Source of the DNA: a phage
Direction: 5' to 3' (one strand)
Length of the DNA: 64,000 bases
NCBI GenBank assembly: GCA_025677605.1
Contig: GCA_025677605.1_4110.1
Shown here: piece by piece, positions 1 to 64,000 of the stretch
Position numbering within the stretch: the stretch's first letter is position 1
Layout: the number at the start of each line of letters is the position of its first letter
Program-made: the position numbers and the translations under genes
Notes under the pieces: generated by a model
Database searches by the model: none
Told to the model about the DNA's origin: nothing
The model's input: the letters and a program-made list of their open reading frames with translations, nothing else

Positions 1-34
1 ATTTTAACAGTACTTGCATGGTATAGAATCATCA

Positions 35-634
35 TCAATCCTCAGTGAGAATACAGTTCAGGTACGAACACAGTTCATCGTAGAAGAGTTTGTCCAGTAC
101 TGTAAGGTAACAGATACCGTTCTCTTTCATTGCAGCCTGTATCTTATCATAACCATTCACTGTGTCAAGGATTTCTTGATAAGATAATGCATCATCATTA
201 ACAGTACTACTCTGGAATGCCATTTCTTCTATGTTATCGATGGGTTCCTCATCGGAATTTAAGAAGCCTCCATTTTGATATATAATGTAATCTTCATTCC
301 ATGATTTAGTGAAACGGAGCAGGATAGGTTCATTAGCGAACATTTCGATATCACCACTTTCAATGTCGTATGAACAATATAGATTACAGTCTTCATCTAT
401 GAATTCTGCCATAAAGATTGCAGTTCGAGAACCATCATATACATAAACTCCAGTTTTGTTCATCTCAACATCAACTGCCATTCCATTTTTGAATTGCATT
501 CGAATCGTGATTTTAAGACTTTGGAGTATGTTATTTTCTGTATCTTTAACACTATACAATCCACGATATCGTAACCACAAATCTTTGATAGTACTTAAAG
601 AATTGATTAAGTCTTCATTGGGATCTTTTTTCAT
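35..634 (-). CDS. Family A paralog, unknown function
   Basis: 199-aa ORF; motif EEMAFQSSTV; 4-nt overlap with next gene. Confidence 0.7.
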   Translation of the reverse strand: MKKDPNEDLINSLSTIKDLWLRYRGLYSVKDTENNILQSLKITIRMQFKNGMAVDVEMNKTGVYVYDGSRTAIFMAEFIDEDCNLYCSYDIESGDIEMFANEPILLRFTKSWNEDYIIYQNGGFLNSDEEPIDNIEEMAFQSSTVNDDALSYQEILDTVNGYDKIQAAMKENGICYLTVLDKLFYDELCSYLNCILTED

Positions 635-1248
635 TCAGGTATTACCATATTGTTAATTAGTGTTTCTTTCTTGATGCAATCAGGCTTGATATAAATGAAC
701 ATCTTTCGTAGACTCTTCACTTTGTACCAATCATTCAGTACTGAAACCATAAGCCATAATTCTTCTGGTGTAGTGGTAACCTCTGTGATTACACCCATCT
801 GAAACAATGCACCCTTACAATCTTCAAGTGATTTCAGATCAGTCTTATACCCAGATTCAATATCCATTAGTGTTTTAGTTTTGGCATCATATGTGATGAA
901 CGATTCTTTTAGCGTTTTTCTTCCATCATTTAAGGTTAAAAACACTGGATTACCTGGACTAAACATGCACTCTTCAAATTCAGGAAATAAATCATGTGCT
1001 TCTTCATCATCGTCTTGGGTTAATTCCAGTACTAATTCATCTGTATAGATATTACAAATCCCAACGCTATATCTATTATACAGCGTTGTATATTGTGTGG
1101 GTTTTCCCTTTTTTGATAGCTTGAGTTCACTTTTCGGACCGTACTTGTCAAATAGTGTTTGTTTAGCTCTAATTAAATCTGGTGCAATGTTTAGTAAATC
1201 ACGTAGTGCTTTCTCGTACTTAACATACTCTGTTCTAATGTTAGTCAT
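631..1248 (-). CDS. Family A paralog (divergent), unknown function
   Basis: 205-aa ORF; degenerate motif KGALFQMGVI; coupled to neighbours. Confidence 0.6.
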   Translation of the reverse strand: MTNIRTEYVKYEKALRDLLNIAPDLIRAKQTLFDKYGPKSELKLSKKGKPTQYTTLYNRYSVGICNIYTDELVLELTQDDDEEAHDLFPEFEECMFSPGNPVFLTLNDGRKTLKESFITYDAKTKTLMDIESGYKTDLKSLEDCKGALFQMGVITEVTTTPEELWLMVSVLNDWYKVKSLRKMFIYIKPDCIKKETLINNMVIPE

Positions 1249-1780
1249 TGTAACCCTCTAAAAAATAATCTAATGTATCAAGTACATCACTATCAAAAAA
1301 ACAATTATTAACTACAACGATACCAGTATTATGTTCTAAATCATAACATTTATCCAGTACATTGATGCATTCATTGTACTCAATGATATCATGAAGAGTA
1401 CTGTGCTGAAAGTGTTCTTCTTCAGTGTACTCACAGTAATTAATATCAACACTGAACGATTGGTCGTTTCTTTTGCACGGATATAATTTAGTAGACTTTC
1501 GTCCAGACCATGTAATTGAATAACAACCAATCGAATTCTGTGGGATTTGTGTACCAGCATGAAGCATAATGTACAGAGCTTGCGAACTGTATGATTCAAC
1601 GTACAAACGGTTCTTATCTGCATTCATAACACAACCATCAATTGACATGCTTAGTGAATGTGACATTCTACTGGCTTTCCTGATGCCACGGCAGAAATTA
1701 ACATAACGCTGACGTAAGCTGTTAACTTTCTCAGGCCATAGCTCAAATTCTTTAGTATTTGATAATGTTGCAATGTGCAT
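1241..1780 (-). CDS. Family A paralog, unknown function
   Basis: 179-aa ORF; motif EEEHFQHSTL. Confidence 0.7.
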   Translation of the reverse strand: MHIATLSNTKEFELWPEKVNSLRQRYVNFCRGIRKASRMSHSLSMSIDGCVMNADKNRLYVESYSSQALYIMLHAGTQIPQNSIGCYSITWSGRKSTKLYPCKRNDQSFSVDINYCEYTEEEHFQHSTLHDIIEYNECINVLDKCYDLEHNTGIVVVNNCFFDSDVLDTLDYFLEGYND

Positions 1781-1782
1781 TA

Positions 1783-2385
1783 TTATTCCTTAATAACTGG
1801 TATAGCAGACCAAATTCGTTTCATTAGTTCATCTTCTAATACCACATCAGTACTGATCTTTTTGTAGTTCATTGATAATAGAAAATTACATTTCAGTTCT
1901 GATTTTAATTTTTCATAAAGATCAATGTTCATATACATTTCTTCATACGAAGGTAAAGAATGAATTAATGAATTTTGAAAATACCATTCTTCGCTGAAAT
2001 CTTTCACTTCAACACTTTTGATATTCTTAAATGAATCCTTATCAAAATAATATGAAACATCAGAACCATTATAATGTGAAAATGTTTTGAATAATTTTAT
2101 TTCATTTGTTCTACGAAGAATTCTTTCATAGGACAGAATTTTACTATCTTCTAATTCACCATGAAGTATCAGTGAAATATCAAAATCATTTGCAAGTCCA
2201 GCACCAAGGCGTTTGAATGCTAGTGTAATTCGTTGTTCACATGCCGAGATTTCAATCCTGTAAAAATCAGTTGCATACGTTAACATAGAGTATGGGAGAT
2301 GCAACTTTTCATTATTAGAAATACTTTTAGCTAACGTAATGACAGGGTTAAGCATTTTATTAAGAATAGGCATGTCAATGATCAT
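1783..2385 (-). CDS. Family A paralog, unknown function
   Basis: 200-aa ORF; motif EEWYFQNSLI. Confidence 0.7.
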   Translation of the reverse strand: MIIDMPILNKMLNPVITLAKSISNNEKLHLPYSMLTYATDFYRIEISACEQRITLAFKRLGAGLANDFDISLILHGELEDSKILSYERILRRTNEIKLFKTFSHYNGSDVSYYFDKDSFKNIKSVEVKDFSEEWYFQNSLIHSLPSYEEMYMNIDLYEKLKSELKCNFLLSMNYKKISTDVVLEDELMKRIWSAIPVIKE

Positions 2386-2386
2386 A

Positions 2387-2890
2387 TCATAATTCTCTTA
2401 GTTTTTTCAATACATAGTGTAGTACTTCATCTTCATTTACATACGATGTGTACATGAGAAATTTGCAACAAGTACTGTTAAGATAGCACATGTAGGTGAA
2501 CATTGCACTATAATTATTCACAGTACTGTTCTGAAATTCAACTTCATCAATTTCACCCAATGATACAGGTCGCATGTTGCAATCTACACCATCAATTTTT
2601 ACAACAGTAGTTCCTGGATGAAAGACTGCGGATTGTGAACCTATGGTGCTTGTATCGAAACTTGGTGCATCATAGATAGGACTATTGCTATCAAAGAGCA
2701 TGAAAATGTCATGGTCTAAACCTCTTTTCTGCTCAAATACAACTCGGATCATACCATCTTTTTGTATTTTAAGAATAATATCTGGAGCCAGTTCGAATCG
2801 ACCATATTGTTCATTGATATATTTTTCTTCAAGAATTTTATGCAATTCCACAAAGTCTTTAGTACTAAAGTGTTCCATCATATCCCTCAA
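2387..2890 (-). CDS. Family A paralog, unknown function
   Basis: 167-aa ORF; motif DEVEFQNSTV. Confidence 0.7.
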   Translation of the reverse strand: MRDMMEHFSTKDFVELHKILEEKYINEQYGRFELAPDIILKIQKDGMIRVVFEQKRGLDHDIFMLFDSNSPIYDAPSFDTSTIGSQSAVFHPGTTVVKIDGVDCNMRPVSLGEIDEVEFQNSTVNNYSAMFTYMCYLNSTCCKFLMYTSYVNEDEVLHYVLKKLREL

Positions 2891-3323
2891 CTAATTTTGT
2901 AATTTCTGCTCTTCGTACATCAATGTCATGAGCAAATGATATGGATGTGAAACCACGTTCCGCTGCAATGGCTCTCAACTGTAGGAGAAGTAATAACGGA
3001 TATATCACTTCATCAGAATACAAAGTACTTAATTGAAATATGGTTGCTTCATCAATCTCAGTACTTAAATCTATACTTTTAATATCAATGATTAACTGTG
3101 TATTGAAATACCATACATTGTCATTGACATAATCTATAGTAGTATTATCCATTACACTATAATCAATGTATCTTTCATTTGACCATAATGTCATCATATC
3201 ATCGCCGTCCGATGGATAGCTTACGTCAAACCATGAACCTGATTTTCGAGCTTTACCATTATCCAGTTCATTGAGGCAGTACTGGATTAACTTTTTCAGT
3301 AATTCGTAATCGTCTTTATTCAT
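2865..3323 (-). CDS. Family A paralog, unknown function
   Basis: 152-aa ORF; motif EATIFQLSTL. Confidence 0.7.
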   Translation of the reverse strand: MNKDDYELLKKLIQYCLNELDNGKARKSGSWFDVSYPSDGDDMMTLWSNERYIDYSVMDNTTIDYVNDNVWYFNTQLIIDIKSIDLSTEIDEATIFQLSTLYSDEVIYPLLLLLQLRAIAAERGFTSISFAHDIDVRRAEITKLVEGYDGTL

Positions 3324-3801
3324 TGCATTTCCAGAATATAGGATGTTTGTTAAGTGTTTGAAATATCATATCAAATGTAAATTTGTAATAAGAATAAACA
3401 CCGAAATTAATTGATATAGAATTTAAATTAGTTTCATGCACCATAGCACTATGTATCAGAACTGCATTTCTATGAAACTCATTATCAAGGCTCAATTCAG
3501 CCATAAAATCATCTAAAGTTCTGTCGCCGTTCTTTTTCTCGTATATGATTTCACCACTTGGTTCAATGAATACTGAACTTTCCCTTGATAGGATCATGAT
3601 TCGTTTCTCAATGACATTTTGAGATTCTTGACAGTTGAGTTCACAAAATGTCCATGAGCCACAGAACACAGCGATAATGTCGTTGTTTTTCACGAAGTTA
3701 AAGGGAATGCCATCAATCATTATCTGTACTTCGTGCACAAATTTATGAGAATACTTCTCAAGAATTTTACAAAATTTAATAACGTCTGCTGGATTTAACA
3801 T
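3316..3801 (-). CDS. Family A-like paralog (motif degenerate)
   Basis: 161-aa ORF; DDFMAELSLD at the motif position; same size and context. Confidence 0.55.
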   Translation of the reverse strand: MLNPADVIKFCKILEKYSHKFVHEVQIMIDGIPFNFVKNNDIIAVFCGSWTFCELNCQESQNVIEKRIMILSRESSVFIEPSGEIIYEKKNGDRTLDDFMAELSLDNEFHRNAVLIHSAMVHETNLNSISINFGVYSYYKFTFDMIFQTLNKHPIFWKCNE

Positions 3802-4355
3802 TGGATTGCCTTAATATGTTCAATCATTGCCTTGGAGTTAGTACTCATGTACTCAAATATATCATCATTCATGAGTTCTGTCAAGTTCAATTCAACCGTA
3901 CATCCATCTGGTAAGTTCTTCTGACAGAACGGAGCCAGTACTGCACCGTACAGTACATACGGATCATCAATAATTAAACTCTTCTGGAAGCAATCACAAT
4001 CCATATCTTCTTCATTATCGAAGTAAGTACTGATATCTATTGCAGTACTATCTTTACACATCAACTCTACATCACCTTTTTTAATTACTACACGCTTTGT
4101 CTTGGTATTGCGTAATCGGGTGTATTCTTTTATGTGTCGTTGTTGTGTATTGATTTCAATGATATCTTTGTGGTTGTACGTTATTGTGAAGTGCATATCA
4201 TTATTCAAATCACCACTCAGAAAAAAATTAAGATCTCTTAGTACAGTGTGATTGACTTTAATGTATTCACCTTCACGAATTAAACTCAGTGCAGCTACAC
4301 AATCTTCAATAAACTTCTCAAGGAACTTCCCTCTATAGTAAAGACTATATTTCAT
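3795..4355 (-). CDS. Family A paralog, unknown function
   Basis: 186-aa ORF; motif DCDCFQKSLI. Confidence 0.7.
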   Translation of the reverse strand: MKYSLYYRGKFLEKFIEDCVAALSLIREGEYIKVNHTVLRDLNFFLSGDLNNDMHFTITYNHKDIIEINTQQRHIKEYTRLRNTKTKRVVIKKGDVELMCKDSTAIDISTYFDNEEDMDCDCFQKSLIIDDPYVLYGAVLAPFCQKNLPDGCTVELNLTELMNDDIFEYMSTNSKAMIEHIKAIQC

Positions 4356-4930
4356 GAGAACTCCCCAGTATTGTTGATAAGACTGTCCAGACCTTCATGA
4401 ATTCTTTTAAATTCACTACGTTTAAAACGATGAACAATTTGTTGTAATGGACAGTATTTGTCTTTCTTATCCAGTTCATGATTGACGATTGTACTGAAAA
4501 GTAATAAATCCAATTCGTTAGTACTGTACATAGTACTTAACTGGAATAGTTCTTCTTCTATAGTACTACTGTTAAGATTAATCTTTGGAATTTTTTTACC
4601 TGAAATAACAATCCCTGCAAATTCACTTGTCCCTGGAACTTCAGCATTTCCTCCAATAATATAATCGTAGTTAATGTACCCATCGTTATTGGTTAAATCT
4701 TCTTTATTGTACTTAATTATCAGAAAGACACGTAGATCATTCATCGAAACTACTGCATGATCATACATACCTTCCTGGTCTTTAGTAATCGCCAAACGCA
4801 TATATGGGAGATTAAATGTCTTTTTAGTTTTACATAAATCACTATTAAGAATAGCATTCACTTTCAAAACCATCTTAGTGTAATATTGATACTCTTCGGA
4901 CATGTAATTATAAAGATTTGAGAAAGGCAT
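4352..4930 (-). CDS. Family A paralog, unknown function
   Basis: 192-aa ORF; motif EEELFQLSTM. Confidence 0.7.
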   Translation of the reverse strand: MPFSNLYNYMSEEYQYYTKMVLKVNAILNSDLCKTKKTFNLPYMRLAITKDQEGMYDHAVVSMNDLRVFLIIKYNKEDLTNNDGYINYDYIIGGNAEVPGTSEFAGIVISGKKIPKINLNSSTIEEELFQLSTMYSTNELDLLLFSTIVNHELDKKDKYCPLQQIVHRFKRSEFKRIHEGLDSLINNTGEFS

Positions 4931-5480
4931 TTAATTCCTCCAATAATTCTTCTTGTGTTTCAGTACTTTCATTGTATAAATTATTGAAAGCGGAACACTC
5001 CCCACTACCAAGTTGCATTGATAGTTGATATACAAAATCAGCTTTAGCTATCATATCATAACCAGGAAGCAACGACAACTGGAAAAGATATGCTTCTCGC
5101 TCTTCTGGATTTTGTAGCTCAGGTGCAATATGAAGATATTCTTCATCATCATAATAATCATCGTACAAATTTCTGACGATTAATTCGTTAGTTTCTTTGA
5201 GTTTATTCACAGTAAGACTACAATCAGAAACTGAACCCAAAAATTTACTCTCTCTGCCTGATGCCACATAAGAAGCATCAACTGACCATATATTTTTGGT
5301 TTTATGTTGAATGCAGTGTTGTATTTGGATATTAGCATAACGATACAAAGTACTGCAATCAAAAACTAATCGGTACATTGGATTGTTGAAGTAATGAAAA
5401 ATATTCTCTGTTCTTTTTTGTTCATCTAACTTATGAGTAAGTTCTTCTAGTACTTTAAAAATATCAATTAGTGTTTTCAT
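4908..5480 (-). CDS. Family A paralog, unknown function
   Basis: 190-aa ORF; motif EAYLFQLSLL. Confidence 0.7.
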   Translation of the reverse strand: MKTLIDIFKVLEELTHKLDEQKRTENIFHYFNNPMYRLVFDCSTLYRYANIQIQHCIQHKTKNIWSVDASYVASGRESKFLGSVSDCSLTVNKLKETNELIVRNLYDDYYDDEEYLHIAPELQNPEEREAYLFQLSLLPGYDMIAKADFVYQLSMQLGSGECSAFNNLYNESTETQEELLEELNAFLKSL

Positions 5481-6018
5481 GTTCTTTTCTCGTTTGTGCG
5501 TAGTTTTTCAAGTCCTTGAGTAATACTACTAATTGATCATCAGTGAGTAATGATGCTGTTGCACTATATGACATATAATAATTATTGAGATTGAAATCAA
5601 ATTTATAGTTACGTGCTAAAGCTTCAATCGTAAGTGCATCAGTGATTAATTTATCGTGAGTTACAGAACTCTGGAAATTTTGTTCTTCTAAATTCTCAGT
5701 ACTGAACAACGCAATAGGATCATATGATGGTTCTTTGTAATCCACTGCCTCTTTCATTCGAGGATTACGTGAAATAAAAGCCCAAGAACTGTCATATGAA
5801 AAATCAACAACACAGTCTTCCTCATCACCTTCATGTGGGTAAACGCACAGAATAGTTTTATTTTCTTCTGTGAACATCTGCTGCGTTGCAATACCCTCTC
5901 CTGTGTATTCAATTTCATAATCGAAACCGATTCTTAATTTACGTCCCTGTGAATTACACGTTTCAAGAAGTTTTCCCAGTTCGTTGTAAATTTGTAAGAT
6001 TAATAGGTAATTGTCCAT
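5464..6018 (-). CDS. Family A paralog, unknown function
   Basis: Track ORF 5464..6075 trimmed to MDNYLL (GAGGA SD). The removed extension overlaps the terminator/promoter at 6047..6085. Motif EEQNFQSSVT. Confidence 0.65.
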   Translation of the reverse strand: MDNYLLILQIYNELGKLLETCNSQGRKLRIGFDYEIEYTGEGIATQQMFTEENKTILCVYPHEGDEEDCVVDFSYDSSWAFISRNPRMKEAVDYKEPSYDPIALFSTENLEEQNFQSSVTHDKLITDALTIEALARNYKFDFNLNNYYMSYSATASLLTDDQLVVLLKDLKNYAQTRKEHENTN

Positions 6019-6046
6019 ATGATATCCTCGGTTAAATAATATTAAA

Positions 6047-6085
6047 ATAATAGCAAAGAAAAAAGCCAGAGTCAATACCCTGGCT
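6047..6085 (-). promoter_or_regulatory. Terminator hairpin with embedded sigma70-type promoter
   Basis: Stem AGCCAG 6064..6069 / CTGGCT 6080..6085, followed on the minus strand by a U-tract. -35 TTGACT 6070..6075 lies in the loop; 17-bp spacer; -10 TATTAT 6047..6052. Confidence 0.6.
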
Positions 6086-6091
6086 TTAAAA

Positions 6092-7504
6092 TTATTTCAC
6101 GTTAAAAATCGAAGTGGCTTTTTGTAAAGCATGTACTTCAGACTGTTGATTGTCTACCATCATCATTGTGTCCTTGACATGCTCCGCATTTTGCTGTACT
6201 GAACGGTCCATCATATTAACACTCTCGGTAACCTGAAGGATTGCAATGCTTTGTTGTTCAGCCATTATAGCTAAATCATCAATGAACTGCAAGAGAGAAT
6301 CAACATTTTTTACAATAGAATCAATATCACTTGCAGTTTCGTTGATTTGTTCTATTCCTTGGTTGTTGTTTTTTACAGAGTTATCAACGATTTCTTTAAT
6401 TTCTTTACTACATGCATCACATTTCATTGCTAAGTTACGAACTTCCTGTGCAACAACAGAGAATCCACGTCCATGTTCACCCGCTTTAGCAGCCTCAATA
6501 CTGGCATTTAAAGAAAGAATATTAGTCTGGAAAGCAATAGTTTCTATATTTTTGAGTATAGCAACTATAGCATTAGAATCTTCTTTAATTCTATCCATCT
6601 GCTCTTTGCAATTATTAATACTTTCAATTGCATTAGTACTGGATTCTTTTGTAGTTTTAACCATACTTTTTGCAGTATTGGAGTTATCAGATGTATTTGC
6701 AGATGTAGCACTTAATTCTTCCATAGCAGCAGCGATTTGAGTAAGTGCCTGTCCTTGTGTTTCAGTTCTGAAAGCTAAATCATTACTTTTACTTTCGAGA
6801 TGATAGGAGTTGCTTTTCATTGACTGAACTGTAATTTGTACTTGTTCAATTGCCTCACGCATAGCTGATATTGTTTTACTAAAAGTCTGTGCAAATTCTG
6901 AGTTGAAATGATTATTTTGTATTTCTAAAGTAATATTGCCGTCTTCAGAATTCACCGAATGGGCAATTCGTTGAATTTCATCTGCTTCATTTGCATCTTT
7001 CTCCATAATATACGCAACGTACATCAGAACTATTGCCTGTACTACTACATATATTGCGTGCTCTATAATGTGCCATAACGAAATATGGTGAAAAGAAAAC
7101 ACGAATAATATTGGAATTCCAGCACCCTGTAACAATCCAAATAATAAATGATGTATAGCAATCAGTACTGAACCTGCTAATACACAACGCCAGTCACGCC
7201 ATACAATCAATAAACTTAAAAAGACAAAAACTGTAAAGTGCCATTCCACCATCCCTAAGCCAAGATGTATTAGTAACGCACTCCAGCACATCACATTTAT
7301 ACTTAACAACGTTCGAGTGAACGCATTACTTTCAACAAATAGTAAAGGAGTTAGCATTACTAATAATAAAACTGCACCGATTAGTGCAATAATAAAACTA
7401 CCATGAACAACACCGGAAACTAAAGTAACAGCAAATAAAGCCCCTATACAACATAGTACTAAATTATCGGCTTTTTTGCGTATATTTTCTAAATTACTTT
7501 TCAA
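6092..7504 (-). CDS. Methyl-accepting chemotaxis protein homolog (multi-TM N-terminus plus MCP signalling domain)
   Basis: 470 aa. About 5 hydrophobic helices in the first 170 aa. Contains the canonical MCP hairpin-tip signature [37 protein letters not shown]. Alignable by eye to E. coli Tsr. Confidence 0.9.
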
Positions 7505-8049
7505 CGTACTTCTCCATAATTTAAATTATCATCAATATATTTTTTTAATAACAAATGCATTTTCTCTAGTTCCTCTTGGCTTTTGGTAAGTAACTTGTCC
7601 ATAATTGTAATTTCATAATGATCTTCTAATAACCTAAGTAATTTATAACCCATTTCTAGCTTATTATAAGTTAATTGATCATATGACATAGCAGCCATGA
7701 ACATTTGTTCTTTGAAAGTGTTTGAATCAATTTTAGCTACAGCTAACTTCTCGTCATCTTCATAAGAATGTTTTACCAGTATCTTAGTGTAGCGTGATAC
7801 ATTATATAGACGAATTTCACTATCTCCGCGTAGAATTTCCATCTTGTATTCTTGTCTACGTTGTGTTGCATTAATGATCTTTACGACATAACCTAAACCA
7901 CTAATGAACAATGTAATATTAGAATATACTGATGGAGATTCTTTTGGGTTGATATTTAATTCACCTAACTCAAAATTAACAGTCTTATTATCAGGACTGT
8001 TTTTAAAAATATAAATCATGCATTCAATAATATTTACAATGCTATCCAT
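7501..8049 (-). CDS. Family A-like paralog (motif degenerate)
   Basis: 182-aa ORF; [11 protein letters not shown] at the motif position; ATGA overlap with the MCP gene. Confidence 0.6.
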
Positions 8050-8080
8050 AAAATACGCTCTCTTTTAAATAGGTTACAAT

Positions 8081-8109
8081 ATTCTAACACTCTACATTAC
8101 TAATGTCAA
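8081..8109 (-). promoter_or_regulatory. sigma70-type promoter
   Basis: -35 TTGACA 8104..8109; 17 bp; -10 TAGAAT 8081..8086; reads into 7501..8049 and the MCP gene. Confidence 0.6.
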
Positions 8110-8117
8110 CCTATAAA

Positions 8118-8141
8118 CGAAAAAAGACCCATCAGGGTCTT
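8118..8141 (-). terminator. Rho-independent terminator
   Basis: AAGACCC-ATCA-GGGTCTT hairpin covering the stop codon of 8132..8683, then UUUUU on the minus strand. Confidence 0.6.
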
Positions 8142-8683
8142 TTAAATGCTCGTAAGTCTCTCAGAATGTTTGGTAGAGTGCCTTGTTCCATTACAGAATT
8201 CAGTACATTAAGATCCATTGTAAGATAGAAACCATCAGGGATGTAATCACGCACTAACTTATCCAACTCAATGATATCCATTGTTAACTGATCATATAGA
8301 GTACTGTACTGGAAAAGCACCCCATCGTCAACATTTAAATCTATTAAGTTATCACCGTGATTGCATTGGCAAAAGTTATTAGCAAGATTTTTATGTTTAA
8401 TGCTGCTTATGTACACATATGGATAACGTGTGAGTACACGATTCTGTGCCTCCGAACAACCATCTGCAATTTCTTCATCTGATAACTCAGGGTGCAAAAG
8501 AAACAATGAACTATCACTAATGTACAAAGTACCTATAGAACCGTTTTTATTATTACTGTGTCGAATATAACATGAACCAAGATTTGATATAGGTTTTATA
8601 TCTTGTAGTACAATAGGAAAAAAGTTAATAATAACTTTAGATAGATCTTTTAGTACTGGGTTTATTGTTAATGGTAGACTCAT
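8132..8683 (-). CDS. Family A paralog, unknown function
   Basis: 183-aa ORF; motif DGVLFQYSTL. Confidence 0.7.
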   Translation of the reverse strand: MSLPLTINPVLKDLSKVIINFFPIVLQDIKPISNLGSCYIRHSNNKNGSIGTLYISDSSLFLLHPELSDEEIADGCSEAQNRVLTRYPYVYISSIKHKNLANNFCQCNHGDNLIDLNVDDGVLFQYSTLYDQLTMDIIELDKLVRDYIPDGFYLTMDLNVLNSVMEQGTLPNILRDLRAFKRP

Positions 8684-9312
8684 TTCATTATCCTTGAACC
8701 GCCTATATAGGTATCGTTAAAATAATTATCATTTTCAAACGCCATGTTATTCAAATCAGCAAGGTCATCGAAGTAACCGCCTTCAATACATATTTCTTTG
8801 AATACGTCACTGTACTTGAATAAATTTACTAAACTAAAGGTAATGTCTGCTCTTTGAACTTTAGTACATTTAAGGTGCTCATGTAGATATGGGAAAACAA
8901 TAGTATATAATAAATCATTCGGTTCATATATTAAACTATTTTGAAAGAATGATTCTTCTGAATAATCCATAACATTGAGGTTCAATCTAAGTACCTCATT
9001 ACTATCCAGTACTAATGTTTTATCTGACAAATCGAAGTTCAAGCAGTGCGTATAAAATGGTCCCAAATTACCAACTCTATTTTTATCTAAACCACTAGGA
9101 CTGAAATCAAGCCATACTTCATTCAACTCACTATCATCTGATTCTATGTACTCAAGAACATTGTTATGAAAACGCATGTCATAACATTCAAGGAACTTAT
9201 CATCCTTCAGACGTGGTAATATGTCCGTTAATGCTCGTGCATACGCAATGCAGTGCTTATACTCTAGGCGATGAAAAACGTACTTTGAAATTGGTTTTCT
9301 TTTTGTACTCAT
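8680..9312 (-). CDS. Family A paralog, unknown function
   Basis: 210-aa ORF; motif EESFFQNSLI. Confidence 0.7.
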   Translation of the reverse strand: MSTKRKPISKYVFHRLEYKHCIAYARALTDILPRLKDDKFLECYDMRFHNNVLEYIESDDSELNEVWLDFSPSGLDKNRVGNLGPFYTHCLNFDLSDKTLVLDSNEVLRLNLNVMDYSEESFFQNSLIYEPNDLLYTIVFPYLHEHLKCTKVQRADITFSLVNLFKYSDVFKEICIEGGYFDDLADLNNMAFENDNYFNDTYIGGSRIMK

Positions 9313-9316
9313 TCAA

Positions 9317-9931
9317 TTAATCTCCAATTGTACATATGTTTTCTTCAGTAATACTTTTTAATTTAAGTAATAAACCATCCCAGTCCTGTTCTTTGAATAT
9401 TTCAGGTTCTAATTTGATATACTTTGTTAATGGTAATTTAGGGGATAGATTTTTACAAAATTTAATAGCATCAATAACACAGGCGTTGTGAATTAATGAG
9501 TACTGAAACAATGTTTCGTCGAGTACATCATCATCTGGAATATCCAGAAATTCAGGTTCATGTGTTGTGACATAGTATTCTTCTTCTTCATCCATATCAA
9601 TGTAGACTTTATTAAGATAATTAAGTCCAGATGAACTAATAAAAATACCATCGCTTCTTGAGATACAAATATAAGAACTGGGCATATATATATCTAAATC
9701 TCTTTCTCTGTTGTGGTCGGTCAATTCTGTTCTTACGCAGATGATAGCTTTACAATTTTCATCCATTAAATCAAACCATTTGTCACCACGGTCAAATTTG
9801 TATGTAGAATTTTGTTCAGTACTGGTATGAAATGAAATAACACGATTTGTTAGACGCCATGCAAATTCATGAATACGAATTAGTTCTAAACTTATCTGAC
9901 TAATTTTATCTATTGTTTCGTTTGTCAGCAT
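9317..9931 (-). CDS. Family A paralog, unknown function
   Basis: 204-aa ORF; motif DETLFQYSLI. Confidence 0.7.
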   Translation of the reverse strand: MLTNETIDKISQISLELIRIHEFAWRLTNRVISFHTSTEQNSTYKFDRGDKWFDLMDENCKAIICVRTELTDHNRERDLDIYMPSSYICISRSDGIFISSSGLNYLNKVYIDMDEEEEYYVTTHEPEFLDIPDDDVLDETLFQYSLIHNACVIDAIKFCKNLSPKLPLTKYIKLEPEIFKEQDWDGLLLKLKSITEENICTIGD

Positions 9932-10412
9932 TTTTTAAAATCCTTACTTGTTTAATAAAGTGCTTCATTGAAGCAAATTCAAAACTAATTCTCTGAAACT
10001 CACTATATTTTTTAAAGTACGATAGAATAAACATAGCTTTAAGTTCAGAGTCATTGTAAATTAATGAATTTTGGAAATAATTTTCATCCGTTAAATCCGT
10101 AATGTACGGAAGTATATGATTAATAAATTGGGCTTTTCCTCTTTGGTGTGAAATATATTTTATATCAGAACCATCTGAACGAAATAGAATATAGTCTGTT
10201 TTACCTTTCTCAAACATAGAATGAGCCAGACGATCTTCAGCTTTAGTATGAAAATATATACTATGAGCACCGTGACGAATATTGAAAGACGATTCAGTAC
10301 TGTGATGGATAGCGAAATATCTATGCAAATTAACTTCATTAACGTACAAATAAGTTATTGTATCAAGACAATCCTTTGCGAACTTTATTAGTTCTGATAG
10401 TTTCCTCGACAT
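9906..10412 (-). CDS. Family A paralog, unknown function
   Basis: 168-aa ORF; motif DENYFQNSLI. Confidence 0.7.
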   Translation of the reverse strand: MSRKLSELIKFAKDCLDTITYLYVNEVNLHRYFAIHHSTESSFNIRHGAHSIYFHTKAEDRLAHSMFEKGKTDYILFRSDGSDIKYISHQRGKAQFINHILPYITDLTDENYFQNSLIYNDSELKAMFILSYFKKYSEFQRISFEFASMKHFIKQVRILKNADKRNNR

Positions 10413-10421
10413 ATAGCACCT

Positions 10422-10892
10422 TTATAAATGTTCCAAAAATGTATTAAAGAAATCCAAATCAATATAAAAGGAATTAAGTCCTTCGCTTCTTAAGTATGTT
10501 ACAATCACAGATAGTAAAAGTATATTACTTGTATATAATAATGAGTTTTGAAAGTACATCTCTTCATTACATATTTCAATATATGAAGGTAATACTTTAA
10601 AATCACTGTCATGAACACAAATTTTATCAAGGTATGAATGGTACTGAATATAATAGTAATCAAAGCTCATGAATGATTCATTATCACACACTGATTCCCC
10701 TATGTTTAAAACTTCAGTACCAGCGTAATACCATGCATTATGAGTATTTGATTTTTCAAACACTTTGTCAAATTTACCATTATTACCAGCATGATAAATC
10801 TTCATCAAAATCTTTGCAAAATCAATACACGCCGCATATGAATCGTATCGGATAACGTGACCATCCAGTACTAACTCGTCGGATTCTATCAT
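10422..10892 (-). CDS. Family A paralog, unknown function
   Basis: 156-aa ORF; motifs EEMYFQNSLL and FYIDL. Confidence 0.7.
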   Translation of the reverse strand: MIESDELVLDGHVIRYDSYAACIDFAKILMKIYHAGNNGKFDKVFEKSNTHNAWYYAGTEVLNIGESVCDNESFMSFDYYYIQYHSYLDKICVHDSDFKVLPSYIEICNEEMYFQNSLLYTSNILLLSVIVTYLRSEGLNSFYIDLDFFNTFLEHL

Positions 10893-11371
10893 AGAGAAAG
10901 TTCCTCTGCAAGTAATTCCTCAATAAGTTCAAGATGTACTAAATCCAGATAGAAAGCACTGGCATTTACACTATTGAGATATGAATACAACATTATAGCA
11001 CGAACTGTTTCTTCTGTATAGATCAAAGATAACTGAAAGTGCGTCTCTTCAGTAGGCTTATAAGAACCTATATTATCAAGTACAATTGTCTCTTCCTCCC
11101 ATTGGAAGTAACATACAAGTGTATTCCCTGGGGTAAAGGTCATGTACAAATCCATTAGATTGTATTCTGAATCATCATAAATCGTAGCGTAGATGGCCTC
11201 TCTTTTGGATTTGAATGTAGGTAGTTTTATGACAAATGAACTTTTATCACAGCTTTTAATCTTATCGACATATGAACGCTTTTGGAACTCAGTACTTTCC
11301 ATTATAAGATGAATTTTGTAAATCTTTTTTGCAAAATCAATATCTTCCTGGAATGTCATTAATCTCTCCAT
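10889..11371 (-). CDS. Family A paralog, unknown function
   Basis: 160-aa ORF; motifs EETHFQLSLI and FYLDL. Confidence 0.7.
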   Translation of the reverse strand: MERLMTFQEDIDFAKKIYKIHLIMESTEFQKRSYVDKIKSCDKSSFVIKLPTFKSKREAIYATIYDDSEYNLMDLYMTFTPGNTLVCYFQWEEETIVLDNIGSYKPTEETHFQLSLIYTEETVRAIMLYSYLNSVNASAFYLDLVHLELIEELLAEELSL

Positions 11372-11790
11372 TTTTTTCCTGGGAAATGCTTATCGTAGAA
11401 CTCATCATCACTAAGCATATAATCAGGAATTTCTCTTTCGATCTTTAAAAACTCTACATTAGTTGAAAAATATTCAGGGCTAGACTTAGGCACAAAGTCC
11501 ATTAAACCCTCCTGAATCTTCTTGAGAAGGTCAATATCACCACGGTAAGGACATACTAAGCTGTACTGAAATAGCTCGTCAGGTGGCATTACAGCGAGAT
11601 TCTCAATGTCATATTGTGAGTTATCTTTGTGAGAATAGATATAGAATTTATTCTCCGGTACTGGTTGTGTTACTTTAGAATAATACAATTCGTTATTATC
11701 ATCCAGCATTACACTATGAGTGCAACCATACGTTTGAAATCTTGTATTAAGTAAAGCCTTTGATTTAACTTTTATAATTTCAAAATACAT
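11359..11790 (-). CDS. Family A paralog, unknown function
   Basis: 143-aa ORF; motif PDELFQYSLV. Confidence 0.7.
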   Translation of the reverse strand: MYFEIIKVKSKALLNTRFQTYGCTHSVMLDDNNELYYSKVTQPVPENKFYIYSHKDNSQYDIENLAVMPPDELFQYSLVCPYRGDIDLLKKIQEGLMDFVPKSSPEYFSTNVEFLKIEREIPDYMLSDDEFYDKHFPGKKWRD

Positions 11791-12128
11791 TAATCCACCT
11801 CAAGTGTAAATTTGTGCATCATAAATGATTTAACCAGAAATAAATCTTTGTGTTTTAGTTTCTGAAGAGACTCCAACAAAATATTCTGTACATCTAATAA
11901 TTCGTATACATCATATTCAAATGCAGTGCTCATTTGAAATAGTTCTTCTTCACTTAAATTGTAAAGAAGTTCCAAATTCGTATCTTTATGTTTAGTAGAA
12001 ATAAAAGATACAATGGATTCATCCTCTTCTACAGAGAAGATAACCCAATGTCCAGCCTTGCATTCTTTTTGGACAATAAAAATTTCATCACCATCGTGCA
12101 TGTACTCAATATCAACTACTTTTCCCAT
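11790..12128 (-). CDS. Family A paralog (short form), unknown function
   Basis: 112-aa ORF; motif EEELFQMSTA. Confidence 0.7.
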   Translation of the reverse strand: MGKVVDIEYMHDGDEIFIVQKECKAGHWVIFSVEEDESIVSFISTKHKDTNLELLYNLSEEELFQMSTAFEYDVYELLDVQNILLESLQKLKHKDLFLVKSFMMHKFTLEVD

Positions 12129-12615
12129 TTAGATATCCCTTGCATACTTCAAAATCATTCAAATCAAAATAGAAGTCAGTTTCAATTTCATGCTTATATC
12201 GGAGAAAACCGTAGAGTGTTATGACATTCAATACCAACATATTCATAGTAGTACTGAACTGAAAGTAATCTTCTTCAGAAATTAGTTTTACATCTTCTTC
12301 CTTGATACTACTCTTTTTATTACGACCATTTTCATCACGTAAATCTACTACAACTTCACCTTCTTTTGAGTAAGATAGGTAATTCATGCCTACACTATAT
12401 TCACTATCATCAAATGATTCACAGAAGATTTCCATCATTTCGCCTGATTTCTGTGTATATGTTAAACAACTTTTCCTATCCCTGTTAAGACTCTTTTTTC
12501 GAGAATACATTGAACCAAATGCTGTAGTATTGTTCTTGAATTCATCATAGATTTCGTAGATATCTTTTGCGTACTGTTCAATCTCATCGTAATTAAGTTT
12601 GCTAATATCAGGCAT
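12112..12615 (-). CDS. Family A paralog, unknown function
   Basis: 167-aa ORF; motifs EEDYFQFSTT and FYFDL. Confidence 0.7.
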   Translation of the reverse strand: MPDISKLNYDEIEQYAKDIYEIYDEFKNNTTAFGSMYSRKKSLNRDRKSCLTYTQKSGEMMEIFCESFDDSEYSVGMNYLSYSKEGEVVVDLRDENGRNKKSSIKEEDVKLISEEDYFQFSTTMNMLVLNVITLYGFLRYKHEIETDFYFDLNDFEVCKGYLNGKSS

Positions 12616-13112
12616 TACAATTCTCCTACACGATTAATATGATCCAACATGATATCATAATCACTAAGGTCAAAGTAAAATTGGGCATCTGGTGGTAATT
12701 TTTTATGCAATTCAGATATTGCAGTTAATGCAAAAACCACATCTTCTGAATAGATTGTGCAGTACTGAAAGTATTCACACTCATCATTGATATCAATGAG
12801 ATCTATCTCTTCGCACTCCAAAAATTCTTTATAAAAACGAAGAGTACCTTTCGCTTTCGCATTGAATCCAAAGAATGACGAACCAAGAATTCTGACATTA
12901 TTATGTGCTTCAACTTTGCTGTATAACATATGCATACGAAATGACAGGATACTGGATACCTGTACTGTATCGGTAAACATTTCACCACTTTTGGGGTCCA
13001 CATATGTAACGTCAAAATTAGTTTCAACATCTCTTAAAAAGTTATGAATGCGAATTAAATTGTCTGCAAAAGTTATAGCATTACTGTATGAGAGTTCAGG
13101 ATTGAATTGCAT
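12615..13112 (-). CDS. Family A paralog, unknown function
   Basis: 165-aa ORF; motifs CEYFQYCTI and FYFDL. Confidence 0.7.
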   Translation of the reverse strand: MQFNPELSYSNAITFADNLIRIHNFLRDVETNFDVTYVDPKSGEMFTDTVQVSSILSFRMHMLYSKVEAHNNVRILGSSFFGFNAKAKGTLRFYKEFLECEEIDLIDINDECEYFQYCTIYSEDVVFALTAISELHKKLPPDAQFYFDLSDYDIMLDHINRVGEL

Positions 13113-13143
13113 GATATGATCCTTTTCGTATTAGATGAAAAAG

Positions 13144-13172
13144 ATTATATCATGCACAGAAGGAGGTGTCAA
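13144..13172 (-). promoter_or_regulatory. sigma70-type promoter
   Basis: -35 TTGACA 13167..13172 (overlaps the stop of the upstream gene); 17 bp; -10 TATAAT 13144..13149. Confidence 0.65.
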
Positions 13173-13705
13173 GATGGATTACGAACAAAATTCCAAATTA
13201 GATCGTAAAAAGTAAGGTCAACATAAAAAGGAGGGAAGTTATTCTGTTTAAGCCAAGAGAACATGAATTGTACACCAACTATGTACGGGTCGTCAACAGT
13301 ACTCATCTGAAAGAACAGTTCTTCGGTAAGTTCTTCTTCTATAAATGGTATAACAATGTCTGCCTCTTCATAAAAGAACTTTATTCTGTCATAGTCAGGT
13401 GAATAACTTAAAAAGCCACCGCTGTATTTTGGATCATATTCAGGGTCATTAAATTTGTTGATATTGAACATATCAACACTGTACCCGTCATCATCCAGAC
13501 CTCTTGAACGAATACTGAAGTAATCATAACTTGAATCAATAAATCTGTCAGATTTTACCCAAATAGAAGTCTCTCTGTTATTACAAATGAACTCATGGAT
13601 TTGCATAAGATCTTGAGCAGTACTGCGAGCGTGTTCAAAAGTGTCAACCTTTAAATGGTGAGTACCGTCCCAATCATCTTTCTCTATTCTGTCATAATCT
13701 AACAT
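13169..13705 (-). CDS. Family A paralog, unknown function
   Basis: 178-aa ORF; motifs EELFFQMSTV and FYVDL. Confidence 0.7.
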   Translation of the reverse strand: MLDYDRIEKDDWDGTHHLKVDTFEHARSTAQDLMQIHEFICNNRETSIWVKSDRFIDSSYDYFSIRSRGLDDDGYSVDMFNINKFNDPEYDPKYSGGFLSYSPDYDRIKFFYEEADIVIPFIEEELTEELFFQMSTVDDPYIVGVQFMFSWLKQNNFPPFYVDLTFYDLIWNFVRNPS

Positions 13706-13707
13706 AA

Positions 13708-14046
13708 TTAAACCTCTTTGTATTGGACAATAAATTCCAGTTCTCTTTGTAGTTCACATGGATAGTTATTCATTATATCTTTCATTAGTTGTTGATACTT
13801 AAATAACTTTTCAATATCTACAATTCTATTATACTCCCATACTAATGATTCCTGAAATAACTCTTCTTCACTATAATCACTGTAATCAAAAATATGAAAT
13901 ACATCTCGTGCTAAATTATTAGTGATTATCTTGAACATATTCTTTTCATATGTAAGATAATAAAAATGTTCTTTCTTGTGGTTATAACCTAACTCAATCA
14001 TTACATAGTACTGATGTTTGGCTATAGTAACTTTAACTAAATCCAT
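13708..14046 (-). CDS. Family A paralog (short form), unknown function
   Basis: 112-aa ORF; motif EEELFQESLV. Confidence 0.7.
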   Translation of the reverse strand: MDLVKVTIAKHQYYVMIELGYNHKKEHFYYLTYEKNMFKIITNNLARDVFHIFDYSDYSEEELFQESLVWEYNRIVDIEKLFKYQQLMKDIMNNYPCELQRELEFIVQYKEV

Positions 14047-14414
14047 CAGTACTCAACCTCTACATGAATAGATTCAGGAAACTTAGTCATATGATCTTCT
14101 GGATAGTTCTGCATTGCTTTGATCATCTCTACCTGTGTAGCACGGACGTATTCAATTGGTGCTCCTGGTAAATCCCAAACTGTACTTTCCTGAAAGAATT
14201 CCTCTTCTGACAGTACTGTAAGATTTACAAAATCATTACGATAATTTTTTGAATCATCATATGTGAAGATTTTAAAAGACCCATTTTCATATAGTACAAG
14301 AACAAAATGGGAGAATTTTTGTAATGCATCAAACCTTTCCACGACCGCATGATTCAGTGTACAAATGACCTCTTTTTTCCTCATACCGAATTGGATTCTA
14401 ATTTCTTTTTTCAT
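14046..14414 (-). CDS. Family A paralog (short form), unknown function
   Basis: Track ORF 14046..14459 trimmed to MKKEIRIQ (GGAG SD, ATGA coupling to the upstream stop). Motif EEEFFQESTV. Confidence 0.6.
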   Translation of the reverse strand: MKKEIRIQFGMRKKEVICTLNHAVVERFDALQKFSHFVLVLYENGSFKIFTYDDSKNYRNDFVNLTVLSEEEFFQESTVWDLPGAPIEYVRATQVEMIKAMQNYPEDHMTKFPESIHVEVEY

Positions 14415-15061
14415 AAAATCTCCTTCAGATGAGTACAAAATTTGTACAGTATATTGCAATCCGCAATGTACAATAACTCAAGAATTTTGGAATTCTGAAA
14501 TTCCTTACACAGAACATTAGAACTGTATACTGATGCTGAATCCACATTCATAATCAAATCCTGTTGGAATGCAACATCAGTACTTGGATTGAGATCCACA
14601 TCTTGTACTGCACCTTTATTATAAAATGAAGTACCTGTGCCTAAATTCTTACCCAATCCAATAATGAAAGAAGTACTGGAATTTAATGTAAGTTGATACA
14701 GATTGCTTCTTACATCGTAGAAGAAACGATTTAAATCACGATCAATCTTGAAATCATCATTGCATTTAATCAAATCACGCTTTGACATATATGGTTTAAT
14801 ATACATAAAGTTCACACCATTATATGAAAGCTCACATTCTTTTTGTGTTTTATTAAATGATTTAACTAAATCACGAAATGTAGAAGGTGATTGACTCAGT
14901 ACTGTATCGTAATAATATTCAGCAGTACTGATGAGTAGCTTAGCTTTCTCGTGAATATCAAATGTGGAAGTTTTGTTTAAATTGATCAATTCTTCTCTCC
15001 ATTTCATCAATACAAGTATCAATGTCTTCATAATTTGCATATACAAATACAGGAGCATCAT
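14411..15061 (-). CDS. Family A paralog (divergent), start uncertain
   Basis: 216-aa ORF; motif TDVAFQQDLI. The 5' end overlaps 14958..15506 by about 100 nt, so an internal start (e.g. 15007) is possible. Confidence 0.55.
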   Translation of the reverse strand: MMLLYLYMQIMKTLILVLMKWREELINLNKTSTFDIHEKAKLLISTAEYYYDTVLSQSPSTFRDLVKSFNKTQKECELSYNGVNFMYIKPYMSKRDLIKCNDDFKIDRDLNRFFYDVRSNLYQLTLNSSTSFIIGLGKNLGTGTSFYNKGAVQDVDLNPSTDVAFQQDLIMNVDSASVYSSNVLCKEFQNSKILELLYIADCNILYKFCTHLKEIL

Positions 15062-15506
15062 CCCTTAAACGAAGGATATTCCACAAAGAAATACCAAACA
15101 CTTCAATATCATTGTGCACTGTACTTAACTGAAAAACACTTTCTTCATTAATTTCAAGGTGTGGTAAATCTATGTGTTTGTCAACATCACTCAACGATGT
15201 AACATCAACTGCACTCGCTCCTGCATTAAAAGTATTCAGTACTGTCGAATCTTTTCTGTACACTAATCCATACAATTCCCCATTGTTATGGGTGCACATA
15301 GATAATTTTCCATTTGTTTCAGGAACAGAACCGAACTTAATAAGTGTTCGGCCTGAAGATCTGAAAGACATATACGTCATGTAATCGTGTTGTGAAACAT
15401 CTAGCTCACTACGGGCAAGTATACGCTCATCTTGCAGTACTACTTCCGTCAATTTGGTTAGTGTACTTAACTTATTTGCAAAAGAAATTATCTCATCATA
15501 GGTCAT
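14958..15506 (-). CDS. Family A paralog, unknown function
   Basis: 182-aa ORF; motif EESVFQLSTV. Confidence 0.7.
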   Translation of the reverse strand: MTYDEIISFANKLSTLTKLTEVVLQDERILARSELDVSQHDYMTYMSFRSSGRTLIKFGSVPETNGKLSMCTHNNGELYGLVYRKDSTVLNTFNAGASAVDVTSLSDVDKHIDLPHLEINEESVFQLSTVHNDIEVFGISLWNILRLRDDAPVFVYANYEDIDTCIDEMERRIDQFKQNFHI

Positions 15507-15732
15507 AGTGTTCGCTCATTTCATTCATATATTCATAGCACGATAGGTATATAATTTTTTTAATCATAAAAGACATATCAGATTTATCACTGTCCTCTGC
15601 AATACGAAAAATATAACGCATATTAGCAAAGATATAAAGAGGTATATCAGATGCTTCAGTACCAGAAAATATATCTATAATAAACCCATAACTGAAATCC
15701 GATGCTGGTGCTTGTTCAAAAGTATTGTCCAT
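15496..15732 (-). CDS. Hypothetical protein
   Basis: 78-aa ORF co-oriented and coupled with neighbours; no recognisable motif. Confidence 0.5.
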   Translation of the reverse strand: MDNTFEQAPASDFSYGFIIDIFSGTEASDIPLYIFANMRYIFRIAEDSDKSDMSFMIKKIIYLSCYEYMNEMSEHYDL

Positions 15733-15922
15733 TTTTCATCCTTATAATACCCAATAGGTACTTAATATACGTCTCAACTGAAGCCTCCTGGTATTGTGTC
15801 CCTATGTACATCAGTAACTGTAATTCCGACACGTCATTTTGATTGGAAGACCTGATTGCAGTGAACATTTGAGCACTGTATTGGTTAAGAATATCTTGCA
15901 TGTCTCTGTGTCTTATACCCAC
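15716..15922 (-). CDS. Family B-like small protein (xGTxYQ motif)
   Basis: 68 aa; YIGTQYQEASVETYIKYL. Confidence 0.6.
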   Translation of the reverse strand: MGIRHRDMQDILNQYSAQMFTAIRSSNQNDVSELQLLMYIGTQYQEASVETYIKYLLGIIRMKNGQYF

Positions 15923-16140
15923 GGTGACTCCCCCTTTCCTTGAACTTTATTCTGAATTAATTTCTGAAGGTTAAAAATGTAATCTTTCATCACAACCTCT
16001 TGATAATTAGTTCCAAGAAAATGATTCAACTTGTAATCATGATATGGTCGCCTCTTCTTCAAAAGGGGATGAAATGTATTCCATTTTGTGTAAATGTCAG
16101 AACACATCCTGTAGTACTGGTGTTTTGGAATATACTTCAT
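15913..16140 (-). CDS. Family B-like small protein
   Basis: 75 aa; FLGTNYQEVVMKDYIFNL. Confidence 0.6.
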   Translation of the reverse strand: MKYIPKHQYYRMCSDIYTKWNTFHPLLKKRRPYHDYKLNHFLGTNYQEVVMKDYIFNLQKLIQNKVQGKGESPWV

Positions 16141-16670
16141 AGTATACCATCAACGAATACATCTTCGAATTCAAATGTTGAAGTATCAATGTATAAATTA
16201 CTTCTGAAGTTCATTTGCATCTCCATATATAGACGTAGAATCATGTACATGTCATCAGTACATGACAATTGAAACATCTGCTCTTCAAATGCGTTGTAAT
16301 TGTATTTCGGGATTTCAATAGTACTACTCTTTACTGTATCCCACCAGTTCTGAATACCAAAATATAATTCAGTACTTTTTCCTGTATAAAACAAATTCAT
16401 GATTTGATTTTTTTCATTCAAGTACAAACGGTTCGTGCCGCATACGGCAATACCAATACCAATAAGTGTAAGTGCAGGAAGACCGTCACGTAATACACGA
16501 CAACGATGAAATGTACCACCCTTATAGACTGACTGTAGGTAGTATCCTTCTTTAATAATGTCTCGTGATGGAATCAAACCAGTACTGCAATCCTTAAGCA
16601 AAGGAACTATAATGTTGATTTTACGAGATAATTCCTGCATTTCCTCTGCATTGTAAGCATCAATAATCAT
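16137..16670 (-). CDS. Family A paralog, unknown function
   Basis: Track ORF 16137..16706 trimmed to MIIDAYN, because the -10 of the promoter at 16705..16732 overlaps the first ATG. Motif EEQMFQLSCT. Confidence 0.6.
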   Translation of the reverse strand: MIIDAYNAEEMQELSRKINIIVPLLKDCSTGLIPSRDIIKEGYYLQSVYKGGTFHRCRVLRDGLPALTLIGIGIAVCGTNRLYLNEKNQIMNLFYTGKSTELYFGIQNWWDTVKSSTIEIPKYNYNAFEEQMFQLSCTDDMYMILRLYMEMQMNFRSNLYIDTSTFEFEDVFVDGIL

Positions 16671-16704
16671 TTCATGTGCACCTTTTGAATTAATATTACT
16701 GTGC

Positions 16705-16732
16705 ATTGTAACACAGTACAGGCTCTTGTCAA
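16705..16732 (-). promoter_or_regulatory. sigma70-type promoter
   Basis: -35 TTGACA 16727..16732; 16 bp; -10 TACAAT 16705..16710. Confidence 0.55.
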
Positions 16733-16742
16733 TAGCATGAAC

Positions 16743-17189
16743 TCATTTTTTAGAACTAATCTTACGTAAGTACTCAAAGTAATCTAAATCAATGTATACC
16801 TGATCGTGCTTCAAGTTCATAGTACTAATAAGATAAAACAAACGTAATACATGTAGTTCTTCATGATTCAGTACTGTACTCAATTGAAAGTATCCTTCTT
16901 CATTACCTACACTTTGTATTGTCTCTCTGGTATACACTGTACGGTCATCACTACTGTCACGTACCACAATCAACTCGTCTGCAAGTGCATTATAGGAGAT
17001 GTAATTTGAATAAGAATTGAAAAATGATTGCTCTTCCGAGCACCCACCACAGAAAGTAAAATATACACACCCACCTTTCTCGTATTCAAGCTCACTACCC
17101 AATACGTTAGGATTATCATTGAAGTACTTGATTATTTGTACAATATCCTGAACCAACTTATCATTTACTTCATAATAATAAAAAAACAT
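16743..17189 (-). CDS. Family A paralog, unknown function
   Basis: 148-aa ORF; motifs EEGYFQLSTV and VYIDL. Confidence 0.7.
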   Translation of the reverse strand: MFFYYYEVNDKLVQDIVQIIKYFNDNPNVLGSELEYEKGGCVYFTFCGGCSEEQSFFNSYSNYISYNALADELIVVRDSSDDRTVYTRETIQSVGNEEGYFQLSTVLNHEELHVLRLFYLISTMNLKHDQVYIDLDYFEYLRKISSKK

Positions 17190-17194
17190 TACAA

Positions 17195-17650
17195 TTACCT
17201 CTTATATTTCTGTGTCTCTATGTATTCATAATCCATATAGAAACATGTTGAATCTATACTTTTAAAGTACCACATAATGACCAGAGTATCGAGTTCATGT
17301 TCAGTATATACAGTACTTTGCTGAAAGTAATACTCTTCACTATCCCACGGACCATCCAGTACTGAAAACGGAATTGTCAAATCTTTAGCATAATAATCAG
17401 GGTTGTATACGGTTATATCTGACCCTGGGTAGTAATTGATAAAGTAGTACAAAGGGTTATAACCACAATTATCATGATCATAATCATCACATTGCAGTAC
17501 TAATGTATCAGAACCATCAAAATCCTCAATATTCTTCGTGCAATATTCAGTCTCTGACATTTTGAAGATACCTGGAATTTCTCCACCTTTGACCTTAATC
17601 ATGTACTCATGAATCTTCTTTGCTTCTTTTAATGCACTTTGTAACGACAT
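17195..17650 (-). CDS. Family A paralog (recent triplet, copy 1)
   Basis: 151 aa; LDGPWDSEEYYFQQSTVYT; FYMDY. Confidence 0.75.
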   Translation of the reverse strand: MSLQSALKEAKKIHEYMIKVKGGEIPGIFKMSETEYCTKNIEDFDGSDTLVLQCDDYDHDNCGYNPLYYFINYYPGSDITVYNPDYYAKDLTIPFSVLDGPWDSEEYYFQQSTVYTEHELDTLVIMWYFKSIDSTCFYMDYEYIETQKYKR

Positions 17651-18093
17651 TACAAATCCCCTGTACTTAAATATTCACATGCTCCCCAGTCAAGAAAGAA
17701 TGGTTCAAAATTCAATTCCTTAAAGTACCACAACACAACCAAGGAATCAAGCATTTCTTGGTTAAAAATGAGACTCTGTTGGAAGTAATACTCTTCAGTA
17801 CCCCACGGGCCATCAAGTACCCCGAAGTCAACAGGTGAATTTGATGTGTCAAAAGTAATCTTAGTACCTGGAATATATACCATAAAACTAGTATATTGAC
17901 TACATGAAGAGTACTGTATAGTATTGTCTTTATCATGACCCATAAGTAAAATATCAGCAGAGTATGTCTTTATACCTGATAGATAATACTCATTACCAAA
18001 TGCACTTACTTTATCACCATAGAACCCACTTTTTATGTTATCGTGGAAGTGATGTATTTTGTTGGCTAGTTCTAGTGCTCTTTCTAAACTCAT
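17650..18093 (-). CDS. Family A paralog (recent triplet, copy 2)
   Basis: 147 aa; LDGPWGTEEYYFQQSLIFN; FFLDW. Confidence 0.75.
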   Translation of the reverse strand: MSLERALELANKIHHFHDNIKSGFYGDKVSAFGNEYYLSGIKTYSADILLMGHDKDNTIQYSSCSQYTSFMVYIPGTKITFDTSNSPVDFGVLDGPWGTEEYYFQQSLIFNQEMLDSLVVLWYFKELNFEPFFLDWGACEYLSTGDL

Positions 18094-18094
18094 T

Positions 18095-18577
18095 TCAACC
18101 CCTGTGAAGTTTATTAATACCGTTATCTACAGTTTTCTTTACGTATCTGTAATCGAAATAGAAGTTCTCAGAACCAATACTTTTAAAGTACCACATAATT
18201 ACAATACAATCAAGTTCTTCTTCATTGTATACAGTACTTTGTTGGAAGTAATACTCTTCACTATCCCACGGACCATCCAGTACTGCACACGGAATTATAA
18301 TGTCATCGGTATCGTGGACAGTACTGTAGATGGTAATATCTCCACCATTAACATAGACCATGTACTCATTATGCATATCAATGAAACATTCATAATCATT
18401 AGGGTCGGTATCTAGTACGCACGTTTCTGTATCTGGGAAGTCATTATCAATGAGGTTATCAGAGACATAATATTGAGTACTTGTGTCTTTGAAAATACCG
18501 TAAACTGAACCTTCTTTTGCCATATTCATGTACTCATGAATCTTCTTTGCTTCTTGTAATGCTCTTTTTAAACTCAT
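18095..18577 (-). CDS. Family A paralog (recent triplet, copy 3)
   Basis: 160 aa; LDGPWDSEEYYFQQSTVYN; FYFDY. Confidence 0.75.
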   Translation of the reverse strand: MSLKRALQEAKKIHEYMNMAKEGSVYGIFKDTSTQYYVSDNLIDNDFPDTETCVLDTDPNDYECFIDMHNEYMVYVNGGDITIYSTVHDTDDIIIPCAVLDGPWDSEEYYFQQSTVYNEEELDCIVIMWYFKSIGSENFYFDYRYVKKTVDNGINKLHRG

Positions 18578-18578
18578 T

Positions 18579-18749
18579 TCAACCCCTGTGAAGTGTCTTG
18601 ATATATTCTCTGTACGCCATGTGAATATTAGCTATATACAATTCTATACCGTACTTGTCATTTGTAATACAGTTCTTGTGTTGGATATCATTAACAAAAC
18701 GACGAATAACTGCATTCATTAATGATTCCATTTGTTCTTTTTTAAGCAT
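18579..18749 (-). CDS. Small hypothetical protein (56 aa, not in ORF track)
   Basis: Hand translation MLKKEQMESLMNAVIRRF...KTLHRG. Start overlaps the upstream stop (TGATG). C-terminus LHRG matches that of 18095..18577. Confidence 0.45.
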   Translation of the reverse strand: MLKKEQMESLMNAVIRRFVNDIQHKNCITNDKYGIELYIANIHMAYREYIKTLHRG

Positions 18750-19075
18750 CAGTACTCCAGATTAATAGAATAAATGCAAGAACGAACTATTTGGTCCTTG
18801 TTATCTCTGTAGTACTTTTGTAATGCAAGGTACATAAAGAAATCGATTTCTTTATCCCATACTAATGATTCCTGAAATATAAAACTTTCATAGTTCTCCA
18901 TGTATTCACATTCGATGTAATTAGGAAGCTTATCTGTTTTGGATACGTACTCAATATTACATTCATTGAAATCACGAATAATCAATATAGGTGTTTTATT
19001 CAATGTAGTAAAAAAGCACGTATAAGTAAAACCACTTCCCATTGTACTTGAAGAAACATATATTTTAGTATTCAT
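18749..19075 (-). CDS. Family A paralog (short form)
   Basis: 108 aa; motif YESFIFQESLV. Confidence 0.7.
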   Translation of the reverse strand: MNTKIYVSSSTMGSGFTYTCFFTTLNKTPILIIRDFNECNIEYVSKTDKLPNYIECEYMENYESFIFQESLVWDKEIDFFMYLALQKYYRDNKDQIVRSCIYSINLEY

Positions 19076-19419
19076 TAGAATCTACTCTTAAGAAGTTTAT
19101 TACAGTGCTCATTGTATTCTTCCTCGGAAATAACTTGAGTACTGCTATTGTTGAAATGATTTCTATAATGACCAGTATTCAAACAGAATGATGCGTTATT
19201 GCGAGTTATAATGTATTTCACAATTTCTCCGCACCAGACTTCTCCAGTGAAAGTCTTTATTTTAATTTTAGTACCATTATGTTTTTTCTGAAGTACTACT
19301 TTTATTTCTTCGAACATTTCATTAAAGAACGAAAGACTTGTCCATCCGTGCATTAAATCTTCAATTTCATATAATGTATTCTGAAGAAGATCTATTTCAC
19401 GGTATTCATTGTATGTCAT
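19075..19419 (-). CDS. Hypothetical protein
   Basis: 114-aa ORF coupled to neighbours; family A motif not evident. Confidence 0.5.
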   Translation of the reverse strand: MTYNEYREIDLLQNTLYEIEDLMHGWTSLSFFNEMFEEIKVVLQKKHNGTKIKIKTFTGEVWCGEIVKYIITRNNASFCLNTGHYRNHFNNSSTQVISEEEYNEHCNKLLKSRF

Positions 19420-19430
19420 AGTTAAGACCC

Positions 19431-19787
19431 CTATAGATTGAAATAGTACTGAACAGTCTTGTGCTTATCTTGAGTTAATTCTATCATGCACTTCGCAGAG
19501 TATTCTTTCATGATATTCTGAATACCAATAACTTCATCTAGTGTACAAATATATTTCTTATCGAACACTAATGACTCCTGAAATAGAGTCGCCTCATCCA
19601 TTTCTGTATAGTCCAGTAGAGGTTCATTAACACCACCACCCACTCGACCGTAATCAATAAAAGAAAATCCATTTGAGGTGTACTTAATATATTGGTCCAA
19701 CGAATGATTGGTATCACCCTTAACGAGATTACAATAGAACTCAACCTTTTTGTAGAAAAAACTGTGAATAGCAAAATCATTGCTCAT
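19431..19787 (-). CDS. Family A paralog (short form)
   Basis: 118 aa; motif DEATLFQESLV. Confidence 0.7.
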   Translation of the reverse strand: MSNDFAIHSFFYKKVEFYCNLVKGDTNHSLDQYIKYTSNGFSFIDYGRVGGGVNEPLLDYTEMDEATLFQESLVFDKKYICTLDEVIGIQNIMKEYSAKCMIELTQDKHKTVQYYFNL

Positions 19788-19882
19788 AATAACCTCTACT
19801 ATAATTAATAAGGTAAACTACAATATAAGGAGCACGTTCGGCGGCGGGGTATTTTTTTGTTTAAGGAAACATGAACTGTACT

Positions 19883-19938
19883 CTGAAAAACACAATATAA
19901 AATTTTATATTAAACATATACCTTAACATGTTTTTCAG
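19883..19938. repeat. Inverted repeat with nested perfect AT palindrome
   Basis: CTGAAAAACA 19883..19892 pairs with TGTTTTTCAG 19929..19938. The nested 18-bp palindrome AATATAAAATTTTATATT is at 19894..19911. Confidence 0.7.
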
Positions 19939-20000
19939 CGAAAATTTTTTTGACCCCCCAAAACGCCCCCAAAAACAAGCCTATATTTATCATTTTAAAA

Positions 20001-20567
20001 TTACCCCTTTTCCGCGACCTTATCAAACACGTACTGTATGTACTGATTCAATGCAATGAGATCGATATCTCTGTCAAATCTCAACGTTAACTTCTCTGTC
20101 AACTCCCCGAAGGTATCATAATAATGCTTAACAAAATAACGATATCGTATTGAATTATAATCGTGCAATGTACTGTACTGAAACACTACATCAGGACTAT
20201 ATGGCATCAAATCAATAAGCTCACTTACTTTTAATTTCTCATTTTCGCCATTATTTTTAACTGTTATATATTCATTTGAACTGAACCATGCACATGATAC
20301 ATCTGAACAAATTGATGTTGTACTGTAAAATCTATCTGTACTCACAAATAATACACTATGTGATTTGTTGGATTTTCTTTCGTAAATCGATAAATCCGAC
20401 ATAAGCGTAATGATTGGTTCGTGTCGAAATTTATTATGCTGGTACGTTTCCTGAAACGCATTCGGATTTTTGTAAATCCTATCTACAATTAAATACAACC
20501 CCTTGATGTATTCTAAATCATCTTCTATCGCTTTGCATGTACTTTCTATGTCCTGAAGGTCCAGCAT
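20001..20567 (-). CDS. Family A paralog, unknown function
   Basis: 188 aa; motif SPDVVFQYSTL. Confidence 0.7.
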   Translation of the reverse strand: MLDLQDIESTCKAIEDDLEYIKGLYLIVDRIYKNPNAFQETYQHNKFRHEPIITLMSDLSIYERKSNKSHSVLFVSTDRFYSTTSICSDVSCAWFSSNEYITVKNNGENEKLKVSELIDLMPYSPDVVFQYSTLHDYNSIRYRYFVKHYYDTFGELTEKLTLRFDRDIDLIALNQYIQYVFDKVAEKG

Positions 20568-21103
20568 TACTCCCCCTTAATCTCTTTGAGATCTTTTACT
20601 AACCTATCGTACCACGTTAAAGCTAAAAAGAAATTCGTTTTCACATTAGCACGTAATACATTATATACTTGCTGCACCTGTAAAACATAAGGATCTTGTA
20701 CTAAGGACTCCTGAAAATATTCTTCAGGACTCAGGATGTTAGGATTCAAGGTTGCAATATCAACGTGCTTTGTTAAACCAAAAAAGGTTTCTTCCTCTCT
20801 CTTGCTCATATCCAAATAACGAATCCAATTCACTGGAGCGAACTCTTCAGATGCTGATGTAGCCGATGTAATAGCATTGAACAAAAGACAATACTCTAAC
20901 TGCATCTTCTCACCTACAGCGTGCATTACCGTATCTCTCCTGTAATACACAATAGAGGGATACTTTTCAATATCGCTCTTAGGCTCAAGCCATCCTTCCT
21001 TGTGCTTAGGATAGATGTGGTCAAAATCCCCAGCCTCAAACGCCTGTACGATTTTTACTAAATTGTCAGCGAACTCGTACTCAAAATGTTTGTGCTGGAT
21101 CAT
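20567..21103 (-). CDS. Family A paralog, unknown function
   Basis: 178 aa; motif SPEEYFQESLV. Confidence 0.7.
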   Translation of the reverse strand: MIQHKHFEYEFADNLVKIVQAFEAGDFDHIYPKHKEGWLEPKSDIEKYPSIVYYRRDTVMHAVGEKMQLEYCLLFNAITSATSASEEFAPVNWIRYLDMSKREEETFFGLTKHVDIATLNPNILSPEEYFQESLVQDPYVLQVQQVYNVLRANVKTNFFLALTWYDRLVKDLKEIKGE

Positions 21104-21133
21104 CTAAATCACTCCCGTCTTTGTTGTATTGTG

Positions 21134-21168
21134 TGTTATTGCATGTTATTGCATGTTATTGCGTATTA
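21134..21168. repeat. Tandem decamer repeat (TGTTATTGCA x3 plus a partial copy)
   Basis: Copies at 21134, 21144 and 21154, in the 62-bp gap between two family A genes. Confidence 0.7.
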
Positions 21169-21804
21169 TAACACAATCTCTTTTAACTTCAAAATGAAAT
21201 CTTCATATACTTTTATCTGAAAATGCGGACTCTGTGCACTGAAACTAAACCCAGGTTCAATCAATTTCTTGTACTCATTTGCATATTTGCACAACTTCAG
21301 GATTTCGGTAGGGTCCACCATATCCTTCTGTACTAAGGACATTTGAAAAAGCACTTCCTCTACACCCTCGTACTCTTGACCTGCAATGTAACATATGTCA
21401 TCGTCTAACGATAATGATATGAACGTCTTTGTACTTATTACATTACCATCTTTTGAAACACCATAATCTGCAACTGAATCCACAAAGGAATCCGGCTTAG
21501 ATGAACCTGCTATGTCGCAAATGTACTTGTCAATGTATGTGATGTTATTGTTGTTATCGAATATACCAAATGCTAATGACGTGTCAAATACTTCCCTGAA
21601 ACCAATTCTGTCACTACCGATAACTAAAACTAATTTACCACAGGATGCACTGTATCTGGATGCGGAATCAAATGGAATCTCCAATTTTGAATTCTCAGGG
21701 AAAATAGCATTGAACTTCTTTAGCATTTCAAACATATAAGGAACATGAGGCTCCATGAACTTCATCACCTCATACGGTGAAGCATTTCTGGGAAAATTAT
21801 GCAT
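21166..21804 (-). CDS. Family A paralog, unknown function
   Basis: 212 aa; motif VEEVLFQMSLV. Confidence 0.7.
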   Translation of the reverse strand: MHNFPRNASPYEVMKFMEPHVPYMFEMLKKFNAIFPENSKLEIPFDSASRYSASCGKLVLVIGSDRIGFREVFDTSLAFGIFDNNNNITYIDKYICDIAGSSKPDSFVDSVADYGVSKDGNVISTKTFISLSLDDDICYIAGQEYEGVEEVLFQMSLVQKDMVDPTEILKLCKYANEYKKLIEPGFSFSAQSPHFQIKVYEDFILKLKEIVL

Positions 21805-22330
21805 ATGTACTTACCCTTAAATTTTCGAAATCCCATACATCACTGATTGTACCATTGTGCCTGTAATCATAATATTGTACTAATACATTATACAATAACT
21901 TCAACGATACAAATTCATGATTCCACGGGGCTTTATTCTCATGAACACATTTAGAGATATAAGGTATCATATATAAAGCAACCATCTCTAATGGTTCATG
22001 TACACATTGCTTTTGAAAATATTCTTCTTCTTGCATACAATGCTCAGGAATAATTAGATCACCATGTTTACCGAAGACATATGAACCTACTGTGTATTTT
22101 TTCACATCGCAAGCGAACCATATTGTACTATCCGAAACAAATGGAATGATACCATTATTGTTTGCAATGTACATCATATGGTAAGAGCTATTTGACTTGT
22201 TAAATACCTCTATACTTTTAATATTACTACAAATCGCGTATTCAATACAATCAATAATCTTATCTTTAAATACACCAATTTCATTGAATGTCATTGCTTT
22301 CTGTACTTGCGATGTTTGCGATGTTTGCAT
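21797..22330 (-). CDS. Family A paralog (divergent)
   Basis: Track ORF 21797..22366 trimmed to MQTSQTSQ (AAGGAG SD; the extension overlaps the -10). Motif QEEEYFQKQCV. Confidence 0.6.
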   Translation of the reverse strand: MQTSQTSQVQKAMTFNEIGVFKDKIIDCIEYAICSNIKSIEVFNKSNSSYHMMYIANNNGIIPFVSDSTIWFACDVKKYTVGSYVFGKHGDLIIPEHCMQEEEYFQKQCVHEPLEMVALYMIPYISKCVHENKAPWNHEFVSLKLLYNVLVQYYDYRHNGTISDVWDFENLRVSTYA

Positions 22331-22356
22331 GGGGTTCTCCTTAAAAATGTTCAGGT

Positions 22357-22385
22357 ATATTAGCACCGATTCGGTACTGTGTCAA
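22357..22385 (-). promoter_or_regulatory. sigma70-type promoter
   Basis: -35 TTGACA 22380..22385; 17 bp; -10 TAATAT 22357..22362. Confidence 0.6.
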
Positions 22386-22394
22386 TACCAAAAC

Positions 22395-22424
22395 GAAAAA
22401 AGCCCATATCTTACGATACAGGCT
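22395..22424 (-). terminator. Probable rho-independent terminator
   Basis: Imperfect hairpin AGCCCATAT / ATACAGGCT followed by U6 on the minus strand; overlaps the stop of 22411..22908. Confidence 0.45.
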
Positions 22425-22908
22425 CGGTTGGGTAAAAGGACTCATATACATTTTTCATTTGCTGGAAATAAAAATATACATGATTCTTAAGCACACCATT
22501 CTCATAAAGCATCTTGTATATTGCGTAGAAAAAGATATCAATTTCTTCATGTATTGTACTGTACTGGAACCACAACTCCGGTGTCAAGGGTTCTGGACTG
22601 TATTTGATTTCCAACAAAGCATCATCCATTGGCTTATCACGTCCTGGATACATATACCAAAGGTCATCTCTTTCCAGACGAAGATCATCTTCATCAGGAT
22701 ATACATTGTCAGGAGCAAAATTTAAAAAACTAAAAAGCACTTTACCTGAATTTGATTCTTCTAACTGATTGTTAATATAATCATATTTGTGATTTATTGA
22801 AGCATATCCTTTTCCTTCATATGCTTTCATTATATTGTATACACCTTCAATGTACTTAACGTACTGTACAGCACTCTCTAAACTAAATTCCACTTTACAT
22901 TTTTGCAT
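22411..22908 (-). CDS. Family A paralog, unknown function
   Basis: 165 aa; motif TPELWFQYSTI. Confidence 0.7.
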   Translation of the reverse strand: MQKCKVEFSLESAVQYVKYIEGVYNIMKAYEGKGYASINHKYDYINNQLEESNSGKVLFSFLNFAPDNVYPDEDDLRLERDDLWYMYPGRDKPMDDALLEIKYSPEPLTPELWFQYSTIHEEIDIFFYAIYKMLYENGVLKNHVYFYFQQMKNVYESFYPTEPVS

Positions 22909-23246
22909 AATAAAATAATCTCAACTAAAGCAAGAACTGTATTGAATTCCACTATACTTGTAATTCCCTGAAGGTACATGTACTTTGCTATTACATATTT
23001 CTGTACTAAATTATCATTCTTCTTGAATTCATCAAACGCATCATTACAACGTGTCATGTATTCTGTACTCAAAAATATCTTATGCATCTCTAATGCACTC
23101 TGATAATATGCATACAACTCACGAATATCTATACTACGTAAATCACGTTGTTCGTACTTGTGATACGGAATAGCTTCAATTTCAATATTATAAAACCATT
23201 CTGTTAACTTATTAATATCAAATGTATTATTGTACTTCGAGGTCAT
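22878..23246 (-). CDS. Hypothetical protein
   Basis: Track ORF 22878..23279 trimmed to MTSKYNN (AGGAA SD); no family motif. Confidence 0.5.
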   Translation of the reverse strand: MTSKYNNTFDINKLTEWFYNIEIEAIPYHKYEQRDLRSIDIRELYAYYQSALEMHKIFLSTEYMTRCNDAFDEFKKNDNLVQKYVIAKYMYLQGITSIVEFNTVLALVEIILLCKNVKWNLV

Positions 23247-23535
23247 AATATTTCCTTTCCCATTCGGATACATGGGCATTAAAATTCATAACAGCTTTCT
23301 GTATCTTTTTTAATAATAACACATCATATCCACCTGTGTCAATCACTAATTGCTGTTGAAACAATTCTTCGTCGGATAATGTATTGAAATCTACAAAATA
23401 ATCTGTGACTTCGTTATCATTTAAATGTGCCATGTACCAACCTGAACTACATGAATAAATCAAATTCCAACCGTCTTCATCGCCTTCTAATTCAACATAA
23501 ATCATATCTTTTGTATAAAGCATTCTATACTTCAT
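23227..23535 (-). CDS. Family A paralog (short form)
   Basis: 102 aa; motif SDEELFQQQLV. Confidence 0.65.
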   Translation of the reverse strand: MKYRMLYTKDMIYVELEGDEDGWNLIYSCSSGWYMAHLNDNEVTDYFVDFNTLSDEELFQQQLVIDTGGYDVLLLKKIQKAVMNFNAHVSEWERKYYDLEVQ

Positions 23536-24040
23536 AACTATATCCTTGCATCAAAATATCATAAACTGCTTGAATGTCAGGAACTTTTATATAAAATTTA
23601 AAACCCTTAATTAAAGGATTCGCGTACAATGAACTGAATAACTTTAGATAATGCATTTGACGAGGACTATATAATAACGATTTCTGAAATAATTCAGCAC
23701 TACAATCTGTACTAATATCAATTAAATCAATTCGTTCTTCTACTTCATCATCTTGTTTCAAATCATAAAAGAAATAATCGTTTGTGTTTACCCACAAATA
23801 CCCTTCTTTATTTTCGTATACAACAGGAGATGTTTGTACCGGATTGGCTTGGGTAAATGCTGCAATACAAACGTTAACATTCCCTGCATTATTTGCATTG
23901 TGAAACATAAACGATAATTTACCATGCCTATCTTCTATGCGTAATTCATCTATATCAATGTACTTATGTATAGGATGATTATTTTTGAGCATAAGCATTA
24001 TTGTACTAATCTTGTGCGTTAATAATTCAATTTCATTCAT
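23525..24040 (-). CDS. Family A paralog, unknown function
   Basis: 171 aa; motif CSAELFQKSLL. Confidence 0.7.
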   Translation of the reverse strand: MNEIELLTHKISTIMLMLKNNHPIHKYIDIDELRIEDRHGKLSFMFHNANNAGNVNVCIAAFTQANPVQTSPVVYENKEGYLWVNTNDYFFYDLKQDDEVEERIDLIDISTDCSAELFQKSLLYSPRQMHYLKLFSSLYANPLIKGFKFYIKVPDIQAVYDILMQGYSYEV

Positions 24041-24046
24041 ATATTA

Positions 24047-24430
24047 TTACCTATAGCATTTGAGCACTGTAACCAATCCCTCTGCATTCTTGAAATGCAT
24101 TAAAGACAATGAACTATCAACGTACTGCAATGATATAATTACATCCTGTTCTGTGTGTTTGAATAAAAATTCCTGTACCGAATTCGTACCATAATACATG
24201 TACTTCGTTGCTTCAATCTGCAAATAAGGCACTTCTGTATTGTGTAAAAAGATATTGATTATTTCATTATTCTGTAATCTGCAATCAAATTTGTATGTTT
24301 CATATAACGGTACATCCGATGATGCCTGTACTGCCTGTACTGCCTGTGCTGCATGAGCGGTGTTTATAAATGATAAAAACACAAATGTTAAAATGAATAT
24401 GATTTTATTGAACATGTTTTGTTTCCTCAA
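24047..24430 (-). CDS. Secreted/periplasmic small protein (signal peptide)
   Basis: 127 aa. N-terminus MRKQNMFNKIIFILTFVFLSFINTAHA, then AQAVQAVQA encoded by a 9-bp tandem repeat at 24324..24350. Confidence 0.6.
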   Translation of the reverse strand: MRKQNMFNKIIFILTFVFLSFINTAHAAQAVQAVQASSDVPLYETYKFDCRLQNNEIINIFLHNTEVPYLQIEATKYMYYGTNSVQEFLFKHTEQDVIISLQYVDSSLSLMHFKNAEGLVTVLKCYR

Positions 24431-24624
24431 TAATGTTTGTACTTGTGTAAAATTCTATCCTGTACTGAAAGATGCTCAAATATAATTACACTCAAATAAT
24501 AATTGTAATCATTGATACCACCCCTCAAATGCATATTGTAATACAGCTTAATACTATCTAATAATGAATCCTGTAATGCATGTAATGCATTTAATGTCTT
24601 TGCATCTATCATCATCTTTCCCAT
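24427..24624 (-). CDS. Hypothetical protein
   Basis: 65-aa ORF; ATGA coupling to the downstream gene. Confidence 0.5.
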   Translation of the reverse strand: MGKMMIDAKTLNALHALQDSLLDSIKLYYNMHLRGGINDYNYYLSVIIFEHLSVQDRILHKYKHY

Positions 24625-25013
24625 TTAATAGGGTATTCCGTTTCATTCACTACATACGACATAATCCATCCGTAATGGATAGGATGATATTTGTCTGAAT
24701 CAGGAATAAAATATAAAGCTGTACTGGGATTATAACTGAAGAAATCCCTCTCGTCAAATGTTAATCTGGCTAACTTAATTTTCCTTGGAATTGCATGAGG
24801 ACGAACTGCATTCTTTACACAGAATATACCATCTTTGTATTTTGGTTCGATAACACCCAATGCACTCTGGATTAACTCCTGAAAGACTAAATTGATTTGT
24901 GCAAATGAATCCTTGTTGTTATGCATTTCGTGCCATAAATCTCGTCTTGCATTTAACATCATTATTACTGGTCTAAGATCCTGTACTATTGTTAGATTCT
25001 GCATTGTATTCAT
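24612..25013 (-). CDS. Hypothetical protein
   Basis: 133-aa ORF, co-oriented. Confidence 0.55.
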   Translation of the reverse strand: MNTMQNLTIVQDLRPVIMMLNARRDLWHEMHNNKDSFAQINLVFQELIQSALGVIEPKYKDGIFCVKNAVRPHAIPRKIKLARLTFDERDFFSYNPSTALYFIPDSDKYHPIHYGWIMSYVVNETEYPIKWER

Positions 25014-25230
25014 TTATCTCATTCTGTAACTTAACAACCAAAATTTGCGTATGAATTTTTCGCTCAAGGTGCTTGATAAATTTCTGTACCATTTCTTCTT
25101 GTACTGATGTACCAAGATAAAATAACATATTAAATTCTGATAATCGCAGAGCAAAATCTTCATCGCCCCCCTGTAAACAAAAATCCCTGTACTTCGATGC
25201 GTACAAATGATGGTTTACATTTTTGTACAT
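24973..25230 (-). CDS. Family B-like small protein
   Basis: 85 aa; FYLGTSVQEEMVQKFIKHL. Confidence 0.6.
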   Translation of the reverse strand: MYKNVNHHLYASKYRDFCLQGGDEDFALRLSEFNMLFYLGTSVQEEMVQKFIKHLERKIHTQILVVKLQNEINEYNAESNNSTGS

Positions 25231-25433
25231 TTAGACTCCTTTGGTGTGCATACTATCTCTGTTCGTAAAGCCCTTATGTATGCATCAACGAATTGTGGCT
25301 GTGCTCTCGTTCCTAGATAAAATAATAAATCGAACTCTGCCATTTTAACATTAAAAGGATCTGAATCTACATTTCGAATAAACTGTCTGTACTTCAATTC
25401 ATATCCGTTAGGCATCTTCTTGTATACTATCAT
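25215..25433 (-). CDS. Family B-like small protein
   Basis: 72 aa; FYLGTRAQPQFVDAYIRAL. Confidence 0.6.
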   Translation of the reverse strand: MIVYKKMPNGYELKYRQFIRNVDSDPFNVKMAEFDLLFYLGTRAQPQFVDAYIRALRTEIVCTPKESKCTKM

Positions 25434-25743
25434 ATTCTATACAATCACCTCTTTTAATCGAATCCCAAACTTCTTTCATCCTCTTCTGTAAACTGCACAT
25501 AATATCTATATCAAACATATAAGGGTCATGAATTAGACTGTACTGAAATAATTCATCTTCCTGCATAAGAGAAAGATCCTGAAGCAACTCGTACTTACCT
25601 AAACTCCTGGGACTCAAATAAGCAAAATATTCTTTACCGTCCTCAAAAACATAATGTACTTCATGATTCATGTACTTCTTGTAATTCTCATGCGTATAAG
25701 CAAATATACAACCGGAATTAATTCGGTGAATGTTGAATTTCAT
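25408..25743 (-). CDS. Family A paralog (short form)
   Basis: 111 aa; motif QEDELFQYSLI. Confidence 0.7.
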   Translation of the reverse strand: MKFNIHRINSGCIFAYTHENYKKYMNHEVHYVFEDGKEYFAYLSPRSLGKYELLQDLSLMQEDELFQYSLIHDPYMFDIDIMCSLQKRMKEVWDSIKRGDCIEYDSIQEDA

Positions 25744-25752
25744 ATTAATCTC

Positions 25753-26079
25753 TTATACGTAAATTGGATGAATATTTTGAAGGAAATGCTTAGAAATATT
25801 CATACATGATATCATCTGCCTTTGTACTTCCTTCATCTCTTTGTATGTCAACCCAAAAGAATCATCGTATACTAACATGTACTGAAACTCTTCTTCTTCA
25901 GAGATATCAACTAGATTCGGTACTGCTATCGTATTTTCATATGATTTGATACCTTCTACCCAATAGAAACAATTATCAACTTTATTGTACTCAAATATCT
26001 TAACCCCAGGCCCACCCTGTACATTGGTCAACGCAATGAAACATGTATTCGCTCTTTTTATACAATTGATCTTACGCAT
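25753..26079 (-). CDS. Family A paralog (short form)
   Basis: Track ORF 25753..26109 trimmed to MRKINCIK (avoids overlap with the upstream gene; GGAG upstream). Motif SEEEEFQYMLV. Confidence 0.55.
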   Translation of the reverse strand: MRKINCIKRANTCFIALTNVQGGPGVKIFEYNKVDNCFYWVEGIKSYENTIAVPNLVDISEEEEFQYMLVYDDSFGLTYKEMKEVQRQMISCMNISKHFLQNIHPIYV

Positions 26080-26086
26080 TATCGCA

Positions 26087-26332
26087 TTATCTCCATCTCT
26101 CTCCGTCATCGCAAGAGTACTGGTACGTTGTCGTTAGGGTAGGAATCATGTTCGTAATCGGCATATTATTCACAATAACCGTTACGGGCATCATAACCGT
26201 CTCTTTTCTACTCTGTCCTGTCTTTGTGCAATTCATCTTGTGCATTTCATCTGAATCCAGATACGCTAATACAAACGGTGCAATCCCAAGAACAATACAC
26301 AAGACGATAAGGAAATTTAAAAATTTTAACAT
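26087..26332 (-). CDS. Small membrane-anchored protein
   Basis: 81 aa; N-terminal hydrophobic helix LKFLNFLIVLCIVLGIAPFVLAY. Confidence 0.55.
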   Translation of the reverse strand: MLKFLNFLIVLCIVLGIAPFVLAYLDSDEMHKMNCTKTGQSRKETVMMPVTVIVNNMPITNMIPTLTTTYQYSCDDGERWR

Positions 26333-26361
26333 AATCTGTACCCTATGATTAACGTTAGTGT

Positions 26362-26390
26362 ACTATAGCACTACAATAGAGTACTGTCAA
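26362..26390 (-). promoter_or_regulatory. sigma70-type promoter
   Basis: -35 TTGACA 26385..26390 (inside the 3' end of 26371..26601); 17 bp; -10 TATAGT 26362..26367. Confidence 0.55.
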
Positions 26391-26601
26391 CTGCTTTGTT
26401 CTCTATTATACTCATTAAACCCCAAATTAGATAACGAACACTATCAGCTTGATAGTTAGTACCTACTGTGCATTTTAAAATTAACTCATCTTTCAGTACT
26501 GCACGTTCTTCTTGGGATATAGGAAGAGAATTTATTTGTTTTATTTGTGGTTGTAAAGTATTAATAAGCTTGCAGTACTCTTCGAATGATAATCTTTTCA
26601 T
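26371..26601 (-). CDS. Family B small protein (LGTNYQ family)
   Basis: 76 aa; CTVGTNYQADSV. Confidence 0.65.
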   Translation of the reverse strand: MKRLSFEEYCKLINTLQPQIKQINSLPISQEERAVLKDELILKCTVGTNYQADSVRYLIWGLMSIIENKAVDSTLL

Positions 26602-26604
26602 GGT

Positions 26605-26946
26605 TCAGTACTCAATAATGTGTTCTTCATAAGCACTATTAGGCTCCTGTTTAGTTTCTTTTATTAGTACTATCATCTTATGTGCCAATGGCATAGGAAA
26701 CTCTAAATCCCATACTAATGATTCTTGAAAGTATTCTTCTTCAGATAAAGTACTTAAATCTTCAATGTCAATGTGTTCGTACATGTTATATTTGTAATCA
26801 GCAAAAGATATATAAAAACCTCTTGTAGAATCGTAAGTAATCGTGAATGGCTTACCTTTGTAGTCCATTACATCTTTACATAGACTGCATTTGATATATG
26901 TACTTGCAAATGATTTATAAACCTTAAGTTGAATATTAGTTTTCAT
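26605..26946 (-). CDS. Family A paralog (short form)
   Basis: 113 aa; motif SEEEYFQESLV. Confidence 0.7.
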   Translation of the reverse strand: MKTNIQLKVYKSFASTYIKCSLCKDVMDYKGKPFTITYDSTRGFYISFADYKYNMYEHIDIEDLSTLSEEEYFQESLVWDLEFPMPLAHKMIVLIKETKQEPNSAYEEHIIEY

Positions 26947-26948
26947 TT

Positions 26949-27170
26949 TTAAACACCTATTCCATTAGCAATAGCAGTACTTAACGCTAACAAATACTTC
27001 TGTACTGCTTGCTCTTGATGATCTGTACCTAAAAGTATATACACCCATAATTCACTGTAGTGTACATCTTCTGTATAAGGGTTGTTGTAACTTTTTGATA
27101 ATATAGCATCAAATTCAGATGCATGAACCCTTGTGAACTTAAGAATATCTTGTTGTGTTATGATTCTCAT
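26949..27170 (-). CDS. Family B small protein
   Basis: 73 aa; LLGTDHQEQAV. Confidence 0.65.
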   Translation of the reverse strand: MRIITQQDILKFTRVHASEFDAILSKSYNNPYTEDVHYSELWVYILLGTDHQEQAVQKYLLALSTAIANGIGV

Positions 27171-27382
27171 AGCTTTTCCTGTATAAGCTTCTTAAGTATT
27201 TCTATGTGTGAATTAACAGTTCTTTCTTGATGCTGTGTTCCTAAGAGTATCAGTACTATCATCTCTGAACGCAAAAGATTTTTTTCAAGTTCCCCTATAT
27301 CAGTTCTTGTATCAAGTACTAAAAATTTGTGATTATTCTTTCTGAATAGTTCTAAGTACTCTTGATTTGATATTGTCTTCAT
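27167..27382 (-). CDS. Family B small protein
   Basis: 71 aa; LLGTQHQERTV; ATGA coupling. Confidence 0.65.
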   Translation of the reverse strand: MKTISNQEYLELFRKNNHKFLVLDTRTDIGELEKNLLRSEMIVLILLGTQHQERTVNSHIEILKKLIQEKL

Positions 27383-27609
27383 AGTTTATCCCTGATGCCA
27401 TTTAAAAGTGCTCTAATATGCTCCTGTACGAATTTGTACTGACTGTCTGTTCCTAGAGTGAGTAACAATCTTAAATCTGAACTTTTGATATGATATTCTA
27501 AATCATTATTTGATTCTTGCCTCAGTTTCTGAAAGGATGAGAAGTTTGCTGCCATTAGTTCAATGTATTCTGCTGTTCCTAGGGGTTTGTGTATGTGCTG
27601 TCTGTGCAT
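27379..27609 (-). CDS. Family B small protein
   Basis: 76 aa; TLGTDSQYKFV. Confidence 0.65.
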   Translation of the reverse strand: MHRQHIHKPLGTAEYIELMAANFSSFQKLRQESNNDLEYHIKSSDLRLLLTLGTDSQYKFVQEHIRALLNGIRDKL

Positions 27610-27815
27610 TTTAATTGTATTACCCTTTTAAGTGTATTAATATAATCCACGATGATGTGTTCTTGATAGTTAGTTCCTATAGTAGCTAGAACATAGATTT
27701 CACTTATTAGAATATTTTTTTCATCCTGTGATAATTCTTCTGACCAGCTACGATGCAACTTTGGAATTAAACTACTTAATAGTTGGTTGTATTCAGTAGG
27801 TGAAATGATTTTCAT
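27579..27815 (-). CDS. Family B small protein
   Basis: 78 aa; TIGTNYQEHII. Confidence 0.65.
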   Translation of the reverse strand: MKIISPTEYNQLLSSLIPKLHRSWSEELSQDEKNILISEIYVLATIGTNYQEHIIVDYINTLKRVIQLKCTDSTYTNP

Positions 27816-28027
27816 TTACATCTTCTCAGTACTGATTCTTTAAGTTCATCGATGTAGTCCTCAACAAATTGTTCTTGTAGGTTTGTTCCGAGATGTAACA
27901 GTACTCTTAAATCTGCTCTAAGTACTTCTTTGTCATCTTCATCTATATCAGACAGTGATATGTTTAAGAATTTACTTGAATTCTCTATAAGTAATATTAC
28001 TTCATCACCTTCGCTTAAAATTTTCAT
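27812..28027 (-). CDS. Family B small protein
   Basis: 71 aa; HLGTNLQEQFV. Confidence 0.65.
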   Translation of the reverse strand: MKILSEGDEVILLIENSSKFLNISLSDIDEDDKEVLRADLRVLLHLGTNLQEQFVEDYIDELKESVLRRCK

Positions 28028-28239
28028 AATCTTTGTGTTTTCCTCGACAGTAGGTACAGGTAACGTTCAGTGCATTGTTCTTGATAGTTTGTTCCTAATA
28101 AATGAACTAATTGTTGTTCAGCTATAGAAAGCTGTTTATCTTCATAACAAGCGTATCGTTGTTTCCTATGGTATTCTTTATTGATAACATCAAGGATGAT
28201 AACACCGTATTCGTCATCTGTCAAGTGTTTCATGTGCAT
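28024..28239 (-). CDS. Family B small protein
   Basis: 71 aa; LLGTNYQEQCT. Confidence 0.65.
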   Translation of the reverse strand: MHMKHLTDDEYGVIILDVINKEYHRKQRYACYEDKQLSIAEQQLVHLLGTNYQEQCTERYLYLLSRKTQRL

Positions 28240-28471
28240 TTCTTTTTCTTATATGTTTAGTTAAAAGGTATATTAGTTTTCTTACGTACTCGTCTTGATA
28301 GTTAGTCCCTAATAGTGCAAGAAGTTTTGCTTCAACTAAAGCTAATTGTCGTTCTTCAAATGTGTGTTCCAGAATGTACTTGGGGTTTGATTTTTTAGAA
28401 ATTGCACTATTAGTCTTCATTATAATCTTATGATATTCATTGACTGTTAAGATTTTTATATATTTGGTCAT
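28214..28471 (-). CDS. Family B small protein
   Basis: 85 aa; LLGTNYQDEYV. Confidence 0.65.
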   Translation of the reverse strand: MTKYIKILTVNEYHKIIMKTNSAISKKSNPKYILEHTFEERQLALVEAKLLALLGTNYQDEYVRKLIYLLTKHIRKRNAHETLDR

Positions 28472-28691
28472 GTATCTTTTCCTGAATAGTCATTTTAAGA
28501 TATCTAAGAATCGATCGAACATAATACTCCTGTCTATCGGTTCCAAGAAAGTACAGGAGTTGTTGATATAATACTTCTGCACTCCTTGCAGCAGGGGTTT
28601 GATTTGGGTCTTTTGGAAGTTGATTTGTATGTTTTCTGGATTTAATTATTCTTTCTTTTATTTCATCGTCTGTTAAGTATATCATTTGCAT
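28437..28691 (-). CDS. Family B small protein
   Basis: Track ORF 28437..28727 trimmed to MQMIYLTDDE (compare MQMINLS in the next two paralogs); FLGTDRQEYYV. Confidence 0.6.
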   Translation of the reverse strand: MQMIYLTDDEIKERIIKSRKHTNQLPKDPNQTPAARSAEVLYQQLLYFLGTDRQEYYVRSILRYLKMTIQEKIHDQIYKNLNSQ

Positions 28692-28918
28692 TTTATGTTC
28701 CTCACATGAATTGTTTGGATTAAACATTCAATCCAAGATGTAACATATCTTGTTTGATATTGTGTGCCTAAGAGACTCTGCATTTTAAACTCTGCTTCAA
28801 GTTCATATCTCTTTTCTATCGTAAAGCTTAAATGACCATATTCTGCATCGTATCTTCTCAGTGATTCCCCAATTCTATCAAATCTTTCTGCTAAGTTGAT
28901 GTTATTCACAGTATTCAT
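28682..28918 (-). CDS. Family B small protein
   Basis: 78 aa; LLGTQYQTRYV. Confidence 0.65.
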   Translation of the reverse strand: MNTVNNINLAERFDRIGESLRRYDAEYGHLSFTIEKRYELEAEFKMQSLLGTQYQTRYVTSWIECLIQTIHVRNIKCK

Positions 28919-29178
28919 CGATCAGTACACCTCAGTGGTTGGGTCATTTGATAAAAGTACAGCTTACCTCTGATTTCCATTAACAACTCGGCTATGACGC
29001 GATTTACTTCTGTCTCTTGATAGTTTGTTCCTAAGAAGACACCCATCTTTAACTCACGATGCATAATCATCTTCTTACTGTGTTGAATTTCTTGGCTGTA
29101 ATAGATTGCATTACGTTTAGGTGAGATTTTTGCTAGTCGCTCGTTATATTCATCTTGACTTAAATTAATCATTTGCAT
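28915..29178 (-). CDS. Family B small protein
   Basis: 87 aa; FLGTNYQETEV. Confidence 0.65.
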   Translation of the reverse strand: MQMINLSQDEYNERLAKISPKRNAIYYSQEIQHSKKMIMHRELKMGVFLGTNYQETEVNRVIAELLMEIRGKLYFYQMTQPLRCTDR

Positions 29179-29393
29179 TTACTTTGGACCTCATTTTGAA
29201 GTGCATTAATGACCTTCAGTACAGCACTCGCTTGATAGTTTGTTCCTAAGACTGAAAGCATCTTGATCTCATTTACTACAATCCACTTATTTGATTGTTC
29301 AATAATGTGACTTTCATAAATGGCCTTGCGTAATGAATAAGTTTTTGCAAGACGTACATAATATTCATCTTTACTTAAATTAATCATTTGCAT
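29169..29393 (-). CDS. Family B small protein
   Basis: 74 aa; VLGTNYQASAV. Confidence 0.65.
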   Translation of the reverse strand: MQMINLSKDEYYVRLAKTYSLRKAIYESHIIEQSNKWIVVNEIKMLSVLGTNYQASAVLKVINALQNEVQSKCK

Positions 29394-29602
29394 TTACTTT
29401 TAACCTCTTTCTGGAGTGCATCAATCCATAGGTCTATATACGTTTGTTGATAGTTTGTGCCTAAGAGTGCCTCTACATAGAGTTCAGCTACCTTTGCGTG
29501 CTTTAGGTCAACAGGGATGCTCTTATCGCTTGATAACATTCTCCTTCTGCTGGTGCATGTTTTCAGAAGCCTGATGTATTCAACACCTTGTAATTTTCTC
29601 AT
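29384..29602 (-). CDS. Family B small protein
   Basis: 72 aa; LLGTNYQQTYI. Confidence 0.65.
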   Translation of the reverse strand: MRKLQGVEYIRLLKTCTSRRRMLSSDKSIPVDLKHAKVAELYVEALLGTNYQQTYIDLWIDALQKEVKSKCK

Positions 29603-29814
29603 TCTCTGGATATCACCTTGTTACGTAGACTTGCTAACCATGCGTCAGTATAGATGTTTTGATAGTTTGTCCCAATGAAGATAGATAGCTTCATTTCAGT
29701 TATTATAACACATTTGTCCACTTGTGCAATAGATTTGTTTAAAGAAATACTAGAAACTTTTGCTTGTATAGTTCGCAACAGCCTGTAATATTCATACCCA
29801 CTAAGGATTTTCAT
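29599..29814 (-). CDS. Family B small protein
   Basis: 71 aa; FIGTNYQNIYT. Confidence 0.65.
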   Translation of the reverse strand: MKILSGYEYYRLLRTIQAKVSSISLNKSIAQVDKCVIITEMKLSIFIGTNYQNIYTDAWLASLRNKVISRE

Positions 29815-30061
29815 TCTCTCGTCTCCAGACTTCCGTTCTTATATGTTGTTGATATGCTTCCAGATAGTTCTCTATTGCCTTAGAGATTGTTTGTGTATCG
29901 TCGCCCGTCATCAGTACAAGCATCTCTGCTTCACAGTGTATAAGTCTGCTAATATCATTAGTGAGTTTATCAGATACCGTATCATAGTGTTTGTGGATTA
30001 GTTTCTGAAATAGTTTAACGTACATAATGTGATTTATTCTGGATCGCATTGTCTTTTCCAT
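29801..30061 (-). CDS. Family B small protein (divergent)
   Basis: 86 aa; MTGDDTQTIS at the motif position. Confidence 0.55.
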   Translation of the reverse strand: MEKTMRSRINHIMYVKLFQKLIHKHYDTVSDKLTNDISRLIHCEAEMLVLMTGDDTQTISKAIENYLEAYQQHIRTEVWRRENENP

Positions 30062-30285
30062 TCTCTTTTGGCCTGTCGGGTTTTATACGCTACAAGGTTT
30101 CTTAGTGCATTGATATAACGATCAGTGAAGATATCTTGTTTATTAGTTCCAACGAATTTAAGAAGAAACACGTCACCATTAACTACATCATTCTCAGGGG
30201 AAGGATAAAGTTCATTGTTCTTGCGAAGGGTGTTTAGTAAAGAGAATAGGGCAGATTGATACTCAGTGCTTGATAATACTTTCAT
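30034..30285 (-). CDS. Family B small protein
   Basis: 83 aa; FVGTNKQDIFT. Confidence 0.65.
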   Translation of the reverse strand: MKVLSSTEYQSALFSLLNTLRKNNELYPSPENDVVNGDVFLLKFVGTNKQDIFTDRYINALRNLVAYKTRQAKREWKRQCDPE

Positions 30286-30509
30286 TAGTTCATTCCCTTT
30301 CTTTCTATATGTTTCATAAGAACATTAAGATACTCACCCACAAACCTATTCTGATACTGCGTCCCCATGAATTCAAACAGCCATACTTCAGCAACCATTT
30401 CTTCAATTTCATTCCAAGATAAGTACATCATAGTGAAGTAAATGTGGTTCTCTTTTTGAGATGCACTCCTTGAGCGAGCCTCGTATTCAAAGTTATTAAT
30501 GCAGTTCAT
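30285..30509 (-). CDS. Family B small protein
   Basis: 74 aa; FMGTQYQNRFV. Confidence 0.65.
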   Translation of the reverse strand: MNCINNFEYEARSRSASQKENHIYFTMMYLSWNEIEEMVAEVWLFEFMGTQYQNRFVGEYLNVLMKHIERKGMN

Positions 30510-30718
30510 AGTTTACTCCTGATGTATTTCTCAAGAGCTATTAGATACTCTTGGACATAAGATTTCTGGTGGTCAGTTCCTAAGAAGACACCCAGAAGTA
30601 ATTCTTTTTCCATAACTTTTGATAAGTATACATCATCCCTGTCTGCATATATCAGCAAGATTTCAATCTGCTTAGAATTGTAACGTTTCCTATATTGCTC
30701 TGGTGTTAATATAATCAT
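30506..30718 (-). CDS. Family B small protein
   Basis: 70 aa; FLGTDHQKSYV. Confidence 0.65.
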   Translation of the reverse strand: MIILTPEQYRKRYNSKQIEILLIYADRDDVYLSKVMEKELLLGVFLGTDHQKSYVQEYLIALEKYIRSKL

Positions 30719-30924
30719 AGTTTACTCTTTATATCTTCAATTAAAAATCCAATACAATCATTGACATACTCTTCCTGAAAGTTAGTCCCCAGTACAGCCA
30801 ACATGCGATACTCTGCTGACCTTATCGCTCTTTCAGTTTTTGGTAAGTTACGTGGTATAGTTACCATCAATTCAAGATACTCCACCATACGACTCAATGC
30901 TTGTCTTTGTGTTATAGTTTTCAT
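30715..30924 (-). CDS. Family B small protein
   Basis: 69 aa; VLGTNFQEEYV. Confidence 0.65.
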   Translation of the reverse strand: MKTITQRQALSRMVEYLELMVTIPRNLPKTERAIRSAEYRMLAVLGTNFQEEYVNDCIGFLIEDIKSKL

Positions 30925-31121
30925 AATTTACACCTCGCTCGTATGTCAGCTTTCAAAGATTCCAAATAGTGCGTTACCCACACTTCCTGATAGTTGGTTC
31001 CCATCGTAATCAACAGGTACAACTCAACTCTTTCTAAGTGCACATTGCTTTGGTAAATCCTTGCCGTGTTTTTACGTAGTATATGATGATATTCATCTTG
31101 GGTTAATGTACGCATTTTCAT
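30921..31121 (-). CDS. Family B small protein
   Basis: 66 aa; TMGTNYQEVWV. Confidence 0.65.
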   Translation of the reverse strand: MKMRTLTQDEYHHILRKNTARIYQSNVHLERVELYLLITMGTNYQEVWVTHYLESLKADIRARCKL

Positions 31122-31315
31122 AGTTTACCATTTATCTCTAAACATAACTCTTTTACATATAGTTTAACATATTCATTTTGTAAGTTAGTTCCTAAGAATA
31201 GTTCCATAACTAATTCACGTTTATAGGCATTACCACGTTTATGAGACTTATACATTATCATAGCCATGTTATTGATAAGTCTTTCGTGATGCTCTTCTTG
31301 TGTTAAAATACGCAT
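31118..31315 (-). CDS. Family B small protein (first gene of operon)
   Basis: 65 aa; FLGTNLQNEYV. Confidence 0.65.
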   Translation of the reverse strand: MRILTQEEHHERLINNMAMIMYKSHKRGNAYKRELVMELFLGTNLQNEYVKLYVKELCLEINGKL

Positions 31316-31349
31316 AGGGCAAATTCCATAGGTTCATATATGAAAAAAC

Positions 31350-31378
31350 ATCATACCCCATATGAGGCATGATGTCAA
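31350..31378 (-). promoter_or_regulatory. sigma70-type promoter of the family B operon
   Basis: -35 TTGACA 31373..31378; 17 bp; -10 TATGAT 31350..31355. Confidence 0.6.
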
Positions 31379-31381
31379 GTG

Positions 31382-32203
31382 TTAAAGCTTACCCATGTAA
31401 GTAAGTTCTTCCATAATAAATTTTAGTCCAGCTTCGTCGGTGAGTTCAGTACAGCCATCTTTGATTTTAACATGTTGCATATGATTAATTAAATTAGTAT
31501 ACTTCAACATATCCTCAAGGTCAGCAGCTTCAACTGAGTTTTCAAACAGTACAGCTATGATTTCTTCAGAATCGAACCTATTGTTATATTTGAATAGTTC
31601 ACGACGATTTGTTAAATTATGAGTAACTCCGTATTTGTAAACAACTTCACTATTGTGGATGAACTTATTGACATAGAAATAAGCTTCATGCGAACCATTG
31701 AATGTCTTACGCTTATAACAATCTGGGCAGTTTGTTATATTACCATTTTCAACTATATGACACATTTTTCGTTCAAAAATACAACCACATTTACATTCAA
31801 GATTGCATGTGTAATTACCATATACTCCATGTCTATTTGATTTACCTGACGGAATATACCCATTACATCTTATATCATTTCCCTGAAATTCTAGAATGCA
31901 ATTAGCAACGTAAACTATATCTTTATCAGTATATCGTATACGAGAAATATTATTAGCTTTCATCAAATAATTAGCTGACCTTGTAAGTAAAACACCATTA
32001 TATTCATAAAGGATTGGTGTTTTATTTCCTATATATTCCGATGATTTTTTGATAGCATATCCTAAGATTTTTATCGATGTGTGTTTATTTGAAATTTCAT
32101 TTGTATAAAATTTCGGTGTTTTAATATTATGAGTGTTGTAAATTACATTTATATTTTCAGCCAACATATAATTGAATGTACGACCGCCGCGTATAATTTG
32201 CAT
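31382..32203 (-). CDS. Putative nuclease: Cys-cluster plus GIY-YIG-superfamily (T5orf172-like) C-terminal domain
   Basis: 273 aa. CNLECKCGC..C..CPDC cluster. The C-terminus AYFYVNKF..VYKYGVTHNLTNRR..AADLEDML..DGCTE fits the Y..Y-KxGxT..R...E pattern of T5orf172/GIY-YIG-like domains. Confidence 0.45.
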   Translation of the reverse strand: MQIIRGGRTFNYMLAENINVIYNTHNIKTPKFYTNEISNKHTSIKILGYAIKKSSEYIGNKTPILYEYNGVLLTRSANYLMKANNISRIRYTDKDIVYVANCILEFQGNDIRCNGYIPSGKSNRHGVYGNYTCNLECKCGCIFERKMCHIVENGNITNCPDCYKRKTFNGSHEAYFYVNKFIHNSEVVYKYGVTHNLTNRRELFKYNNRFDSEEIIAVLFENSVEAADLEDMLKYTNLINHMQHVKIKDGCTELTDEAGLKFIMEELTYMGKL

Positions 32204-32360
32204 ATTAAGTCTCCCTGATAATTGTAATTATTATATCACACATATATTTTTTATCCCATCTATGAACACATTCACACGCGACTAAGCATTAATAGCCTTT
32301 ACTTTGATAATAATATAATAACAGTCCGAAACTATTTCATACGTTATAGTGTACTGGTTA

Positions 32361-32393
32361 AAATAAAAAACGATGCATTTTTAAAATGCACCG
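32361..32393 (-). terminator. Rho-independent terminator ending the early-like block
   Basis: Minus-strand hairpin GGUGCAU..AUGCAUC followed by UUUUUUAUUU. Confidence 0.6.
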
Positions 32394-32437
32394 ATTATTT
32401 TCTGACTAATAGTTTTAGTACTGAATCATTTAATTCA

Positions 32438-32647
32438 TTAATCATTACTTACTGCAATGATAATCTGCGTATCCGCGTAGTCCTGCCAGACTTCACCGCC
32501 AGCCTTTGCCCTGGTTAGTCGTGCTGTCATCTGCTTAACAGTCTTAGGCTTTAGTGGAACCTGTTGCAGTACTGTACGCATAGCATCATCGATGTTATCG
32601 TGTACGCCTGCAATAGTACCTAGAACGCTGTATACTGTATAGATCAT
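32438..32647 (-). CDS. Hypothetical small protein
   Basis: 69-aa ORF; last gene before the terminator. Confidence 0.55.
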   Translation of the reverse strand: MIYTVYSVLGTIAGVHDNIDDAMRTVLQQVPLKPKTVKQMTARLTRAKAGGEVWQDYADTQIIIAVSND

Positions 32648-32715
32648 GTGTATGTACTCCTGATATAGTTAAGGCCGCTACAAGGCGGCCTATGATGTTT
32701 GGTGATGTGTAATGC

Positions 32716-33117
32716 TTACAGTCCTAAGATTGTGCGTGCTTCGTTACGCTCCTTAGTCTGCTGCATGATGTAAGCGAGCAAGTCCTTACTAATGTATCCC
32801 GTGTCCATAGCTTCACGGATGGATACATCATAAGCACCGAACCCCGTGCGAACGATACGCACATCATTCAGGTTAGTGTTATAGATACCGCCGAGATCAA
32901 CGGCTTCAAATACTGCATCAACAGTATATTCATTGTTACCATCATTGAAGTTTTCCAGTTCAATCGTATTGTTAGTTGCCCAACGTTTACAGCTTCCAAT
33001 GATGCGGCAATATTCAGGGTGCATGTGACCATTGTTTACAGCATACTCCATGCCAGCTTTACCAAAAGTCCGAGCCAGTACTAAAACGTCAGCGTAGGAA
33101 GTGATTGAGAAAGTCAT
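32716..33117 (-). CDS. Hypothetical protein
   Basis: Track ORF 32716..33174 trimmed to MTFSITSY (AAGGAG SD); the extension is a translation of the leader hairpin and promoter. Confidence 0.6.
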   Translation of the reverse strand: MTFSITSYADVLVLARTFGKAGMEYAVNNGHMHPEYCRIIGSCKRWATNNTIELENFNDGNNEYTVDAVFEAVDLGGIYNTNLNDVRIVRTGFGAYDVSIREAMDTGYISKDLLAYIMQQTKERNEARTILGL

Positions 33118-33137
33118 GGTAGTACTCCTTAAGTTAG

Positions 33138-33200
33138 GAGGGAGAACCATTTCCCCCCTCTCTATGTAAAACATTATACACTTTACTAAGTACTATGCAA
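33138..33200 (-). promoter_or_regulatory. sigma70-type promoter plus leader hairpin
   Basis: -35 TTGCAT 33195..33200; 16 bp; -10 TATAAT 33173..33178; hairpin about 33138..33160. Confidence 0.65.
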
Positions 33201-33207
33201 GTACTTT

Positions 33208-33540
33208 TTACATTTTAATACCTGGATTCAGGTAGCGGTGAGATCCATATTCTGGATCGGTTTCGGTCCAGTACTGTAAATCGATAGTACCTTTAGCGTT
33301 AATCTTGTCTACCAGCTTATTCATCTTAGCGTATACTACGTCCGCATCGATGCGTTTAAAGCCAGTAGCTTTAGTGTAGTAGTAGTGATTTGCTTCACTA
33401 TCATTGAGGATATACCGAGCACCGTTTGCAGTTTGTGCGATAATGATTGAGTATTCTACTTCCCGATCCAGCCCGTCAATGAATACAGATGAAACATTGG
33501 TACGGATGAAAGCGTTTACGATAGCGATTGAAGTACTCAT
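33208..33540 (-). CDS. Hypothetical protein
   Basis: 110-aa ORF; GGAG SD. Confidence 0.6.
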   Translation of the reverse strand: MSTSIAIVNAFIRTNVSSVFIDGLDREVEYSIIIAQTANGARYILNDSEANHYYYTKATGFKRIDADVVYAKMNKLVDKINAKGTIDLQYWTETDPEYGSHRYLNPGIKM

Positions 33541-33593
33541 TTTGAATCTCCTAACTTTGTGGACCGTCGCACCATTGCCGCCCTACGAGATAC

Positions 33594-33622
33594 ATTATTG
33601 CAGTACTGCTATACTTTGTCAA
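33594..33622 (-). promoter_or_regulatory. sigma70-type promoter
   Basis: -35 TTGACA 33617..33622; 17 bp; -10 AATAAT 33594..33599. Confidence 0.55.
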
Positions 33623-33647
33623 TAGTTTTTTATTAATAGTTTTCACT

Positions 33648-33655
33648 CCACCAGC
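33648..33655 (-). other. Chi octamer (GCTGGTGG on minus strand)
   Basis: Plus strand reads CCACCAGC; intergenic. Confidence 0.8.
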
Positions 33656-33734
33656 AGATAGTTACTCACCGTTATTAACTATATATTTTAGATACACCTA
33701 TGCACCCGGTGGGCTAGTTTTTGTCTATGCGTAT

Positions 33735-33767
33735 ATAATAGCAAAGGGACTGACCGGAGTCAATCCC
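33735..33767 (-). promoter_or_regulatory. R-module copy 1: terminator hairpin with embedded promoter
   Basis: Hairpin GGGACTGAC / GTCAATCCC 33746..33767; -35 TTGACT 33758..33763; 17 bp; -10 TATTAT 33735..33740; conserved core 33699..33717. Confidence 0.5.
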
Positions 33768-33785
33768 TTTTTTTATTCTTTTTTG

Positions 33786-33986
33786 TTAGATGATCTTCCA
33801 ATCTTCCACGATCATTGTAAGATACCGAACCATCGATTCGAGTGATTCGAATTCACGATAATCTGTCGCCCCACCAGCGGTACAAGTACAGCCGATTAAG
33901 CCGGATTGTAGTTCCTGGATCTTTACGTCGATCAGGTTAGCTTTAGCATCTTTCAGTACTTCAACCAGGGCGATAGCGATAGACAT
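33786..33986 (-). CDS. Hypothetical small protein
   Basis: 66-aa ORF with its own promoter and hairpin; contains a Chi site. Confidence 0.55.
   Translation of the reverse strand: MSIAIALVEVLKDAKANLIDVKIQELQSGLIGCTCTAGGATDYREFESLESMVRYLTMIVEDWKII
33871..33878 (-). other. Chi octamer (minus strand)
   Basis: Plus strand reads CCACCAGC; inside a CDS. Confidence 0.8.
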
Positions 33987-34008
33987 AATGTTTTACTCCA
34001 AACTATTG

Positions 34009-34069
34009 GCGGGAGAACTATTCCCCCGCTCTATGTAAAACATTATACACTATATGATAGTACTGTCAA
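34009..34069 (-). promoter_or_regulatory. sigma70-type promoter plus leader hairpin
   Basis: -35 TTGACA 34064..34069; 16 bp; -10 TATAAT 34042..34047; hairpin GCGGGAGAA / TTCCCCCGC 34009..34029. Confidence 0.65.
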
Positions 34070-34075
34070 ATAGTT

Positions 34076-34333
34076 TTATGAGATATCCTCGATATAGTCG
34101 GCCCATTTCATTTTTTCAGTACTGTCAAGTGCAATCGGATTGTTAGGATCAAACCATTCACCATTACCGCAATACATCCCCACGGCAACGGTTTTATATC
34201 CATCCTGGGCCGTATTCCATGCAAGGCCACGATAGATACGGCCTTTAACTGGTTGCAGTACTGGTAACGTTTTATGGTCTTCTACGTAGGCCATAGCTTG
34301 AGGATTTACCCGATATTGTGTGAATTGTTCCAT
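34076..34333 (-). CDS. Hypothetical small protein (paralog of 34416..34682)
   Basis: Track ORF trimmed to MEQFTQYRV; the extension MFCIGEISSP is a translation of the promoter and hairpin. Confidence 0.6.
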   Translation of the reverse strand: MEQFTQYRVNPQAMAYVEDHKTLPVLQPVKGRIYRGLAWNTAQDGYKTVAVGMYCGNGEWFDPNNPIALDSTEKMKWADYIEDIS

Positions 34334-34355
34334 GATGTTTCCCCTTTTAATATTG

Positions 34356-34410
34356 GGGGAGGATATCTCCCCTATGCAAAACATTATACACTATCAGTTA
34401 GTACTGTCAA
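34356..34410 (-). promoter_or_regulatory. sigma70-type promoter plus leader hairpin
   Basis: -35 TTGACA 34405..34410; 16 bp; -10 TATAAT 34383..34388; hairpin 34356..34372. Confidence 0.65.
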
Positions 34411-34415
34411 TACTA

Positions 34416-34682
34416 TCAATTAAATTTAGGATGTATTTCAATGTAGTCACAATAAGGAAAATATTCAATATAACGCGTAGTGATTGGATGTAACGGATCG
34501 GACCATACACCGTCACCCTCATAGCGTGCTATTGGGCCTTTTAAGTACTTTTGTTGTTTCCTTGACCAGTATATGGATTGATAGACTACACCAACGGCAG
34601 GAACAACGAGCGGGAGCATAGAGTGATCTAATACAACGGATTGATAATTTTTATTATAGCGATATGTTGTTTTCTTTTTCAT
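34416..34682 (-). CDS. Hypothetical small protein (paralog of 34076..34333)
   Basis: 88 aa; shares the pattern ..LP..P..G..Y....W......Y......Y.G.G.W.DP..PI. Confidence 0.6.
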   Translation of the reverse strand: MKKKTTYRYNKNYQSVVLDHSMLPLVVPAVGVVYQSIYWSRKQQKYLKGPIARYEGDGVWSDPLHPITTRYIEYFPYCDYIEIHPKFN

Positions 34683-34734
34683 TGTTAACCTATTATAGAA
34701 ATTATTAAGGGGATATTATCATCCCCTTTTATTG

Positions 34735-34959
34735 TTATACTAGATTATTTAATCCTCTTATGGTTGATGCTTTTTCTTCTTTCTCCCATTGGCGGTAATA
34801 CTTCCATGCTTCGTGATAGGTGGCGATCAGTTTATCTTTCTCTTCCTGGGGGCTATTCAGGAATGTATCCCGATAATCAGTACTATAGATTACATCGAAT
34901 GGTTTTTTCTCAAAGGCCAGGTCTGCAACTACTGATTCAAGTACTTCGTATGTGGTCAT
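34735..34959 (-). CDS. Hypothetical small protein
   Basis: 74-aa ORF. Confidence 0.55.
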   Translation of the reverse strand: MTTYEVLESVVADLAFEKKPFDVIYSTDYRDTFLNSPQEEKDKLIATYHEAWKYYRQWEKEEKASTIRGLNNLV

Positions 34960-34977
34960 GATATTACACCTTTTAGT

Positions 34978-35034
34978 GGGGGAGGATATCTCCCCCTATG
35001 CAAAACATTATACTTTGTTTTACTTACTATGCAA
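34978..35034 (-). promoter_or_regulatory. sigma70-type promoter plus leader hairpin
   Basis: -35 TTGCAT 35029..35034 (overlaps the stop of the upstream gene); 16 bp; -10 TATAAT 35007..35012; hairpin 34978..34996. Confidence 0.65.
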
Positions 35035-35290
35035 GTACTTTTTTCATATAAAGGTTATATTCTACACCGCCGTAACCTTCTACGATGATATGTTTTGCGT
35101 TATCACGTTTGCACATAGTGAAACCGTTGTTGATGTGTTCTGCATTTTCCAGGGATACATCACCGATAGCGGCACATACAGCACTTATAACAGTATTCCG
35201 CAAAGTACTGGTATCGTTAGCGGTCATAGTAGTTTGCAGTACTACGTTGTCGTATACGTGTGCATTGATAGTGATTTCGATAGTGTTCAT
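35027..35290 (-). CDS. Hypothetical small protein
   Basis: 87-aa ORF; GGAG SD. Confidence 0.6.
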   Translation of the reverse strand: MNTIEITINAHVYDNVVLQTTMTANDTSTLRNTVISAVCAAIGDVSLENAEHINNGFTMCKRDNAKHIIVEGYGGVEYNLYMKKVLA

Positions 35291-35308
35291 GGTGTATCTC
35301 CTGGACTT

Positions 35309-35369
35309 GAGGGGAAACCATTTCCCCTCTCGATATAAAACATTATACGTTAATCTAACTACAATGCAA
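35309..35369 (-). promoter_or_regulatory. sigma70-type promoter plus leader hairpin
   Basis: -35 TTGCAT 35364..35369; 16 bp; -10 TATAAT 35342..35347; hairpin GAGGGGAAA / TTTCCCCTC 35309..35329. Confidence 0.65.
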
Positions 35370-35376
35370 GTACTTT

Positions 35377-35568
35377 TTAAATTTTATTTCCGATATAGTC
35401 CGGCCTATTCTTTTCAGTCATACGCTTTGCTAATGTTTGTATATGGCTTATCGCGTTTAAGGTGTCTTCCTCCAGGGATGAATCAACATAATCAGGATCA
35501 TTCTTAACCTTGCAATGATTATGATAGCGTAGTACTGCAAGTACTTTTTTAACTTCTTCAACTGTCAT
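35377..35568 (-). CDS. Hypothetical small protein
   Basis: 63-aa ORF; ATGA coupling to 35565..35837. Confidence 0.55.
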   Translation of the reverse strand: MTVEEVKKVLAVLRYHNHCKVKNDPDYVDSSLEEDTLNAISHIQTLAKRMTEKNRPDYIGNKI

Positions 35569-35837
35569 AATAAGTATTCCACTTCGTTAGCTTTCAGGTT
35601 AGTATCAATCATTAGTGGATTTTTGTAGTCCACAAAACGTTTAGTTTTCTCGATAGCGAAGCCCATATAATCCATCTTGCTTACAGTGCATTCATTCTTA
35701 AAAACTTCTTTCGCTGCATTGATGGCTGATTCCATTGATAACCGACCATCTAAGTTAATATTTCCAAATGATCCACCAGCAGAAGTAGGATTACCGTTCA
35801 TATCTTTAATGATCATAGTAGCGGAGTAGCTAGACAT
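35565..35837 (-). CDS. Hypothetical small protein
   Basis: 90-aa ORF; contains a Chi site. Confidence 0.6.
   Translation of the reverse strand: MSSYSATMIIKDMNGNPTSAGGSFGNINLDGRLSMESAINAAKEVFKNECTVSKMDYMGFAIEKTKRFVDYKNPLMIDTNLKANEVEYLL
35773..35780 (-). other. Chi octamer (minus strand)
   Basis: Plus strand reads CCACCAGC; inside a CDS. Confidence 0.8.
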
Positions 35838-35859
35838 AATTTTGTTTCCTTTTATTGGT

Positions 35860-35918
35860 GGGGAGAACTATTCTCCCCTTGATGTAAACTATTATACAGT
35901 ACTGATATACTTTGTCAA
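35860..35918 (-). promoter_or_regulatory. sigma70-type promoter plus leader hairpin
   Basis: -35 TTGACA 35913..35918; 16 bp; -10 TATAAT 35891..35896 (TG-extended); hairpin GGGGAGAA / TTCTCCCC 35860..35878. Confidence 0.7.
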
Positions 35919-35924
35919 GTACTT

Positions 35925-36329
35925 TTATTCGCCCATATAGATTAGATTATCATCGCCCACATAGGGATCGCAAACGTTGATTTCTTCGCAGTACTTAGTG
36001 AATACATCGTCATAGTGACCGATATCACGATCCCAAAAGCCAGTACCGTGACCTTCGCGAGTAAGAAAGAGATCATGACCTGCATGATTATAAGTATAAT
36101 CAGGATTATGGTGTTTTTGTACTGCTTCCATTTCATTACTAAACTTTTCAAGGAAACGAGAACATGCAATCACCGCCGCTTGATGGGCTTGCTCTGATAA
36201 TTCGTAATCTTCCAGGTAGTCGCCGTTCTCATTGTGTACAGTACTGAATTGCATAGCTTCAATGTAACCAGCGACCATAGCAGCATGATTTTTATCGTTG
36301 GCGATGTTCCGGGCTTGATTAGTAGTCAT
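35925..36329 (-). CDS. Hypothetical protein
   Basis: 134-aa ORF. Confidence 0.6.
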   Translation of the reverse strand: MTTNQARNIANDKNHAAMVAGYIEAMQFSTVHNENGDYLEDYELSEQAHQAAVIACSRFLEKFSNEMEAVQKHHNPDYTYNHAGHDLFLTREGHGTGFWDRDIGHYDDVFTKYCEEINVCDPYVGDDNLIYMGE

Positions 36330-36348
36330 GATTTTATTCCTTTGTGCT

Positions 36349-36407
36349 GGGGAGAACTATTCTCCCCTTGATGAAAACTATTATACAGTACTAAGATACT
36401 TTGTCAA
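36349..36407 (-). promoter_or_regulatory. sigma70-type promoter plus leader hairpin
   Basis: -35 TTGACA 36402..36407; 16 bp; -10 TATAAT 36380..36385; hairpin 36349..36367. Confidence 0.7.
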
Positions 36408-36410
36408 TAC

Positions 36411-36632
36411 TTAATTACGTTTAAAATGATATGTGCCTTTATCATCCTGTACGCCCCATACTGATTTACCATCAACACCAGTGAAGCCGGATTGTAATTC
36501 AATATGGAAACCATTATTATCAACTACAAAAACTTTTTTATTTTCATCCCGATAACATTGATATTCTGAATCAACATTAAAGGCCGCATCATTCAGAAGA
36601 TTGGAAGCGTAAATGCAAGTCATTGTAGTCAT
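36411..36632 (-). CDS. Hypothetical small protein
   Basis: Track ORF 36411..36707 trimmed to MTTMTCIY; the extension covers the hairpin and promoter. Confidence 0.55.
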   Translation of the reverse strand: MTTMTCIYASNLLNDAAFNVDSEYQCYRDENKKVFVVDNNGFHIELQSGFTGVDGKSVWGVQDDKGTYHFKRN

Positions 36633-36651
36633 GATTTTATTCCTTATTACC

Positions 36652-36712
36652 AGGGAGAACCGTTCCCCCCTCTCGATATAAAACATTATACTTGATTCTA
36701 AGTACAATGCAA
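36652..36712 (-). promoter_or_regulatory. sigma70-type promoter plus leader hairpin
   Basis: -35 TTGCAT 36707..36712; 16 bp; -10 TATAAT 36685..36690; hairpin 36652..36671. Confidence 0.65.
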
Positions 36713-36807
36713 GTACTTTTTAAAAATAGTTTTCAGTACTGACAATACTTATATTATAGATACACTTATGCACCCTATGGGTCAGTGAGTTATCTCTCAA
36801 TGACTAT

Positions 36808-36840
36808 ATAATAGCAAAGGGACTGACTGGAGTCAATCCC
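36808..36840 (-). promoter_or_regulatory. R-module copy 2: terminator hairpin with embedded promoter
   Basis: Hairpin 36819..36840; -35 TTGACT 36831..36836; 17 bp; -10 TATTAT 36808..36813; core 36768..36785. Confidence 0.5.
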
Positions 36841-36854
36841 TTTTTTAATCTTTT

Positions 36855-37439
36855 TTATCGTGTTATAGTTACGGCTTTTACGTCGCGTTGTTTATAGTAC
36901 TGATTCCAGATATTGCGGGTTAAACCGTAATCAAGTACTTTAATCAGGCCATTGCGATCTTGGCCTATGTTCTGCTTTCTGATATCTCTTATCGTTAGTG
37001 TTGATAAGGTATCATCAACGTGTTGTAGTGCATCAGCGAAATGGTGTTGGCGTTCAATAGTGTTACGTTTGACATTGTACTTTAATTCATTGCAAGCGTT
37101 AACGTGCTTTACACTGCCTTTGCTTGCAGTACTCAAACGATCCATAACAATAAACATATTATCAGGATCGCTTAAATGCATATGCACCTTAGCAAAGTAC
37201 TGTTTAAGGTGAGGGCGGTCATAATCTAAAAAATTCCATACCTTACATTCTGTTTCATTTTGTTCTACGCCAGCGTCACAATTAGCGACCTTAATCACTA
37301 ACCGATCATTTAAAGCGAATACGATACGGGATGATCCGGCCCCGATGATCTCCAGACCAGCCAACCGACAAGCTGTAAGGATCTCTTTGTTAGTTTCCAT
37401 TTCTGCCAGTGTACGGATGAATTTAGTATAATTACGCAT
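36855..37439 (-). CDS. Small protein kinase-like protein (Ser/Thr kinase fold)
   Basis: 194 aa. Gly-loop GAGSSRIVF; VIKVA (VAIK-like Lys); catalytic-loop-like IRDIRKQN; KVLDYG (DFG-like). Confidence 0.6.
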   Translation of the reverse strand: MRNYTKFIRTLAEMETNKEILTACRLAGLEIIGAGSSRIVFALNDRLVIKVANCDAGVEQNETECKVWNFLDYDRPHLKQYFAKVHMHLSDPDNMFIVMDRLSTASKGSVKHVNACNELKYNVKRNTIERQHHFADALQHVDDTLSTLTIRDIRKQNIGQDRNGLIKVLDYGLTRNIWNQYYKQRDVKAVTITR

Positions 37440-37459
37440 TGCATTTACTCTTTAAGATA

Positions 37460-37519
37460 GCAGGGAGGTATTCCCTGCCTTGATGTGACTATTATATGTT
37501 AGTACTAATTAGATTGCAA
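37460..37519 (-). promoter_or_regulatory. sigma70-type promoter plus leader hairpin
   Basis: -35 TTGCAA 37514..37519; 17 bp; -10 TATAAT 37491..37496; hairpin GCAGGGA / TCCCTGC 37460..37478. Confidence 0.6.
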
Positions 37520-37736
37520 CAGTTTTATTTGCAATTACAGAATGAATTGCGGTTTTACCTGATTTAGTACTGAATACATTAGCACGACCATTTTCAATAG
37601 TGATGCGGTATTCACCTTTACTATCAATGAGGTTGATAAATTCAGGAGTACTAAACCGAGTTACTTTAAAAGTCAGTACATTGAGTAGGTCCACCAGCGT
37701 AGTAGTTTCTTTGATGCGTTCTAAGATATTAATCAT
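37509..37736 (-). CDS. Hypothetical small protein
   Basis: 75-aa ORF; contains a Chi site. Confidence 0.55.
   Translation of the reverse strand: MINILERIKETTTLVDLLNVLTFKVTRFSTPEFINLIDSKGEYRITIENGRANVFSTKSGKTAIHSVIANKTVAI
37691..37698 (-). other. Chi octamer (minus strand)
   Basis: Plus strand reads CCACCAGC; inside a CDS. Confidence 0.8.
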
Positions 37737-37765
37737 TTTGTTTCTCCCCGTGTTGGTATAGATAC

Positions 37766-37794
37766 ATAGTACTAAAACAATTGAGTACTGTCAA
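37766..37794 (-). promoter_or_regulatory. sigma70-type promoter (repeat copy 1)
   Basis: -35 TTGACA 37789..37794; 17 bp; -10 TACTAT 37766..37771; about 58 bp nearly identical to 38011..38070. Confidence 0.6.
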
Positions 37795-38013
37795 TTAGAT
37801 AATTGCATATTTCTTTAAAGATAATGCGTCTTGTGTTGGCTGATACTCGATACCGTTACCGTTATCTACTTTAACTAATAAACCTTTGTCAATTAGTTTT
37901 TTAATAGTCCGTTGGCCTTGTTGAAAATTGGTAAAATGTGAATCATTACGAAAGGTATAACCGTGCTTAACTGCTTCATCAATAGTTTTCTTTTCGATTT
38001 TAGATAATTTCAT
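37795..38013 (-). CDS. Hypothetical small protein, possible winged-helix DNA binder
   Basis: Track ORF trimmed to MKLSKIEKK (the extension covers the promoter). The wHTH suggestion rests only on a ..TIKKLIDKGLLVKV.. helix-strand pattern. Confidence 0.45.
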   Translation of the reverse strand: MKLSKIEKKTIDEAVKHGYTFRNDSHFTNFQQGQRTIKKLIDKGLLVKVDNGNGIEYQPTQDALSLKKYAII

Positions 38014-38041
38014 TTTGTTTCTCCCGTGTTGGTATAGATAC

Positions 38042-38070
38042 ATAGTACTAAAACAATTGAGTACTGTCAA
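38042..38070 (-). promoter_or_regulatory. sigma70-type promoter (repeat copy 2)
   Basis: -35 TTGACA 38065..38070; 17 bp; -10 TACTAT 38042..38047. Confidence 0.6.
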
Positions 38071-38321
38071 CGTGATATTAGTTTTATTTTCTTATTATAT
38101 TGTTGGTGTTCATATAGGTTTATCTTTCCTGTATTCTCGATTACTATTCTGTTGTTGGTGTCCACGTCGATTACACGCAGTTTGCCGTTGCTTAACTTCC
38201 TGGGCAATAGATTACCATTAATAAACTCATTAGCAAGCTGTACGGCCTTTGTGATGATTCTCTGTGGTGCTTTATAGTGTACCCGCAAGATATTATCTTT
38301 TGATAGTTGAACCTTAATCAT
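38067..38321 (-). CDS. Hypothetical small protein
   Basis: 84-aa ORF. Confidence 0.55.
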   Translation of the reverse strand: MIKVQLSKDNILRVHYKAPQRIITKAVQLANEFINGNLLPRKLSNGKLRVIDVDTNNRIVIENTGKINLYEHQQYNKKIKLISR

Positions 38322-38335
38322 TTTAGTTTATCCTA

Positions 38336-38361
38336 TAAAAAAGGCGGGAACTGATCCCGCC
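38336..38361 (-). terminator. Rho-independent terminator
   Basis: Minus-strand hairpin GGCGGGA-UCAGU-UCCCGCC followed by UUUUUUAU. Confidence 0.7.
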
Positions 38362-38383
38362 GTGTTGTTAGTACTGCAAGTTA

Positions 38384-38788
38384 TTAGATAACCTGGCGGC
38401 GTTTACTGTATACGGTAACACGGTTTCCCTTACGGTCATGACGGATCTCTCGTTTGTTGCGAATCAGTTCACTTGGACGCTTCAGGTTTACCAGGTGATC
38501 CGCGTGAGTCCATGCATTCGAATTTACCTGTACTTTAATATCAGAACCAGCGATAAATTCATCTTGAGCGTTAAGTACTGCTGACAGTTCATCAGCTTTC
38601 TTCTGTTCTGCTGCTGTCAGTACTGGCTCCGGTGAATTCACAATATCAGAGATTTCTTTGAACTGTACGGCCCAGCGTTGACCTTTCGGTGCGGTCGTGC
38701 CCATGTCTTTAAATGCTGCTCCTTCCTCGCGTGCAACAATACGGGCAGCTTCACGGGTAGCGTAGAATTTAGTAATCATGGTATACAT
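38384..38788 (-). CDS. Hypothetical protein (paralog of 50198..50464)
   Basis: 134 aa; shares FYATREAAR..GA.FKDMG...G.RWAV and C-terminal HDRKGNRVTVYS. Confidence 0.6.
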   Translation of the reverse strand: MYTMITKFYATREAARIVAREEGAAFKDMGTTAPKGQRWAVQFKEISDIVNSPEPVLTAAEQKKADELSAVLNAQDEFIAGSDIKVQVNSNAWTHADHLVNLKRPSELIRNKREIRHDRKGNRVTVYSKRRQVI

Positions 38789-38823
38789 CCTATTAGTTAA
38801 GTTAGTACTACAAGTTAGAGTCT

Positions 38824-38852
38824 ATTATAAAGTACTATCTGGGCAATGTCAA
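38824..38852 (-). promoter_or_regulatory. sigma70-type promoter
   Basis: -35 TTGACA 38847..38852; 17 bp; -10 TATAAT 38824..38829. Confidence 0.65.
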
Positions 38853-38874
38853 ATAGTACTTTAAATGGATTCTA

Positions 38875-39198
38875 TTACATATCTTTCTTACGTTTTACAT
38901 CGTTGTAGCGAACTGTGATTTCTTTGTTGATCTCTTTCTCAATGTGGTGAATAACTTTTTCTTTCGGGTTGAAACCTATAACCGTTTCTTTAATGATCTC
39001 CAAGCCCGTGTATTCGCCTTGTGTACCGTAACCGTAAGTAAAGGTTTCATGTCCCAGGTCTTCCCAGCGGTCGCCAATCAACGCAGACACGTAGCAAGAG
39101 TGGTAAGTATTGCCGTGTGAATCAGTCCACCGATTAACTTTAATGTCAAAGGATGTTACAATTTTCAGTTCTACTTTCTGGGTAAGGATCATAGCCAT
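38875..39198 (-). CDS. Hypothetical protein (paralog of 44672..45016)
   Basis: 107 aa; shares GNTY.S, F.YGYG and C-terminal DVKRKKD. Confidence 0.6.
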   Translation of the reverse strand: MAMILTQKVELKIVTSFDIKVNRWTDSHGNTYHSCYVSALIGDRWEDLGHETFTYGYGTQGEYTGLEIIKETVIGFNPKEKVIHHIEKEINKEITVRYNDVKRKKDM

Positions 39199-39221
39199 TT
39201 TTATTTCTCTCTTTTAGTTAG

Positions 39222-39283
39222 GAGGGGAACCGTTTCCCCTCACTCGATGTAAACTATTATACAGTACTAAGATACTTTGTCAA
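39222..39283 (-). promoter_or_regulatory. sigma70-type promoter plus leader hairpin (88-bp repeat copy 1)
   Basis: -35 TTGACA 39278..39283; 16 bp; -10 TATAAT 39256..39261; hairpin 39222..39241. Confidence 0.7.
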
Positions 39284-39286
39284 TAC

Positions 39287-39469
39287 TTATTTTTTGGAAA
39301 GTTTACGCATTAATTCTACGCTTTCTTGTGAACGTTTTGCTACCTGGCAATCTGCATGGGCAGTAAACATTTTTGTATAGTCTGACGCTTTGCCACCGAA
39401 CCGAGCGGCACGTTCACGGGCACTTGGAACTAATACAATTTCTTTCTTACAGATAGTGCACTTAGCCAT
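39287..39469 (-). CDS. Hypothetical small basic protein
   Basis: 60-aa ORF; CxxC near the N-terminus. Confidence 0.5.
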   Translation of the reverse strand: MAKCTICKKEIVLVPSARERAARFGGKASDYTKMFTAHADCQVAKRSQESVELMRKLSKK

Positions 39470-39492
39470 TTTTATTTCTCTCTTTTAGTTAG

Positions 39493-39553
39493 GAGGGGAA
39501 CCATTCCCCTCACTTGATGTAAACTATTATACAGTACTAAGATACTTTGTCAA
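39493..39553 (-). promoter_or_regulatory. sigma70-type promoter plus leader hairpin (88-bp repeat copy 2)
   Basis: -35 TTGACA 39548..39553; 16 bp; -10 TATAAT 39526..39531; hairpin 39493..39511. Confidence 0.7.
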
Positions 39554-39556
39554 TAC

Positions 39557-39832
39557 TTAAGTATTGTAAATGTCGTGAATAGTGATAAAGTTTTTACGAC
39601 CGTAAACCTGTAAATCAGTATCAATGTAGTGCTTATCAAGTACATCCTCGACGCTTAACGCGGTGTCGTGAATATCTTCATAGAATTGAGGATCTACAAT
39701 CTTGCTTAAGTCATCCGGCGTTAACTTATCGTTAAGCCATTGAACCGCCTGGATATCTGCTTCACGTTTCCAGTCTTGCAGGTTAGTAGTCAGTACTTGC
39801 TCGATTTCGTTAGCTGTCAGTAGAATCCGCAT
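39557..39832 (-). CDS. Hypothetical small acidic protein
   Basis: 91-aa ORF. Confidence 0.55.
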   Translation of the reverse strand: MRILLTANEIEQVLTTNLQDWKREADIQAVQWLNDKLTPDDLSKIVDPQFYEDIHDTALSVEDVLDKHYIDTDLQVYGRKNFITIHDIYNT

Positions 39833-39864
39833 TTTATGTTTCCTTATCAGTAGTTGATGTAAGT

Positions 39865-39892
39865 ATTATACTCGTTTACTTTCTATTGTCAA
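39865..39892 (-). promoter_or_regulatory. sigma70-type promoter (proximal of a tandem pair)
   Basis: -35 TTGACA 39887..39892; 16 bp; -10 TATAAT 39865..39870. Confidence 0.6.
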
Positions 39893-39980
39893 ACTATTTT
39901 ATCAGGGGAGTTTTTCGTATGTCTTACTCCTGGACTACTTAACGGGGTTACTTGTTTCATTCCCCGTCCTGATGTAAAAC

Positions 39981-40008
39981 ATTATACTTGATTCTAAGTA
40001 CAATGCAA
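39981..40008 (-). promoter_or_regulatory. sigma70-type promoter (distal of a tandem pair)
   Basis: -35 TTGCAT 40003..40008; 16 bp; -10 TATAAT 39981..39986; structured leader 39893..39975. Confidence 0.6.
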
Positions 40009-40039
40009 GTACTTTTTTAAAAATAGTTTTCAGTACTAG

Positions 40040-40047
40040 CCACCAGC
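40040..40047 (-). other. Chi octamer (minus strand)
   Basis: Plus strand reads CCACCAGC; intergenic. Confidence 0.8.
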
Positions 40048-40099
40048 AAACAATAGATACATTTATGCACCCGGTGGGCTAGTTTTTGTCTATGCATAT

Positions 40100-40132
40100 A
40101 TAATAGCAAAGGGACTGACCGGAGTCAATCCC
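40100..40132 (-). promoter_or_regulatory. R-module copy 3: terminator hairpin with embedded promoter
   Basis: Hairpin 40111..40132; -35 TTGACT 40123..40128; 17 bp; -10 TATTAT 40100..40105; core 40064..40082. Confidence 0.5.
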
Positions 40133-40147
40133 TTTTTTCAATTTATT

Positions 40148-40297
40148 TTATGCCTCGCGAGGGTTGCGATATGTGATAGCGTTCGGGTACATTTGTTTTA
40201 AGTTATTCCACGCCTGGTTAACACTGTATCCGCTGGACCGTATCAGTTGATGCATACCTTTACCCAAAAACGTAACTTCGAAAATGTATTCTTTCAT
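40148..40297 (-). CDS. Small hypothetical protein (49 aa, not in ORF track)
   Basis: Hand translation MKEYIFEVTFLGKGMHQLIR...NPREA; ATGA coupling to the upstream ORF. Confidence 0.45.
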   Translation of the reverse strand: MKEYIFEVTFLGKGMHQLIRSSGYSVNQAWNNLKQMYPNAITYRNPREA

Positions 40298-40467
40298 GCT
40301 ACGGCCCCCTTGTCGGCTTTACCTTTACGCCAGGACGTTACTAATTGTTCGCGTTGCCATAAGTCGAGTGATACAAAAAGTTTTGCGGTATCACCCTTCG
40401 GATATTCGCCAGTAGTACCCATCCGATAAAACAAATCTTTCAGTACTGACAATTCTACATGGATCAT
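40294..40467 (-). CDS. Small hypothetical protein (57 aa, not in ORF track)
   Basis: Hand translation MIHVELSVLKDLFYRMGTTG...DKGAVA; begins 1 nt after the upstream stop. Confidence 0.45.
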   Translation of the reverse strand: MIHVELSVLKDLFYRMGTTGEYPKGDTAKLFVSLDLWQREQLVTSWRKGKADKGAVA

Positions 40468-40468
40468 T

Positions 40469-40558
40469 TTAGATAACTCCTGCTTTGCTTAAGTAAACTA
40501 ATACGGCCTGTACTGCCATAATGATTGCAATTACTACTATGAACGGATTCATGTGCAT
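40469..40558 (-). CDS. Small hydrophobic peptide (29 aa, not in ORF track)
   Basis: Hand translation MHMNPFIVVIAIIMAVQAVLVYLSKAGVI; first ORF after the promoter and hairpin. Confidence 0.4.
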   Translation of the reverse strand: MHMNPFIVVIAIIMAVQAVLVYLSKAGVI

Positions 40559-40578
40559 AACTGTTACCCTTATATGGT

Positions 40579-40637
40579 GGGGAGAAAACTTCTCCCCTTG
40601 ATGTAATTAATTATACAGTACTGTGATACTTTGTCAA
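40579..40637 (-). promoter_or_regulatory. sigma70-type promoter plus leader hairpin
   Basis: -35 TTGACA 40632..40637; 16 bp; -10 TATAAT 40610..40615; hairpin 40579..40597. Confidence 0.7.
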
Positions 40638-40645
40638 ATACTTTT

Positions 40646-40858
40646 TTAATCTTTCAGCCAATGATCTTGGATGAATTTTTCACCGAAGCCTTGCTGCATG
40701 GATTGTAACAGGCGTTCACGGTGTGCGGCGGCAAACTGCTCAGTACTATGCGTTACACCTGGTTGATATCTGGATTCACCATTGGGGGCGATGTATTGTA
40801 CATCCCACGGTTTAGCGTTAGTATCAGACCATTTACGAACGATTAGTTGACCTTGCAT
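40646..40858 (-). CDS. Hypothetical small protein
   Basis: Track ORF 40646..40888 trimmed to MQGQLIVRK; the extension covers the hairpin. Confidence 0.55.
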   Translation of the reverse strand: MQGQLIVRKWSDTNAKPWDVQYIAPNGESRYQPGVTHSTEQFAAAHRERLLQSMQQGFGEKFIQDHWLKD

Positions 40859-40876
40859 TTTTCTTTCCTCAGTACT

Positions 40877-40936
40877 GGGGAGAATCATTTCTCCCCTTCA
40901 TGTAACTTATTATACAGTACTATAATCTATTGTCTA
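40877..40936 (-). promoter_or_regulatory. sigma70-type promoter plus leader hairpin
   Basis: -35 TAGACA 40931..40936; 16 bp; -10 TATAAT 40909..40914; hairpin 40877..40896. Confidence 0.6.
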
Positions 40937-40944
40937 GTACTTTT

Positions 40945-41139
40945 TTAAAGTTTATGTATCAGTTCTTTATCTAAGCGATAGCGTACATTATTAATAGTAA
41001 CGGCATTGTTTTTAATGCTACGCTGTACAGGTCCACCAGCAATAACAAACGTTGCCTTATTACCCCGAACAATGATAGCACTTCCTGGATTGCCGTATTC
41101 ATCTTGTACTAAAATACTTGATAAGTTTTCCATTTTCAT
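40945..41139 (-). CDS. Hypothetical small protein
   Basis: 64-aa ORF; the start may instead be the second Met (41133), given the AGAGGA spacing; contains a Chi site. Confidence 0.55.
   Translation of the reverse strand: MKMENLSSILVQDEYGNPGSAIIVRGNKATFVIAGGPVQRSIKNNAVTINNVRYRLDKELIHKL
41033..41040 (-). other. Chi octamer (minus strand)
   Basis: Plus strand reads CCACCAGC; inside a CDS. Confidence 0.8.
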
Positions 41140-41150
41140 TTCCTCTTAGT

Positions 41151-41208
41151 AGGGGAAGATGTTTCCCCTTCATGTAAAACATTATACACTATCTTTCAGT
41201 ACTGTCAA
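41151..41208 (-). promoter_or_regulatory. sigma70-type promoter plus leader hairpin
   Basis: -35 TTGACA 41203..41208; 16 bp; -10 TATAAT 41181..41186; hairpin 41151..41169. Confidence 0.65.
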
Positions 41209-41292
41209 TTACTTTTTAGTACTTATTTAAACGCTCTCAATCGCATTCTAACGAGCTAATCTATTTTGTAGTACTATCGGATAGGTATATAC

Positions 41293-41323
41293 TAAAAAGC
41301 CCACCAGCGTTAACCAGTGGGCT
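41293..41323 (-). terminator. Rho-independent terminator (Chi in the loop)
   Basis: AGCCCAC..GTGGGCT stem followed by UUUUU on the minus strand; the loop carries the Chi at 41301..41308. Confidence 0.6.
41301..41308 (-). other. Chi octamer (minus strand)
   Basis: Plus strand reads CCACCAGC. Confidence 0.8.
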
Positions 41324-41329
41324 ATAATC

Positions 41330-41473
41330 TTACATCTTGCGGATAATCTTAACAGTATCTTTCACCGATTTACCGTCTTGCTGGCATTGTTCGATCATTG
41401 CGTATTGTTCTGCGGTCAGATCTTCGCCAGTTTTTGCCAGTACTGCTTCGATGAATGAATCCAGTGCGATCAT
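41330..41473 (-). CDS. Small hypothetical protein (47 aa, not in ORF track)
   Basis: Hand translation MIALDSFIEAVLAKTGEDLTAEQYAMIEQCQQDGKSVKDTVKIIRKM; has its own promoter and terminator. Confidence 0.5.
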   Translation of the reverse strand: MIALDSFIEAVLAKTGEDLTAEQYAMIEQCQQDGKSVKDTVKIIRKM

Positions 41474-41517
41474 TTTGTTTCTCTCTTAGGTTAAGTTAAC
41501 TACTGTTTATAAAACTT

Positions 41518-41545
41518 ATTATACAGTACTATCAAACTATGTCAA
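41518..41545 (-). promoter_or_regulatory. sigma70-type promoter
   Basis: -35 TTGACA 41540..41545; 16 bp; -10 TATAAT 41518..41523. Confidence 0.65.
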
Positions 41546-41572
41546 TATCTTTAATAGTACTGGTAATATATT

Positions 41573-41752
41573 TTAGCGGTAGTCGTCGTATGCTTTATTC
41601 ACCTGGCGAATGTAACTTTCAAAGGCTTCGTCTACCGTTTCATACTCCCGAACATAATCACCATAGGAAACTACATACATCCCTTTTTGATCTTCAAACG
41701 TCATGATGATAGAATCCAGGCCGATGATTTCAGTTTTTGCGATGATAGCCAT
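41573..41752 (-). CDS. Hypothetical small protein (related to 45097..45309)
   Basis: Track ORF 41573..41815 trimmed to MAIIAKTE, because the track start lies inside the -35 of its own promoter; AAGGAA SD. Confidence 0.55.
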   Translation of the reverse strand: MAIIAKTEIIGLDSIIMTFEDQKGMYVVSYGDYVREYETVDEAFESYIRQVNKAYDDYR

Positions 41753-41786
41753 TTTTAATTCCTTAGTAGTGTAGTTGATAAAATCT

Positions 41787-41815
41787 ATTATGCCAGTACT
41801 ATCAATCTTTGTCAA
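41787..41815 (-). promoter_or_regulatory. sigma70-type promoter (repeat family with 45049 and 45345)
   Basis: -35 TTGACA 41810..41815; 17 bp; -10 CATAAT 41787..41792. Confidence 0.6.
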
Positions 41816-41834
41816 TAGTACTGTGATAATATTT

Positions 41835-42047
41835 TTAATCGATAATGGTTAATGTAAAGTTATAATCACCGCATCGATATAGCACGTTATTCCCAAATGT
41901 TCCAACCAATCGCACATCACACAAAACGCCAGTTTTTTCTTTTACTTCCTTGATACTTGTAACTCCTGTAATATCTTTATTAAAGTATTCATGGTCTGAA
42001 AATAAAACTTGTTTTGCATTTTTCAATTTCGACCGGATATTAGCCAT
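41835..42047 (-). CDS. Hypothetical small protein
   Basis: 70-aa ORF. Confidence 0.55.
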   Translation of the reverse strand: MANIRSKLKNAKQVLFSDHEYFNKDITGVTSIKEVKEKTGVLCDVRLVGTFGNNVLYRCGDYNFTLTIID

Positions 42048-42069
42048 TTTGTTTTCTCTCTCTGTTAGT

Positions 42070-42128
42070 GGGGAGAACTATTCTCCCCTTGATGTAAACT
42101 ATTATACAGTACTATAATCTATTGTCAA
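42070..42128 (-). promoter_or_regulatory. sigma70-type promoter plus leader hairpin
   Basis: -35 TTGACA 42123..42128; 16 bp; -10 TATAAT 42101..42106; hairpin GGGGAGAA / TTCTCCCC 42070..42088. Confidence 0.7.
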
Positions 42129-42142
42129 ACTATTTTTTAATA

Positions 42143-42484
42143 TTATTCGAAATCTTCTGGACCGGACTGATAATCATCTTCACCGTATGCACTTTCTAAC
42201 TTCTCGCCAGTGCAATCATCAGTTAGTGAGTCATCCTCATAGTTCACGTCTACGCCCGTGATGTAAAACTGGCTATCGTATGGATCATTGAAATTAATTT
42301 TCTGAATGTTTACAATAACTGTATTGATGCCCAGGACACCGCCATCAGCCGTTACAAAGTACTGATAGTTTTCACATCCACCACTATTGAAACCGTAATT
42401 GATTTCGGCCCGACCATCATTTAAACGCAGTGCCTGAGCGATGAATTCGTTTTCAAAGTTAGATTGAGCAATTGCAATAGTCAT
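42143..42484 (-). CDS. Hypothetical acidic protein
   Basis: 113-aa ORF. Confidence 0.6.
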   Translation of the reverse strand: MTIAIAQSNFENEFIAQALRLNDGRAEINYGFNSGGCENYQYFVTADGGVLGINTVIVNIQKINFNDPYDSQFYITGVDVNYEDDSLTDDCTGEKLESAYGEDDYQSGPEDFE

Positions 42485-42503
42485 GATTCGTTTCCTTATT
42501 ACC

Positions 42504-42563
42504 AGGGGAAACGGTTTCCCCTTGCTATGTAAAACATTATACTTGATTCTAAGTACAATGCAA
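42504..42563 (-). promoter_or_regulatory. sigma70-type promoter plus leader hairpin
   Basis: -35 TTGCAT 42558..42563; 16 bp; -10 TATAAT 42536..42541; hairpin 42504..42522. Confidence 0.65.
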
Positions 42564-42583
42564 GTACTTTTTGCAAAATACTT

Positions 42584-42766
42584 TTAATCCCTTTGATACT
42601 CACATAACGCCATATCATACGCAATTGACGCTGATTTGAAATCATCGTGTCGCTCAATCTCTTTCATGTCAACATAGATGATCCATAGGTTTACGTCTTC
42701 CTGGCGTATGATAACGGCAGGTTTACCGATGATATGTGATGCCGCTAGTTCGATTGGATTAAACAT
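42584..42766 (-). CDS. Hypothetical small protein
   Basis: 60-aa ORF. Confidence 0.5.
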   Translation of the reverse strand: MFNPIELAASHIIGKPAVIIRQEDVNLWIIYVDMKEIERHDDFKSASIAYDMALCEYQRD

Positions 42767-42847
42767 TGTAGTACTCCTTATTAGATTGATATATTTTATT
42801 TACACTTCCGCACCCTGTGGGCTAGTGAGCTATCTCTCAATGAATAT

Positions 42848-42879
42848 ATAATAGCAAAATGGCTGACCGAAGTCAACCA
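42848..42879 (-). promoter_or_regulatory. R-module copy 4: hairpin with embedded promoter
   Basis: Hairpin 42860..42879; -35 TTGACT 42871..42876; 17 bp; -10 TATTAT 42848..42853; core 42808..42825. Confidence 0.45.
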
Positions 42880-42885
42880 CTTTTT

Positions 42886-43023
42886 TCATTTATTTTTAGC
42901 TTTTAGAATCGCCGCTTTTCGCGTCATGCCTTGCTTGATGTACTCCTTTACTTTCGCTTTACGTGCTTTCGCTTTATCTGCTTTCGTTTTAGGAGTACTG
43001 TAAATTAAACCGTTAGGATTCAT
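42886..43023 (-). CDS. Small basic protein (45 aa, not in ORF track)
   Basis: Hand translation MNPNGLIYSTPKTKADKAKARKAKVKEYIKQGMTRKAAILKAKNK. Confidence 0.45.
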   Translation of the reverse strand: MNPNGLIYSTPKTKADKAKARKAKVKEYIKQGMTRKAAILKAKNK

Positions 43024-43113
43024 TTAAATCACCATAAAGAATAGATAGGTTACTAACAATGCCGCGATCAATGCACCGATCACCGCCGAACTGTAATAAG
43101 CCAATGATTTCAT
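43024..43113 (-). CDS. Small hydrophobic peptide (29 aa, not in ORF track)
   Basis: Hand translation MKSLAYYSSAVIGALIAALLVTYLFFMVI; ATGA coupling. Confidence 0.4.
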   Translation of the reverse strand: MKSLAYYSSAVIGALIAALLVTYLFFMVI

Positions 43114-43262
43114 TTTTTAGCCTGGAAGTAATGTTTAATTTGTGCGGCGGTCAATGCACAATTACGCAGGAAGTTTTCTGTATAACTGCGACGAGTACTG
43201 AAAGAAAATTGACCTTTGCCGTTGCCGATAGTAACATCAAACCGAGCATTATATTGTTTCAT
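43110..43262 (-). CDS. Small hypothetical protein (50 aa, not in ORF track)
   Basis: Hand translation MKQYNARFDVTIGNGKGQFSFSTRRSYTENFLRNCALTAAQIKHYFQAKK; GGAG SD after the hairpin. Confidence 0.5.
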   Translation of the reverse strand: MKQYNARFDVTIGNGKGQFSFSTRRSYTENFLRNCALTAAQIKHYFQAKK

Positions 43263-43281
43263 TTTGATTCTCCTAGTATCA

Positions 43282-43343
43282 GGGGAGAACCATTTCCCCC
43301 CCCTCTATGTAAAACATTATACAGTACTAAAAACTAATTGCAA
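43282..43343 (-). promoter_or_regulatory. sigma70-type promoter plus leader hairpin
   Basis: -35 TTGCAA 43338..43343; 16 bp; -10 TATAAT 43316..43321; hairpin about 43282..43301. Confidence 0.65.
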
Positions 43344-43346
43344 GTA

Positions 43347-43493
43347 CTATTTTTTAGATTTACGCAAACTTTCTACCATCTCAGGAGTAAGGCCCGGCGG
43401 GTAGGAAACCACTTCATCAACGAAACGTAAAGGGAATACCCCAGCGAAAGGTGAACATGCTTTCTTAGTATTACTCTTTTTTGATGCTTTCAT
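43347..43493 (-). CDS. Small hypothetical protein (48 aa, not in ORF track)
   Basis: Hand translation MKASKKSNTKKACSPFAGVFPLRFVDEVVSYPPGLTPEMVESLRKSKK. Confidence 0.45.
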   Translation of the reverse strand: MKASKKSNTKKACSPFAGVFPLRFVDEVVSYPPGLTPEMVESLRKSKK

Positions 43494-43512
43494 TTCATAT
43501 TCCTTAATTAGT

Positions 43513-43572
43513 GGGAAGTACTATTTCTCCCCTTCATGTAAAACATTATACAGTACTAAAAACTAATTGCAA
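43513..43572 (-). promoter_or_regulatory. sigma70-type promoter plus weak leader hairpin
   Basis: -35 TTGCAA 43567..43572; 16 bp; -10 TATAAT 43545..43550. Confidence 0.6.
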
Positions 43573-43575
43573 GTA

Positions 43576-43818
43576 TTATTTTAAACTTTGTGCGACTAAT
43601 TTCGCACGGTCAATCATATACTGCCATTTTTTGATCTCTTCTGGTAGAAAACGATATTCACCAATAACAATAGTGATACACTTTTCAGCCTGGTCAATGT
43701 ATGTAGTGTCAATCTCGACTTGAACGGGTACACGTTCGCCGTAATCAGTGCCAGGGATAATACAATCATTATCATAAGTAACAGTAGTAGCAGTGTCTTT
43801 GATTAAAATTGTTTCCAT
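43576..43818 (-). CDS. Hypothetical small protein
   Basis: 80-aa ORF. Confidence 0.55.
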   Translation of the reverse strand: METILIKDTATTVTYDNDCIIPGTDYGERVPVQVEIDTTYIDQAEKCITIVIGEYRFLPEEIKKWQYMIDRAKLVAQSLK

Positions 43819-43840
43819 TATACTTTCCTCGTTAGGTGTA

Positions 43841-43898
43841 AGGGGAAAAAGTTTCCCCTCTATGTAAACAATTATACAGTACTGAAAACTAATTGCAA
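43841..43898 (-). promoter_or_regulatory. sigma70-type promoter plus leader hairpin
   Basis: -35 TTGCAA 43893..43898 (in the 3' end of the upstream CDS); 16 bp; -10 TATAAT 43871..43876; hairpin 43841..43859. Confidence 0.65.
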
Positions 43899-44098
43899 GT
43901 ATTATTTTCTAAAAAATGATTGTATGCTGCATCAACCACTCTTTCGATAACATACGCCAACGGCACGTATCCAACTACATGACTACAATAGAAAGGACTA
44001 CGATTAGAATCATCGTATGCAAATACTTTACCAGGTACGGCATCAATCACATACATATTAACCTTTAAGATGTCGATCTTATCCTGTACAGTAAGCAT
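43889..44098 (-). CDS. Hypothetical small protein
   Basis: Track ORF 43889..44125 trimmed to MLTVQDKI, which begins 1 nt after the stop of 44100..44270. Confidence 0.5.
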   Translation of the reverse strand: MLTVQDKIDILKVNMYVIDAVPGKVFAYDDSNRSPFYCSHVVGYVPLAYVIERVVDAAYNHFLENNTCN

Positions 44099-44099
44099 A

Positions 44100-44270
44100 T
44101 TACGCCGCCTTATCAGTACTAGCAACCGGACGGATACGGGCCATCGCCTGGGCTTGTTCTACGCTGTATTGTTCGTATAGTCTGCATTCTTCCGGTGTAG
44201 GAATAGCATCAATACGTTTCATTGGTTTAATGATGCTTTCAACTTCATTCAGTACTTGATTAACGTTCAT
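44100..44270 (-). CDS. Small hypothetical protein (56 aa, not in ORF track)
   Basis: Hand translation MNVNQVLNEVESIIKPMKRIDAIPTPEECRLYEQYSVEQAQAMARIRPVASTDKAA; GAGGA SD. Confidence 0.5.
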   Translation of the reverse strand: MNVNQVLNEVESIIKPMKRIDAIPTPEECRLYEQYSVEQAQAMARIRPVASTDKAA

Positions 44271-44321
44271 GGTATTATCCTCAATATTAGCGGCCTAAAT
44301 CAACCGCTAACGATGTTTTGA

Positions 44322-44591
44322 TTAATAGGTGTATGGTTGACGCTCAAACAATGAATAGACGTTATACGCCCCGCTAATGGGCTTCGCTGGCAAATCAATT
44401 TTATATTGTTCACGCTTAAAGATAATAAAACGGCAATTGTTTTTTACATCAAAATTGATTGAACGTTCCAGGAGTTTTCCATCGTGTACAAATACAAGAT
44501 AACCGCTTGGTACTTGTTTTGTAGTACTGGTTGCAACCATAGACCGACGAACATGCGTACCTGCATCGATTAAAGTACTGATATTTTTCAT
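44322..44591 (-). CDS. Hypothetical small protein
   Basis: 89-aa ORF. Confidence 0.55.
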   Translation of the reverse strand: MKNISTLIDAGTHVRRSMVATSTTKQVPSGYLVFVHDGKLLERSINFDVKNNCRFIIFKREQYKIDLPAKPISGAYNVYSLFERQPYTY

Positions 44592-44637
44592 TATACTATC
44601 CTCTTAAGTTAATTTAATTTCTTTCCCCTATGCAGAC

Positions 44638-44666
44638 ACTATATCAAAGTATCTGCATAAAGTAAA
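44638..44666 (-). promoter_or_regulatory. sigma70-type promoter
   Basis: -35 TTTACT 44661..44666; 17 bp; -10 TATAGT 44638..44643; flanked by the 7-bp inverted repeat ATGCAGA / TCTGCAT. Confidence 0.5.
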
Positions 44667-44671
44667 GCTAA

Positions 44672-45016
44672 TTAAAGATCTTTTTTGCGTTTAACATCAG
44701 TTACCGAACTGTAAACAGTGATATTATTGTCACGGCAAAAACGGGAAAGATAAGAACCGCGTAAAAACTCTTTACCTTCCATATCAATAACCTTGCTAAA
44801 TTCATCCATTGCTACGGTGTCAAAGTGATCCCCGTATCCATATTGGAACGGCACGTTTACTACTTCAATAAAATTACCATCAATTTCTACGTCTACACTT
44901 AAAGAGAAATAAGTGTTACCATATGAAGCCTGGAACCAACGCCGAGCGGCAATATGTACAACTTCAACAGAAGACAGGTTGATATTTTGTGCTGTGATAG
45001 TGTTGATGTTAGCCAT
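44672..45016 (-). CDS. Hypothetical protein (paralog of 38875..39198)
   Basis: 114 aa; GNTYFS, FQYGYG, C-terminal DVKRKKDL. Confidence 0.6.
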   Translation of the reverse strand: MANINTITAQNINLSSVEVVHIAARRWFQASYGNTYFSLSVDVEIDGNFIEVVNVPFQYGYGDHFDTVAMDEFSKVIDMEGKEFLRGSYLSRFCRDNNITVYSSVTDVKRKKDL

Positions 45017-45048
45017 TTTTAGTTTCCTCAGTTGTTTTGATAAAATCT

Positions 45049-45077
45049 ATTATGCCAGTACTATCAATCTATGTCAA
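45049..45077 (-). promoter_or_regulatory. sigma70-type promoter
   Basis: -35 TTGACA 45072..45077; 17 bp; -10 CATAAT 45049..45054. Confidence 0.6.
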
Positions 45078-45096
45078 TAGTACTGTGATAATAATT

Positions 45097-45309
45097 TTAC
45101 TTACTTTCTTTCGATGCTTTATGTTGTGCAACTGCCATTACTACATCAGCACGAACAAAGTTTTTAACCGTGTCAGTGTAATAATTGATTGCATCGTCTA
45201 TATCTGCGAACGTCCGATACATACCGCACCAAGATACTTTATAACCTGCTTTCACTTGTTCCAGCTTAACCAGTGATTTGTTTACTTTGATTTTAGTAAT
45301 GATAGCCAT
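45097..45309 (-). CDS. Hypothetical small protein
   Basis: 70-aa ORF; N-terminus MAIITK resembles that of 41573..41752. Confidence 0.55.
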   Translation of the reverse strand: MAIITKIKVNKSLVKLEQVKAGYKVSWCGMYRTFADIDDAINYYTDTVKNFVRADVVMAVAQHKASKESK

Positions 45310-45344
45310 TTTTTGTTTCCTCTTAGTTGTCTTGATAAAATCTA

Positions 45345-45372
45345 TTATGCCAGTACTATCAAACTATGTCAA
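45345..45372 (-). promoter_or_regulatory. sigma70-type promoter
   Basis: -35 TTGACA 45367..45372; 16 bp; -10 CATAAT 45345..45350. Confidence 0.6.
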
Positions 45373-45391
45373 TAGTACTGTGATAATATTT

Positions 45392-45535
45392 TTACTTACT
45401 TTTTGCTTTCTTTGCTGCTTCCACCTGGTCGGCCCACTCTTTACCCCATACTTGAGCATTATAGTGATACTGACAAAGAGCAACGCCCCGCTTCAAACCA
45501 GTAATAGATTTTTTACCACATTGACAAGTTTTCAT
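45392..45535 (-). CDS. Small Cys-containing protein (47 aa, not in ORF track)
   Basis: Hand translation MKTCQCGKKSITGLKRGVALCQYHYNAQVWGKEWADQVEAAKKAKSK. Confidence 0.45.
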   Translation of the reverse strand: MKTCQCGKKSITGLKRGVALCQYHYNAQVWGKEWADQVEAAKKAKSK

Positions 45536-45552
45536 TTTAGTTTCCTCTTAGT

Positions 45553-45613
45553 GGGGAGAACCATTTTCTCCCCTTGATGTAATGTATTATACTTTATCTG
45601 ATTTACTTTGCAA
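45553..45613 (-). promoter_or_regulatory. sigma70-type promoter plus leader hairpin
   Basis: -35 TTGCAA 45608..45613; 16 bp; -10 TATAAT 45586..45591; hairpin 45553..45573. Confidence 0.65.
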
Positions 45614-45622
45614 GTACTTTTT

Positions 45623-45850
45623 TTAATTTAATTCATCCAGGCAAAGGATACGCTCAACGCCCAAATCAGTTAAACTAATAGACGGCACTTGATAGGTTTC
45701 AACGTATTCTACACTCGCCCACTGACCGAACTCATTCACCGCCCAGGTATTCATTGCAAAATGTAATTCCGCACCTTTCTTATTAGTAATTACAGCAACA
45801 GTAGAAGAATTGCCAGTAGTACCAGATACGCGAGTGATTACGATAGCCAT
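45623..45850 (-). CDS. Hypothetical small protein
   Basis: 75-aa ORF. Confidence 0.55.
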   Translation of the reverse strand: MAIVITRVSGTTGNSSTVAVITNKKGAELHFAMNTWAVNEFGQWASVEYVETYQVPSISLTDLGVERILCLDELN

Positions 45851-45883
45851 TGTTTTGATTCCTATTCAGTAGTTGATGTATGT

Positions 45884-45912
45884 ATTATCGCAGTACTTAA
45901 AACTATTGTCAA
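45884..45912 (-). promoter_or_regulatory. sigma70-type promoter
   Basis: -35 TTGACA 45907..45912; 17 bp; -10 GATAAT 45884..45889. Confidence 0.6.
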
Positions 45913-45920
45913 ACTATTTT

Positions 45921-46073
45921 TTAAAGTTTATCAATGATTGATGCCGTTTCATTGATAGTCTTGCCGTGTTTTGCACACGCGATAACTGCTTTAAATTCCT
46001 TTGATGACCAATCTTTTTTACTGCATACTGACATTACTTGTAAAGTGAAACAATCCAGTTCATAAGTATTCAT
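45921..46073 (-). CDS. Small hypothetical protein (50 aa, not in ORF track)
   Basis: Hand translation MNTYELDCFTLQVMSVCSKKDWSSKEFKAVIACAKHGKTINETASIIDKL; GAGGA SD. Confidence 0.45.
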   Translation of the reverse strand: MNTYELDCFTLQVMSVCSKKDWSSKEFKAVIACAKHGKTINETASIIDKL

Positions 46074-46117
46074 CTTTATATCCTCAGTTAGTTAAGGTGT
46101 CTCGCCTTGATGAAATT

Positions 46118-46145
46118 AATTATACGCTAATCTCTTAATCGTGCA
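46118..46145 (-). promoter_or_regulatory. sigma70-type promoter
   Basis: -35 TTGCAC 46140..46145; 16 bp; -10 TATAAT 46118..46123. Confidence 0.6.
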
Positions 46146-46211
46146 AGTACTTTTTATTAGTTTTTGCAAAATACTTTAAACGCCCGCAATCGCATTCTAA
46201 CGACCTTAACG

Positions 46212-46219
46212 CCACCAGC
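46212..46219 (-). other. Chi octamer (minus strand)
   Basis: Plus strand reads CCACCAGC; intergenic, inside a 9-bp-stem inverted repeat (ATTCTAACG / CGTTAGAAT). Confidence 0.8.
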
Positions 46220-46299
46220 TAGGGCGATGCATCAGATAATCAGTTTAATGCGTTAGAATCGATTCTAGGCGGTGCTGGGGGCATGGTAAACGATAAACA

Positions 46300-46327
46300 C
46301 AAAAAAGCCCACTGTTTAAGGTGGGCT
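46300..46327 (-). terminator. Rho-independent terminator
   Basis: AGCCCAC-8 nt-GTGGGCT followed by UUUUUU on the minus strand; near-identical copy at 47030..47058. Confidence 0.7.
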
Positions 46328-46348
46328 AGTGATTCAGTACTTTAATTG

Positions 46349-46831
46349 TTATGCTTCAACTTTGCGATGAGCTTCGATCCATTCCTCGCGAGTCAATCCG
46401 CTTTCTTTGATAGCATCCAGTACTACGGCAATGCAGTTACCGCGTACTGGTACAGTGTATTCCTCGCCATTATCCAGAACTACCGGCACGCGTTCCTGAA
46501 TCCATTTTTTAGCTTTTACTTCTGGCTTGTCTTCCCCGTATTTCGCTGCCAGGGCTTTACGTGCCATTTCGGTTACTACTTCCAGATCAAGCCCAGCGAC
46601 GGCGGCGTTAATATCTTCAATCGTTTTCTGCAATTCAGCTTCGCGTGCTGCCTTCTCAGCTTCAAGTGCCGCCGCTTTATTAGCTTGTAGTTCTTTCGCT
46701 TCGCTGTACGCAATGTTAAAATTGTTGCGTACTGCTTTCATGGTATCGCTATCCAGTTCAGCCAGGATCTCAGCCGCTACGTTAGTTTCATTTGCTACCA
46801 GTGCTTTGATGAATGATTTTACATTAGCCAT
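46349..46831 (-). CDS. Ala/Glu/Lys-rich helical protein, unknown function
   Basis: Track ORF trimmed to MANVKSFIK (GAGGA SD); coiled-coil-like AAALEAEKAAREAELQK; locally higher GC. Confidence 0.6.
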   Translation of the reverse strand: MANVKSFIKALVANETNVAAEILAELDSDTMKAVRNNFNIAYSEAKELQANKAAALEAEKAAREAELQKTIEDINAAVAGLDLEVVTEMARKALAAKYGEDKPEVKAKKWIQERVPVVLDNGEEYTVPVRGNCIAVVLDAIKESGLTREEWIEAHRKVEA

Positions 46832-46954
46832 TATATAATTCCTCAATTAAAGTTTAGTTTACGTTTATTAGTGTATCAAAGTTTTCTTGACGTGTCCAGT
46901 TTTTCGTTCGACTTACTGGCGGTCTACTTAGTGTTCCCCGTCTTGATGTAATAC

Positions 46955-46982
46955 ATTCTACGCTTTTCTTCGGTAATGTCAA
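46955..46982 (-). promoter_or_regulatory. sigma70-type promoter with long leader
   Basis: -35 TTGACA 46977..46982; 16 bp; -10 TAGAAT 46955..46960; the leader is related to 39893..39975. Confidence 0.5.
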
Positions 46983-47029
46983 CTACTTTTTTAAAACTAT
47001 TTTCAAAGTATCTCAGTACTACACCACTA

Positions 47030-47058
47030 CAAAAAAAGCCCACTGTTTAAGGTGGGCT
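47030..47058 (-). terminator. Rho-independent terminator
   Basis: AGCCCAC-8 nt-GTGGGCT followed by UUUUUUU on the minus strand. Confidence 0.7.
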
Positions 47059-47075
47059 ATTGATTCAGTACTAGA

Positions 47076-47375
47076 TTATAAACAGTTAATTACTCCTGTG
47101 TGCGTTACTTTCTCAGTATCCATAACCGTGACCGAACCGCGTTTTTTCTTCGCATCATAATAAATTGTTGTGCTACCTTTCGCATCTTCTTCATGGAACG
47201 GGCCATTTTTAAATGCTTCTGGCTGTAATTCCAGATCCTTTAAAACAATCTCGCCAGTACTTTCATCGGTCATTGCTACGGTGCACTGAATGAATTTATC
47301 ACCAGGTACATCTAACGACGCATTAACAGCGAAAGAGGAAACAGATAAAGCCAGGGCGATGATTGCTACTTTCAT
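47076..47375 (-). CDS. Secreted/periplasmic small protein (signal peptide)
   Basis: 99 aa; MKVAIIALALSVSSFAVNA followed by a mature domain. Confidence 0.6.
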   Translation of the reverse strand: MKVAIIALALSVSSFAVNASLDVPGDKFIQCTVAMTDESTGEIVLKDLELQPEAFKNGPFHEEDAKGSTTIYYDAKKKRGSVTVMDTEKVTHTGVINCL

Positions 47376-47394
47376 TTGATTATCCTTAGTTACC

Positions 47395-47455
47395 AGGGGA
47401 ACCGTTCCCCCCCTTGCTATGTAAAATATTATACAGTACTAAAAACTAATTGCAA
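47395..47455 (-). promoter_or_regulatory. sigma70-type promoter plus leader hairpin
   Basis: -35 TTGCAA 47450..47455; 16 bp; -10 TATAAT 47428..47433; hairpin 47395..47413. Confidence 0.65.
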
Positions 47456-47460
47456 GTACT

Positions 47461-47697
47461 TTATGATTTTTTATAAAACATTTCGGCAGTGATATTTTTA
47501 CCCGTTGGTTGTACTTTATCCAGGATTTTTTGATGCCCGGACCGTCCAAATGAATATGATCCGTAAACCGTAAACCAGTAGTTACCCTCAGTGTTTACAT
47601 GTACAGCACAATAGGGAACGCCCCGCGATTCATCACTAGTAAAGTGTGCTACCGTTCCCGTTACATTCGAAGACGTTGATTTGATTTGTTCGACCAT
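47461..47697 (-). CDS. Hypothetical small protein
   Basis: 78-aa ORF. Confidence 0.55.
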   Translation of the reverse strand: MVEQIKSTSSNVTGTVAHFTSDESRGVPYCAVHVNTEGNYWFTVYGSYSFGRSGHQKILDKVQPTGKNITAEMFYKKS

Positions 47698-47718
47698 TTT
47701 CTTATTCCTTAGTTACCA

Positions 47719-47772
47719 GGGGAACCGCTCCCCCTATGCAAAACATTATACGCGTTTAAAAACTATTAGCAA
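47719..47772 (-). promoter_or_regulatory. sigma70-type promoter plus leader hairpin
   Basis: -35 TTGCTA 47767..47772; 16 bp; -10 TATAAT 47745..47750; hairpin 47719..47735. Confidence 0.6.
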
Positions 47773-47805
47773 GTATTTTAATAAAAAGTATTTGAAAAAT
47801 AGTTC

Positions 47806-47834
47806 TTGACAACTGCATCCAATACTGGCATAAT
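47806..47834 (+). promoter_or_regulatory. sigma70-type promoter on the opposite (plus) strand
   Basis: -35 TTGACA 47806..47811; 17 bp; -10 CATAAT 47829..47834; no ORF downstream. Confidence 0.6.
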
Positions 47835-47840
47835 TACTAC

Positions 47841-47947
47841 ATAAAGACAAAACAGTCTCTAACCCACCGGGTGCATAGATCCGTCTATTAAATGATTCAG
47901 TACTGAAAAAAGAAAGGGGATCAATTGATCCCCTCGTTGTTATTTTG
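47841..47947 (+). ncRNA. Candidate small RNA carrying the R-module conserved core
   Basis: Lies between the plus promoter and the hairpin AGGGGATCA / TGATCCCCT (47915..47934) plus a U-rich tail. Contains AGAC-loop-GTCT and the core CTAACCCACCGGGTGCATAG. Confidence 0.3.
47905..47934 (-). terminator. Bidirectional terminator
   Basis: Same hairpin as above, followed on the minus strand by UUUCUUUUUU; directly downstream of the stop of 47940..48161. Confidence 0.65.
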
Positions 47948-48161
47948 TAAGGTATAAACAGAAGTCACCTTTATTTGCTACGCCGCCAGTGTAACGCGAT
48001 GAATAGTTAGAAACGTCCTGGACTTCTGCTATTACCAGTGTATCATCATTCAATTCGTCGCAGAAGCAAACGGCTGGATCTTTTACGCCGATATTGTCGG
48101 CATGTTCCCGCATAGATTTAACCAGTGCTTCAAGTTGGGAAAGGGTAGTAATGTTAGCCAT
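47940..48161 (-). CDS. Hypothetical small protein
   Basis: Track ORF 47940..48191 trimmed to MANITTLSQ; the extension covers the hairpin. Confidence 0.55.
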   Translation of the reverse strand: MANITTLSQLEALVKSMREHADNIGVKDPAVCFCDELNDDTLVIAEVQDVSNYSSRYTGGVANKGDFCLYLTK

Positions 48162-48180
48162 TTTATTTTCCTCATTACCA

Positions 48181-48239
48181 GGGAGAACCATTTCTCCCCT
48201 CTATGTAAACCATTATACAGTACTAAAAACTAATTGCAA
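48181..48239 (-). promoter_or_regulatory. sigma70-type promoter plus leader hairpin
   Basis: -35 TTGCAA 48234..48239; 16 bp; -10 TATAAT 48212..48217; hairpin 48181..48199. Confidence 0.65.
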
Positions 48240-48246
48240 GTACTTT

Positions 48247-48450
48247 TTAATTTAATTGCTTAAAAACATACTCAAAGACACGACGCACATCATTGATCAT
48301 CGCCTGGCGGTTAGCAGGTAACGCATCAGGATCGCCACTATCCCAGGCATTGATAAAACTCCCCAAATCATGATAGATTTTATTCTGTAAGCCGATTAAC
48401 TGCAATTCTTTTTCTTCAAGCTCTTTGATACGTTCAATTAAATCACTCAT
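48247..48450 (-). CDS. Hypothetical small helical protein
   Basis: Track ORF 48247..48486 trimmed to MSDLIERIK (AAGGA SD; avoids overlap with the upstream CDS). Confidence 0.55.
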   Translation of the reverse strand: MSDLIERIKELEEKELQLIGLQNKIYHDLGSFINAWDSGDPDALPANRQAMINDVRRVFEYVFKQLN

Positions 48451-48467
48451 TATATAATCCTTAGTAC

Positions 48468-48752
48468 TTAACTGTAAGATCCGCAACGGTCGCAGTAGTG
48501 CCCGTCCTCGTCATCGTCAACGAATTGACCGACGAAATGATCTACTTTCGCTTTCAGGTTATTATAATCGTTTTCTACTTCCTTTAAACGCTTCTGGTAG
48601 TATTCCAGTGCTTTAAGATATGCCGCATCAGCAGTTTTCTCCTGCATAGCTAAATTCATGCCACGCGTTTCATCGTACAGCCAAAAACCATCGGTGCACT
48701 GGCTAATAGATAATGACTTGCTTAGTACTGTATAGTTAATTACTTTGCTCAT
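48468..48752 (-). CDS. Hypothetical small protein
   Basis: 94-aa ORF. Confidence 0.55.
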   Translation of the reverse strand: MSKVINYTVLSKSLSISQCTDGFWLYDETRGMNLAMQEKTADAAYLKALEYYQKRLKEVENDYNNLKAKVDHFVGQFVDDDEDGHYCDRCGSYS

Positions 48753-48770
48753 TAGATAATCCTCAGTAAA

Positions 48771-48830
48771 GGCGGGAACTATTCCCCGCCTCGATATAAA
48801 GTATTATACGTTAATCTAACTACAATGCAA
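48771..48830 (-). promoter_or_regulatory. sigma70-type promoter plus leader hairpin
   Basis: -35 TTGCAT 48825..48830; 16 bp; -10 TATAAT 48803..48808; hairpin GGCGGGAA / TTCCCCGCC 48771..48790. Confidence 0.65.
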
Positions 48831-48837
48831 GTACTTT

Positions 48838-49110
48838 TTAGTTTTTTAATTCTTTTACTGCATCAGGTGCGACAGAACCATCAATGTATTGAACATCGTT
48901 TTCAACTTCACGGGCGGCATCATTCAGCAGATCAAAATTAAATTCCATTTCTTCCAGATCATCAAAATCAGGCTCATAACCATTAATTGTTGAATAAGTC
49001 CAAGTACCTTTTTCATAAGTCACGACACTTACATCAGGGAAGAAATCTTGCACATGATCCATTGCATCCCGAACCAGTTGATGTGCAGTTGTGATATTTA
49101 AAGTTTTCAT
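48838..49110 (-). CDS. Hypothetical acidic small protein
   Basis: 90-aa ORF. Confidence 0.55.
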   Translation of the reverse strand: MKTLNITTAHQLVRDAMDHVQDFFPDVSVVTYEKGTWTYSTINGYEPDFDDLEEMEFNFDLLNDAAREVENDVQYIDGSVAPDAVKELKN

Positions 49111-49131
49111 TTTGTTACCCTTTTAGTGTGA

Positions 49132-49191
49132 GCGGGGAACCACTCCCCGCCTCGATATAAAGTATTATACGCTTTTAAACTTAGTATGCAA
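49132..49191 (-). promoter_or_regulatory. sigma70-type promoter plus leader hairpin
   Basis: -35 TTGCAT 49186..49191; 16 bp; -10 TATAAT 49164..49169; hairpin 49132..49150. Confidence 0.65.
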
Positions 49192-49203
49192 GTACTTTTT
49201 AAA

Positions 49204-49878
49204 TTAATATTCGATTGATTCTACTACGCCATCAATAACATTGAATTGATATTCGTTACCCTCAATCAGTGCCGTAATGTTTTCAGTAGTGAATTGATCC
49301 TCATATGCATTCTCTAAATCACGGTACAACTTGCGGGATAATTCACGAATAGTTTCAGTGAGTAGTTCCTCAAGCTCATTAACTAACGCTTCTTGTTTTG
49401 CGGTTAAATCAGTGTAAGCCGATTCAATGTACCCGCTTACAGTGTTTTCATGCGAGTAGTTGGAGTGAGAACGCTTTACACTCATTGCCAAATCATCTTC
49501 ATTCAGCAGGTGACGGATTGAGCGATACTTAGTTAATGCTCTAACCTTGCGTAAAAACTTCTCAGCGTCAACGTGGTCAGTACTAATTGATGCACCGTCA
49601 CCCTGCGACCAAAAACCACTGAATTGTATTTCAGCGTCATTAATGCCATATTCCGGTAGTACTGTTTCTTTATAGTATTCAATTTCACTTTCAGAAAAAT
49701 AATCGTCGTTTAAGTTTTTTTCACGTTCCCGAACCAGTTCGATAGCTGACGTTTGTTGTTCTGCGTTCAATTCAGAAAAATCCATAACGAAAGTAGTATT
49801 AGTGACAGTTTTCGCTTTGCAACCCTCATTCAATTCAGAAAAATCCATAACGAAAGTAGTAGTAGTGATAGTTTTCAT
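49204..49878 (-). CDS. Acidic protein with duplicated N-terminus, unknown function
   Basis: 224 aa. TTFVMDFSELN occurs twice, encoded by a 66-bp-spaced direct DNA repeat at about 49745..49878. Motif FSGFWSQGDGAS. Confidence 0.6.
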   Translation of the reverse strand: MKTITTTTFVMDFSELNEGCKAKTVTNTTFVMDFSELNAEQQTSAIELVREREKNLNDDYFSESEIEYYKETVLPEYGINDAEIQFSGFWSQGDGASISTDHVDAEKFLRKVRALTKYRSIRHLLNEDDLAMSVKRSHSNYSHENTVSGYIESAYTDLTAKQEALVNELEELLTETIRELSRKLYRDLENAYEDQFTTENITALIEGNEYQFNVIDGVVESIEY

Positions 49879-49910
49879 TTTGTAACTCTCATTCAGTAGT
49901 TGATGTAAGT

Positions 49911-49938
49911 ATTATACGCTTTTAAAAACAATTGTCAA
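49911..49938 (-). promoter_or_regulatory. sigma70-type promoter (proximal of a tandem pair)
   Basis: -35 TTGACA 49933..49938; 16 bp; -10 TATAAT 49911..49916. Confidence 0.6.
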
Positions 49939-50028
49939 ACTATTTTATCAGGGGAGTTTTTCGTGTGCCTTACTCCTGGGCTACTTAACGGGGAGTTACT
50001 TATTTCGTTCCCCGTCCTGATGTAAAAC

Positions 50029-50056
50029 ATTATACGCCTTTAAACATAGTTTGCAA
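50029..50056 (-). promoter_or_regulatory. sigma70-type promoter (distal of a tandem pair)
   Basis: -35 TTGCAA 50051..50056; 16 bp; -10 TATAAT 50029..50034. Confidence 0.6.
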
Positions 50057-50149
50057 GTACTTTTTATCAAATAGTTTTCAGTACTGGCATTGTACTTAAT
50101 CACTTTACTATAGATACACTTCCGCACCCTATGGGCTATCGCCTTGTGT

Positions 50150-50191
50150 CCGGCTTGTAAGTATTATCTCACTAAGCCGGATAATGGTCAA
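50150..50191 (-). promoter_or_regulatory. R-module copy 5: hairpin with embedded promoter
   Basis: Stem CCGGCTT 50150..50156 / AAGCCGG 50174..50180; -35 TTGACC 50186..50191; 17 bp; -10 GATAAT 50163..50168; core about 50121..50139. Confidence 0.4.
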
Positions 50192-50197
50192 GTACTT

Positions 50198-50464
50198 TTA
50201 TTCAAGTACTGCAATCTTTTTAGTACTGTACACGGTAACACGGTTTCCCTTGCGGTCGTGCTTTATTTCTACCACTCGACGCGATACACTATCAGGACTT
50301 TTTAACGCCGCTAACCAGTACTGAATTGATCGGGCTGTACTTTGCTTTACTACGGCCCAACGTTTACCCCTGGCTGATTGTACGCCCATATCTTTAAACG
50401 TTGCACCGTCAACCTTTGCCGCTTGCCGAGCTTGTTCACGCGTCGCAAAGTATATAATATTCAT
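50198..50464 (-). CDS. Hypothetical protein (paralog of 38384..38788)
   Basis: Track ORF 50198..50518 trimmed to MNIIYFATREQ; shares the FATRE..R..A...GA.FKDMG and HDRKGNRVTVYS blocks. Confidence 0.6.
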   Translation of the reverse strand: MNIIYFATREQARQAAKVDGATFKDMGVQSARGKRWAVVKQSTARSIQYWLAALKSPDSVSRRVVEIKHDRKGNRVTVYSTKKIAVLE

Positions 50465-50546
50465 GCTGTTACCCCTATCGTTGTTGTATAAAAGAAATCT
50501 ATTATAAAGTACTATCACCGTGCAATAGTACTTTTAATCTATTCTC

Positions 50547-50786
50547 TTACATGCCAACCATTGCAGCACGGATCGCAGTAGTGCTATACTTGAATCCGTC
50601 CGGTGTTTTATCTTGTCCAGTCTGTTCTAAAAATAGCATCATATGACGGGCCGCATCATTTCGATTAGTGTTAGCGGCAATAAAGTCCAGGGCCAACCGG
50701 TATAATGATTCATCGTTATTAATCCAAAGGCTTACATTCCATTGAGTTTTGTTTTTGTGACCTAAGAACATTTTTGATTTAGCCAT
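50547..50786 (-). CDS. Hypothetical small protein
   Basis: 79-aa ORF. Confidence 0.55.
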   Translation of the reverse strand: MAKSKMFLGHKNKTQWNVSLWINNDESLYRLALDFIAANTNRNDAARHMMLFLEQTGQDKTPDGFKYSTTAIRAAMVGM

Positions 50787-50807
50787 TTTTAAATCCTCTT
50801 AATTATA

Positions 50808-50866
50808 GTGGGGAACTATTCCCCACCGGATAGAAAGTATTATACATTAATCTAATTACTTTGCAA
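50808..50866 (-). promoter_or_regulatory. sigma70-type promoter plus leader hairpin
   Basis: -35 TTGCAA 50861..50866; 16 bp; -10 TATAAT 50839..50844; hairpin GTGGGGAA / TTCCCCAC 50808..50826. Confidence 0.65.
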
Positions 50867-50879
50867 GTACTTTTTTAAC

Positions 50880-51242
50880 TTATTCGTAAATCTTGCCACT
50901 GTCAGCCCATACCAGGAAACGAGGCATATTATCCCATGCATCTTGTTTTAAGTTTAAGCCGTGCAATACTTCGGTACTTTCCATCCCAGGCACTGGTTTA
51001 CTATACACCGCAAATAGTTCGCCCATGTACTGATAAGCCATCGTTAAATCACTGGCAATCATCTTGTGGATCATCGCATCAAGCATCACAGTAGCGGCGT
51101 ATTGTTCACGCTTAAGCGGCAACATTGCAATCAATTCCCGATAAGCTGATATATGAATCTTTACAGTCTCAGCCGGAAGATCTTTCATCTCTTCGCGAAA
51201 GTTAACCAGGTTAGCAATGATTTTAGTGATTTGAGTCGCCAT
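50880..51242 (-). CDS. Hypothetical protein
   Basis: 120-aa ORF. Confidence 0.6.
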   Translation of the reverse strand: MATQITKIIANLVNFREEMKDLPAETVKIHISAYRELIAMLPLKREQYAATVMLDAMIHKMIASDLTMAYQYMGELFAVYSKPVPGMESTEVLHGLNLKQDAWDNMPRFLVWADSGKIYE

Positions 51243-51298
51243 CGTTTTAATTCCTATTAAAGTGAGTTAGGAGCGTTTCCCCCGTCTCGATGTAAAAC

Positions 51299-51326
51299 AT
51301 TATACGCCCTTAAACATAGTATGCAA
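51299..51326 (-). promoter_or_regulatory. sigma70-type promoter
   Basis: -35 TTGCAT 51321..51326; 16 bp; -10 TATAAT 51299..51304. Confidence 0.6.
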
Positions 51327-51534
51327 GTACTTTCTACAAATACTTTTAAAATAGTTTTCTTTCTATATAGGAGTACTATCATTCAGTACTGAATCAATCC
51401 AGTGGTACAATTATTCAGTACTATACCCTTAAAACGGCCTCAATCGCGTTCTAACGCATTAATACACCTAAGCTATACATTTGCACCACTCCCAACAATC
51501 CAGGGCTTTACGGGCCGTTTAAACACCAGTACTG

Positions 51535-52044
51535 TTAAGAGTACTTTTTAAAATATTTTATTATTGTTTCCTTTGTAACTCCAAATTTTCTACCCAATGC
51601 AGTAGCACCATAAACGCGATCCCCTGGCTTATAATGTGTTATAATGTATTGTGTATCGTCGGCGGTCAAACGTGCCTTATCGTTATCATATCCCGTTAAA
51701 CGTGGTTTAACTAATCCAGAATCAAACGCATGTTTAACATTTTCGCTATTGGTTGCCCATTCCAACGCGGTGTAATGATTGTTCGCCTTTCCCTTTAAAT
51801 GATTAACTTGAACTATCTTATAGTGAGTTTTTGCAGCCCATGCGATTTGTTCCGCAGTAGGCGGTGATAGATAGTTATTAGCAACCAATCTATGAACAAA
51901 ATGATCCCCATCGTTTAACGATACTCTTTGATAACCTTTTTCGGTTATACGTGGTTTAAGATTGGTTGTAGTGCCAATCTTTCTAACATCCCCATACTCG
52001 CTAACTTCATATAAATTATTTTCTTTTAGTACCTTCCATTGCAT
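51535..52044 (-). CDS. HNH homing endonuclease
   Basis: 169 aa. N-terminal YEVSEYGDVR and GYQRVSL..HRLVA (NUMOD4/HNH_3-type). VNHLKGKANNHYTALEWATNSEN is the HNH core. C-terminal HTH-like GRKFGVTKETIIKY. Confidence 0.8.
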   Translation of the reverse strand: MQWKVLKENNLYEVSEYGDVRKIGTTTNLKPRITEKGYQRVSLNDGDHFVHRLVANNYLSPPTAEQIAWAAKTHYKIVQVNHLKGKANNHYTALEWATNSENVKHAFDSGLVKPRLTGYDNDKARLTADDTQYIITHYKPGDRVYGATALGRKFGVTKETIIKYFKKYS

Positions 52045-52118
52045 ACACGATCCCCTGATGTAACATTTATTTGATACTATTATATCATAAAAATATGTTC
52101 CATCTCATAAAATAGTAC

Positions 52119-52146
52119 TTGCATTCTGTACGGCATAGCGTATAAT
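52119..52146 (+). promoter_or_regulatory. Plus-strand sigma70-type promoter followed by the R core
   Basis: -35 TTGCAT 52119..52124; 16 bp; -10 TATAAT 52141..52146; downstream GCC-loop-GGC then CTAACCCACAGGGTGCCGAG. Confidence 0.5.
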
Positions 52147-52334
52147 TACTACATAAGCCGGAAACAAGGCACTAACCCACAGGGTGCCGAGATCCGCCCA
52201 AAATTCATATAATTTAAAAAGGATACACTCCCGCACCCTAGCAGGTCAAAGCACTTTCTCAGTACTGAATCATAGTACCATAGTACGCCCCAGGATGGCA
52301 AGCAAATTAATTAAAACTTTTTACACTTAGGCTA

Positions 52335-52363
52335 TTGCTTTTATAATTCAGTACTGCTATAAT
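52335..52363 (+). promoter_or_regulatory. Plus-strand sigma70-type promoter followed by the R core
   Basis: -35 TTGCTT 52335..52340; 17 bp; -10 TATAAT 52358..52363; downstream AGTC-loop-GACT then CTAGCCCACCGGGTGCATAG. Confidence 0.5.
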
Positions 52364-52459
52364 TATTTCATCAAGTCGAGAAAGACTCTAGCCCACCGGG
52401 TGCATAGTTACGCCCAAAATTCAGTACTAGATTATTTTTAAAAATATTCATCCAGGCGG

Positions 52460-52540
52460 TTGACATACCCCGCTAAAACTGGGATAATGTTTCCAGATTC
52501 AGAAAAATCTAACTCCAGATACTGCGGGGAAACCATCCCC
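52460..52540 (+). promoter_or_regulatory. Plus-strand sigma70-type promoter plus leader hairpin firing into the repeat array
   Basis: -35 TTGACA 52460..52465; 17 bp; -10 GATAAT 52483..52488; hairpin GGGGA-AACCA-TCCCC 52526..52540; no ORF follows. Confidence 0.55.
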
Positions 52541-52587
52541 ACGCGGTAGGGGAACTATTGGAAAAAACAAAATAAAAATTTTGATTT

Positions 52588-52765
52588 AGCCGTCTATACA
52601 TCCAGACGTGTAACCATCTAGCCATCTAGCCGTCCAAACGTCTAGCAGTACAGCCATCTAGAAATCTAGCCATCTAGAAATCTAGCCATCCAGCCGTCTA
52701 GAGGGATAGCCATCTTTACTTCCAGACTTCTGGAGGGCTAGACATCTCTACGTCCAAAATCCACC
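52588..52765. repeat. Iteron-like array of about 15-18 degenerate 8-9-bp units (consensus ATCTAGCC / GTCTAGAN)
   Basis: For example CCATCTAGCCATCTAGCCGTCCAAACGTCTAGCAG...CCATCTAGAAATCTAGCCATCTAGAAATCTAGCCATCCAGCCGTCTAGAG. Confidence 0.75.
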
Positions 52766-53118
52766 CAGGGTTACTACGCCCAAAATCCGTCAGTACTATA
52801 CCATAGATCTATCTTTAAGAAGGGAGTATTCAGTACTGCCATCATAGTCCTCACTATGTTACCCTAGGAGGATGAAGACTATCATGTAGTACTGAATACT
52901 TTTAAGGGGAATATCATCACATTGCGTGATGCATTATATATTAGATTAATATCAGTACTGCTACCATTCTGTTAATAACAGTACTGTTTATATTACGAAA
53001 AAAGAGGTTGTCAAAGATGAACCACTGCATAGGAGGATTCAATCTCTTCTGTACTGTCTCACGACAGGAGGGTTAAGGCTCTGAATTGTTTGCGGCAATT
53101 CATCACTCTATGTAGAAC

Positions 53119-53146
53119 ATTATACAGTACTGAATCATAATGTCAA
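53119..53146 (-). promoter_or_regulatory. sigma70-type promoter with no downstream ORF
   Basis: -35 TTGACA 53141..53146; 16 bp; -10 TATAAT 53119..53124; more than 1 kb downstream lacks any credible ORF. Confidence 0.5.
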
Positions 53147-53591
53147 TAGATTTCTTCCATTATTCAGTACTGAAAACATATCTTCTGTATCTCTTCAAAA
53201 CTCATTATATCCCACTAATCCTATATGTCCCAATGTAAATTTCAACTTTCGAAGATCCAACTTTTATTTCATAGGTACTCCAAAATTTTTACGATCCAGA
53301 TTTACGATGGAGTACTAACCAACTTTTTGCTGGAGCCTCAAGGGGTATTCGGAATTTTCCCCAATGGGTATTCGGGATTTTTGACGAAGGGTAAATTGAA
53401 CTTTTTTGAATAGGTGATTGGGAGTTTTCAGTACTGGTCATTCCGTGATTACTTTTGATTGGAAATGATTTGTTTTGCAATTGTTCAGTACTGTAAAATT
53501 ATGTAAATTTTGGGCGACTTCATTTGCCTACTTAGTGGGATATCAGTACTGAATCATTCCTGCACTCTAGTACTCAATACTCTTCACTACA

Positions 53592-53651
53592 ATGATTATA
53601 AATGATTACTTAAATGTTTATATATGATTACTTATGACTACCTATGATTAC
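53592..53651. repeat. Five phased copies of ATGAT/CTAC/T
   Basis: Copies start at 53592, 53602, 53624, 53634 and 53644 (10-bp register within each group). Confidence 0.7.
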
Positions 53652-53691
53652 GGGGTTTAGCCTGGGGAGAATCCTAGTGATCGCATTTGTC

Positions 53692-53731
53692 CAGGCTGAA
53701 TTTTAACATATGCAACATATGTTAAAGCCTG
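53692..53731. repeat. Large palindrome/hairpin
   Basis: Perfect 11-bp arms TTTAACATATG 53702..53712 and CATATGTTAAA 53716..53726, extended by CAGGCT / AGCCTG; TGTATAAT immediately follows on the plus strand. Confidence 0.75.
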
Positions 53732-53776
53732 TATAATGCTTGCACTACGGAGCTTCCCCTAGCTATATGTGTTTAA

Positions 53777-53974
53777 TTACTTCCTATATATAAGCATTAA
53801 GATATAGTAGTACTGATTGTACTGTACATTCTCTAGAACAGGAGAAGGGTCTATTGCTATATTAGTACATTTATTAAATTCATATCGAGTCATTGGTAGA
53901 GGGATTAGAGCGTTAATCCATACTTGTTCATTCTCTTTGAGTTTACTTATATAGAATTCTTTATGGTCATTCAT
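53777..53974 (-). CDS. Family C tiny protein
   Basis: Track ORF 53777..54085 trimmed to MNDHKEFY (abuts the upstream stop); ends LMLIYRK. Confidence 0.55.
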   Translation of the reverse strand: MNDHKEFYISKLKENEQVWINALIPLPMTRYEFNKCTNIAIDPSPVLENVQYNQYYYILMLIYRK

Positions 53975-53975
53975 A

Positions 53976-54167
53976 TTAGTGTCTGTATATAAGTAATAGT
54001 AAGAATACGTACTGCACCTGTTCATCTTTAGTATTGAGTACTGTACGTATTGCGTCCTTAAACAAGAATATAGAACTTGGGTCATGGGAATTTAAAGGGA
54101 TTACGGGGACGGCATCTTTGTAGTTCTCTTTAACAAATTGTTTATAGTATTCTTTATAATTATCCAT
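53976..54167 (-). CDS. Family C tiny protein
   Basis: 63 aa; MDNYKEYY...LLLLIYRH. Confidence 0.6.
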   Translation of the reverse strand: MDNYKEYYKQFVKENYKDAVPVIPLNSHDPSSIFLFKDAIRTVLNTKDEQVQYVFLLLLIYRH

Positions 54168-54360
54168 AGATATATACTAGCAACATTAGGTTAGAGTATA
54201 GTGCTTTAGTGTCATCTTGTTCTAGAGCTTCAATTGAGTTCGTTGTAGCTTTCCTAAAGCCCATTTTTGCGTATGCACTTTTTGGATTAACGGGGGCGGC
54301 GGCTTCGCACCAGATTCTTTCGGTGCTTGATAGTTTACTCATATAGAATTCTTTATACAT
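54160..54360 (-). CDS. Family C tiny protein
   Basis: 66 aa; MYKEFY...LMLLVYIYG. Confidence 0.6.
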   Translation of the reverse strand: MYKEFYMSKLSSTERIWCEAAAPVNPKSAYAKMGFRKATTNSIEALEQDDTKALYSNLMLLVYIYG

Positions 54361-54361
54361 A

Positions 54362-54544
54362 TTAGTACCTGAATATTAGCATTGTTATGTAGTACAGCAT
54401 ATATGGATTGTCATCGTATATTAGGGTGTACTTAGTACATTGTTGGAACATTATCTTTGCGTGATCTTTTATTCCTATTGGTTCTGTTGGTACAAGGTGT
54501 TGGAGATGCATTGGGAGATGATCTTTATAAAATTCTTTATACAT
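54362..54544 (-). CDS. Family C tiny protein
   Basis: 60 aa; MYKEFY...ITMLIFRY. Confidence 0.6.
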   Translation of the reverse strand: MYKEFYKDHLPMHLQHLVPTEPIGIKDHAKIMFQQCTKYTLIYDDNPYMLYYITMLIFRY

Positions 54545-54552
54545 ATTAGTCC

Positions 54553-54741
54553 TTAGTACTGGAACGCGAGATACAGAGTGTGGTACAGTTGCACTTGAGA
54601 ATTGTTTTCATTAAGTACTTGTTCAGTACATGTGCGGAAGTAATCAGCTTCGTATATACAGTTAATATCGCGAGGTTCATCTTCTAATAGATTGCCTTGT
54701 AGAAACTTTGGTAGTTCTTTTATGTAGTATTCTTTATGCAT
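54553..54741 (-). CDS. Family C tiny protein
   Basis: 62 aa; MHKEYY...TLYLAFQY. Confidence 0.6.
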   Translation of the reverse strand: MHKEYYIKELPKFLQGNLLEDEPRDINCIYEADYFRTCTEQVLNENNSQVQLYHTLYLAFQY

Positions 54742-54750
54742 ATGATTTCC

Positions 54751-54939
54751 TTAGTACACGAATGCGAGGTACAGGGTGTGGTACAGTACTCGATGATAGC
54801 TATCATAATCTTGTATACATGCTTTAGTGCACATAGTAAAGTACTTTTTATCGTTTTGTGCATTGATACCGCGAGGTTTATCTAATAGATTAGTTATGAG
54901 GTACATTGGGAAATATTTTGTGTAGTATTCTTTGTGCAT
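54751..54939 (-). CDS. Family C tiny protein
   Basis: 62 aa; MHKEYY...TLYLAFVY. Confidence 0.6.
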   Translation of the reverse strand: MHKEYYTKYFPMYLITNLLDKPRGINAQNDKKYFTMCTKACIQDYDSYHRVLYHTLYLAFVY

Positions 54940-54940
54940 A

Positions 54941-55123
54941 TTAGTACCTGTATATAAGTGTTAGTACATTGTACAAGTTATAGATATCATCTTCATTTAT
55001 TGCAGATTCTGTTTGATATCGGTAGAATATAGTTTGGCTTTTATCTTTGAAATCTACAGGTTTTTGGGGAATAAGTTTTTGGAGATCTATTGTAAGTTTA
55101 CTTACGTAGTATTCTTTATACAT
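54941..55123 (-). CDS. Family C tiny protein
   Basis: Track ORF 54941..55186 trimmed to MYKEYYVSKL; ends VLTLIYRY. Confidence 0.55.
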   Translation of the reverse strand: MYKEYYVSKLTIDLQKLIPQKPVDFKDKSQTIFYRYQTESAINEDDIYNLYNVLTLIYRY

Positions 55124-55787
55124 AGTTTGTAATATAAGTAATGAGGTGATGAATTTTCTTATCAGTACTGATAAGTTCCTGTACATGTTTTGTTAGTTTG
55201 TACGCGTTTTTGTACAGTACAGGATTATCGATTACAGTACTGTACATGAATAGATCTTCTTCCTGTAGTTCTTTGTGTTCTAGTTCTTTGAGGAATTCTA
55301 CAATTGATTTAGTTTCTTCTGTACGTTGCTGTTGGAAGAAATGCATGTTATCGTGTATTTCTTCTGAACCCATACTGTATATGCCACCCATTTGGAATTG
55401 TGCTGTATTGACATCGTGGGAGGTGTTACAATTCCCGAAGAAGTATGTATTCCCGAAGTATAGCATTAAAGTGCACGGGGTATTATCCAACTGCATATGG
55501 ATGATGAAGGATGCGTTCTTTAGTACCTTCATGCTCGTATTAGTACTCAATACTTTTAAATCAGTATTATAGATATTCATATAATGAACAGCTATATTAT
55601 TTTTCTTCATGTACAATTCAAGGTTCTTTGATACGTTAACTCCATTTGTACTGGTTTTTTTACTTTTCTTTAGGTTCTTTAGTACATTAGGGTGATAAGT
55701 ATATGCATTAGTGGTAGATTCAGCCTGGATTGATTGCAGGTACTTGAAGTGCTGTAGGTATCGTTTACTTTGTGGATTGAGTTTCAT
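55116..55787 (-). CDS. Family A-like outlier within the family C array
   Basis: 223 aa; LQEEDLFMYSTVIDN at the motif position. Confidence 0.55.
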   Translation of the reverse strand: MKLNPQSKRYLQHFKYLQSIQAESTTNAYTYHPNVLKNLKKSKKTSTNGVNVSKNLELYMKKNNIAVHYMNIYNTDLKVLSTNTSMKVLKNASFIIHMQLDNTPCTLMLYFGNTYFFGNCNTSHDVNTAQFQMGGIYSMGSEEIHDNMHFFQQQRTEETKSIVEFLKELEHKELQEEDLFMYSTVIDNPVLYKNAYKLTKHVQELISTDKKIHHLITYITNYV

Positions 55788-55815
55788 TTTAGTCTCCTTA
55801 AATTGCTTATACTGC

Positions 55816-55995
55816 TTATACTGTTACAAGCGAGATTATTTCTCTGTATGGGTTATTTTTTGTCAGGACGTGATGAATGCAGCTATTGAGATTAATAGTT
55901 TTAGTACTTTTTGTTCCTATGTTGTAGTACTTCACGAAGGTGTCGTACATGAAACGATCCTTAGTACTGAGATTATCGGTGTAGTACTCTAGCAT
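55816..55995 (-). CDS. Family C tiny protein (59 aa, not in ORF track)
   Basis: Hand translation MLEYYTDNLSTKDRFMYDTF...NPYREIISLVTV. Confidence 0.5.
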   Translation of the reverse strand: MLEYYTDNLSTKDRFMYDTFVKYYNIGTKSTKTINLNSCIHHVLTKNNPYREIISLVTV

Positions 55996-56005
55996 AGTTT
56001 ATTCC

Positions 56006-56185
56006 TTATATAGAGATTAGTTTCAGTACTTCTCTGTACGTGTACTTTTCGTTTTGTGCTTCTACTGTACATGATAGCAGGTATCGTTTTTTATCTCTTT
56101 TGTTCCCGACTGTGTAGTACCTTTGGAATTGATTATAGATGTATCTATCTTTGTTCTGGAGTTTATAGATATAGAATTCTTGCAT
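56006..56185 (-). CDS. Family C tiny protein (59 aa, not in ORF track)
   Basis: Hand translation MQEFYIYKLQNKDRYIYNQF...KYTYREVLKLISI. Confidence 0.5.
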   Translation of the reverse strand: MQEFYIYKLQNKDRYIYNQFQRYYTVGNKRDKKRYLLSCTVEAQNEKYTYREVLKLISI

Positions 56186-56193
56186 AGTGTACC

Positions 56194-56373
56194 TTAGATA
56201 GAAATTAGTTTCAGTACTTCATTATATGTGAACATTTCGTCCTGTGCCAATTTAGTACAATTCAGGAGTAATTTTCTTTGTTTTCTTTGCGAACTACAAT
56301 GATAGCTCATTGAGAAGTAATTGAAGCCGTATCTATCTTCTGGGTAAATTACGCTTAGGTAGTATTCTAGCAT
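56194..56373 (-). CDS. Family C tiny protein (59 aa, not in ORF track)
   Basis: Hand translation MLEYYLSVIYPEDRYGFNYF...MFTYNEVLKLISI. Confidence 0.5.
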   Translation of the reverse strand: MLEYYLSVIYPEDRYGFNYFSMSYHCSSQRKQRKLLLNCTKLAQDEMFTYNEVLKLISI

Positions 56374-56381
56374 TGTATTCT

Positions 56382-56567
56382 CTACATTTCAATAAGTTTA
56401 AGTACTGCTCTGTACGTGTACTTAGTTGTTAGTACTTCTTTTATAGCAGTACAGAAGTAATGTTGTTTGTCTCTTATACTGCCGCGTTTGTAGTACCATA
56501 CATGGGAGTTGTGGCTGTACTTGTCTCTGTCGGATAGTTGTTGGTAATAGTAGCTTATATGATTCAT
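56382..56567 (-). CDS. Family C tiny protein
   Basis: 61 aa; ...KYTYRAVLKLIEM. Confidence 0.6.
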   Translation of the reverse strand: MNHISYYYQQLSDRDKYSHNSHVWYYKRGSIRDKQHYFCTAIKEVLTTKYTYRAVLKLIEM

Positions 56568-56776
56568 TGTAATGTAATTAGCCTTACTATATTAAAGTAC
56601 TCGGTCCCTGTTGCACCTTGTAGAATATTACGCACGACATGTTTGTGGTGCAGGATGATTGCTGAAGGTGCGGTTCTTTTAAGTTTTTTAAAAGTACTGA
56701 ATTCTTGTTTAAGTATGAACTGTACATCTTTAGGGAGAATATCTATGTAGTACTGATGAATGTTTGTAATTTTCAT
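56564..56776 (-). CDS. Family C tiny protein (divergent)
   Basis: 70 aa; MKITNIHQYY...NIVRLITLQ. Confidence 0.55.
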   Translation of the reverse strand: MKITNIHQYYIDILPKDVQFILKQEFSTFKKLKRTAPSAIILHHKHVVRNILQGATGTEYFNIVRLITLQ

Positions 56777-56787
56777 ATAGTACCTTT

Positions 56788-56979
56788 TTAGAACTTAAAG
56801 ATGAGGTACATGATAGATAGGTACTTAGTTGAAGTAAATGGTTGTTCTATTGCATAACGTGTCTCCAACCTGAAATCGTAATTATAAAAGGGACTATTCT
56901 TTCTCATAGGTTCTTGAGGGAATGAGTCCCTGTATTGTTCGTGTAGTTTACTACAGTAGAAATCTTTATGATTATTCAT
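56788..56979 (-). CDS. Family C tiny protein
   Basis: 63 aa; MNNHKDFY...IMYLIFKF. Confidence 0.6.
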   Translation of the reverse strand: MNNHKDFYCSKLHEQYRDSFPQEPMRKNSPFYNYDFRLETRYAIEQPFTSTKYLSIMYLIFKF

Positions 56980-57181
56980 AGAAGTATATTAGTCCGATTA
57001 AACTTGAGTACTGCATATTTTTGTTATTGCATTCAATAGCTTCTAGAGTACTACGTATACAATTATTAAAGCAATTCCTTGTGTTGGGTGTGTCTATACT
57101 TACAGGTGGTACACTCCTTAGAAACATTTGTTCTTCGTTGCTGAGGTATTTGGTGTAGAATTCTTTATGTTCAGTATTCAT
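56972..57181 (-). CDS. Family C tiny protein
   Basis: 69 aa; MNTEHKEFY...LIGLIYFYE. Confidence 0.6.
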   Translation of the reverse strand: MNTEHKEFYTKYLSNEEQMFLRSVPPVSIDTPNTRNCFNNCIRSTLEAIECNNKNMQYSSLIGLIYFYE

Positions 57182-57182
57182 A

Positions 57183-57383
57183 TTAGTACTCCAATAGTAG
57201 TGTTAAGATGAAATAGTACTGCATACTTTCGTTACCTTCTATTGCATTCCAGATGAGGTTATTCCTGTTTGAGTTCAGGAGTCCTGGTATGCGTTTAGCA
57301 TTTTTCAGTACTGTTTTTTGGTTCTTCATTGCATCTTGTAGCCCAGGGTGCAATGCATTGATGTAGTACGGGTTAATGTTCAT
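57183..57383 (-). CDS. Family C tiny protein
   Basis: 66 aa; MNINPYY...ILTLLLEY. Confidence 0.6.
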   Translation of the reverse strand: MNINPYYINALHPGLQDAMKNQKTVLKNAKRIPGLLNSNRNNLIWNAIEGNESMQYYFILTLLLEY

Positions 57384-57607
57384 ATAGCCACTAGTACTAA
57401 GATGTTTAAAAATTGTTTACGGGTATCCCCTAATAGTGTATTGTGTACAATGCTCACAGTAAGGGTATTCAGTGCACTACCAAGCATAAGGTTACACCCT
57501 GTGCTCTTATGATTTTTTAGTTCAATTAGCCACGATTGGTCAGAGAGAACCTTTGCGTACTCTAGTTCATTTAGTTCATTGATGTAGTACTTTAGAGCAT
57601 ATGGCAT
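57380..57607 (-). CDS. Family C tiny protein (first gene of operon)
   Basis: 75 aa; MPYALKYY...NILVLVAI; AAGGAG SD. Confidence 0.6.
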   Translation of the reverse strand: MPYALKYYINELNELEYAKVLSDQSWLIELKNHKSTGCNLMLGSALNTLTVSIVHNTLLGDTRKQFLNILVLVAI

Positions 57608-57632
57608 GTACGATTCTCCTTAGATTTCTCAT

Positions 57633-57661
57633 ATAGTACATCAGTACTGAAAGGGTGTCAA
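57633..57661 (-). promoter_or_regulatory. sigma70-type promoter of the family C operon
   Basis: -35 TTGACA 57656..57661; 17 bp; -10 TACTAT 57633..57638. Confidence 0.6.
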
Positions 57662-57673
57662 GGGTTTTCTTTT

Positions 57674-57709
57674 TTGATTAAATATAGTATAATGAATAAA
57701 GGAGGAATT
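57674..57709 (+). promoter_or_regulatory. Conserved cassette leader (TATAAT box without -35, plus SD)
   Basis: TTGATTAAATATAGTATAATGAATAAAGGAGGAATT; TATAAT 57688..57693; repeated 5 times in front of the beta-propeller genes. Confidence 0.5.
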
Positions 57710-58606
57710 ATGTTACCTTTTGTTAGAATGTTTAAGTACGGGAATGTAGGTCCATTACCTGGCCCAAATGGTGGAGTACGAACACCATTTACTACAACAC
57801 CCGTACCTTCAGCACGAAATAACTTTGGTTATACGTATGATGCGGAAAGTAATATTGCTTATATATTTGGTGGTATACAGAATGCGGTGCAGACGGATAA
57901 TCAGTTATGGAGTTTTAATTTAACTACAAGAACGTGGTCACAATTAGCCAATGCACCTGTATCTACATTTGGTAGTGCGTTATGTGCTTATCAGGGAAAA
58001 ATATATTTGTTTGGTGGTTCAGGTAATAGTAGTAATAATTTTTATGTATATAATATAAGTACAAATACATGGATTCTGAACACTAACAGTATTGGGAAGC
58101 CTAGTCAACTGGCGTATAGTAAGATGATTACTGCTGGGGATAAGATATATTTGTGGGGTTCGCCTACTAATAATTCGTTATACAGTTATACTCCAAGTAC
58201 TAATACATGGTCATCATTAGGTACAAGTGATGGAACAAATAACAATGGAGGTGGTGATATGTGTACGGATGGTACTTACATATATATTACTGGTCAAGGT
58301 ACTAGTACTGCACAAAAATATCATATACAAAGTGCGGTGTGGTCTAACATAGCACCAGTTGGTGGTAATAACCCTAGTAAAATATGTTACAGTACATATG
58401 ATAAAAATATATATGCAGTGTCGTATGGTGCATTAAATTTATTGAGATACGATGCAGAAGAAGACATATGGATTCCCTTAGCGGTTAATACTACTTTGAG
58501 TAGTAGTACTGGTGCGTTATTTGGTTCTAAGAATAGTGCTGAGATATTTTATGTACTTGGTTTTGACAATGGCACTCGTGTTAATACGCAGTATGTTTTT
58601 AAATAA
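57710..58606 (+). CDS. Kelch-repeat beta-propeller protein with conserved MLPFVRM N-terminus
   Basis: Track ORF trimmed to MLPFVRMFKYGN (AAAGGAGG SD). 5-6 Kelch-like units, e.g. IYIFGG..LWSFNLTTRTW, KIYLFGG..YVYNISTNTW, KIYLWG..YSYTPSTNTW. Confidence 0.75.
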   Translation: MLPFVRMFKYGNVGPLPGPNGGVRTPFTTTPVPSARNNFGYTYDAESNIAYIFGGIQNAVQTDNQLWSFNLTTRTWSQLANAPVSTFGSALCAYQGKIYLFGGSGNSSNNFYVYNISTNTWILNTNSIGKPSQLAYSKMITAGDKIYLWGSPTNNSLYSYTPSTNTWSSLGTSDGTNNNGGGDMCTDGTYIYITGQGTSTAQKYHIQSAVWSNIAPVGGNNPSKICYSTYDKNIYAVSYGALNLLRYDAEEDIWIPLAVNTTLSSSTGALFGSKNSAEIFYVLGFDNGTRVNTQYVFK

Positions 58607-58618
58607 TTTGGAGGAATT

Positions 58619-59761
58619 ATGTTACCTTTTGTTAGAATGTTAGAGTACGGGAATATTGCACCAGAACCAAAACCTCTATTTAAAAATAGATTACAAGCAA
58701 ATTATAATACTCGTTTTTATTTGCATGTTAATGGTGACTTGTACTGGTATGGTTCATCTTCATTTGGACAAGGTGGTAATGGTTCATTACAATCATCCAC
58801 CGTATGGACCCGTGTGAATAATAATATTGAACGTTACTGGGGTGGTGTTCTTGGTTCCATTGCCATTAAGAATGATGGAACTATTTGGTTCACAGGTGCT
58901 AGTATAGTAATGCCACAAATCGGAACAAATACAAATGGGGTTTGGATTGATGTAACCCAGTACTTCACTGATTTTGGTGTCAGTGCTGATGATATTGATG
59001 GTATTGCTGTTGGGCAGAATTTGCGTGTATTTTTAAAAAATGGAAAATGGTTCTACTGTGGTGCTGGCGAAGGTGGTGTATTTGGTAACGCGTCAACAGC
59101 TAATGTCACATCGTTCAGATACAGCACTATAGAAAATGTTAAAAGTTATGGCTGTTCTTTGCTCAGTACTGGGTTAGTACTTGATGATGGCTCCTATTGG
59201 TATGCAGGAAATACTGTTGCTCCTGGTAGTACAAAAACATCAAATATATTAAGTTTTACAAAAGACAATACGATCACCAATGCTATACAAGCTGTAAATA
59301 CATACCGTACTTCATATATATTTCTTAATGATGGTTCAGTGAAGGTTGCTTCACCAAATGCATATGGTCAAGCTGGTGTAGGTACAGTATCAGCAGTACC
59401 AATGAGTACATTAATTCCCAATTTATCATTCCAAGGTGAAATAGAGTTGGTGGGTGGTTTATCCAACAACGAAGGGAATGGATGTGTTGTTAAAAATAAT
59501 AATAAGTTATATACTTGTGGTCGAAATACCTATGGTGCATGTGGTGTTAATCAAACATCCGAAAATATACTAACTTTCACCGAAATGGTTCTTGATGCAT
59601 TAGAAGGAAGACGAATTTCAGGCTTCGTAATTGATAATTTCTATTCAATGATAATTGATGAAAATAACAATTTGTATATGAGTGGTTTACCTGAACTTGG
59701 AAATGTTCCAGCCGTTAGAGTACCAACCAGAGTTCCTGATTCACTTCTACCGTGGAAATAA
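58619..59761 (+). CDS. RCC1-like repeat beta-propeller protein with MLPFVRM N-terminus
   Basis: 380 aa; GGAGG SD. Repeats such as LYWYGSSSFGQGGNG, WFYCGAGEGGVFGN, SPNAYGQAGVG, LYTCGRNTYGACGVN. Confidence 0.7.
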   Translation: MLPFVRMLEYGNIAPEPKPLFKNRLQANYNTRFYLHVNGDLYWYGSSSFGQGGNGSLQSSTVWTRVNNNIERYWGGVLGSIAIKNDGTIWFTGASIVMPQIGTNTNGVWIDVTQYFTDFGVSADDIDGIAVGQNLRVFLKNGKWFYCGAGEGGVFGNASTANVTSFRYSTIENVKSYGCSLLSTGLVLDDGSYWYAGNTVAPGSTKTSNILSFTKDNTITNAIQAVNTYRTSYIFLNDGSVKVASPNAYGQAGVGTVSAVPMSTLIPNLSFQGEIELVGGLSNNEGNGCVVKNNNKLYTCGRNTYGACGVNQTSENILTFTEMVLDALEGRRISGFVIDNFYSMIIDENNNLYMSGLPELGNVPAVRVPTRVPDSLLPWK

Positions 59762-59768
59762 TATAATA

Positions 59769-59797
59769 GCCAGTACTCTGTACTGGCTTTTCTTATT
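59769..59797 (+). terminator. Rho-independent terminator
   Basis: GCCAGTAC-TCT-GTACTGGC followed by TTTTCTTATTT. Confidence 0.75.
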
Positions 59798-59833
59798 TGT
59801 ATTAAATATAGTATAATGAATAAAGGAGGAATT
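59798..59833 (+). promoter_or_regulatory. Conserved cassette leader
   Basis: TATAAT 59812..59817; AAAGGAGG SD. Confidence 0.5.
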
Positions 59834-60943
59834 ATGTTACCTTTTGTTAGAATGTTAGAGTATGGGAATATTGTACCCGGTCCTAAAAATATAATTAAAG
59901 TTGGTGCTTCTACACAAGGTCAATTCTTATTGACTGATTCACATGATTTATATTACATAGGTAGAAATCAAGGTGGTGAATCTGGAAATGGTAATAACAA
60001 CACGGTATCTTCATGGATATTAGTAAGTTCAGATGTTTCTAATTTTTTCGTGGGTGGTCGTACACTTGTTATTATTAAAAATGATAATACGATATGGACA
60101 TCGGGTGAAACGTACTGGTTCTCATCTTCTACAACTACTTCTTACAGTACTATATTAGTTGAAAGGACTAATTGGTTTACCAATGCTATACCAGTGAGTG
60201 AAATTGCTAATATTGTATGTACAAATGGTTTAATATTTGTACTTAGCACTAGTTCAGTACTCTATGGTGCAGGAGATAATGGATATCGTGGTTCTTTAGG
60301 TATTGGCTCATCATCGATTTACACATTAACTCAATGTGCTACTAACGTGCGTAAAGTAATGACTAATGCAAATGATAGTATGTATATTACATTAGATAAT
60401 AAGCTATATAGTTCTGGATGGAATAGCAGTGGGCAGCATGGTACAGGGGACCAAACACAAATTAACACTTGGGGATTACGTAGTTCTGGTGTAATCGATG
60501 CAGCGATTGGTGGTAATGCATTTAATTACTATAATGGTACATCATATTTCGTATGTGGTCAAACTCCAAACTTTCTTAGTTCAGGTACGACTACATTCCG
60601 TGCAGTTCCTGTAAGTACTTTGCCTAATAGTTCTCCGTTGTTTATGACGAATTCACCTGCATTAAATACTGCTACACAAATGGTAATTACTAGTACATAT
60701 CAGAAGGGTGTTGGGGCGAACCGTGGTTTGGGATTAAACAATTCTCAAACTGGTGCTATATATAGTGCTACAAATTTACAATTACCCGTTGAAGTTAGTG
60801 AGATTAGGGATGTTCTTTTTAGTGATGGTTTGACTTCAATATTAACCAAAGATGGAGATGTATATAGTACTGGAACGTATTACGCCATTCCTGGTGCAAG
60901 CGAGGATGTTGCAGTCTTTACTAAAATTGATTTACCAAAATAA
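59834..60943 (+). CDS. RCC1-like repeat beta-propeller protein with MLPFVRM N-terminus
   Basis: Track ORF trimmed to MLPFVRMLEYGN. Repeats LYYIGRNQGGESGNG, LYGAGDNGYRGSLGIG, LYSSGWNSSGQHGTGD. Confidence 0.7.
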   Translation: MLPFVRMLEYGNIVPGPKNIIKVGASTQGQFLLTDSHDLYYIGRNQGGESGNGNNNTVSSWILVSSDVSNFFVGGRTLVIIKNDNTIWTSGETYWFSSSTTTSYSTILVERTNWFTNAIPVSEIANIVCTNGLIFVLSTSSVLYGAGDNGYRGSLGIGSSSIYTLTQCATNVRKVMTNANDSMYITLDNKLYSSGWNSSGQHGTGDQTQINTWGLRSSGVIDAAIGGNAFNYYNGTSYFVCGQTPNFLSSGTTTFRAVPVSTLPNSSPLFMTNSPALNTATQMVITSTYQKGVGANRGLGLNNSQTGAIYSATNLQLPVEVSEIRDVLFSDGLTSILTKDGDVYSTGTYYAIPGASEDVAVFTKIDLPK

Positions 60944-60949
60944 CATAAT

Positions 60950-60977
60950 GCCAGTACTTGATACTGGCTTTCTTATT
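60950..60977 (+). terminator. Rho-independent terminator
   Basis: GCCAGTA-CTTGA-TACTGGC followed by TTTCTTATTT. Confidence 0.75.
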
Positions 60978-61014
60978 TGTATTAAATATAGTATAATGAA
61001 TAAAGGAGGAATAT
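60978..61014 (+). promoter_or_regulatory. Conserved cassette leader
   Basis: TATAAT 60992..60997; AAAGGAGG SD. Confidence 0.5.
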
Positions 61015-62194
61015 ATGTTACCTTTTGTTAGATTGTTTGATTATGGGAATGTTGCCCCTATTAAAGATACTGTTGTTAAAATTAATAGTGATGAAAATTC
61101 AATAAGCGTATTATACAGTGACGGGTCATTATATATGCGTGGACGGAAACCAATCAGCAAAAATGGGAGTTACTGGTTCATCTTTTTTAGATAGATGGGT
61201 TTTATGTCCTTATAGTGTTGATGATTTCTGGAGTTCTTTATATTGTACTATAATTAGAACAAAACAAGGGGAATTGTACTATAGTGGAACTAACTCAGTT
61301 TTTGGTATATCATCTTCTGTTTCAACATGGACTCGTTGTGAATCATATTTTGGATCTATCTCGGCGAGTTCTATAAAAGATATAAAAATAACATCAACAA
61401 CCAGTACTAACAATTCTATGCTAATACTCACAAGTGACGGTCAGTTATATGGTATAGGCATGAATGGTGCAAGTGAATTGGGTACAGCAACTGCACCAAT
61501 TACATCTCCACTCTTAATTGACACTAGTGTAACTGCAATTGCATCTAGCGAAATGAGCAGAAACTTTCACTATATAAAAGATGGTATATATTATCGTTGT
61601 GGTGAGAATACTTTTTATCAATTAGGGACAGGTGATAATAATCCAATTACGACTTTTACTGCATTGAATCTTGCAAGTTCTCAAGTAATTGCAGTACAAG
61701 CTACACGATGGGTAACACGTTTGATTGTTCAAAGTAGTACATCTGCTTTGTCTTTAATGGCGGCTGGTTGGAACACACAGTTGACTATAGGTGGTTCTGA
61801 AAATACTGGTATAATAAGGTCATCATTTACTACAAATCCCTATACCGATATAACAGCAAATTCATTCGATAAACTTTCACCAGTATCCTATGTTAATGCA
61901 ATAAAATCCAGTACTAACATTATTAATACGAATGGTAAGGGATATAATTCTAATGGTGCTGGTTTAGGCCGCAACGCATTCTCTGGGAATTATGGTTCAA
62001 TATTACCAATAGAATTCTTTGATGATAGTGTTGACTTATCACATGTTGAGTGGTTTGGTACGATTGGTAATGGTTCAGTATCGGTAGTTAGTATAGGTGA
62101 GGATTTATACTGGACTGGAAACCCTGGGTATTTTACTGAACAAGGTGAGACTGGATATATATATAAATTCAAAAAGTGCATTCCTTTTAGATAA
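61015..62194 (+). pseudogene. Frameshifted RCC1-like beta-propeller paralog
   Basis: MLPFVRLFDYGN...LYSDGSLYMRG is in frame 1 (stop at 61192..61194). The homologous continuation GNQSAKMGVTG... is in the +1 frame (track ORF 61118..62194). One extra nucleotide near 61144. Confidence 0.6.
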
Positions 62195-62202
62195 TCACAA
62201 TA

Positions 62203-62229
62203 CCAGTACTTGATACTGGCTTTTCTTTT
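62203..62229 (+). terminator. Rho-independent terminator
   Basis: CCAGTA-CTTGA-TACTGG followed by CTTTTCTTTTTT. Confidence 0.7.
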
Positions 62230-62265
62230 TTGATTAAATATAGTATAATGAATAAAGGAGGAAAT
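62230..62265 (+). promoter_or_regulatory. Conserved cassette leader
   Basis: TATAAT 62244..62249; AAAGGAGG SD. Confidence 0.5.
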
Positions 62266-63456
62266 ATGTTACCTTTTGTTAGAATGTTTGATTACGGGAA
62301 TATAACACCAGTCCCTATTCAAATTAAGAAAATATCACCAACTGATTTAGATGTTGTCGTTCTTTATACGGATGGTCAACTATACGCACGTGGAAATAAT
62401 AGTTTTGGGAAGTTTGGTAGAGGAAATAGTAATGCAGTAAAGTCATGGACCTTAATTAGAGAAAATGTTAAAGATTTCTGGGTGTCACAAGGAACTTTGT
62501 TAGTACAAGATAATGACTTAAATTATTTTTATTGTGGATACGGTGATCATGTTGGTTTACCAACTAGTACTACAACATTTTTAAGTTATAACCAATATAT
62601 TGAAAATTTATACACACAAAGTTCAAGTACTTCAATTAAACAGATGTATGCAGGCACTACGTGGTTTACTTTCTTAATGGATAATAATACAATATGGAGT
62701 ACTGGTTGGAGTGGGGCTAGACAATTCGCTGATGGTACTGGAAAAACTCAACAAATAACAGATGGATCATTTGTAAAAGCTGTCACGCCTAATGTTGATA
62801 TTGCACAAATACAGTCAACAAATAACTGTGTAATGTTTTTTGATACACAAAATAATTTATATATTGGTGGTGGTACGTCAGGTATAAGTACCAGTACCAC
62901 ATGGACACCATTTAATGAATATACTTTATATAAACCAAGTACAACATACACAAAAACGTTACAATACACTGGATGCTCAAGTGGTGCAGTCAGTGCTTTG
63001 GTTGAGAATCCAAGTACTGGTGCACGTCAGTTTCTAGTTGGTGGTTTAGCGAGTAATGGTGCATGGGGTAACAATACCACAACCAGTTCGGCACTTGCTG
63101 TATTAGGGAGCAATAGTACGACATTACCAACTGGAACTTTGTATTCAATTCATACAGGATACCCAACACAATCTAGTATACTAGTTACGAGTACTGGTGT
63201 ATATGCAACTGGTTTAAATGCGAGTAGTTATGCTGGTTCGTTGGGTGTTGGTTCTAATGTTACTATTGGTAGATTTACTATATGTCCAATGCCAGCAGAA
63301 ATATCATATTCTATGTATGATAAAATAAAAATATATCGCGGTTCGTATCGTACTTTTCTAACTGCTGATATGAAAAATATATATTCAACCGGAACGTATG
63401 ATGATGGTGGTCCTAGTACAAATAGATATGTTCTGGATACACCTAGACAATTGTAA
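62266..63456 (+). CDS. RCC1-like repeat beta-propeller protein with MLPFVRM N-terminus
   Basis: Track ORF trimmed to MLPFVRMFDYGN. Repeats LYARGNNSFGKFGRGN, IWSTGWSGARQFADGTG, GGLASNGAWGN. Confidence 0.65.
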   Translation: MLPFVRMFDYGNITPVPIQIKKISPTDLDVVVLYTDGQLYARGNNSFGKFGRGNSNAVKSWTLIRENVKDFWVSQGTLLVQDNDLNYFYCGYGDHVGLPTSTTTFLSYNQYIENLYTQSSSTSIKQMYAGTTWFTFLMDNNTIWSTGWSGARQFADGTGKTQQITDGSFVKAVTPNVDIAQIQSTNNCVMFFDTQNNLYIGGGTSGISTSTTWTPFNEYTLYKPSTTYTKTLQYTGCSSGAVSALVENPSTGARQFLVGGLASNGAWGNNTTTSSALAVLGSNSTTLPTGTLYSIHTGYPTQSSILVTSTGVYATGLNASSYAGSLGVGSNVTIGRFTICPMPAEISYSMYDKIKIYRGSYRTFLTADMKNIYSTGTYDDGGPSTNRYVLDTPRQL

Positions 63457-63463
63457 TAATTTC

Positions 63464-63491
63464 GCCAGTACTTGATACTGGCTTTTCTTTT
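63464..63491 (+). terminator. Rho-independent terminator
   Basis: GCCAGTA-CTTGA-TACTGGC followed by TTTTCTTTTTT. Confidence 0.75.
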
Positions 63492-63527
63492 TTGATTAAA
63501 TATAGTATAATGAATAAAGGAGGAAAT
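63492..63527 (+). promoter_or_regulatory. Conserved cassette leader
   Basis: TATAAT 63506..63511; AAAGGAGG SD. Confidence 0.5.
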
Positions 63528-64000
63528 ATGTTACCTTTTGTAAGAATGTTGGATTATGGAAATAAAGTTTTACCATATATTCCCAATTTTGTTAAATTAG
63601 TTACACCATCGTGTGGTTATTCATATACATGTACAATGATGCTTGATAAAAATGGTTCAATATGGGCTATAGGTTTTCAGAATGGTGGAATTTTTGGTTT
63701 AGGTCATACTAATCCAGTAACTGAATGGACAAAAATATATAGCAATGTTAAAGATTTTTGGTGCAGTACAATGAACGCTTTTTGTCTAATACGCACAAAT
63801 GATGATAGATTCTTTTATAGTGGTTTAGATAAATGGCTGGGTAATAATACAACCAATAATATAACAACATTCACAGAATGTACAAGCTATTTTACACAAT
63901 TTGGAATTTCAAGAATTAAAGATATATACGTGGGTTATGATTATGCTTTGATTTTAGGTACAGATAATAGTTTATATTTGTTAGGTGATAATACTGGTTA
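63528..64000 (+). CDS. Beta-propeller paralog with MLPFVRM N-terminus (partial; runs off the window)
   Basis: Hand translation MLPFVRMLDYGNKVLPYIPNF...IWAIGFQNGGIFGLGHTN... is open to the window end; not in the track because no stop is reached. Confidence 0.65.
   Translation, partial: MLPFVRMLDYGNKVLPYIPNFVKLVTPSCGYSYTCTMMLDKNGSIWAIGFQNGGIFGLGHTNPVTEWTKIYSNVKDFWCSTMNAFCLIRTNDDRFFYSGLDKWLGNNTTNNITTFTECTSYFTQFGISRIKDIYVGYDYALILGTDNSLYLLGDNTG

Follow-up and report, generated by a model that had tools for sequence, protein, structure and literature searches.

Organisation of the MCP locus

The window analysed here, a stretch of 64,000 nucleotides of phage DNA (NCBI GenBank assembly GCA_025677605.1, contig GCA_025677605.1_4110.1), derives from a lytic-type, Asteriusvirus-like jumbo phage of Escherichia coli and shares 98.6% DNA identity with Escherichia phage A4 (genus Asteriusvirus). 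Its minus strand carries a complete gene for a methyl-accepting chemotaxis protein (MCP); the counterpart of this gene in phage A4, A4_379, matches it with 98.6% identity. While A4_379 already carries an MCP annotation in GenBank (ON286972), the gene is not mentioned in the paper describing phage A4, and no paper tying Asteriusvirus or phage A4 to chemotaxis was found in the literature. The MCP gene and the features around it are as follows:

8122..8143, minus strand: intrinsic-terminator-like hairpin with a 9 bp stem followed by a T tract, ending the upstream transcription unit
8081..8109, minus strand: sigma70-type promoter-like site, TTGACA-17-TAGAAT with an extended -10 TG, consensus score 11/12
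7501..8049, minus strand: open reading frame (ORF) of 182 aa, overlapping the MCP gene at TTGA (translational coupling)
7512..7515, minus strand: Shine-Dalgarno sequence GGAG, 7 nt 5' of the TTG start
6092..7504, minus strand: MCP gene, complete, with 470 codons plus stop and a TTG start
6062..6087, minus strand: intrinsic-terminator-like hairpin with an 11 bp stem followed by TTTTCTTT, 5 nt past the MCP stop codon

The TTG start of the MCP gene (7504..7502) is present in all three DNA copies of the gene and overlaps the TGA stop of the upstream ORF (7503..7501). The overlap thus reads TTGA, and not ATGA as a reading made earlier from the sequence alone had stated. Just upstream of the promoter-like site (8109..8081) sits the first hairpin (8143..8122), while the hairpin behind the MCP gene overlaps the -35 element of the next promoter-like site (6075..6047). 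Promoter matches of at least 11/12 within 3-32 kb of the window fall on the coding strand in ten cases out of ten. Both the promoter at 8081..8109, with its 11/12 consensus match, and the dedicated terminator (hairpin and T tract at 6087..6062) claimed by the sequence-only reading are retained as consensus matches, the former as the putative promoter of a two-gene unit. As judged from these signals, the MCP gene is the second gene of this unit, which is terminator-bounded and preceded by a sigma70-type promoter-like site.

An iterative HMM search recruited 37 paralogous ORFs between positions 35 and 26946, among them both genes flanking the unit, which bears out the earlier description of the MCP gene as embedded in a paralog array. 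The same 37-member HMM does not recruit the 182-aa ORF at 7501..8049; hence, the coupling of the MCP gene to its upstream neighbour stands, but the assignment of that neighbour to paralog family A is not supported. The 182-aa ORF belongs to PHROG phrog_36809, whose function is unassigned in PHROG, and has no match in Pfam, NCBIfam or PADLOC. It is seen only in A4-like phages; the pair that it forms with the MCP gene is also present in L004 and L007, and this pairing is kept in every copy seen. No homolog of the ORF was found adjoining the one bacterial (Enterobacter) MCP homolog checked. A phage-specific partner of the MCP is hinted at by the 182-aa protein encoded in the same putative transcript.

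The MCP gene lies in a lineage-specific part of the window, its first ~14 kb, and the paralog array around the gene is lineage-specific and hypervariable. Searches by tblastn with the proteins of the flanking genes returned A4 only. In the isolated phage A4, the MCP gene has the same flanks as in the window.

The signalling domain and its comparison with Tsr

Translation of the MCP gene yields three consecutive parts, all encoded on the minus strand, the last of which contains the two shorter segments listed after it:

7001..7504, minus strand: six-helix membrane sensor domain, residues 1-168
6845..7000, minus strand: HAMP-sized helix-connector-helix linker, residues 169-220
6095..6844, minus strand: antiparallel coiled-coil hairpin of the 36H class, residues 221-470, equivalent to Tsr 269-518
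6704..6733, minus strand: the sole methylation-consensus match, residues 258-267, in which E262/E263 correspond to Tsr E310/Q311
6428..6538, minus strand: hairpin tip (kinase-control, CheA/CheW-binding region), residues 323-359

The 470-aa ORF had been claimed to carry an MCP signalling domain, and it matches the Pfam model PF00015 (MCPsignal) at E=6.3e-37 and 127.5 bits (cutoff 34.6) over residues 281-434. The tip peptide quoted at that time corresponds to residues 323-359. An AlphaFold2 (AF2) model of the protein (pLDDT 84) places the hairpin helices at residues 203-340 and 342-464, with a pLDDT of about 85-90. The claim that the helices flanking the tip can be aligned to E. coli Tsr is upheld by both of the approaches employed: alignment of the family profile with Tsr is gapless over Tsr 240-518 (E about 1e-100), and in the pairwise BLASTP alignment each phage residue equals the Tsr residue minus 48, where gaps of +3 and -3 compensate each other to leave zero net indel. 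Phage residues 192-470 thus correspond to Tsr 240-518, while the NCBIfam Tar model aligns phage residues 150-468 to model positions 195-514. The heptad class, whose assignment had been suggested as a check, is consequently 36H, with a cytoplasmic part of the same length as in Tsr and Tar. All MCPs of E. coli belong to this class, whose naming reportedly goes back to Alexander and Zhulin in 2007. PADLOC matches to the defence proteins DruC and JetC were weak coiled-coil similarities and were dismissed.

Sequence identity between Tsr and the phage MCP rises towards the tip, from 33% over Tsr 268-518 to 51% over 350-430 and 73% over 370-410 (30 of 41 residues), and the hairpin-tip columns are invariant across 16 homologs. 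Within the tip, E343, K340 and F348 are the equivalents of Tsr E391, R388 and F396, respectively, and the salt-bridge pair of the Tsr E385/R388 type is kept as E337/K340. At the position of Tsr R388, the phage MCP has a lysine and every aligned bacterial homolog an arginine. In E. coli, a Tsr variant with the R388K change, which is the state of phage K340, adapts like the wild type, whereas charged or bulky replacements at this pair produce locked or shifted outputs (PMC6681711).

Of the four consensus methylation sites of Tsr, the phage MCP has lost three. With the consensus [ASTG][ASTG]xx[EQ][EQ]xx[ASTG][ASTG], a single match is obtained in the phage MCP, as opposed to four in the Tsr fragment with the same pattern. 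The equivalent of Tsr E492/E493 is K444/D445, and this degenerate methylation region in the C-terminal arm is common to the phage MCP and its Enterobacterales homologs. Furthermore, the NWETF pentapeptide and the C-terminal linker are absent, the phage protein ending in ...ATSIFNVK at the equivalent of Tsr 518.

A histidine-rich membrane sensor and a HAMP-sized linker

The sequence-only reading had correctly recognised an N-terminal transmembrane (TM) region, but had counted roughly five helices where six are found, as they also are in the AF2 model (residues 4-33, 37-56, 61-81, 86-102, 105-127 and 143-168+). The periplasmic loops comprise 3, 5 and 15 residues, in agreement with the earlier statement that a periplasmic ligand-binding domain is lacking. 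Seven lysine and arginine residues lie in the cytoplasmic loops and none in the periplasmic loops, so that the positive-inside rule is obeyed. In this predicted topology, the protein falls into class III, with a membrane-embedded sensor, of the Zhulin/Lacal classification.

All nine histidines of the sensor domain are located in its periplasmic half. Four of these (H89, H118, H119 and H149) are invariant in the family and are kept in the phage MCP together with Q126, as are all 15 of the 15 family-invariant positions of the membrane domain. Across nine phage variants, 163 of the 168 sensor residues are invariant (five positions vary), and D13, H89, F90, F93, H118, H119, F122, Q126 and H149 are present in the phage MCP and in every one of the nine. 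A profile of the N-terminal domain recovers the phage cluster (P0001) at E=3.7e-55 and is matched by 5,595 cluster representatives (clusters at 50% identity); all ten of the matches examined are MCP fusions. No Pfam model covers this family of six-TM histidine-cluster sensors. The input to the sensor would be of a metal, heme/redox or pH type, perceived through the outer-leaflet histidine cluster; heme binding by the phage MCP is pure conjecture. An Aer-like energy sensor was rejected, as Pfam returned no PAS domain in the phage MCP.

In the AF2 model, TM6 extends as a helix to residue 184 and is followed by a connector (185-202) and a helix from residue 203. Profile alignments with NCBIfam and the PDB place this segment on the HAMP region of Tar and Tsr. 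HAMP itself (PF00672 / PF18947) was not matched by the whole protein in Pfam, nor by 13 linker segments at E-values up to 10, nor by the linker profile A3 when compared with Pfam and the PDB HAMP structures, and MCPsignal is the only domain in the precomputed Pfam annotation of full-length homologs. On sequence grounds the linker is accordingly not called a HAMP domain, which agrees with the previous remark that no HAMP was obvious; what that remark missed is the helix-connector-helix of HAMP size after TM6. Taken together, these data show what is predicted to be an intact transmembrane chemoreceptor, composed of a six-helix histidine-rich sensor, a HAMP-sized linker and a 36-heptad hairpin.

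Distribution and origin of the phage MCP

MCP matches occur in 52 of 50,697 phage records. At least one of the matching records that were checked is really a bacterial contig deposited under a phage label, and others bear bacterial organism names. Chemoreceptor genes are therefore rare in phages, as had been proposed, although the point was overstated: the present gene had already been annotated and at least one other jumbo phage has a full-length MCP. Copies of the gene (at least 99% identical) are confined to a very narrow A4-like sublineage. Other Asteriusvirus genomes do not carry it, and scans of IMG/VR and JGI metagenomes yielded no further phage copy, which implies that the MCP is dispensable for this type of phage. 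Plasmids gave generic MCP matches only, with no close relative. When the Enterobacter N-domain DNA was compared by blastn with 5,426 complete E. coli genomes, no match was obtained at a sensitivity of about 65-70% identity; at this DNA level of comparison, E. coli appears to be without the sensor.

The nearest bacterial relatives are six-TM MCPs of Enterobacterales, namely of Enterobacter soli, E. wuhouensis and E. chuandaensis, Pseudocitrobacter, Siccibacter and Pantoea (P0005, P0009, P0010, P0014 and P0016). They share with the phage protein the same end-to-end architecture (94-99% coverage) and the same invariant histidines, but carry an N-terminal extension of ~13 residues that the phage MCP lacks, and their chromosomal context is unrelated to the phage locus. 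No described function was found for these orthologs. Their identity to the phage MCP is 36-40%. Neighbour-joining (NJ) trees, built for the full protein and for each domain separately, place the phage MCP as sister to the Enterobacterales clade, at 37-40% identity, and outside it. Bootstrap support is 97/100 for the phage plus Enterobacterales and 100/100 for the Enterobacterales alone. The GC3 of the gene is 0.25, like that of its phage neighbours, as compared with 0.785 for the Enterobacter homolog. All nine MCP variants are full length (470 aa) without frameshift or truncation, and dN/dS is 0.064-0.080 gene-wide.

A recent capture from the host is thus rejected, given an identity that nowhere exceeds 40%, the phylogeny and the codon usage, and the tree that the sequence-only reading had suggested for this purpose points to a long-standing phage gene. 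Purifying selection together with phage-like codon usage indicates that the gene was acquired long ago from a donor related to the Enterobacterales and has been maintained since, while the fully ameliorated codon usage and the long separate branch imply long survival in a compact, AT-rich genome.

Proposed role of the phage MCP and alternative explanations

The explanation that we consider best overall, and hold with about even confidence, is that this maintained receptor joins the host arrays and biases the swimming of the infected cell. Host RNA polymerase would transcribe the gene, probably early in infection, after which the MCP would insert into the inner membrane in an N-in/C-in orientation and dimerise. 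It would then enter mixed trimers-of-dimers and the CheA/CheW arrays of the host, and thereby control CheA. Entry into these arrays could be possible because the receptor has the same 36H length as Tsr and Tar and is identical to Tsr at 30 of 41 tip positions; with this length, a conserved tip and a sensor that is intact, plugging into them is feasible. The outer-leaflet histidine cluster would supply the input, through a sensor that E. coli itself appears to lack. Adaptation is expected to be weak, as the receptor has a single methylation consensus and lacks the NWETF tether, and the outcome would be a sustained bias of swimming rather than a transient response. The furthest-reaching form of this proposal, in which a strictly lytic jumbo phage gives E. 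coli a new sensory input via CheA/CheW and the infected cell navigates on behalf of the phage, is doubtful.

Array joining, a dominant-negative effect and a scaffold role were all envisaged by the sequence-only reading, and sequence cannot separate them. A locked or non-canonical output would be an equally good reading of the degenerate methylation sites and of a tip of the R388K type. It is possible, though unlikely, that the MCP acts as a poison or locked receptor that jams the host arrays with the kinase locked ON or OFF, so that chemotaxis is abolished or the bias of flagellar rotation is fixed and infected cells are, for instance, immobilised or dispersed. The weak adaptation expected from one methylation consensus (four in Tsr) and a missing NWETF would suit such a role, as would the lysine where every aligned bacterial homolog has an arginine, at a pair where charged or bulky changes lock or shift the output of Tsr (PMC6681711). 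However, R388K itself is near wild type in the same report, and the degenerate methylation region of the C-terminal arm is a family trait common to the Enterobacterales homologs. Moreover, if the tip alone mattered, one would not expect all 15 family-invariant sensor positions to be kept and 163 of 168 sensor residues to be invariant. The gene-wide dN/dS is also low.

The TTGA coupling to a phage-only 182-aa ORF, in every copy seen, and the surrounding array of early-type genes without assigned function would also fit a role independent of chemotaxis, in which the MCP has been repurposed to signal, as a sensor or scaffold in the membrane, to phage proteins such as the 182-aa product without a link to CheA/CheW, or reports the state of the membrane or the proton motive force (PMF) to the phage programme. 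We regard this as distinctly unlikely, given that the CheA/CheW-binding, trimer-forming tip is the most conserved part of the protein, that the hairpin length is exactly 36H, and that the checked bacterial homolog has no adjoining 182-aa homolog. Very unlikely, in our view, is a neutral passenger, that is, a horizontally acquired bacterial gene hitch-hiking in the hypervariable region of one sublineage. Such a gene might well be restricted to A4-like phages, absent from other Asteriusvirus genomes and located in the lineage-specific first ~14 kb of the window, but would hardly show a dN/dS of 0.06-0.08, nine variants without frameshift or truncation, ameliorated codon usage on a long separate branch, and its own ribosome-binding site in a promoter/terminator-bounded unit (by consensus matches). 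Finally, the deposition of several copies as 'Escherichia coli', and the bacterial contigs among the 'phage' records with MCP matches, raise the question of an artefact, either a decayed piece of host DNA or bacterial sequence wrongly joined to a phage contig during assembly. This is effectively refuted: the 'E. coli' records are contigs of jumbo-phage size (351-359 kb) with the same phage neighbours, isolated phage A4 shows the same flanks, and the sensor gave no blastn match in the E. coli chromosomes compared. Nor is the gene degraded, as is evident from its 470-aa variants, its low dN/dS and its phage-like GC3 of 0.25.

Implications of a phage-borne chemoreceptor

No signalling pathway in biology is better characterised than that of E. 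coli chemotaxis, and a phage receptor of the same (36H) class is readily testable there. If the MCP does join host arrays and control of the host is shown, it would represent a clean case of a lytic phage reprogramming the behaviour of its host rather than its metabolism. Navigation by the infected cell, if true, could lead toward niches rich in new hosts or favour the long latent period of a jumbo phage. Should no role emerge, it would still be well documented that a jumbo phage has kept a bacterial signalling gene in its hypervariable region over a long time. The gene also draws attention to a large sensor family (5,595 clusters) that has four invariant histidines in the membrane and lacks a Pfam model, to which the compact phage MCP and its Enterobacter relatives offer convenient entry points.

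Comparison with known chemoreceptors and six-TM proteins

The Vibrio jumbo phage vB_VmeM-Yong XC31, which likewise has a motile host, encodes a full-length dCache_1-HAMP-MCPsignal protein (QAX96201.1). Its sensor is a periplasmic dCache domain, whereas that of the A4-like phage MCP is a six-TM membrane bundle. PHROG phrog_8572 matches residues 140-469 of the phage MCP, and no function is assigned to either this PHROG or the Vibrio phage protein. Other phage MCPs are ~33% similar, in the signalling domain only, which indicates independent acquisitions; if the proposed role of the A4-like receptor is true, the independent MCP of the Vibrio phage would make chemoreceptor capture a recurrent strategy of jumbo phages. 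Phages of Nitrosospira have been reported to carry genes for MCP, CheR and CheY (bioRxiv 10.64898/2026.05.02.722434).

At the level of published architecture, the phage MCP resembles HtrVIII of the archaeon Halobacterium salinarum, an aerotaxis transducer with six TM helices, proposed heme binding and no extracellular domain, whose MCP domain is directly fused (PMC13401364). A Foldseek search against the PDB gave nothing significant. The six-TM domains of the nucleotide cyclases AC9 (6r3q) and AC5 (8sl3), of Mycobacterium tuberculosis Rv1625c/Cya (7yzi) and of the Pseudomonas aeruginosa diguanylate cyclase ImcA (8wcn) show 10-13% identity with no sequence-level link, and their output domains differ.

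Among the E. coli receptors, Tsr and Tar combine a periplasmic four-helix-bundle ligand domain and two TM helices with a HAMP linker, while the phage MCP has no such ligand domain, six TM helices and a linker without a HAMP score. Sensing by Aer relies on a cytoplasmic FAD-PAS module, in contrast to the phage MCP, which has no PAS domain. Aer, Trg and Tap are without the NWETF tether and function in mixed arrays with Tsr and Tar, and signalling by Aer is independent of methylation.

The MCP gene and its expression signals

The gene for the phage methyl-accepting chemotaxis protein (MCP) is a 470-codon ORF with a 182-aa ORF directly upstream. Pfam MCPsignal matches residues 281-434 of its product at 127.5 bits (cutoff 34.6), which bears out the signalling domain recognised in the sequence-only reading; the tip peptide picked out there lies at residues 323-359. 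The features of the locus are as follows:

6092..7504, minus strand: MCP gene
7501..8049, minus strand: 182-aa ORF
7504..7502, minus strand: TTG start of the MCP gene, overlapping the partner's TGA
7503..7501, minus strand: TGA stop of the 182-aa ORF, within the TTGA overlap
8109..8081, minus strand: promoter-like site TTGACA-17-TAGAAT with an extended -10 TG, consensus score 11/12
6087..6062, minus strand: terminator-like hairpin 3' of the MCP gene (consensus match)
8143..8122, minus strand: second terminator-like hairpin, just upstream of the 8109..8081 promoter (consensus match)

The coupling proposed earlier stands as a stop/start overlap, although its sequence is TTGA and not ATGA. A GGAG lies 7 nt 5' of the TTG, which is the only in-frame start that retains the family-invariant D13. 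The predicted sigma70 promoter at 8081..8109 and the dedicated terminator placed at 6055..6085 were both recovered as consensus matches. Since the two hairpins flank the promoter and the genes, the 182-aa ORF and the MCP gene appear to constitute a two-gene unit bounded by predicted terminators. At 8081..8143 the terminator and then the promoter are adjacent without overlap. Window 6047..6087 is a compact terminator/promoter junction, in which the -35 hexamer (TTGACT, 6075) of the next promoter-like site lies inside the MCP gene's terminator hairpin.

Between 3 and 32 kb of the window, ten promoter matches score at least 11/12, one of them a perfect 12/12 with an extended -10:

3856..3884, 8081..8109, 13144..13172, 16705..16732, 21560..21587, minus strand: first five sites
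23313..23342, 24729..24757, 26362..26390, 28196..28224, 31350..31378, minus strand: other five sites

All ten are on the coding strand, which argues that these sites, though consensus matches only, are real host-type promoters; the total number of sigma70 matches scoring at least 9/12 equals the shuffled expectation. Judged from its sigma70 sites, the surrounding paralog array resembles a host-RNAP (early-type) region.

Genomic neighbourhood

The window derives from an Asteriusvirus-like E. coli jumbo phage. Across bases 1-25000 it shares 98.6% identity with Escherichia phage A4 (ON286972, 355.5 kb), and similarity to the remaining Asteriusvirus genomes begins only at about 14,000. Neither the MCP gene nor its two flanking genes were found in any phage record besides A4.

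An iterative HMM search united 37 minus-strand ORFs (35..26946; ~110-210 aa, with a common [LF]FQxS-type motif) as one divergent paralog superfamily, of which BLASTP alone connects just 14. Both genes flanking the two-gene unit, 5464..6075 and 8132..8683, were recruited, so the gene is indeed embedded in a paralog array; the coupled partner, previously assigned to family A, was not recruited by this search. The two flanking paralogs, which are the two scanned, have no Pfam match, and the PHROG matches of one paralog and one non-member neighbour read 'unknown function'.

A second tandem paralog family occupies 57674..64000 on the plus strand, where all-against-all BLASTP revealed mutual similarity among six consecutive ORFs of ~310-410 aa, the sixth extending past the window end. 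Furthermore, the GC skew turns from negative to positive at ~52000-54000, where the genes likewise change from the minus to the plus strand; this suggests a border between divergent transcription or replication modules.

Origin of the gene

Among the full-length homologs, those of Enterobacter, Pseudocitrobacter, Siccibacter and Pantoea are 36-40% identical to the phage MCP, and the more distant ones of Cupriavidus, Paraburkholderia and Aquabacterium 27-32%. Whether built from the whole protein or from either domain by itself, NJ trees put the phage MCP on a long branch as the sister of the Enterobacterales clade; the node that joins the two has a bootstrap of 97/100, and the Enterobacterales clade alone one of 100/100. 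Because this placement recurs across the trees, the gene was acquired as one piece; of the origins that the sequence-only reading had set apart, recent host capture is thereby rejected for every sampled genus. The GC3 of the gene is 0.25, that of neighbouring phage genes 0.23-0.30, and that of the Enterobacter soli homolog 0.785. The Enterobacter N-domain DNA had no blastn match among 5,426 complete E. coli genomes. E. coli K-12 is not known to have receptors other than Tsr, Tar, Trg, Tap and Aer.

The Enterobacter soli locus (GCA_964208575.1) shares no conserved partner with that of the phage. On the 3' side of the homolog lie two small ORFs in convergent orientation (148 and 134 aa; positions 7449..8301 of locus L002), neither with a Pfam match; ~1.4 kb upstream, beyond one SDR gene, is an ExbB/ExbD pair, and ~4.6 kb downstream a further Tar-type MCP.

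Signalling domain and membrane sensor

The family profile aligns ungapped with residues 240-518 of the reference receptor Tsr (E ~1e-100), and pairwise each phage residue equals the Tsr residue minus 48. This constant offset with no net length change places the phage MCP, as judged by alignment, in the 36H class, as are all E. coli MCPs. In the hairpin tip, 30 of 41 residues are identical to Tsr 370-410. K340 occupies the position of Tsr R388, which is R in all bacterial homologs aligned; in E. coli, Tsr carrying R388K adapted as the wild type did (PMC6681711). Tsr has four matches to the methylation consensus and the phage MCP only one (E262/E263, equivalent to Tsr 310/311); the phage MCP terminates at the Tsr-518 equivalent without the NWETF tail. 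The reported absence of a HAMP domain holds insofar as linker 169-220 alone gave no HAMP score by profile search; this linker is, however, HAMP-like in size and shape and aligns with the Tar HAMP region.

AF2 models (pLDDT 84 for the full-length protein; pLDDT 90.6 and pTM 0.86 for the N-domain) contain six membrane helices (4-33, 37-56, 61-81, 86-102, 105-127 and 143-168+), where about five had been counted. The sixth runs on to residue 184, followed by a connector (185-202) and the hairpin (203-340/342-464). Seven Lys/Arg in cytoplasmic loops versus none in periplasmic loops indicate an N-in, C-in topology, and the periplasmic loops of just 3, 5 and 15 residues leave no periplasmic domain, in agreement with the lack of a ligand-binding domain noted before. 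The membrane domain has nine histidines, every one of them in the periplasmic half, and H89, H118, H119 and H149, together with D13, F90, F93, F122 and Q126, are invariant among homologs 27-40% identical.

Neither Pfam nor NCBIfam has a model for the N-domain, and no BFVD viral structure resembles it. Its profile, searched against 1.84 billion proteins, retrieved 5,595 representatives of clusters at 50% identity at E<=1e-3, and 473 at <=1e-30; the family alignment (A2) has invariant ExHF, HH and H motifs. Nearly every occurrence of the domain is in an MCP fusion: all ten matches checked are of this kind, some with extra HAMP domains. This six-TM family is therefore a candidate new domain definition.

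Proposed role and rival explanations

The phage MCP is an intact, constrained chemoreceptor of the host length class in which the tip and the membrane sensor are conserved, and its gene bears what appear, by consensus, to be host-type expression signals. That it is a functional MCP is very probable. Presumably it is expressed in infected cells, where it would join mixed receptor trimers and arrays and control CheA according to a signal (metal, heme/redox or pH) sensed by the outer-leaflet histidine cluster, and weak adaptation would then yield a sustained change of swimming bias. Coupling to host arrays is somewhat favoured; a benefit to the phage via the behaviour of the infected cell is a tentative and rather doubtful proposal.

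The rivals to this reading are that the protein jams host arrays, that it acts independently of chemotaxis with the coupled 182-aa protein, that the gene is a neutral passenger, or that it is an artefact. A neutral passenger would have to accommodate a dN/dS of 0.064-0.080 across three DNA copies. The protein cluster counts ten members, of which nine are full length (470 aa) and at least 99% identical. Several members (including P0269, P0271, P0272 and P0277) are on 351-359 kb contigs filed as 'Escherichia coli': the identical protein, HCQ0858630.1 ('hypothetical protein [Escherichia coli]'), is on a 351,638-bp contig, and sibling variants are on 356-359 kb contigs of E. coli isolate assemblies. 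Hence, whole A4-like jumbo-phage genomes were recovered there, mislabelled as bacterial, and they entered these assemblies via a carrier state or contamination.

Converse misfiling was also observed. CAKLQH020000002.1, filed as 'Acinetobacter phage MD-2021a', is a bacterial chromosome contig with response regulators, cheW, an MCP and cheA, while AFYI01000003.1 and AGRM0100000x in the phage collection bear Salmonella enterica organism names (judged by name). Such records swell the apparent count of 'phage' MCP matches.

Comparison with known chemoreceptors

The MCP label of this gene is already present in GenBank, on its A4 counterpart A4_379 ('methyl-accepting chemotaxis protein'); the A4 paper (PMC9355613) makes no mention of chemotaxis. 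What is new here is the predicted 36H compatibility with the host, the 6TM histidine-cluster sensor family, the sister-group phylogeny and the evidence of long-term selective maintenance. The idea of phage-directed chemotaxis can now be put to a direct test in the chemotaxis system that is best understood.

Phage chemoreceptor genes are rare, as had been held, but this one is not unique. A phrog_8572 match spans residues 140-469, and a preprint notes MCP and Che genes in Nitrosospira phages (bioRxiv 10.64898/2026.05.02.722434). Vibrio phage vB_VmeM-Yong XC31 (MK308674.1, a 290-kb jumbo phage) encodes QAX96201.1 (610 aa; positions 1187..3019 of locus L005), labelled 'hypothetical protein', which has the complete dCache_1-HAMP-MCPsignal architecture of a chemoreceptor (MCPsignal E=1.3e-39); this MCP, with its different sensor, was acquired independently. 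The closest described architecture is that of HtrVIII, an archaeal aerotaxis transducer with six TM segments, proposed heme binding and an MCP domain (PMC13401364), the likeness being one of published architecture alone.

Follow-up and report, generated by a model that had tools for sequence, protein, structure and literature searches.

Promoter-hairpin cassettes preceding tiny genes in the terminal-repeat homologue of an Asteriusvirus jumbo coliphage

In the 64-kb stretch of phage DNA analysed here (the window), 26-27 tiny genes lying in a ~20-kb block are each preceded by their own ~95-bp promoter-hairpin cassette. With about even confidence, we regard these modules as PeSL-like early expression and shuffling cassettes of Asteriusvirus, in which the hairpin acts in the mRNA. 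The PeSL cassettes of T4-like phages are the closest precedent, of which the modules are a genuine, non-random variant.

Sequence identity of the window is 96% with Escherichia phage A4 and 88-93% with further Asteriusvirus phages, 121Q and phAPEC6 among them, and on this likeness the phage is assigned to the Asteriusvirus jumbo coliphages, with E. coli as the host. The ends of the block can be aligned with phage fEgEco12, window position 53480 corresponding to fEgEco12 position 54 and 32369 to 20902. The direct terminal repeat of fEgEco12 measures 20,993 bp, and has been verified with PhageTerm and restriction digests (PMC13070987); the block is thus identified by homology as the counterpart of that repeat. 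In fEgEco12, genes g01-g056 within the repeat are separated by gaps of ~90 bp, and past the repeat the genes overlap. The cassette is confined to the terminal-repeat homologue: a covariance-model search of the window gave no match outside 33.1-51.3 kb, and in the complete 352-kb genome of the relative EC22.5-2, 33 of the 34 matches fall within 30,105-50,199, its repeat homologue, the single match outside being without a hairpin.

Between 33,115 and 51,340 we have found 26 clean modules and one degenerate module on the minus strand, which agrees with the roughly 25 copies of the original prediction, and besides them two long-loop variants (Table 1). The order of elements is an A-tract, TTGACA, TTGCAA or TTGCAT, N16, TATAAT, (g/a)TTTTACAT, a GGGG(A)…(U)CCCC hairpin of 6-10 bp, SD and ATG. 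TATAAT is perfect in 26/26 modules, and the -35 element is one of the three hexamers in 23/26, the other three having TTGCTA, TAGACA, or TTGCAA with a 17-nt spacer, the one exception to the 16-nt spacing. The hairpin starts 8-14 nt past the -10 (mode 12) and the stem ends 13-26 nt before the ATG, with a mean hairpin energy of -13.4 kcal/mol (z about -2.1). A repeat search recovered the promoter core as a 30-copy family. When the composite of promoter plus G/C hairpin 6-17 nt past the -10 was scanned for, 26 minus-strand matches and one plus-strand match were obtained in the block and none on either strand of the remaining 42.8 kb of the window, while dinucleotide shuffles of the block averaged 0.05 and never exceeded 1.

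The earlier claim of a near-consensus promoter for almost every tiny gene is borne out, the promoters being per-gene ones of the sigma-70 consensus type, and both pairs of near-identical units were recovered, at 39192-39300 and 39463-39570 (88-96% match) and at 37747-37826 and 38023-38102 (81% match). Other details have to be corrected: the TG described as extending the -10 abuts the hexamer (TGTATAAT) instead of standing in the TGnTATAAT register, and an extended -10 was scored 'no' for every hairpin module; AGTACTG, said to be usual in the spacer, is present in only about half of the modules; and the supposed plus-strand copy at 52460 is not a copy of the module, its hairpin beginning 35 nt past the -10. 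Promoters of this type that lack a hairpin also stand in the block, four or more of them (49938, 41545, 39892 and 38852), as well as a second, hairpin-less promoter class, TTGACA-N17-TGnCATAAT, with a canonical extended -10.

Table 1. Cassettes of the block in window coordinates; bit scores are those of the covariance-model matches.
Feature	Position	Strand	Promoter	Hairpin (arm-loop-arm)	Hairpin 5' end	ATG	Product (aa)	Bits	Remarks
Whole block	32300..53530	-							~21-kb homologue of the Asteriusvirus direct terminal repeat; tiny genes, transcribed leftwards
Degenerate module	51243..51340	-	TTGCAT-N16-TATAAT-gttttacatcgaGACGGGGGAAACGCTCC					49.9	weak stem only
Module	50784..50880	-	TTGCAA-N16-TATAAT	GGTGGGGAA-tag-TTCCCCACT	50827	50786	79	82.1	SD
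Variant module	49999-50070	-						44.8	twin of 39918..40022, same repeat family
Module	49108..49205	-	TTGCAT-N16-TATAAT	GGCGGGGA(g)-tgg-(t)TCCCCGCT	49151	49110	90	81.1	
Module	48750..48844	-	TTGCAT-N16-TATAAT	GAGGCGGGGA-atag-TTCCCGCCTT	48792	48752	94	86.3	
Module	48159..48253	-	TTGCAA-N16-TATAAT	GGGGAGAA-atgg-TTCTCCCT	48199	48161		96.8	
Module	47695..47786	-	TTGCTA-N16-TATAAT	TAGGGGGA-gcgg-TTCCCCTG	47736	47697	78	70.9	
Module	47373..47469	-	TTGCAA-N16-TATAAT	AGGGGGG-gaacgg-TTCCCCT	47414	47375	99	82.3	
Module	45533..45627	-	TTGCAA-N16-TATAAT	GGGGAGAA-aatgg-TTCTCCCC	45573	45535	47	80.7	module and gene common to phage A73 (Vequintavirinae)
Module	43816..43912	-	TTGCAA-N16-TATAAT	GAGGGGAAA-ctt-TTTCCCCTT	43860	43818	80	75.2	
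Module	43491..43586	-	TTGCAA-N16-TATAAT	GGGGAG-aaatagta-CTTCCC	43532	43493	48	87.9	weakened hairpin; full stem GGGGAGAA/TTCTCCCC in fEgEco12 orthologue
Module	43260..43357	-	TTGCAA-N16-TATAAT	AGGGGGGGG-aaatgg-TTCTCCCCT	43304	43262	50	91.1	G.U pairs
Module	42482..42577	-	TTGCAT-N16-TATAAT	AGGGGAAA-ccg-TTTCCCCT	42522	42484	113	79.7	
Module	42045..42142	-	TTGACA-N16-TATAAT	GGGGAGAA-tag-TTCTCCCC	42088	42047	70	85.5	-13.3 kcal/mol, z -3.2
Module	41137..41222	-	TTGACA-N16-TATAAT	AGGGGAA-acatc-TTCCCCT	41169	41139	64	70.1	
Module	40856..40950	-	TAGACA-N16-TATAAT	GGGGAGAA-atga-TTCTCCCC	40896	40858	70	89.8	
Module	40556..40651	-	TTGACA-N16-TATAAT	GGGGAGAA-gtt-TTCTCCCC	40597	40558	29	78.0	
Variant module	39918..40022	-	same promoter	ACGGGGA-(12-14 nt)-(C)CCCGT				53.8	long loop; no ORF; followed by second, hairpin-less promoter 39865-39892
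Module	39467..39567	-	TTGACA-N16-TATAAT	GAGGGGAA-tgg-TTCCCCTC	39511	39469	60	73.1	near-identical twin of 39196..39297
Module	39196..39297	-	TTGACA-N16-TATAAT	GAGGGGAA-acgg-TTCCCCTC	39241	39198	107	78.8	
Module	37442..37532	-	TTGCAA-N17-TATAAT	GGCAGGGA-atacc-TCCCTGCT	37479		194	50.1	gene 36855-37439, weak kinase-like match
Module	36630..36726	-	TTGCAT-N16-TATAAT	AGGGGGGA-acgg-TTCTCCCT	36671	36632	73	88.2	two G.U pairs; putative transcript start ATCGAGAGGGG
Module	36327..36421	-	TTGACA-N16-TATAAT	GGGGAGAA-tag-TTCTCCCC	36367	36329	134	83.2	
Module	35835..35932	-	TTGACA-N16-TATAAT	GGGGAGAA-tag-TTCTCCCC	35878	35837	90	89.0	
Module	35288..35383	-	TTGCAT-N16-TATAAT	GAGGGGAAA-tgg-TTTCCCCTC	35329	35290	87	82.1	
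Module	34957..35048	-	TTGCAT-N16-TATAAT	GGGGGAG-atatc-CTCCCCC	34996	34959	74	72.8	
Module	34331..34424	-	TTGACA-N16-TATAAT	GGGGAG-atatc-CTCCCC	34372	34333	85	56.8	
Module	33984..34083	-	TTGACA-N16-TATAAT	GCGGGGGAA-tag-TTCTCCCGC	34029	33986	66	72.7	
Module	33115..33214	-	TTGCAT-N16-TATAAT	GAGGGGGGA-aatgg-TTCTCCCTC	33160	33117	133	81.3	

Among 48 orthologous pairs, the -10 has diverged by 0.3%, coding DNA by 7.7% and the spacer by 12.4%. The start region ACAT resembles that of T7 A1 and has the same geometry, the -10 being followed by 7 nt and then A; in two modules (36671 and 35329) the first ten bases predicted to be transcribed, AUCGAGAGGG, are those of T7 A1. Transcription is likely to start at the A of ACAT, with the stem from about +6, a start that would leave a 5' tail of usually 5 unpaired nt (range 0-6). 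In the literature searched, neither mapped start sites nor half-lives nor expression measurements were found for these phages.

The stem is kept by selection, and its polarity is fixed with the purine arm first: all copies have their G-rich arm on the 5' side. Cognate arms pair at -13.15 kcal/mol versus -11.05 kcal/mol for non-cognate arms (permutation p < 1e-4), and 93.8% of the cells pair in the 28 window copies versus 84.6% in shuffles, with 0/500 shuffles as high. Furthermore, in 52 matches from four other phages, compensatory changes occur in 8/8 pairs and the covariation score is 0.416 versus 0.165, again with 0/500 shuffles as high; these tests support the pairing that had been proposed. 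Covariation is clearest in the Klebsiella phage RaK2, which keeps the architecture TTGACA-N16-TATAAT-gtattacATCAAA-hairpin-SD with unrelated stems (GGGGATACA/TGTATCCCT, GGGAATGAA/TTCATTCCC, AGGAGGT/ACCTCCT and GGGGCAA/TTGCCCC). Loops diverge fastest (15.1%), and the 3' arm, among the slowest segments (3.4%), is better conserved than the rest of the stem. A point against is that, of the 36 stem pairs that differ between close orthologues, 20 have lost their pairing with no compensating change. Under symmetric scoring, G.U pairs outnumber A.C mismatches 10:2, a strand asymmetry that is suggestive only, since the alignments fitted to the model contain a fair number of A.C cells (A.C versus G.U 8 vs 19 in A3 and 16 vs 16 in A4).

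Comparison with relatives shows that the modules are the points at which gene cassettes have been inserted, deleted and reordered, both between relatives and across phage families. Of the 24 synteny-block ends relative to fEgEco12, 11 fall inside a module or no more than 8 nt away from it; about 13% of the block consists of modules. The indels comprise whole genes, for example 1,243 bp (g028-g031), 349 bp (g033), and a stretch of 885 bp in whose place 188 bp stand. In A73, an unrelated phage of the Vequintavirinae, module-plus-gene units matching window 45.9-45.4, 42.06-41.77, 50.80-50.55 and 42.40-42.18 kb are adjacent in that order, unlike their order in the window. Modules are also present in Phapecoctavirus nepoznato, in an Erwinia jumbo phage, and in Klebsiella phage Muenster, where they lie inside the predicted terminal repeat. 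The shared ~95 bp would supply the homology for such shuffling. The terminal-repeat homology, the cassette-swap junctions and the PeSL precedent had all escaped the first reading of this DNA.

In the PeSL-like cassette that we favour, the host E. coli RNA polymerase would fire all module promoters right after DNA entry, and the hairpin, as a 5'-proximal structural element in the mRNA, would most likely stabilise or buffer the message, so that short early messages would last longer and yield more, or do so more evenly, whichever ORF follows. It may act by hindering RppH and RNase E in their 5'-end-dependent attack, and in transcripts that read through it could cap the upstream message at its 3' end. 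Hairpins at the 5' end have precedents among phage messages that are strongly expressed: in T7, the phi10 leader (GGGAGACC...GGUUUCCC) folds from its 5' end, and so does the A1 leader. A 5' stabiliser fares best among the three functions originally put forward, yet it is weakened by the ~5 unpaired nt before the stem; the limit for a protective 5' stem-loop reportedly found by Emory et al. in 1992 is only about 2-4. In addition, an ordinary stem-loop is readily bypassed by RNase E scanning (PMC9943677), so that a non-terminal hairpin should protect little, and, also on the negative side, several same-type promoters of the block do without a hairpin. Predicted RBS accessibility is barely altered by the stem (0.63 vs 0.56 and 0.69), which gives a translational 'insulator' role little support.

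The inverted repeat might instead act as DNA, either as a recombination hotspot or a site bound by a recombination protein, or as the operator of a phage repressor shutting off the early promoters; its position at +6 to +25 is typical of operators, the synteny breakpoints cluster in the modules, and binding of recombination proteins has already been speculated for PeSLs. We consider this unlikely. The stems vary among copies, and wholly between genera, with pairing kept, which a sequence-specific DNA-binding protein would not tolerate; the loop varies from 3 to 8 nt, leaving no constant distance between half-sites; the sense strand always carries the G-rich arm, with the G.U excess noted above; and homology across ~95 bp suffices for recombination. 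As in the classical PeSL, the stem-loop could also be a terminator or attenuator that isolates each gene from transcription of the upstream cassette. The RB49/phi1 PeSL stem-loop cut downstream lacZ as strongly as rrnB T1 (PMC2839356), its stems are likewise made of a G-tract and a C-tract, and the modules share its cassette layout and its association with indels. However, a T-run follows 0/26 hairpins and not one was flagged in the terminator scan, whereas true T-run terminators stand elsewhere in the block (47935, 47058, 46327, 41323 and 38361); moreover, the hairpin lies ~5 nt into the transcript of its own promoter, where efficient termination would leave the gene behind it unexpressed, and we judge this role improbable. 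An intrinsic terminator as such was ruled out by the missing U-tract and the position inside its own transcript.

Other readings place the function in the RNA. A nut/boxB-like or other protein-binding signal, which would modify RNA polymerase or recruit a regulator to all early transcripts, needs just such a fixed position at the start of many transcripts, and stems of different genera share a GGG...CCC base. Against the proposed antitermination, the loops vary in sequence and length (UAG, AUGG, AUGA, GUU, CUU, ACAUC and others), no boxA-like motif was found in the 64-kb window, Rfam gave no match, and only about five real terminators in the block would have to be read through; we hold this reading to be quite improbable. 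The arms themselves suggest a mimic of SD and anti-SD, the 5' arm being SD-like (GGGGAGAA; AGGAGGT in RaK2) and the 3' arm, whose conservation fits such a role, an anti-SD-like pyrimidine tract, so that their pairing would shield the true RBS. If the 5' arm were cut, a RegB-like GGAG endonuclease being one candidate for this, the released 3' arm would cover the SD and turn the early genes off. GGGGAGAA is in fact the SD of two hairpin-less genes (38014-38070 and 37737-37794), and in silico removal of the 5' arm lowers RBS accessibility from 0.63 to 0.56 (p = 0.008). This predicted effect is small, however, and GGAG inside a stable stem, where the modules bury it, is a poor substrate for an enzyme like T4 RegB; mimic and switch taken together are unlikely. 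Processing by RNase III, as at the hairpins of T7 early transcripts, is scarcely credible, since the enzyme needs roughly two helical turns (~20 bp) and stems of 6-10 bp are far too short.

The modules also account for spurious N-terminal extensions, as had been suspected: an ATG within TATAATG is in frame with the gene at 33117, whose start the ORF caller stretches to 33174 (MFYIERGE...), giving a 152-aa ORF at 32716-33174.

Within the block at window positions 32300..53530, the homologue of the ~21-kb direct terminal repeat of Asteriusvirus phages, genes are served by a per-gene consensus promoter cassette with a maintained leader stem, and this cassette is confined to the terminal-repeat homologue. 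A relaxed promoter scan revealed a run of TTGACA/TTGCAA-N16-TATAAT sites on the minus strand at 33-51 kb, each followed by (g/a)TTTTACAT, a few bases, and GGGGAGAA-loop-TTCTCCCC or a variant of it; an independent scan for hairpins recovered the same loci. Anchoring on the -10 box yielded 26 modules, all with a perfect TATAAT and an A-tract 5' of the promoter. The -35 box is TTGACA, TTGCAA or TTGCAT in 23 of these and a near variant in the remaining three, and the spacer is 16 nt long in all but module 37479 (modules are named by the window position of the hairpin 5' end), which reads best as TTGCAA plus 17 nt. The hairpin starts 8-14 nt 3' of the -10 box, and the Shine-Dalgarno (SD) sequence and ATG follow 13-26 nt beyond the stem. 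Judged by its elements, this appears to be a strong early promoter of the sigma-70-like type, preceded by an AT-rich tract. The hairpins, with GGGG...CCCC stems, have a mean energy of -13.4 kcal/mol (z ~ -2.1). The genes behind the modules encode 29-134 aa, apart from a single 194-aa product, and hardly any of them matches a known family; ten of the larger proteins, scanned against Pfam, gave just one weak kinase-like match and a NUMOD4 motif.

A scan for promoter-hairpin composites gave 26 minus-strand matches and one plus-strand match in the block, none in the other 42.8 kb of the window, and 0.05 per shuffle, and a repeat search found the promoter core as a 30-copy family. With 26 modules and a 27th, degenerate copy, the original prediction of about 25 promoter and leader-hairpin units is thus sustained, and the repeat search also recovered the near-identical repeat pairs that it quoted. 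Some of its details fared less well: the TG said to extend the -10 box abuts the hexamer (TGTATAAT), outside the extended -10 register; AGTACTG does occur in the spacer, but in about half of the spacers rather than usually; and the supposed plus-strand copy at 52460 is not the same module, its hairpin lying 35 nt 3' of the -10 box. The shorter AGTACT is found in many promoter spacers and also just 5' of many -35 boxes. Several promoters of the module type in the block have no hairpin.

The annotation of Asteriusvirus genomes lists hundreds of 'hypothetical proteins' and no regulatory features. The leader hairpins are undescribed in the literature that we found on 121Q, PBECO4, phAPEC6, RaK2, CBB, fEgEco12, Sharanji and rV5. 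The CBB paper reports just RpoD-like promoters with UP-like elements, clustered in an early region and the terminal repeat, and the other genome papers examined do not discuss promoters. The cassettes supply a predicted promoter and start codon for each gene of the terminal repeat, and correct false N-terminal extensions.

In a megablast search, window 37-42 kb matched Asteriusvirus jumbo coliphages only, with identities of 96% for phage A4 and 88-93% for 121Q, phAPEC6, CRJP21 and UE-S1; the matches were split into 3-8 pieces per genome, a hint of many indels. In the relative fEgEco12, the direct terminal repeat has been determined as 20,993 bp, PhageTerm and restriction digests being in agreement (PMC13070987). 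Alignment places window 53,480 at fEgEco12 position 54 and window 32,369 at position 20,902. Window ~53,480-53,530 is the counterpart of the first ~50 bp of fEgEco12, so that the physical genome end of this relative maps there. Furthermore, neighbouring genes of fEgEco12 within the repeat (g01-g056) are ~90 bp apart, whereas those just outside it overlap by a few bases, and the same change from spaced to overlapping genes occurs in the window at about 32.3 kb. The matching region is labelled 'Direct Terminal Repeats' in the vB_Ec-M-J record, and is the PhageTerm-predicted terminal repeat in that of Klebsiella phage Muenster. On the basis of this homology, the block would be the terminal repeat of the window's phage, and it is probably the immediate-early, host-takeover region. 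A covariance model made from the 26 module copies, run with filters off at E < 1e-4, gave no window match outside 33.1-51.3 kb, and in the complete 352-kb genome of the relative EC22.5-2, 33 of 34 matches fell at 30,105-50,199, an interval that starts 350 bp past the point aligning with fEgEco12 position 1; the lone match outside is a promoter without hairpin. Such a genome-wide search, proposed with the original prediction, therefore restricts the module to the terminal repeat within a genome.

Several lines of evidence indicate that the stem is under selection. When the arms were swapped between copies, the folding energy rose from -13.15 to -11.05 kcal/mol (permutation p < 1e-4; p = 5e-4 when restricted to 14 distinct stems). 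In model-fitted alignments, the numbers from which overstate independence since the fitting follows the structure and the copies are relatives of one another, 93.8% of cells pair among 28 window copies vs 84.6% in shuffles, with two-sided changes in five of the eight pairs and much lower values in slid controls, and 52 matches from fEgEco12, RaK2, A73 and nepoznato, none of which was used in model building, have compensatory changes in all eight pairs (62 cells vs 14.3 expected) and a covariation score of 0.416 vs 0.165. The Klebsiella phage RaK2, of another genus, keeps the order TTGACA-N16-TATAAT-gtattacATCAAA-hairpin-SD with stems such as GGGGATACA/TGTATCCCT, GGGAATGAA/TTCATTCCC, AGGAGGT/ACCTCCT and GGGGCAA/TTGCCCC, which have just the GGG...CCC base in common with those of the coliphages. 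This retention of the architecture with other stems is the clearest, although qualitative, evidence of stem selection. The covarying stem first proposed is hence upheld by the arm swap, the fitted alignments and the RaK2 stems. An alignment of whole modules with MAFFT and RNAalifold put the stems out of register, with a meaningless consensus of -2.2 kcal/mol, and was replaced by per-copy folding, the arm-swap test and the covariance-model-fitted alignments.

Over 48 orthologous module pairs, divergence was 0.3% in the -10 hexamer, 3.4% in the 3' arm, 4.5% in the -35 hexamer, 7.2% in the 5' arm, 7.7% in coding DNA, 12.4% in the spacer and 15.1% in the loop. As 20 of 36 altered stem pairs in orthologues were broken and not compensated, selection on single pairs is not strict. 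The purine-rich arm is the 5' arm in every copy, and G.U outnumbers A.C by 10:2 under symmetric scoring in the four genomes with orthologues in common. The ratio is 12:0 with stems chosen by RNAfold, a choice that is biased, and A.C cells are many in the model-fitted alignments; the asymmetry is therefore suggestive only and was rejected as a proof of RNA-level constraint. A strand-specific constraint on the stem at the RNA level is likely.

The module is also a junction of cassette shuffling. Chaining the alignment with fEgEco12 gave 24 block ends within the repeat, 11 of which lie in a module or at most 8 nt away, while modules make up ~13% of the block. The unaligned stretches are whole genes: fEgEco12 has 1,243 bp with g028-g031 vs 51 bp in the window; module 40896 is the exact site of a 349-bp gene insertion; and between modules 49151 and 48199, a stretch of 188 bp stands in place of 885 bp. 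Genome records with one copy of the repeat have 9-11 places matching the module by BLAST, and two-copy records 20-22. Outside the genus, copies occur in the Vequintavirinae A73 and W70, in the Phapecoctavirus phages nepoznato and muut, in RaK2-like Klebsiella phages and in an Erwinia jumbo phage. At 74.6-76.2 kb, Escherichia phage A73 (OP778609.1) has at least four genes, as well as two or three modules, with homology to scattered parts of the block. Its module-plus-gene units correspond to window 45.9-45.4, 42.06-41.77, 50.80-50.55 and 42.40-42.18 kb, adjacent and in that altered order, a sign that a multi-cassette block has probably passed between families recently. Exchange of the cassette thus spans unrelated families, i.e. 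Asteriusvirus, Alcyoneusvirus, Vequintavirinae and Stephanstirmvirinae. A collection scan with TGTATAATNNTTTACAT was unspecific, giving 120 mostly single chance matches in unrelated viral contigs, of which only RaK2 was relevant.

The closest known system is the promoter-early stem-loop (PeSL) cassette of the T4-like phages RB49/phi1, PST/T4 and nt-1/KVP40, a conserved promoter/stem-loop linker that serves as a site of small-gene insertion, deletion and exchange (PMC2839356, PMC4122927). Mini-circles that arise when neighbouring cassettes recombine are a further PeSL trait. PeSLs and modules alike occupy ~70-100 bp between small ORFan genes, and consist of an AT-rich tract, a strong sigma-70-type promoter, a G-tract/C-tract stem-loop, an SD and an ATG. 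Both lie in hyperplastic regions, where gene content differs among relatives, and both mark the edges of insertions, deletions and replacements between close relatives, here seen in the block ends and in the gene order of A73. On the other hand, the PeSL stem-loop, described as a terminator, is found upstream of the promoter, between its hexamers or in overlap with them, whereas the module stem, without a U-tract, always lies ~5 nt 3' of the likely start in the gene's own mRNA, so that this new version cannot be a PeSL-type terminator. Furthermore, the modules sit in another phage lineage and fill a terminal repeat. In a sensitive blastn search of 50,697 phage records, RB49, phi1 and JSE were not among the matches listed, and the 51 records with a match are all of Escherichia, Klebsiella, Salmonella or Erwinia phages. 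In its anatomy, as in its behaviour in evolution, the element fits the PeSL concept; it fails in the feature behind the proposed function of PeSLs, a terminator stem-loop outside the own transcript. The idea of regulatory linkers for safe small-gene swapping is thereby extended to another phage lineage.

The geometry of the likely transcription start resembles that of T7 A1, whose annotated start is 7 nt 3' of the -10 box and whose transcript reads AUCGAGAGGG. The modules have the same TATAAT, 7 nt, A arrangement and a conserved ACAT at the predicted start region, the first ten transcribed bases (AUCGAGAGGG) are identical in two modules, and both leaders are structured; unlike the per-gene modules, T7 A1 is a single promoter for a long operon cut by RNase III. 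We therefore infer that transcription starts at the A of ACAT, with the stem from about +6, and this geometry predicts an unpaired 5' tail of 0-6 nt (mode 5). The setting, on the other hand, recalls phage T5, in which strong host-polymerase promoters lie in the pre-early terminal repeat, the first DNA to enter the cell. Both systems combine many very strong predicted sigma-70 promoters, small host-takeover genes and a long direct terminal repeat; the two-step DNA entry of T5 is not known for Asteriusvirus, and to our knowledge no common leader hairpin has been described for the T5 promoters.

What the hairpin does has to be weighed among several readings. An intrinsic terminator is suggested by the PeSL precedent, but the minus-strand terminator scan flagged no leader hairpin and found no T-run behind any, and an efficient terminator inside the transcript of its own promoter would silence its own gene; this reading was rejected on the stem's position and lack of a U-tract. 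The nut/boxB-like antitermination signal put forward in the original prediction would also be a small hairpin early in the transcript, as in the boxA plus boxB of lambda nut. Here, in contrast to lambda, the stem sequence is variable, the loops differ in sequence and length between copies, and the boxA-like YGCTCTTWA is absent from the window, which makes such a signal unlikely. An RNase III site, another of the early candidates, is contradicted by stem length, since the enzyme's substrate is about two turns of double-stranded RNA and the stems span 6-10 bp. The variation in both stem sequence and arm spacing makes a DNA operator unlikely, and the Rfam covariance models gave no family match for the modules, the sole match at E <= 1 being a chance-level Trp_leader (23.5 bits vs a gathering score of 41) outside them. 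A translational insulator was discarded, as the predicted effects on ribosome-binding-site accessibility are small and opposite in sign for the two arms.

The most likely reading is a PeSL-like early expression and shuffling cassette whose hairpin would act in the mRNA. Upon DNA entry, host polymerase would fire all module promoters, the stem may serve as a 5'-proximal element buffering the stability and output of any small ORF placed behind it, and in read-through transcripts it could cap the 3' end of the upstream message. A stabiliser has precedents in ompA and papA, with their 5' stem-loops, in the leader of T7 gene 10 and in the structured leader of T7 A1. Like that of the modules, the hairpins of ompA (hp1), papA and T7 gene 10 are short and stable and sit near the start of a highly expressed message, and in the T7 phi10 leader the stem GGGAGACC/GGUUUCCC is purine-first, as is the module's GGGGAGAA/UUCUCCCC. 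However, a protective 5' stem-loop reportedly tolerates an unpaired tail of only about 2-4 nt, and the ompA, papA and gene 10 hairpins start 0-4 nt from the 5' end, whereas the predicted tail of the modules is mostly 5 nt. Against a stabiliser also stand the coexistence of hairpin-less promoters in the block, the small predicted effects on ribosome-binding-site accessibility, and the bypass of ordinary stem-loops by scanning RNase E (PMC9943677), which led us to reject the stem as an obstacle to this enzyme. In view of these four counterpoints, we give the explanation as a whole an even chance; its cassette and shuffling part is very probable, and the specific stabiliser role of the stem is a tentative proposal somewhat below even. 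It is improbable, on the other hand, that the hairpin serves as a shared handle by which a global switch turns off the whole pre-early gene set. In such a switch, the 5' arm would hide an SD-like GGAG and the 3' arm would resemble an anti-SD tract. Once a phage or host factor had opened or cut the 5' arm, the 3' arm would be free to mask the true SD, or else the 5' end would be exposed to decay. If true, some 30 genes would be turned off at once, and each gene would take the handle along in a mobile expression cassette that crosses phage families. For the shuffling cassette, the about 30 natural variants offer a compact, naturally modular E. coli expression unit for engineering, as well as a ready test set for the effects of 5'-proximal hairpins on mRNA fate.

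Coordinates of further elements in and around the block (window positions)
Feature	Position	Strand	Source
Degenerate module copy	51243-51340
Second repeat family, 4 copies	33689-33784, 36762-36857, 40054-40149, 42802-42897	minus	repeat search
Twin long-loop units, 85% identical	39830-39947, 49876-49993	minus
Second promoter class	41734-41837, 44996-45099, 45291-45394, also 45884-45912, 33594-33622	minus	repeat family
Two promoter units, 81% identical, TACTAT -10, without hairpin	38014-38070, 37737-37794	minus
169-aa ORF, NUMOD4 motif (E = 4.7e-7)	51535-52044	minus	Pfam scan
Terminators with scan support in the block	47935, 47058, 46327, 41323, 38361		terminator scan
Iteron-like array	52590-52760, 53480-53530
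63-nt tandem duplication	49766-49828, 49829-49891
224-aa ORF	49204-49878
Palindrome CAGTACTG, examples	95-102, 14897-14930, 52831-53551

Other repeated elements accompany the modules (see the table). In the second repeat family, a 12-bp hairpin AAAGGGATTGAC/GTCAGTCCCTTT overlaps a TTGACT-N17-TATTAT promoter-like site, which is followed by a conserved CTAGCCCACCGGGTGCAT, and RaK2 has a copy (L133, about 16380). As the stem-loop lies over the -35 box, this is the classical PeSL geometry, and the family may represent either a composite of terminator and promoter or a gene for a small RNA. The twin long-loop units contain a module promoter, a hairpin ACGGGGA...(C)CCCGT and ~85 nt without ORF, the ends of which (AUCAGG...CCUGAU) could pair, followed by a second, hairpin-less consensus promoter before the gene; their conservation in A73 is 90%. 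Of the four sequences used in consensus folding of the long-loop units, only two belong together. The second promoter class reads TTGACA-N17-TGnCATAAT (or GATAAT/AATAAT), with a canonical extended -10 box and no leader hairpin. In the two units with a TACTAT box, GGGGAGAA (or GGGAGAA) is the actual Shine-Dalgarno sequence, and the 5' arm of the leader hairpin is thus SD-like.

The NUMOD4 ORF lies within a 612-bp stretch that is 54 bp in fEgEco12, and is therefore probably a homing-endonuclease insertion in the terminal repeat. The iteron-like array consists of CCATCTAG(C/A) and related 9-11-mers. The two halves of the 63-nt tandem duplication are in perfect register with 90% identity, and overlap the start of the 224-aa ORF. 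Finally, the 8-bp palindrome has 58 copies vs 0.8 expected over the whole 64 kb, coding DNA included, and is dense in the non-coding 51.3-53.6 kb.
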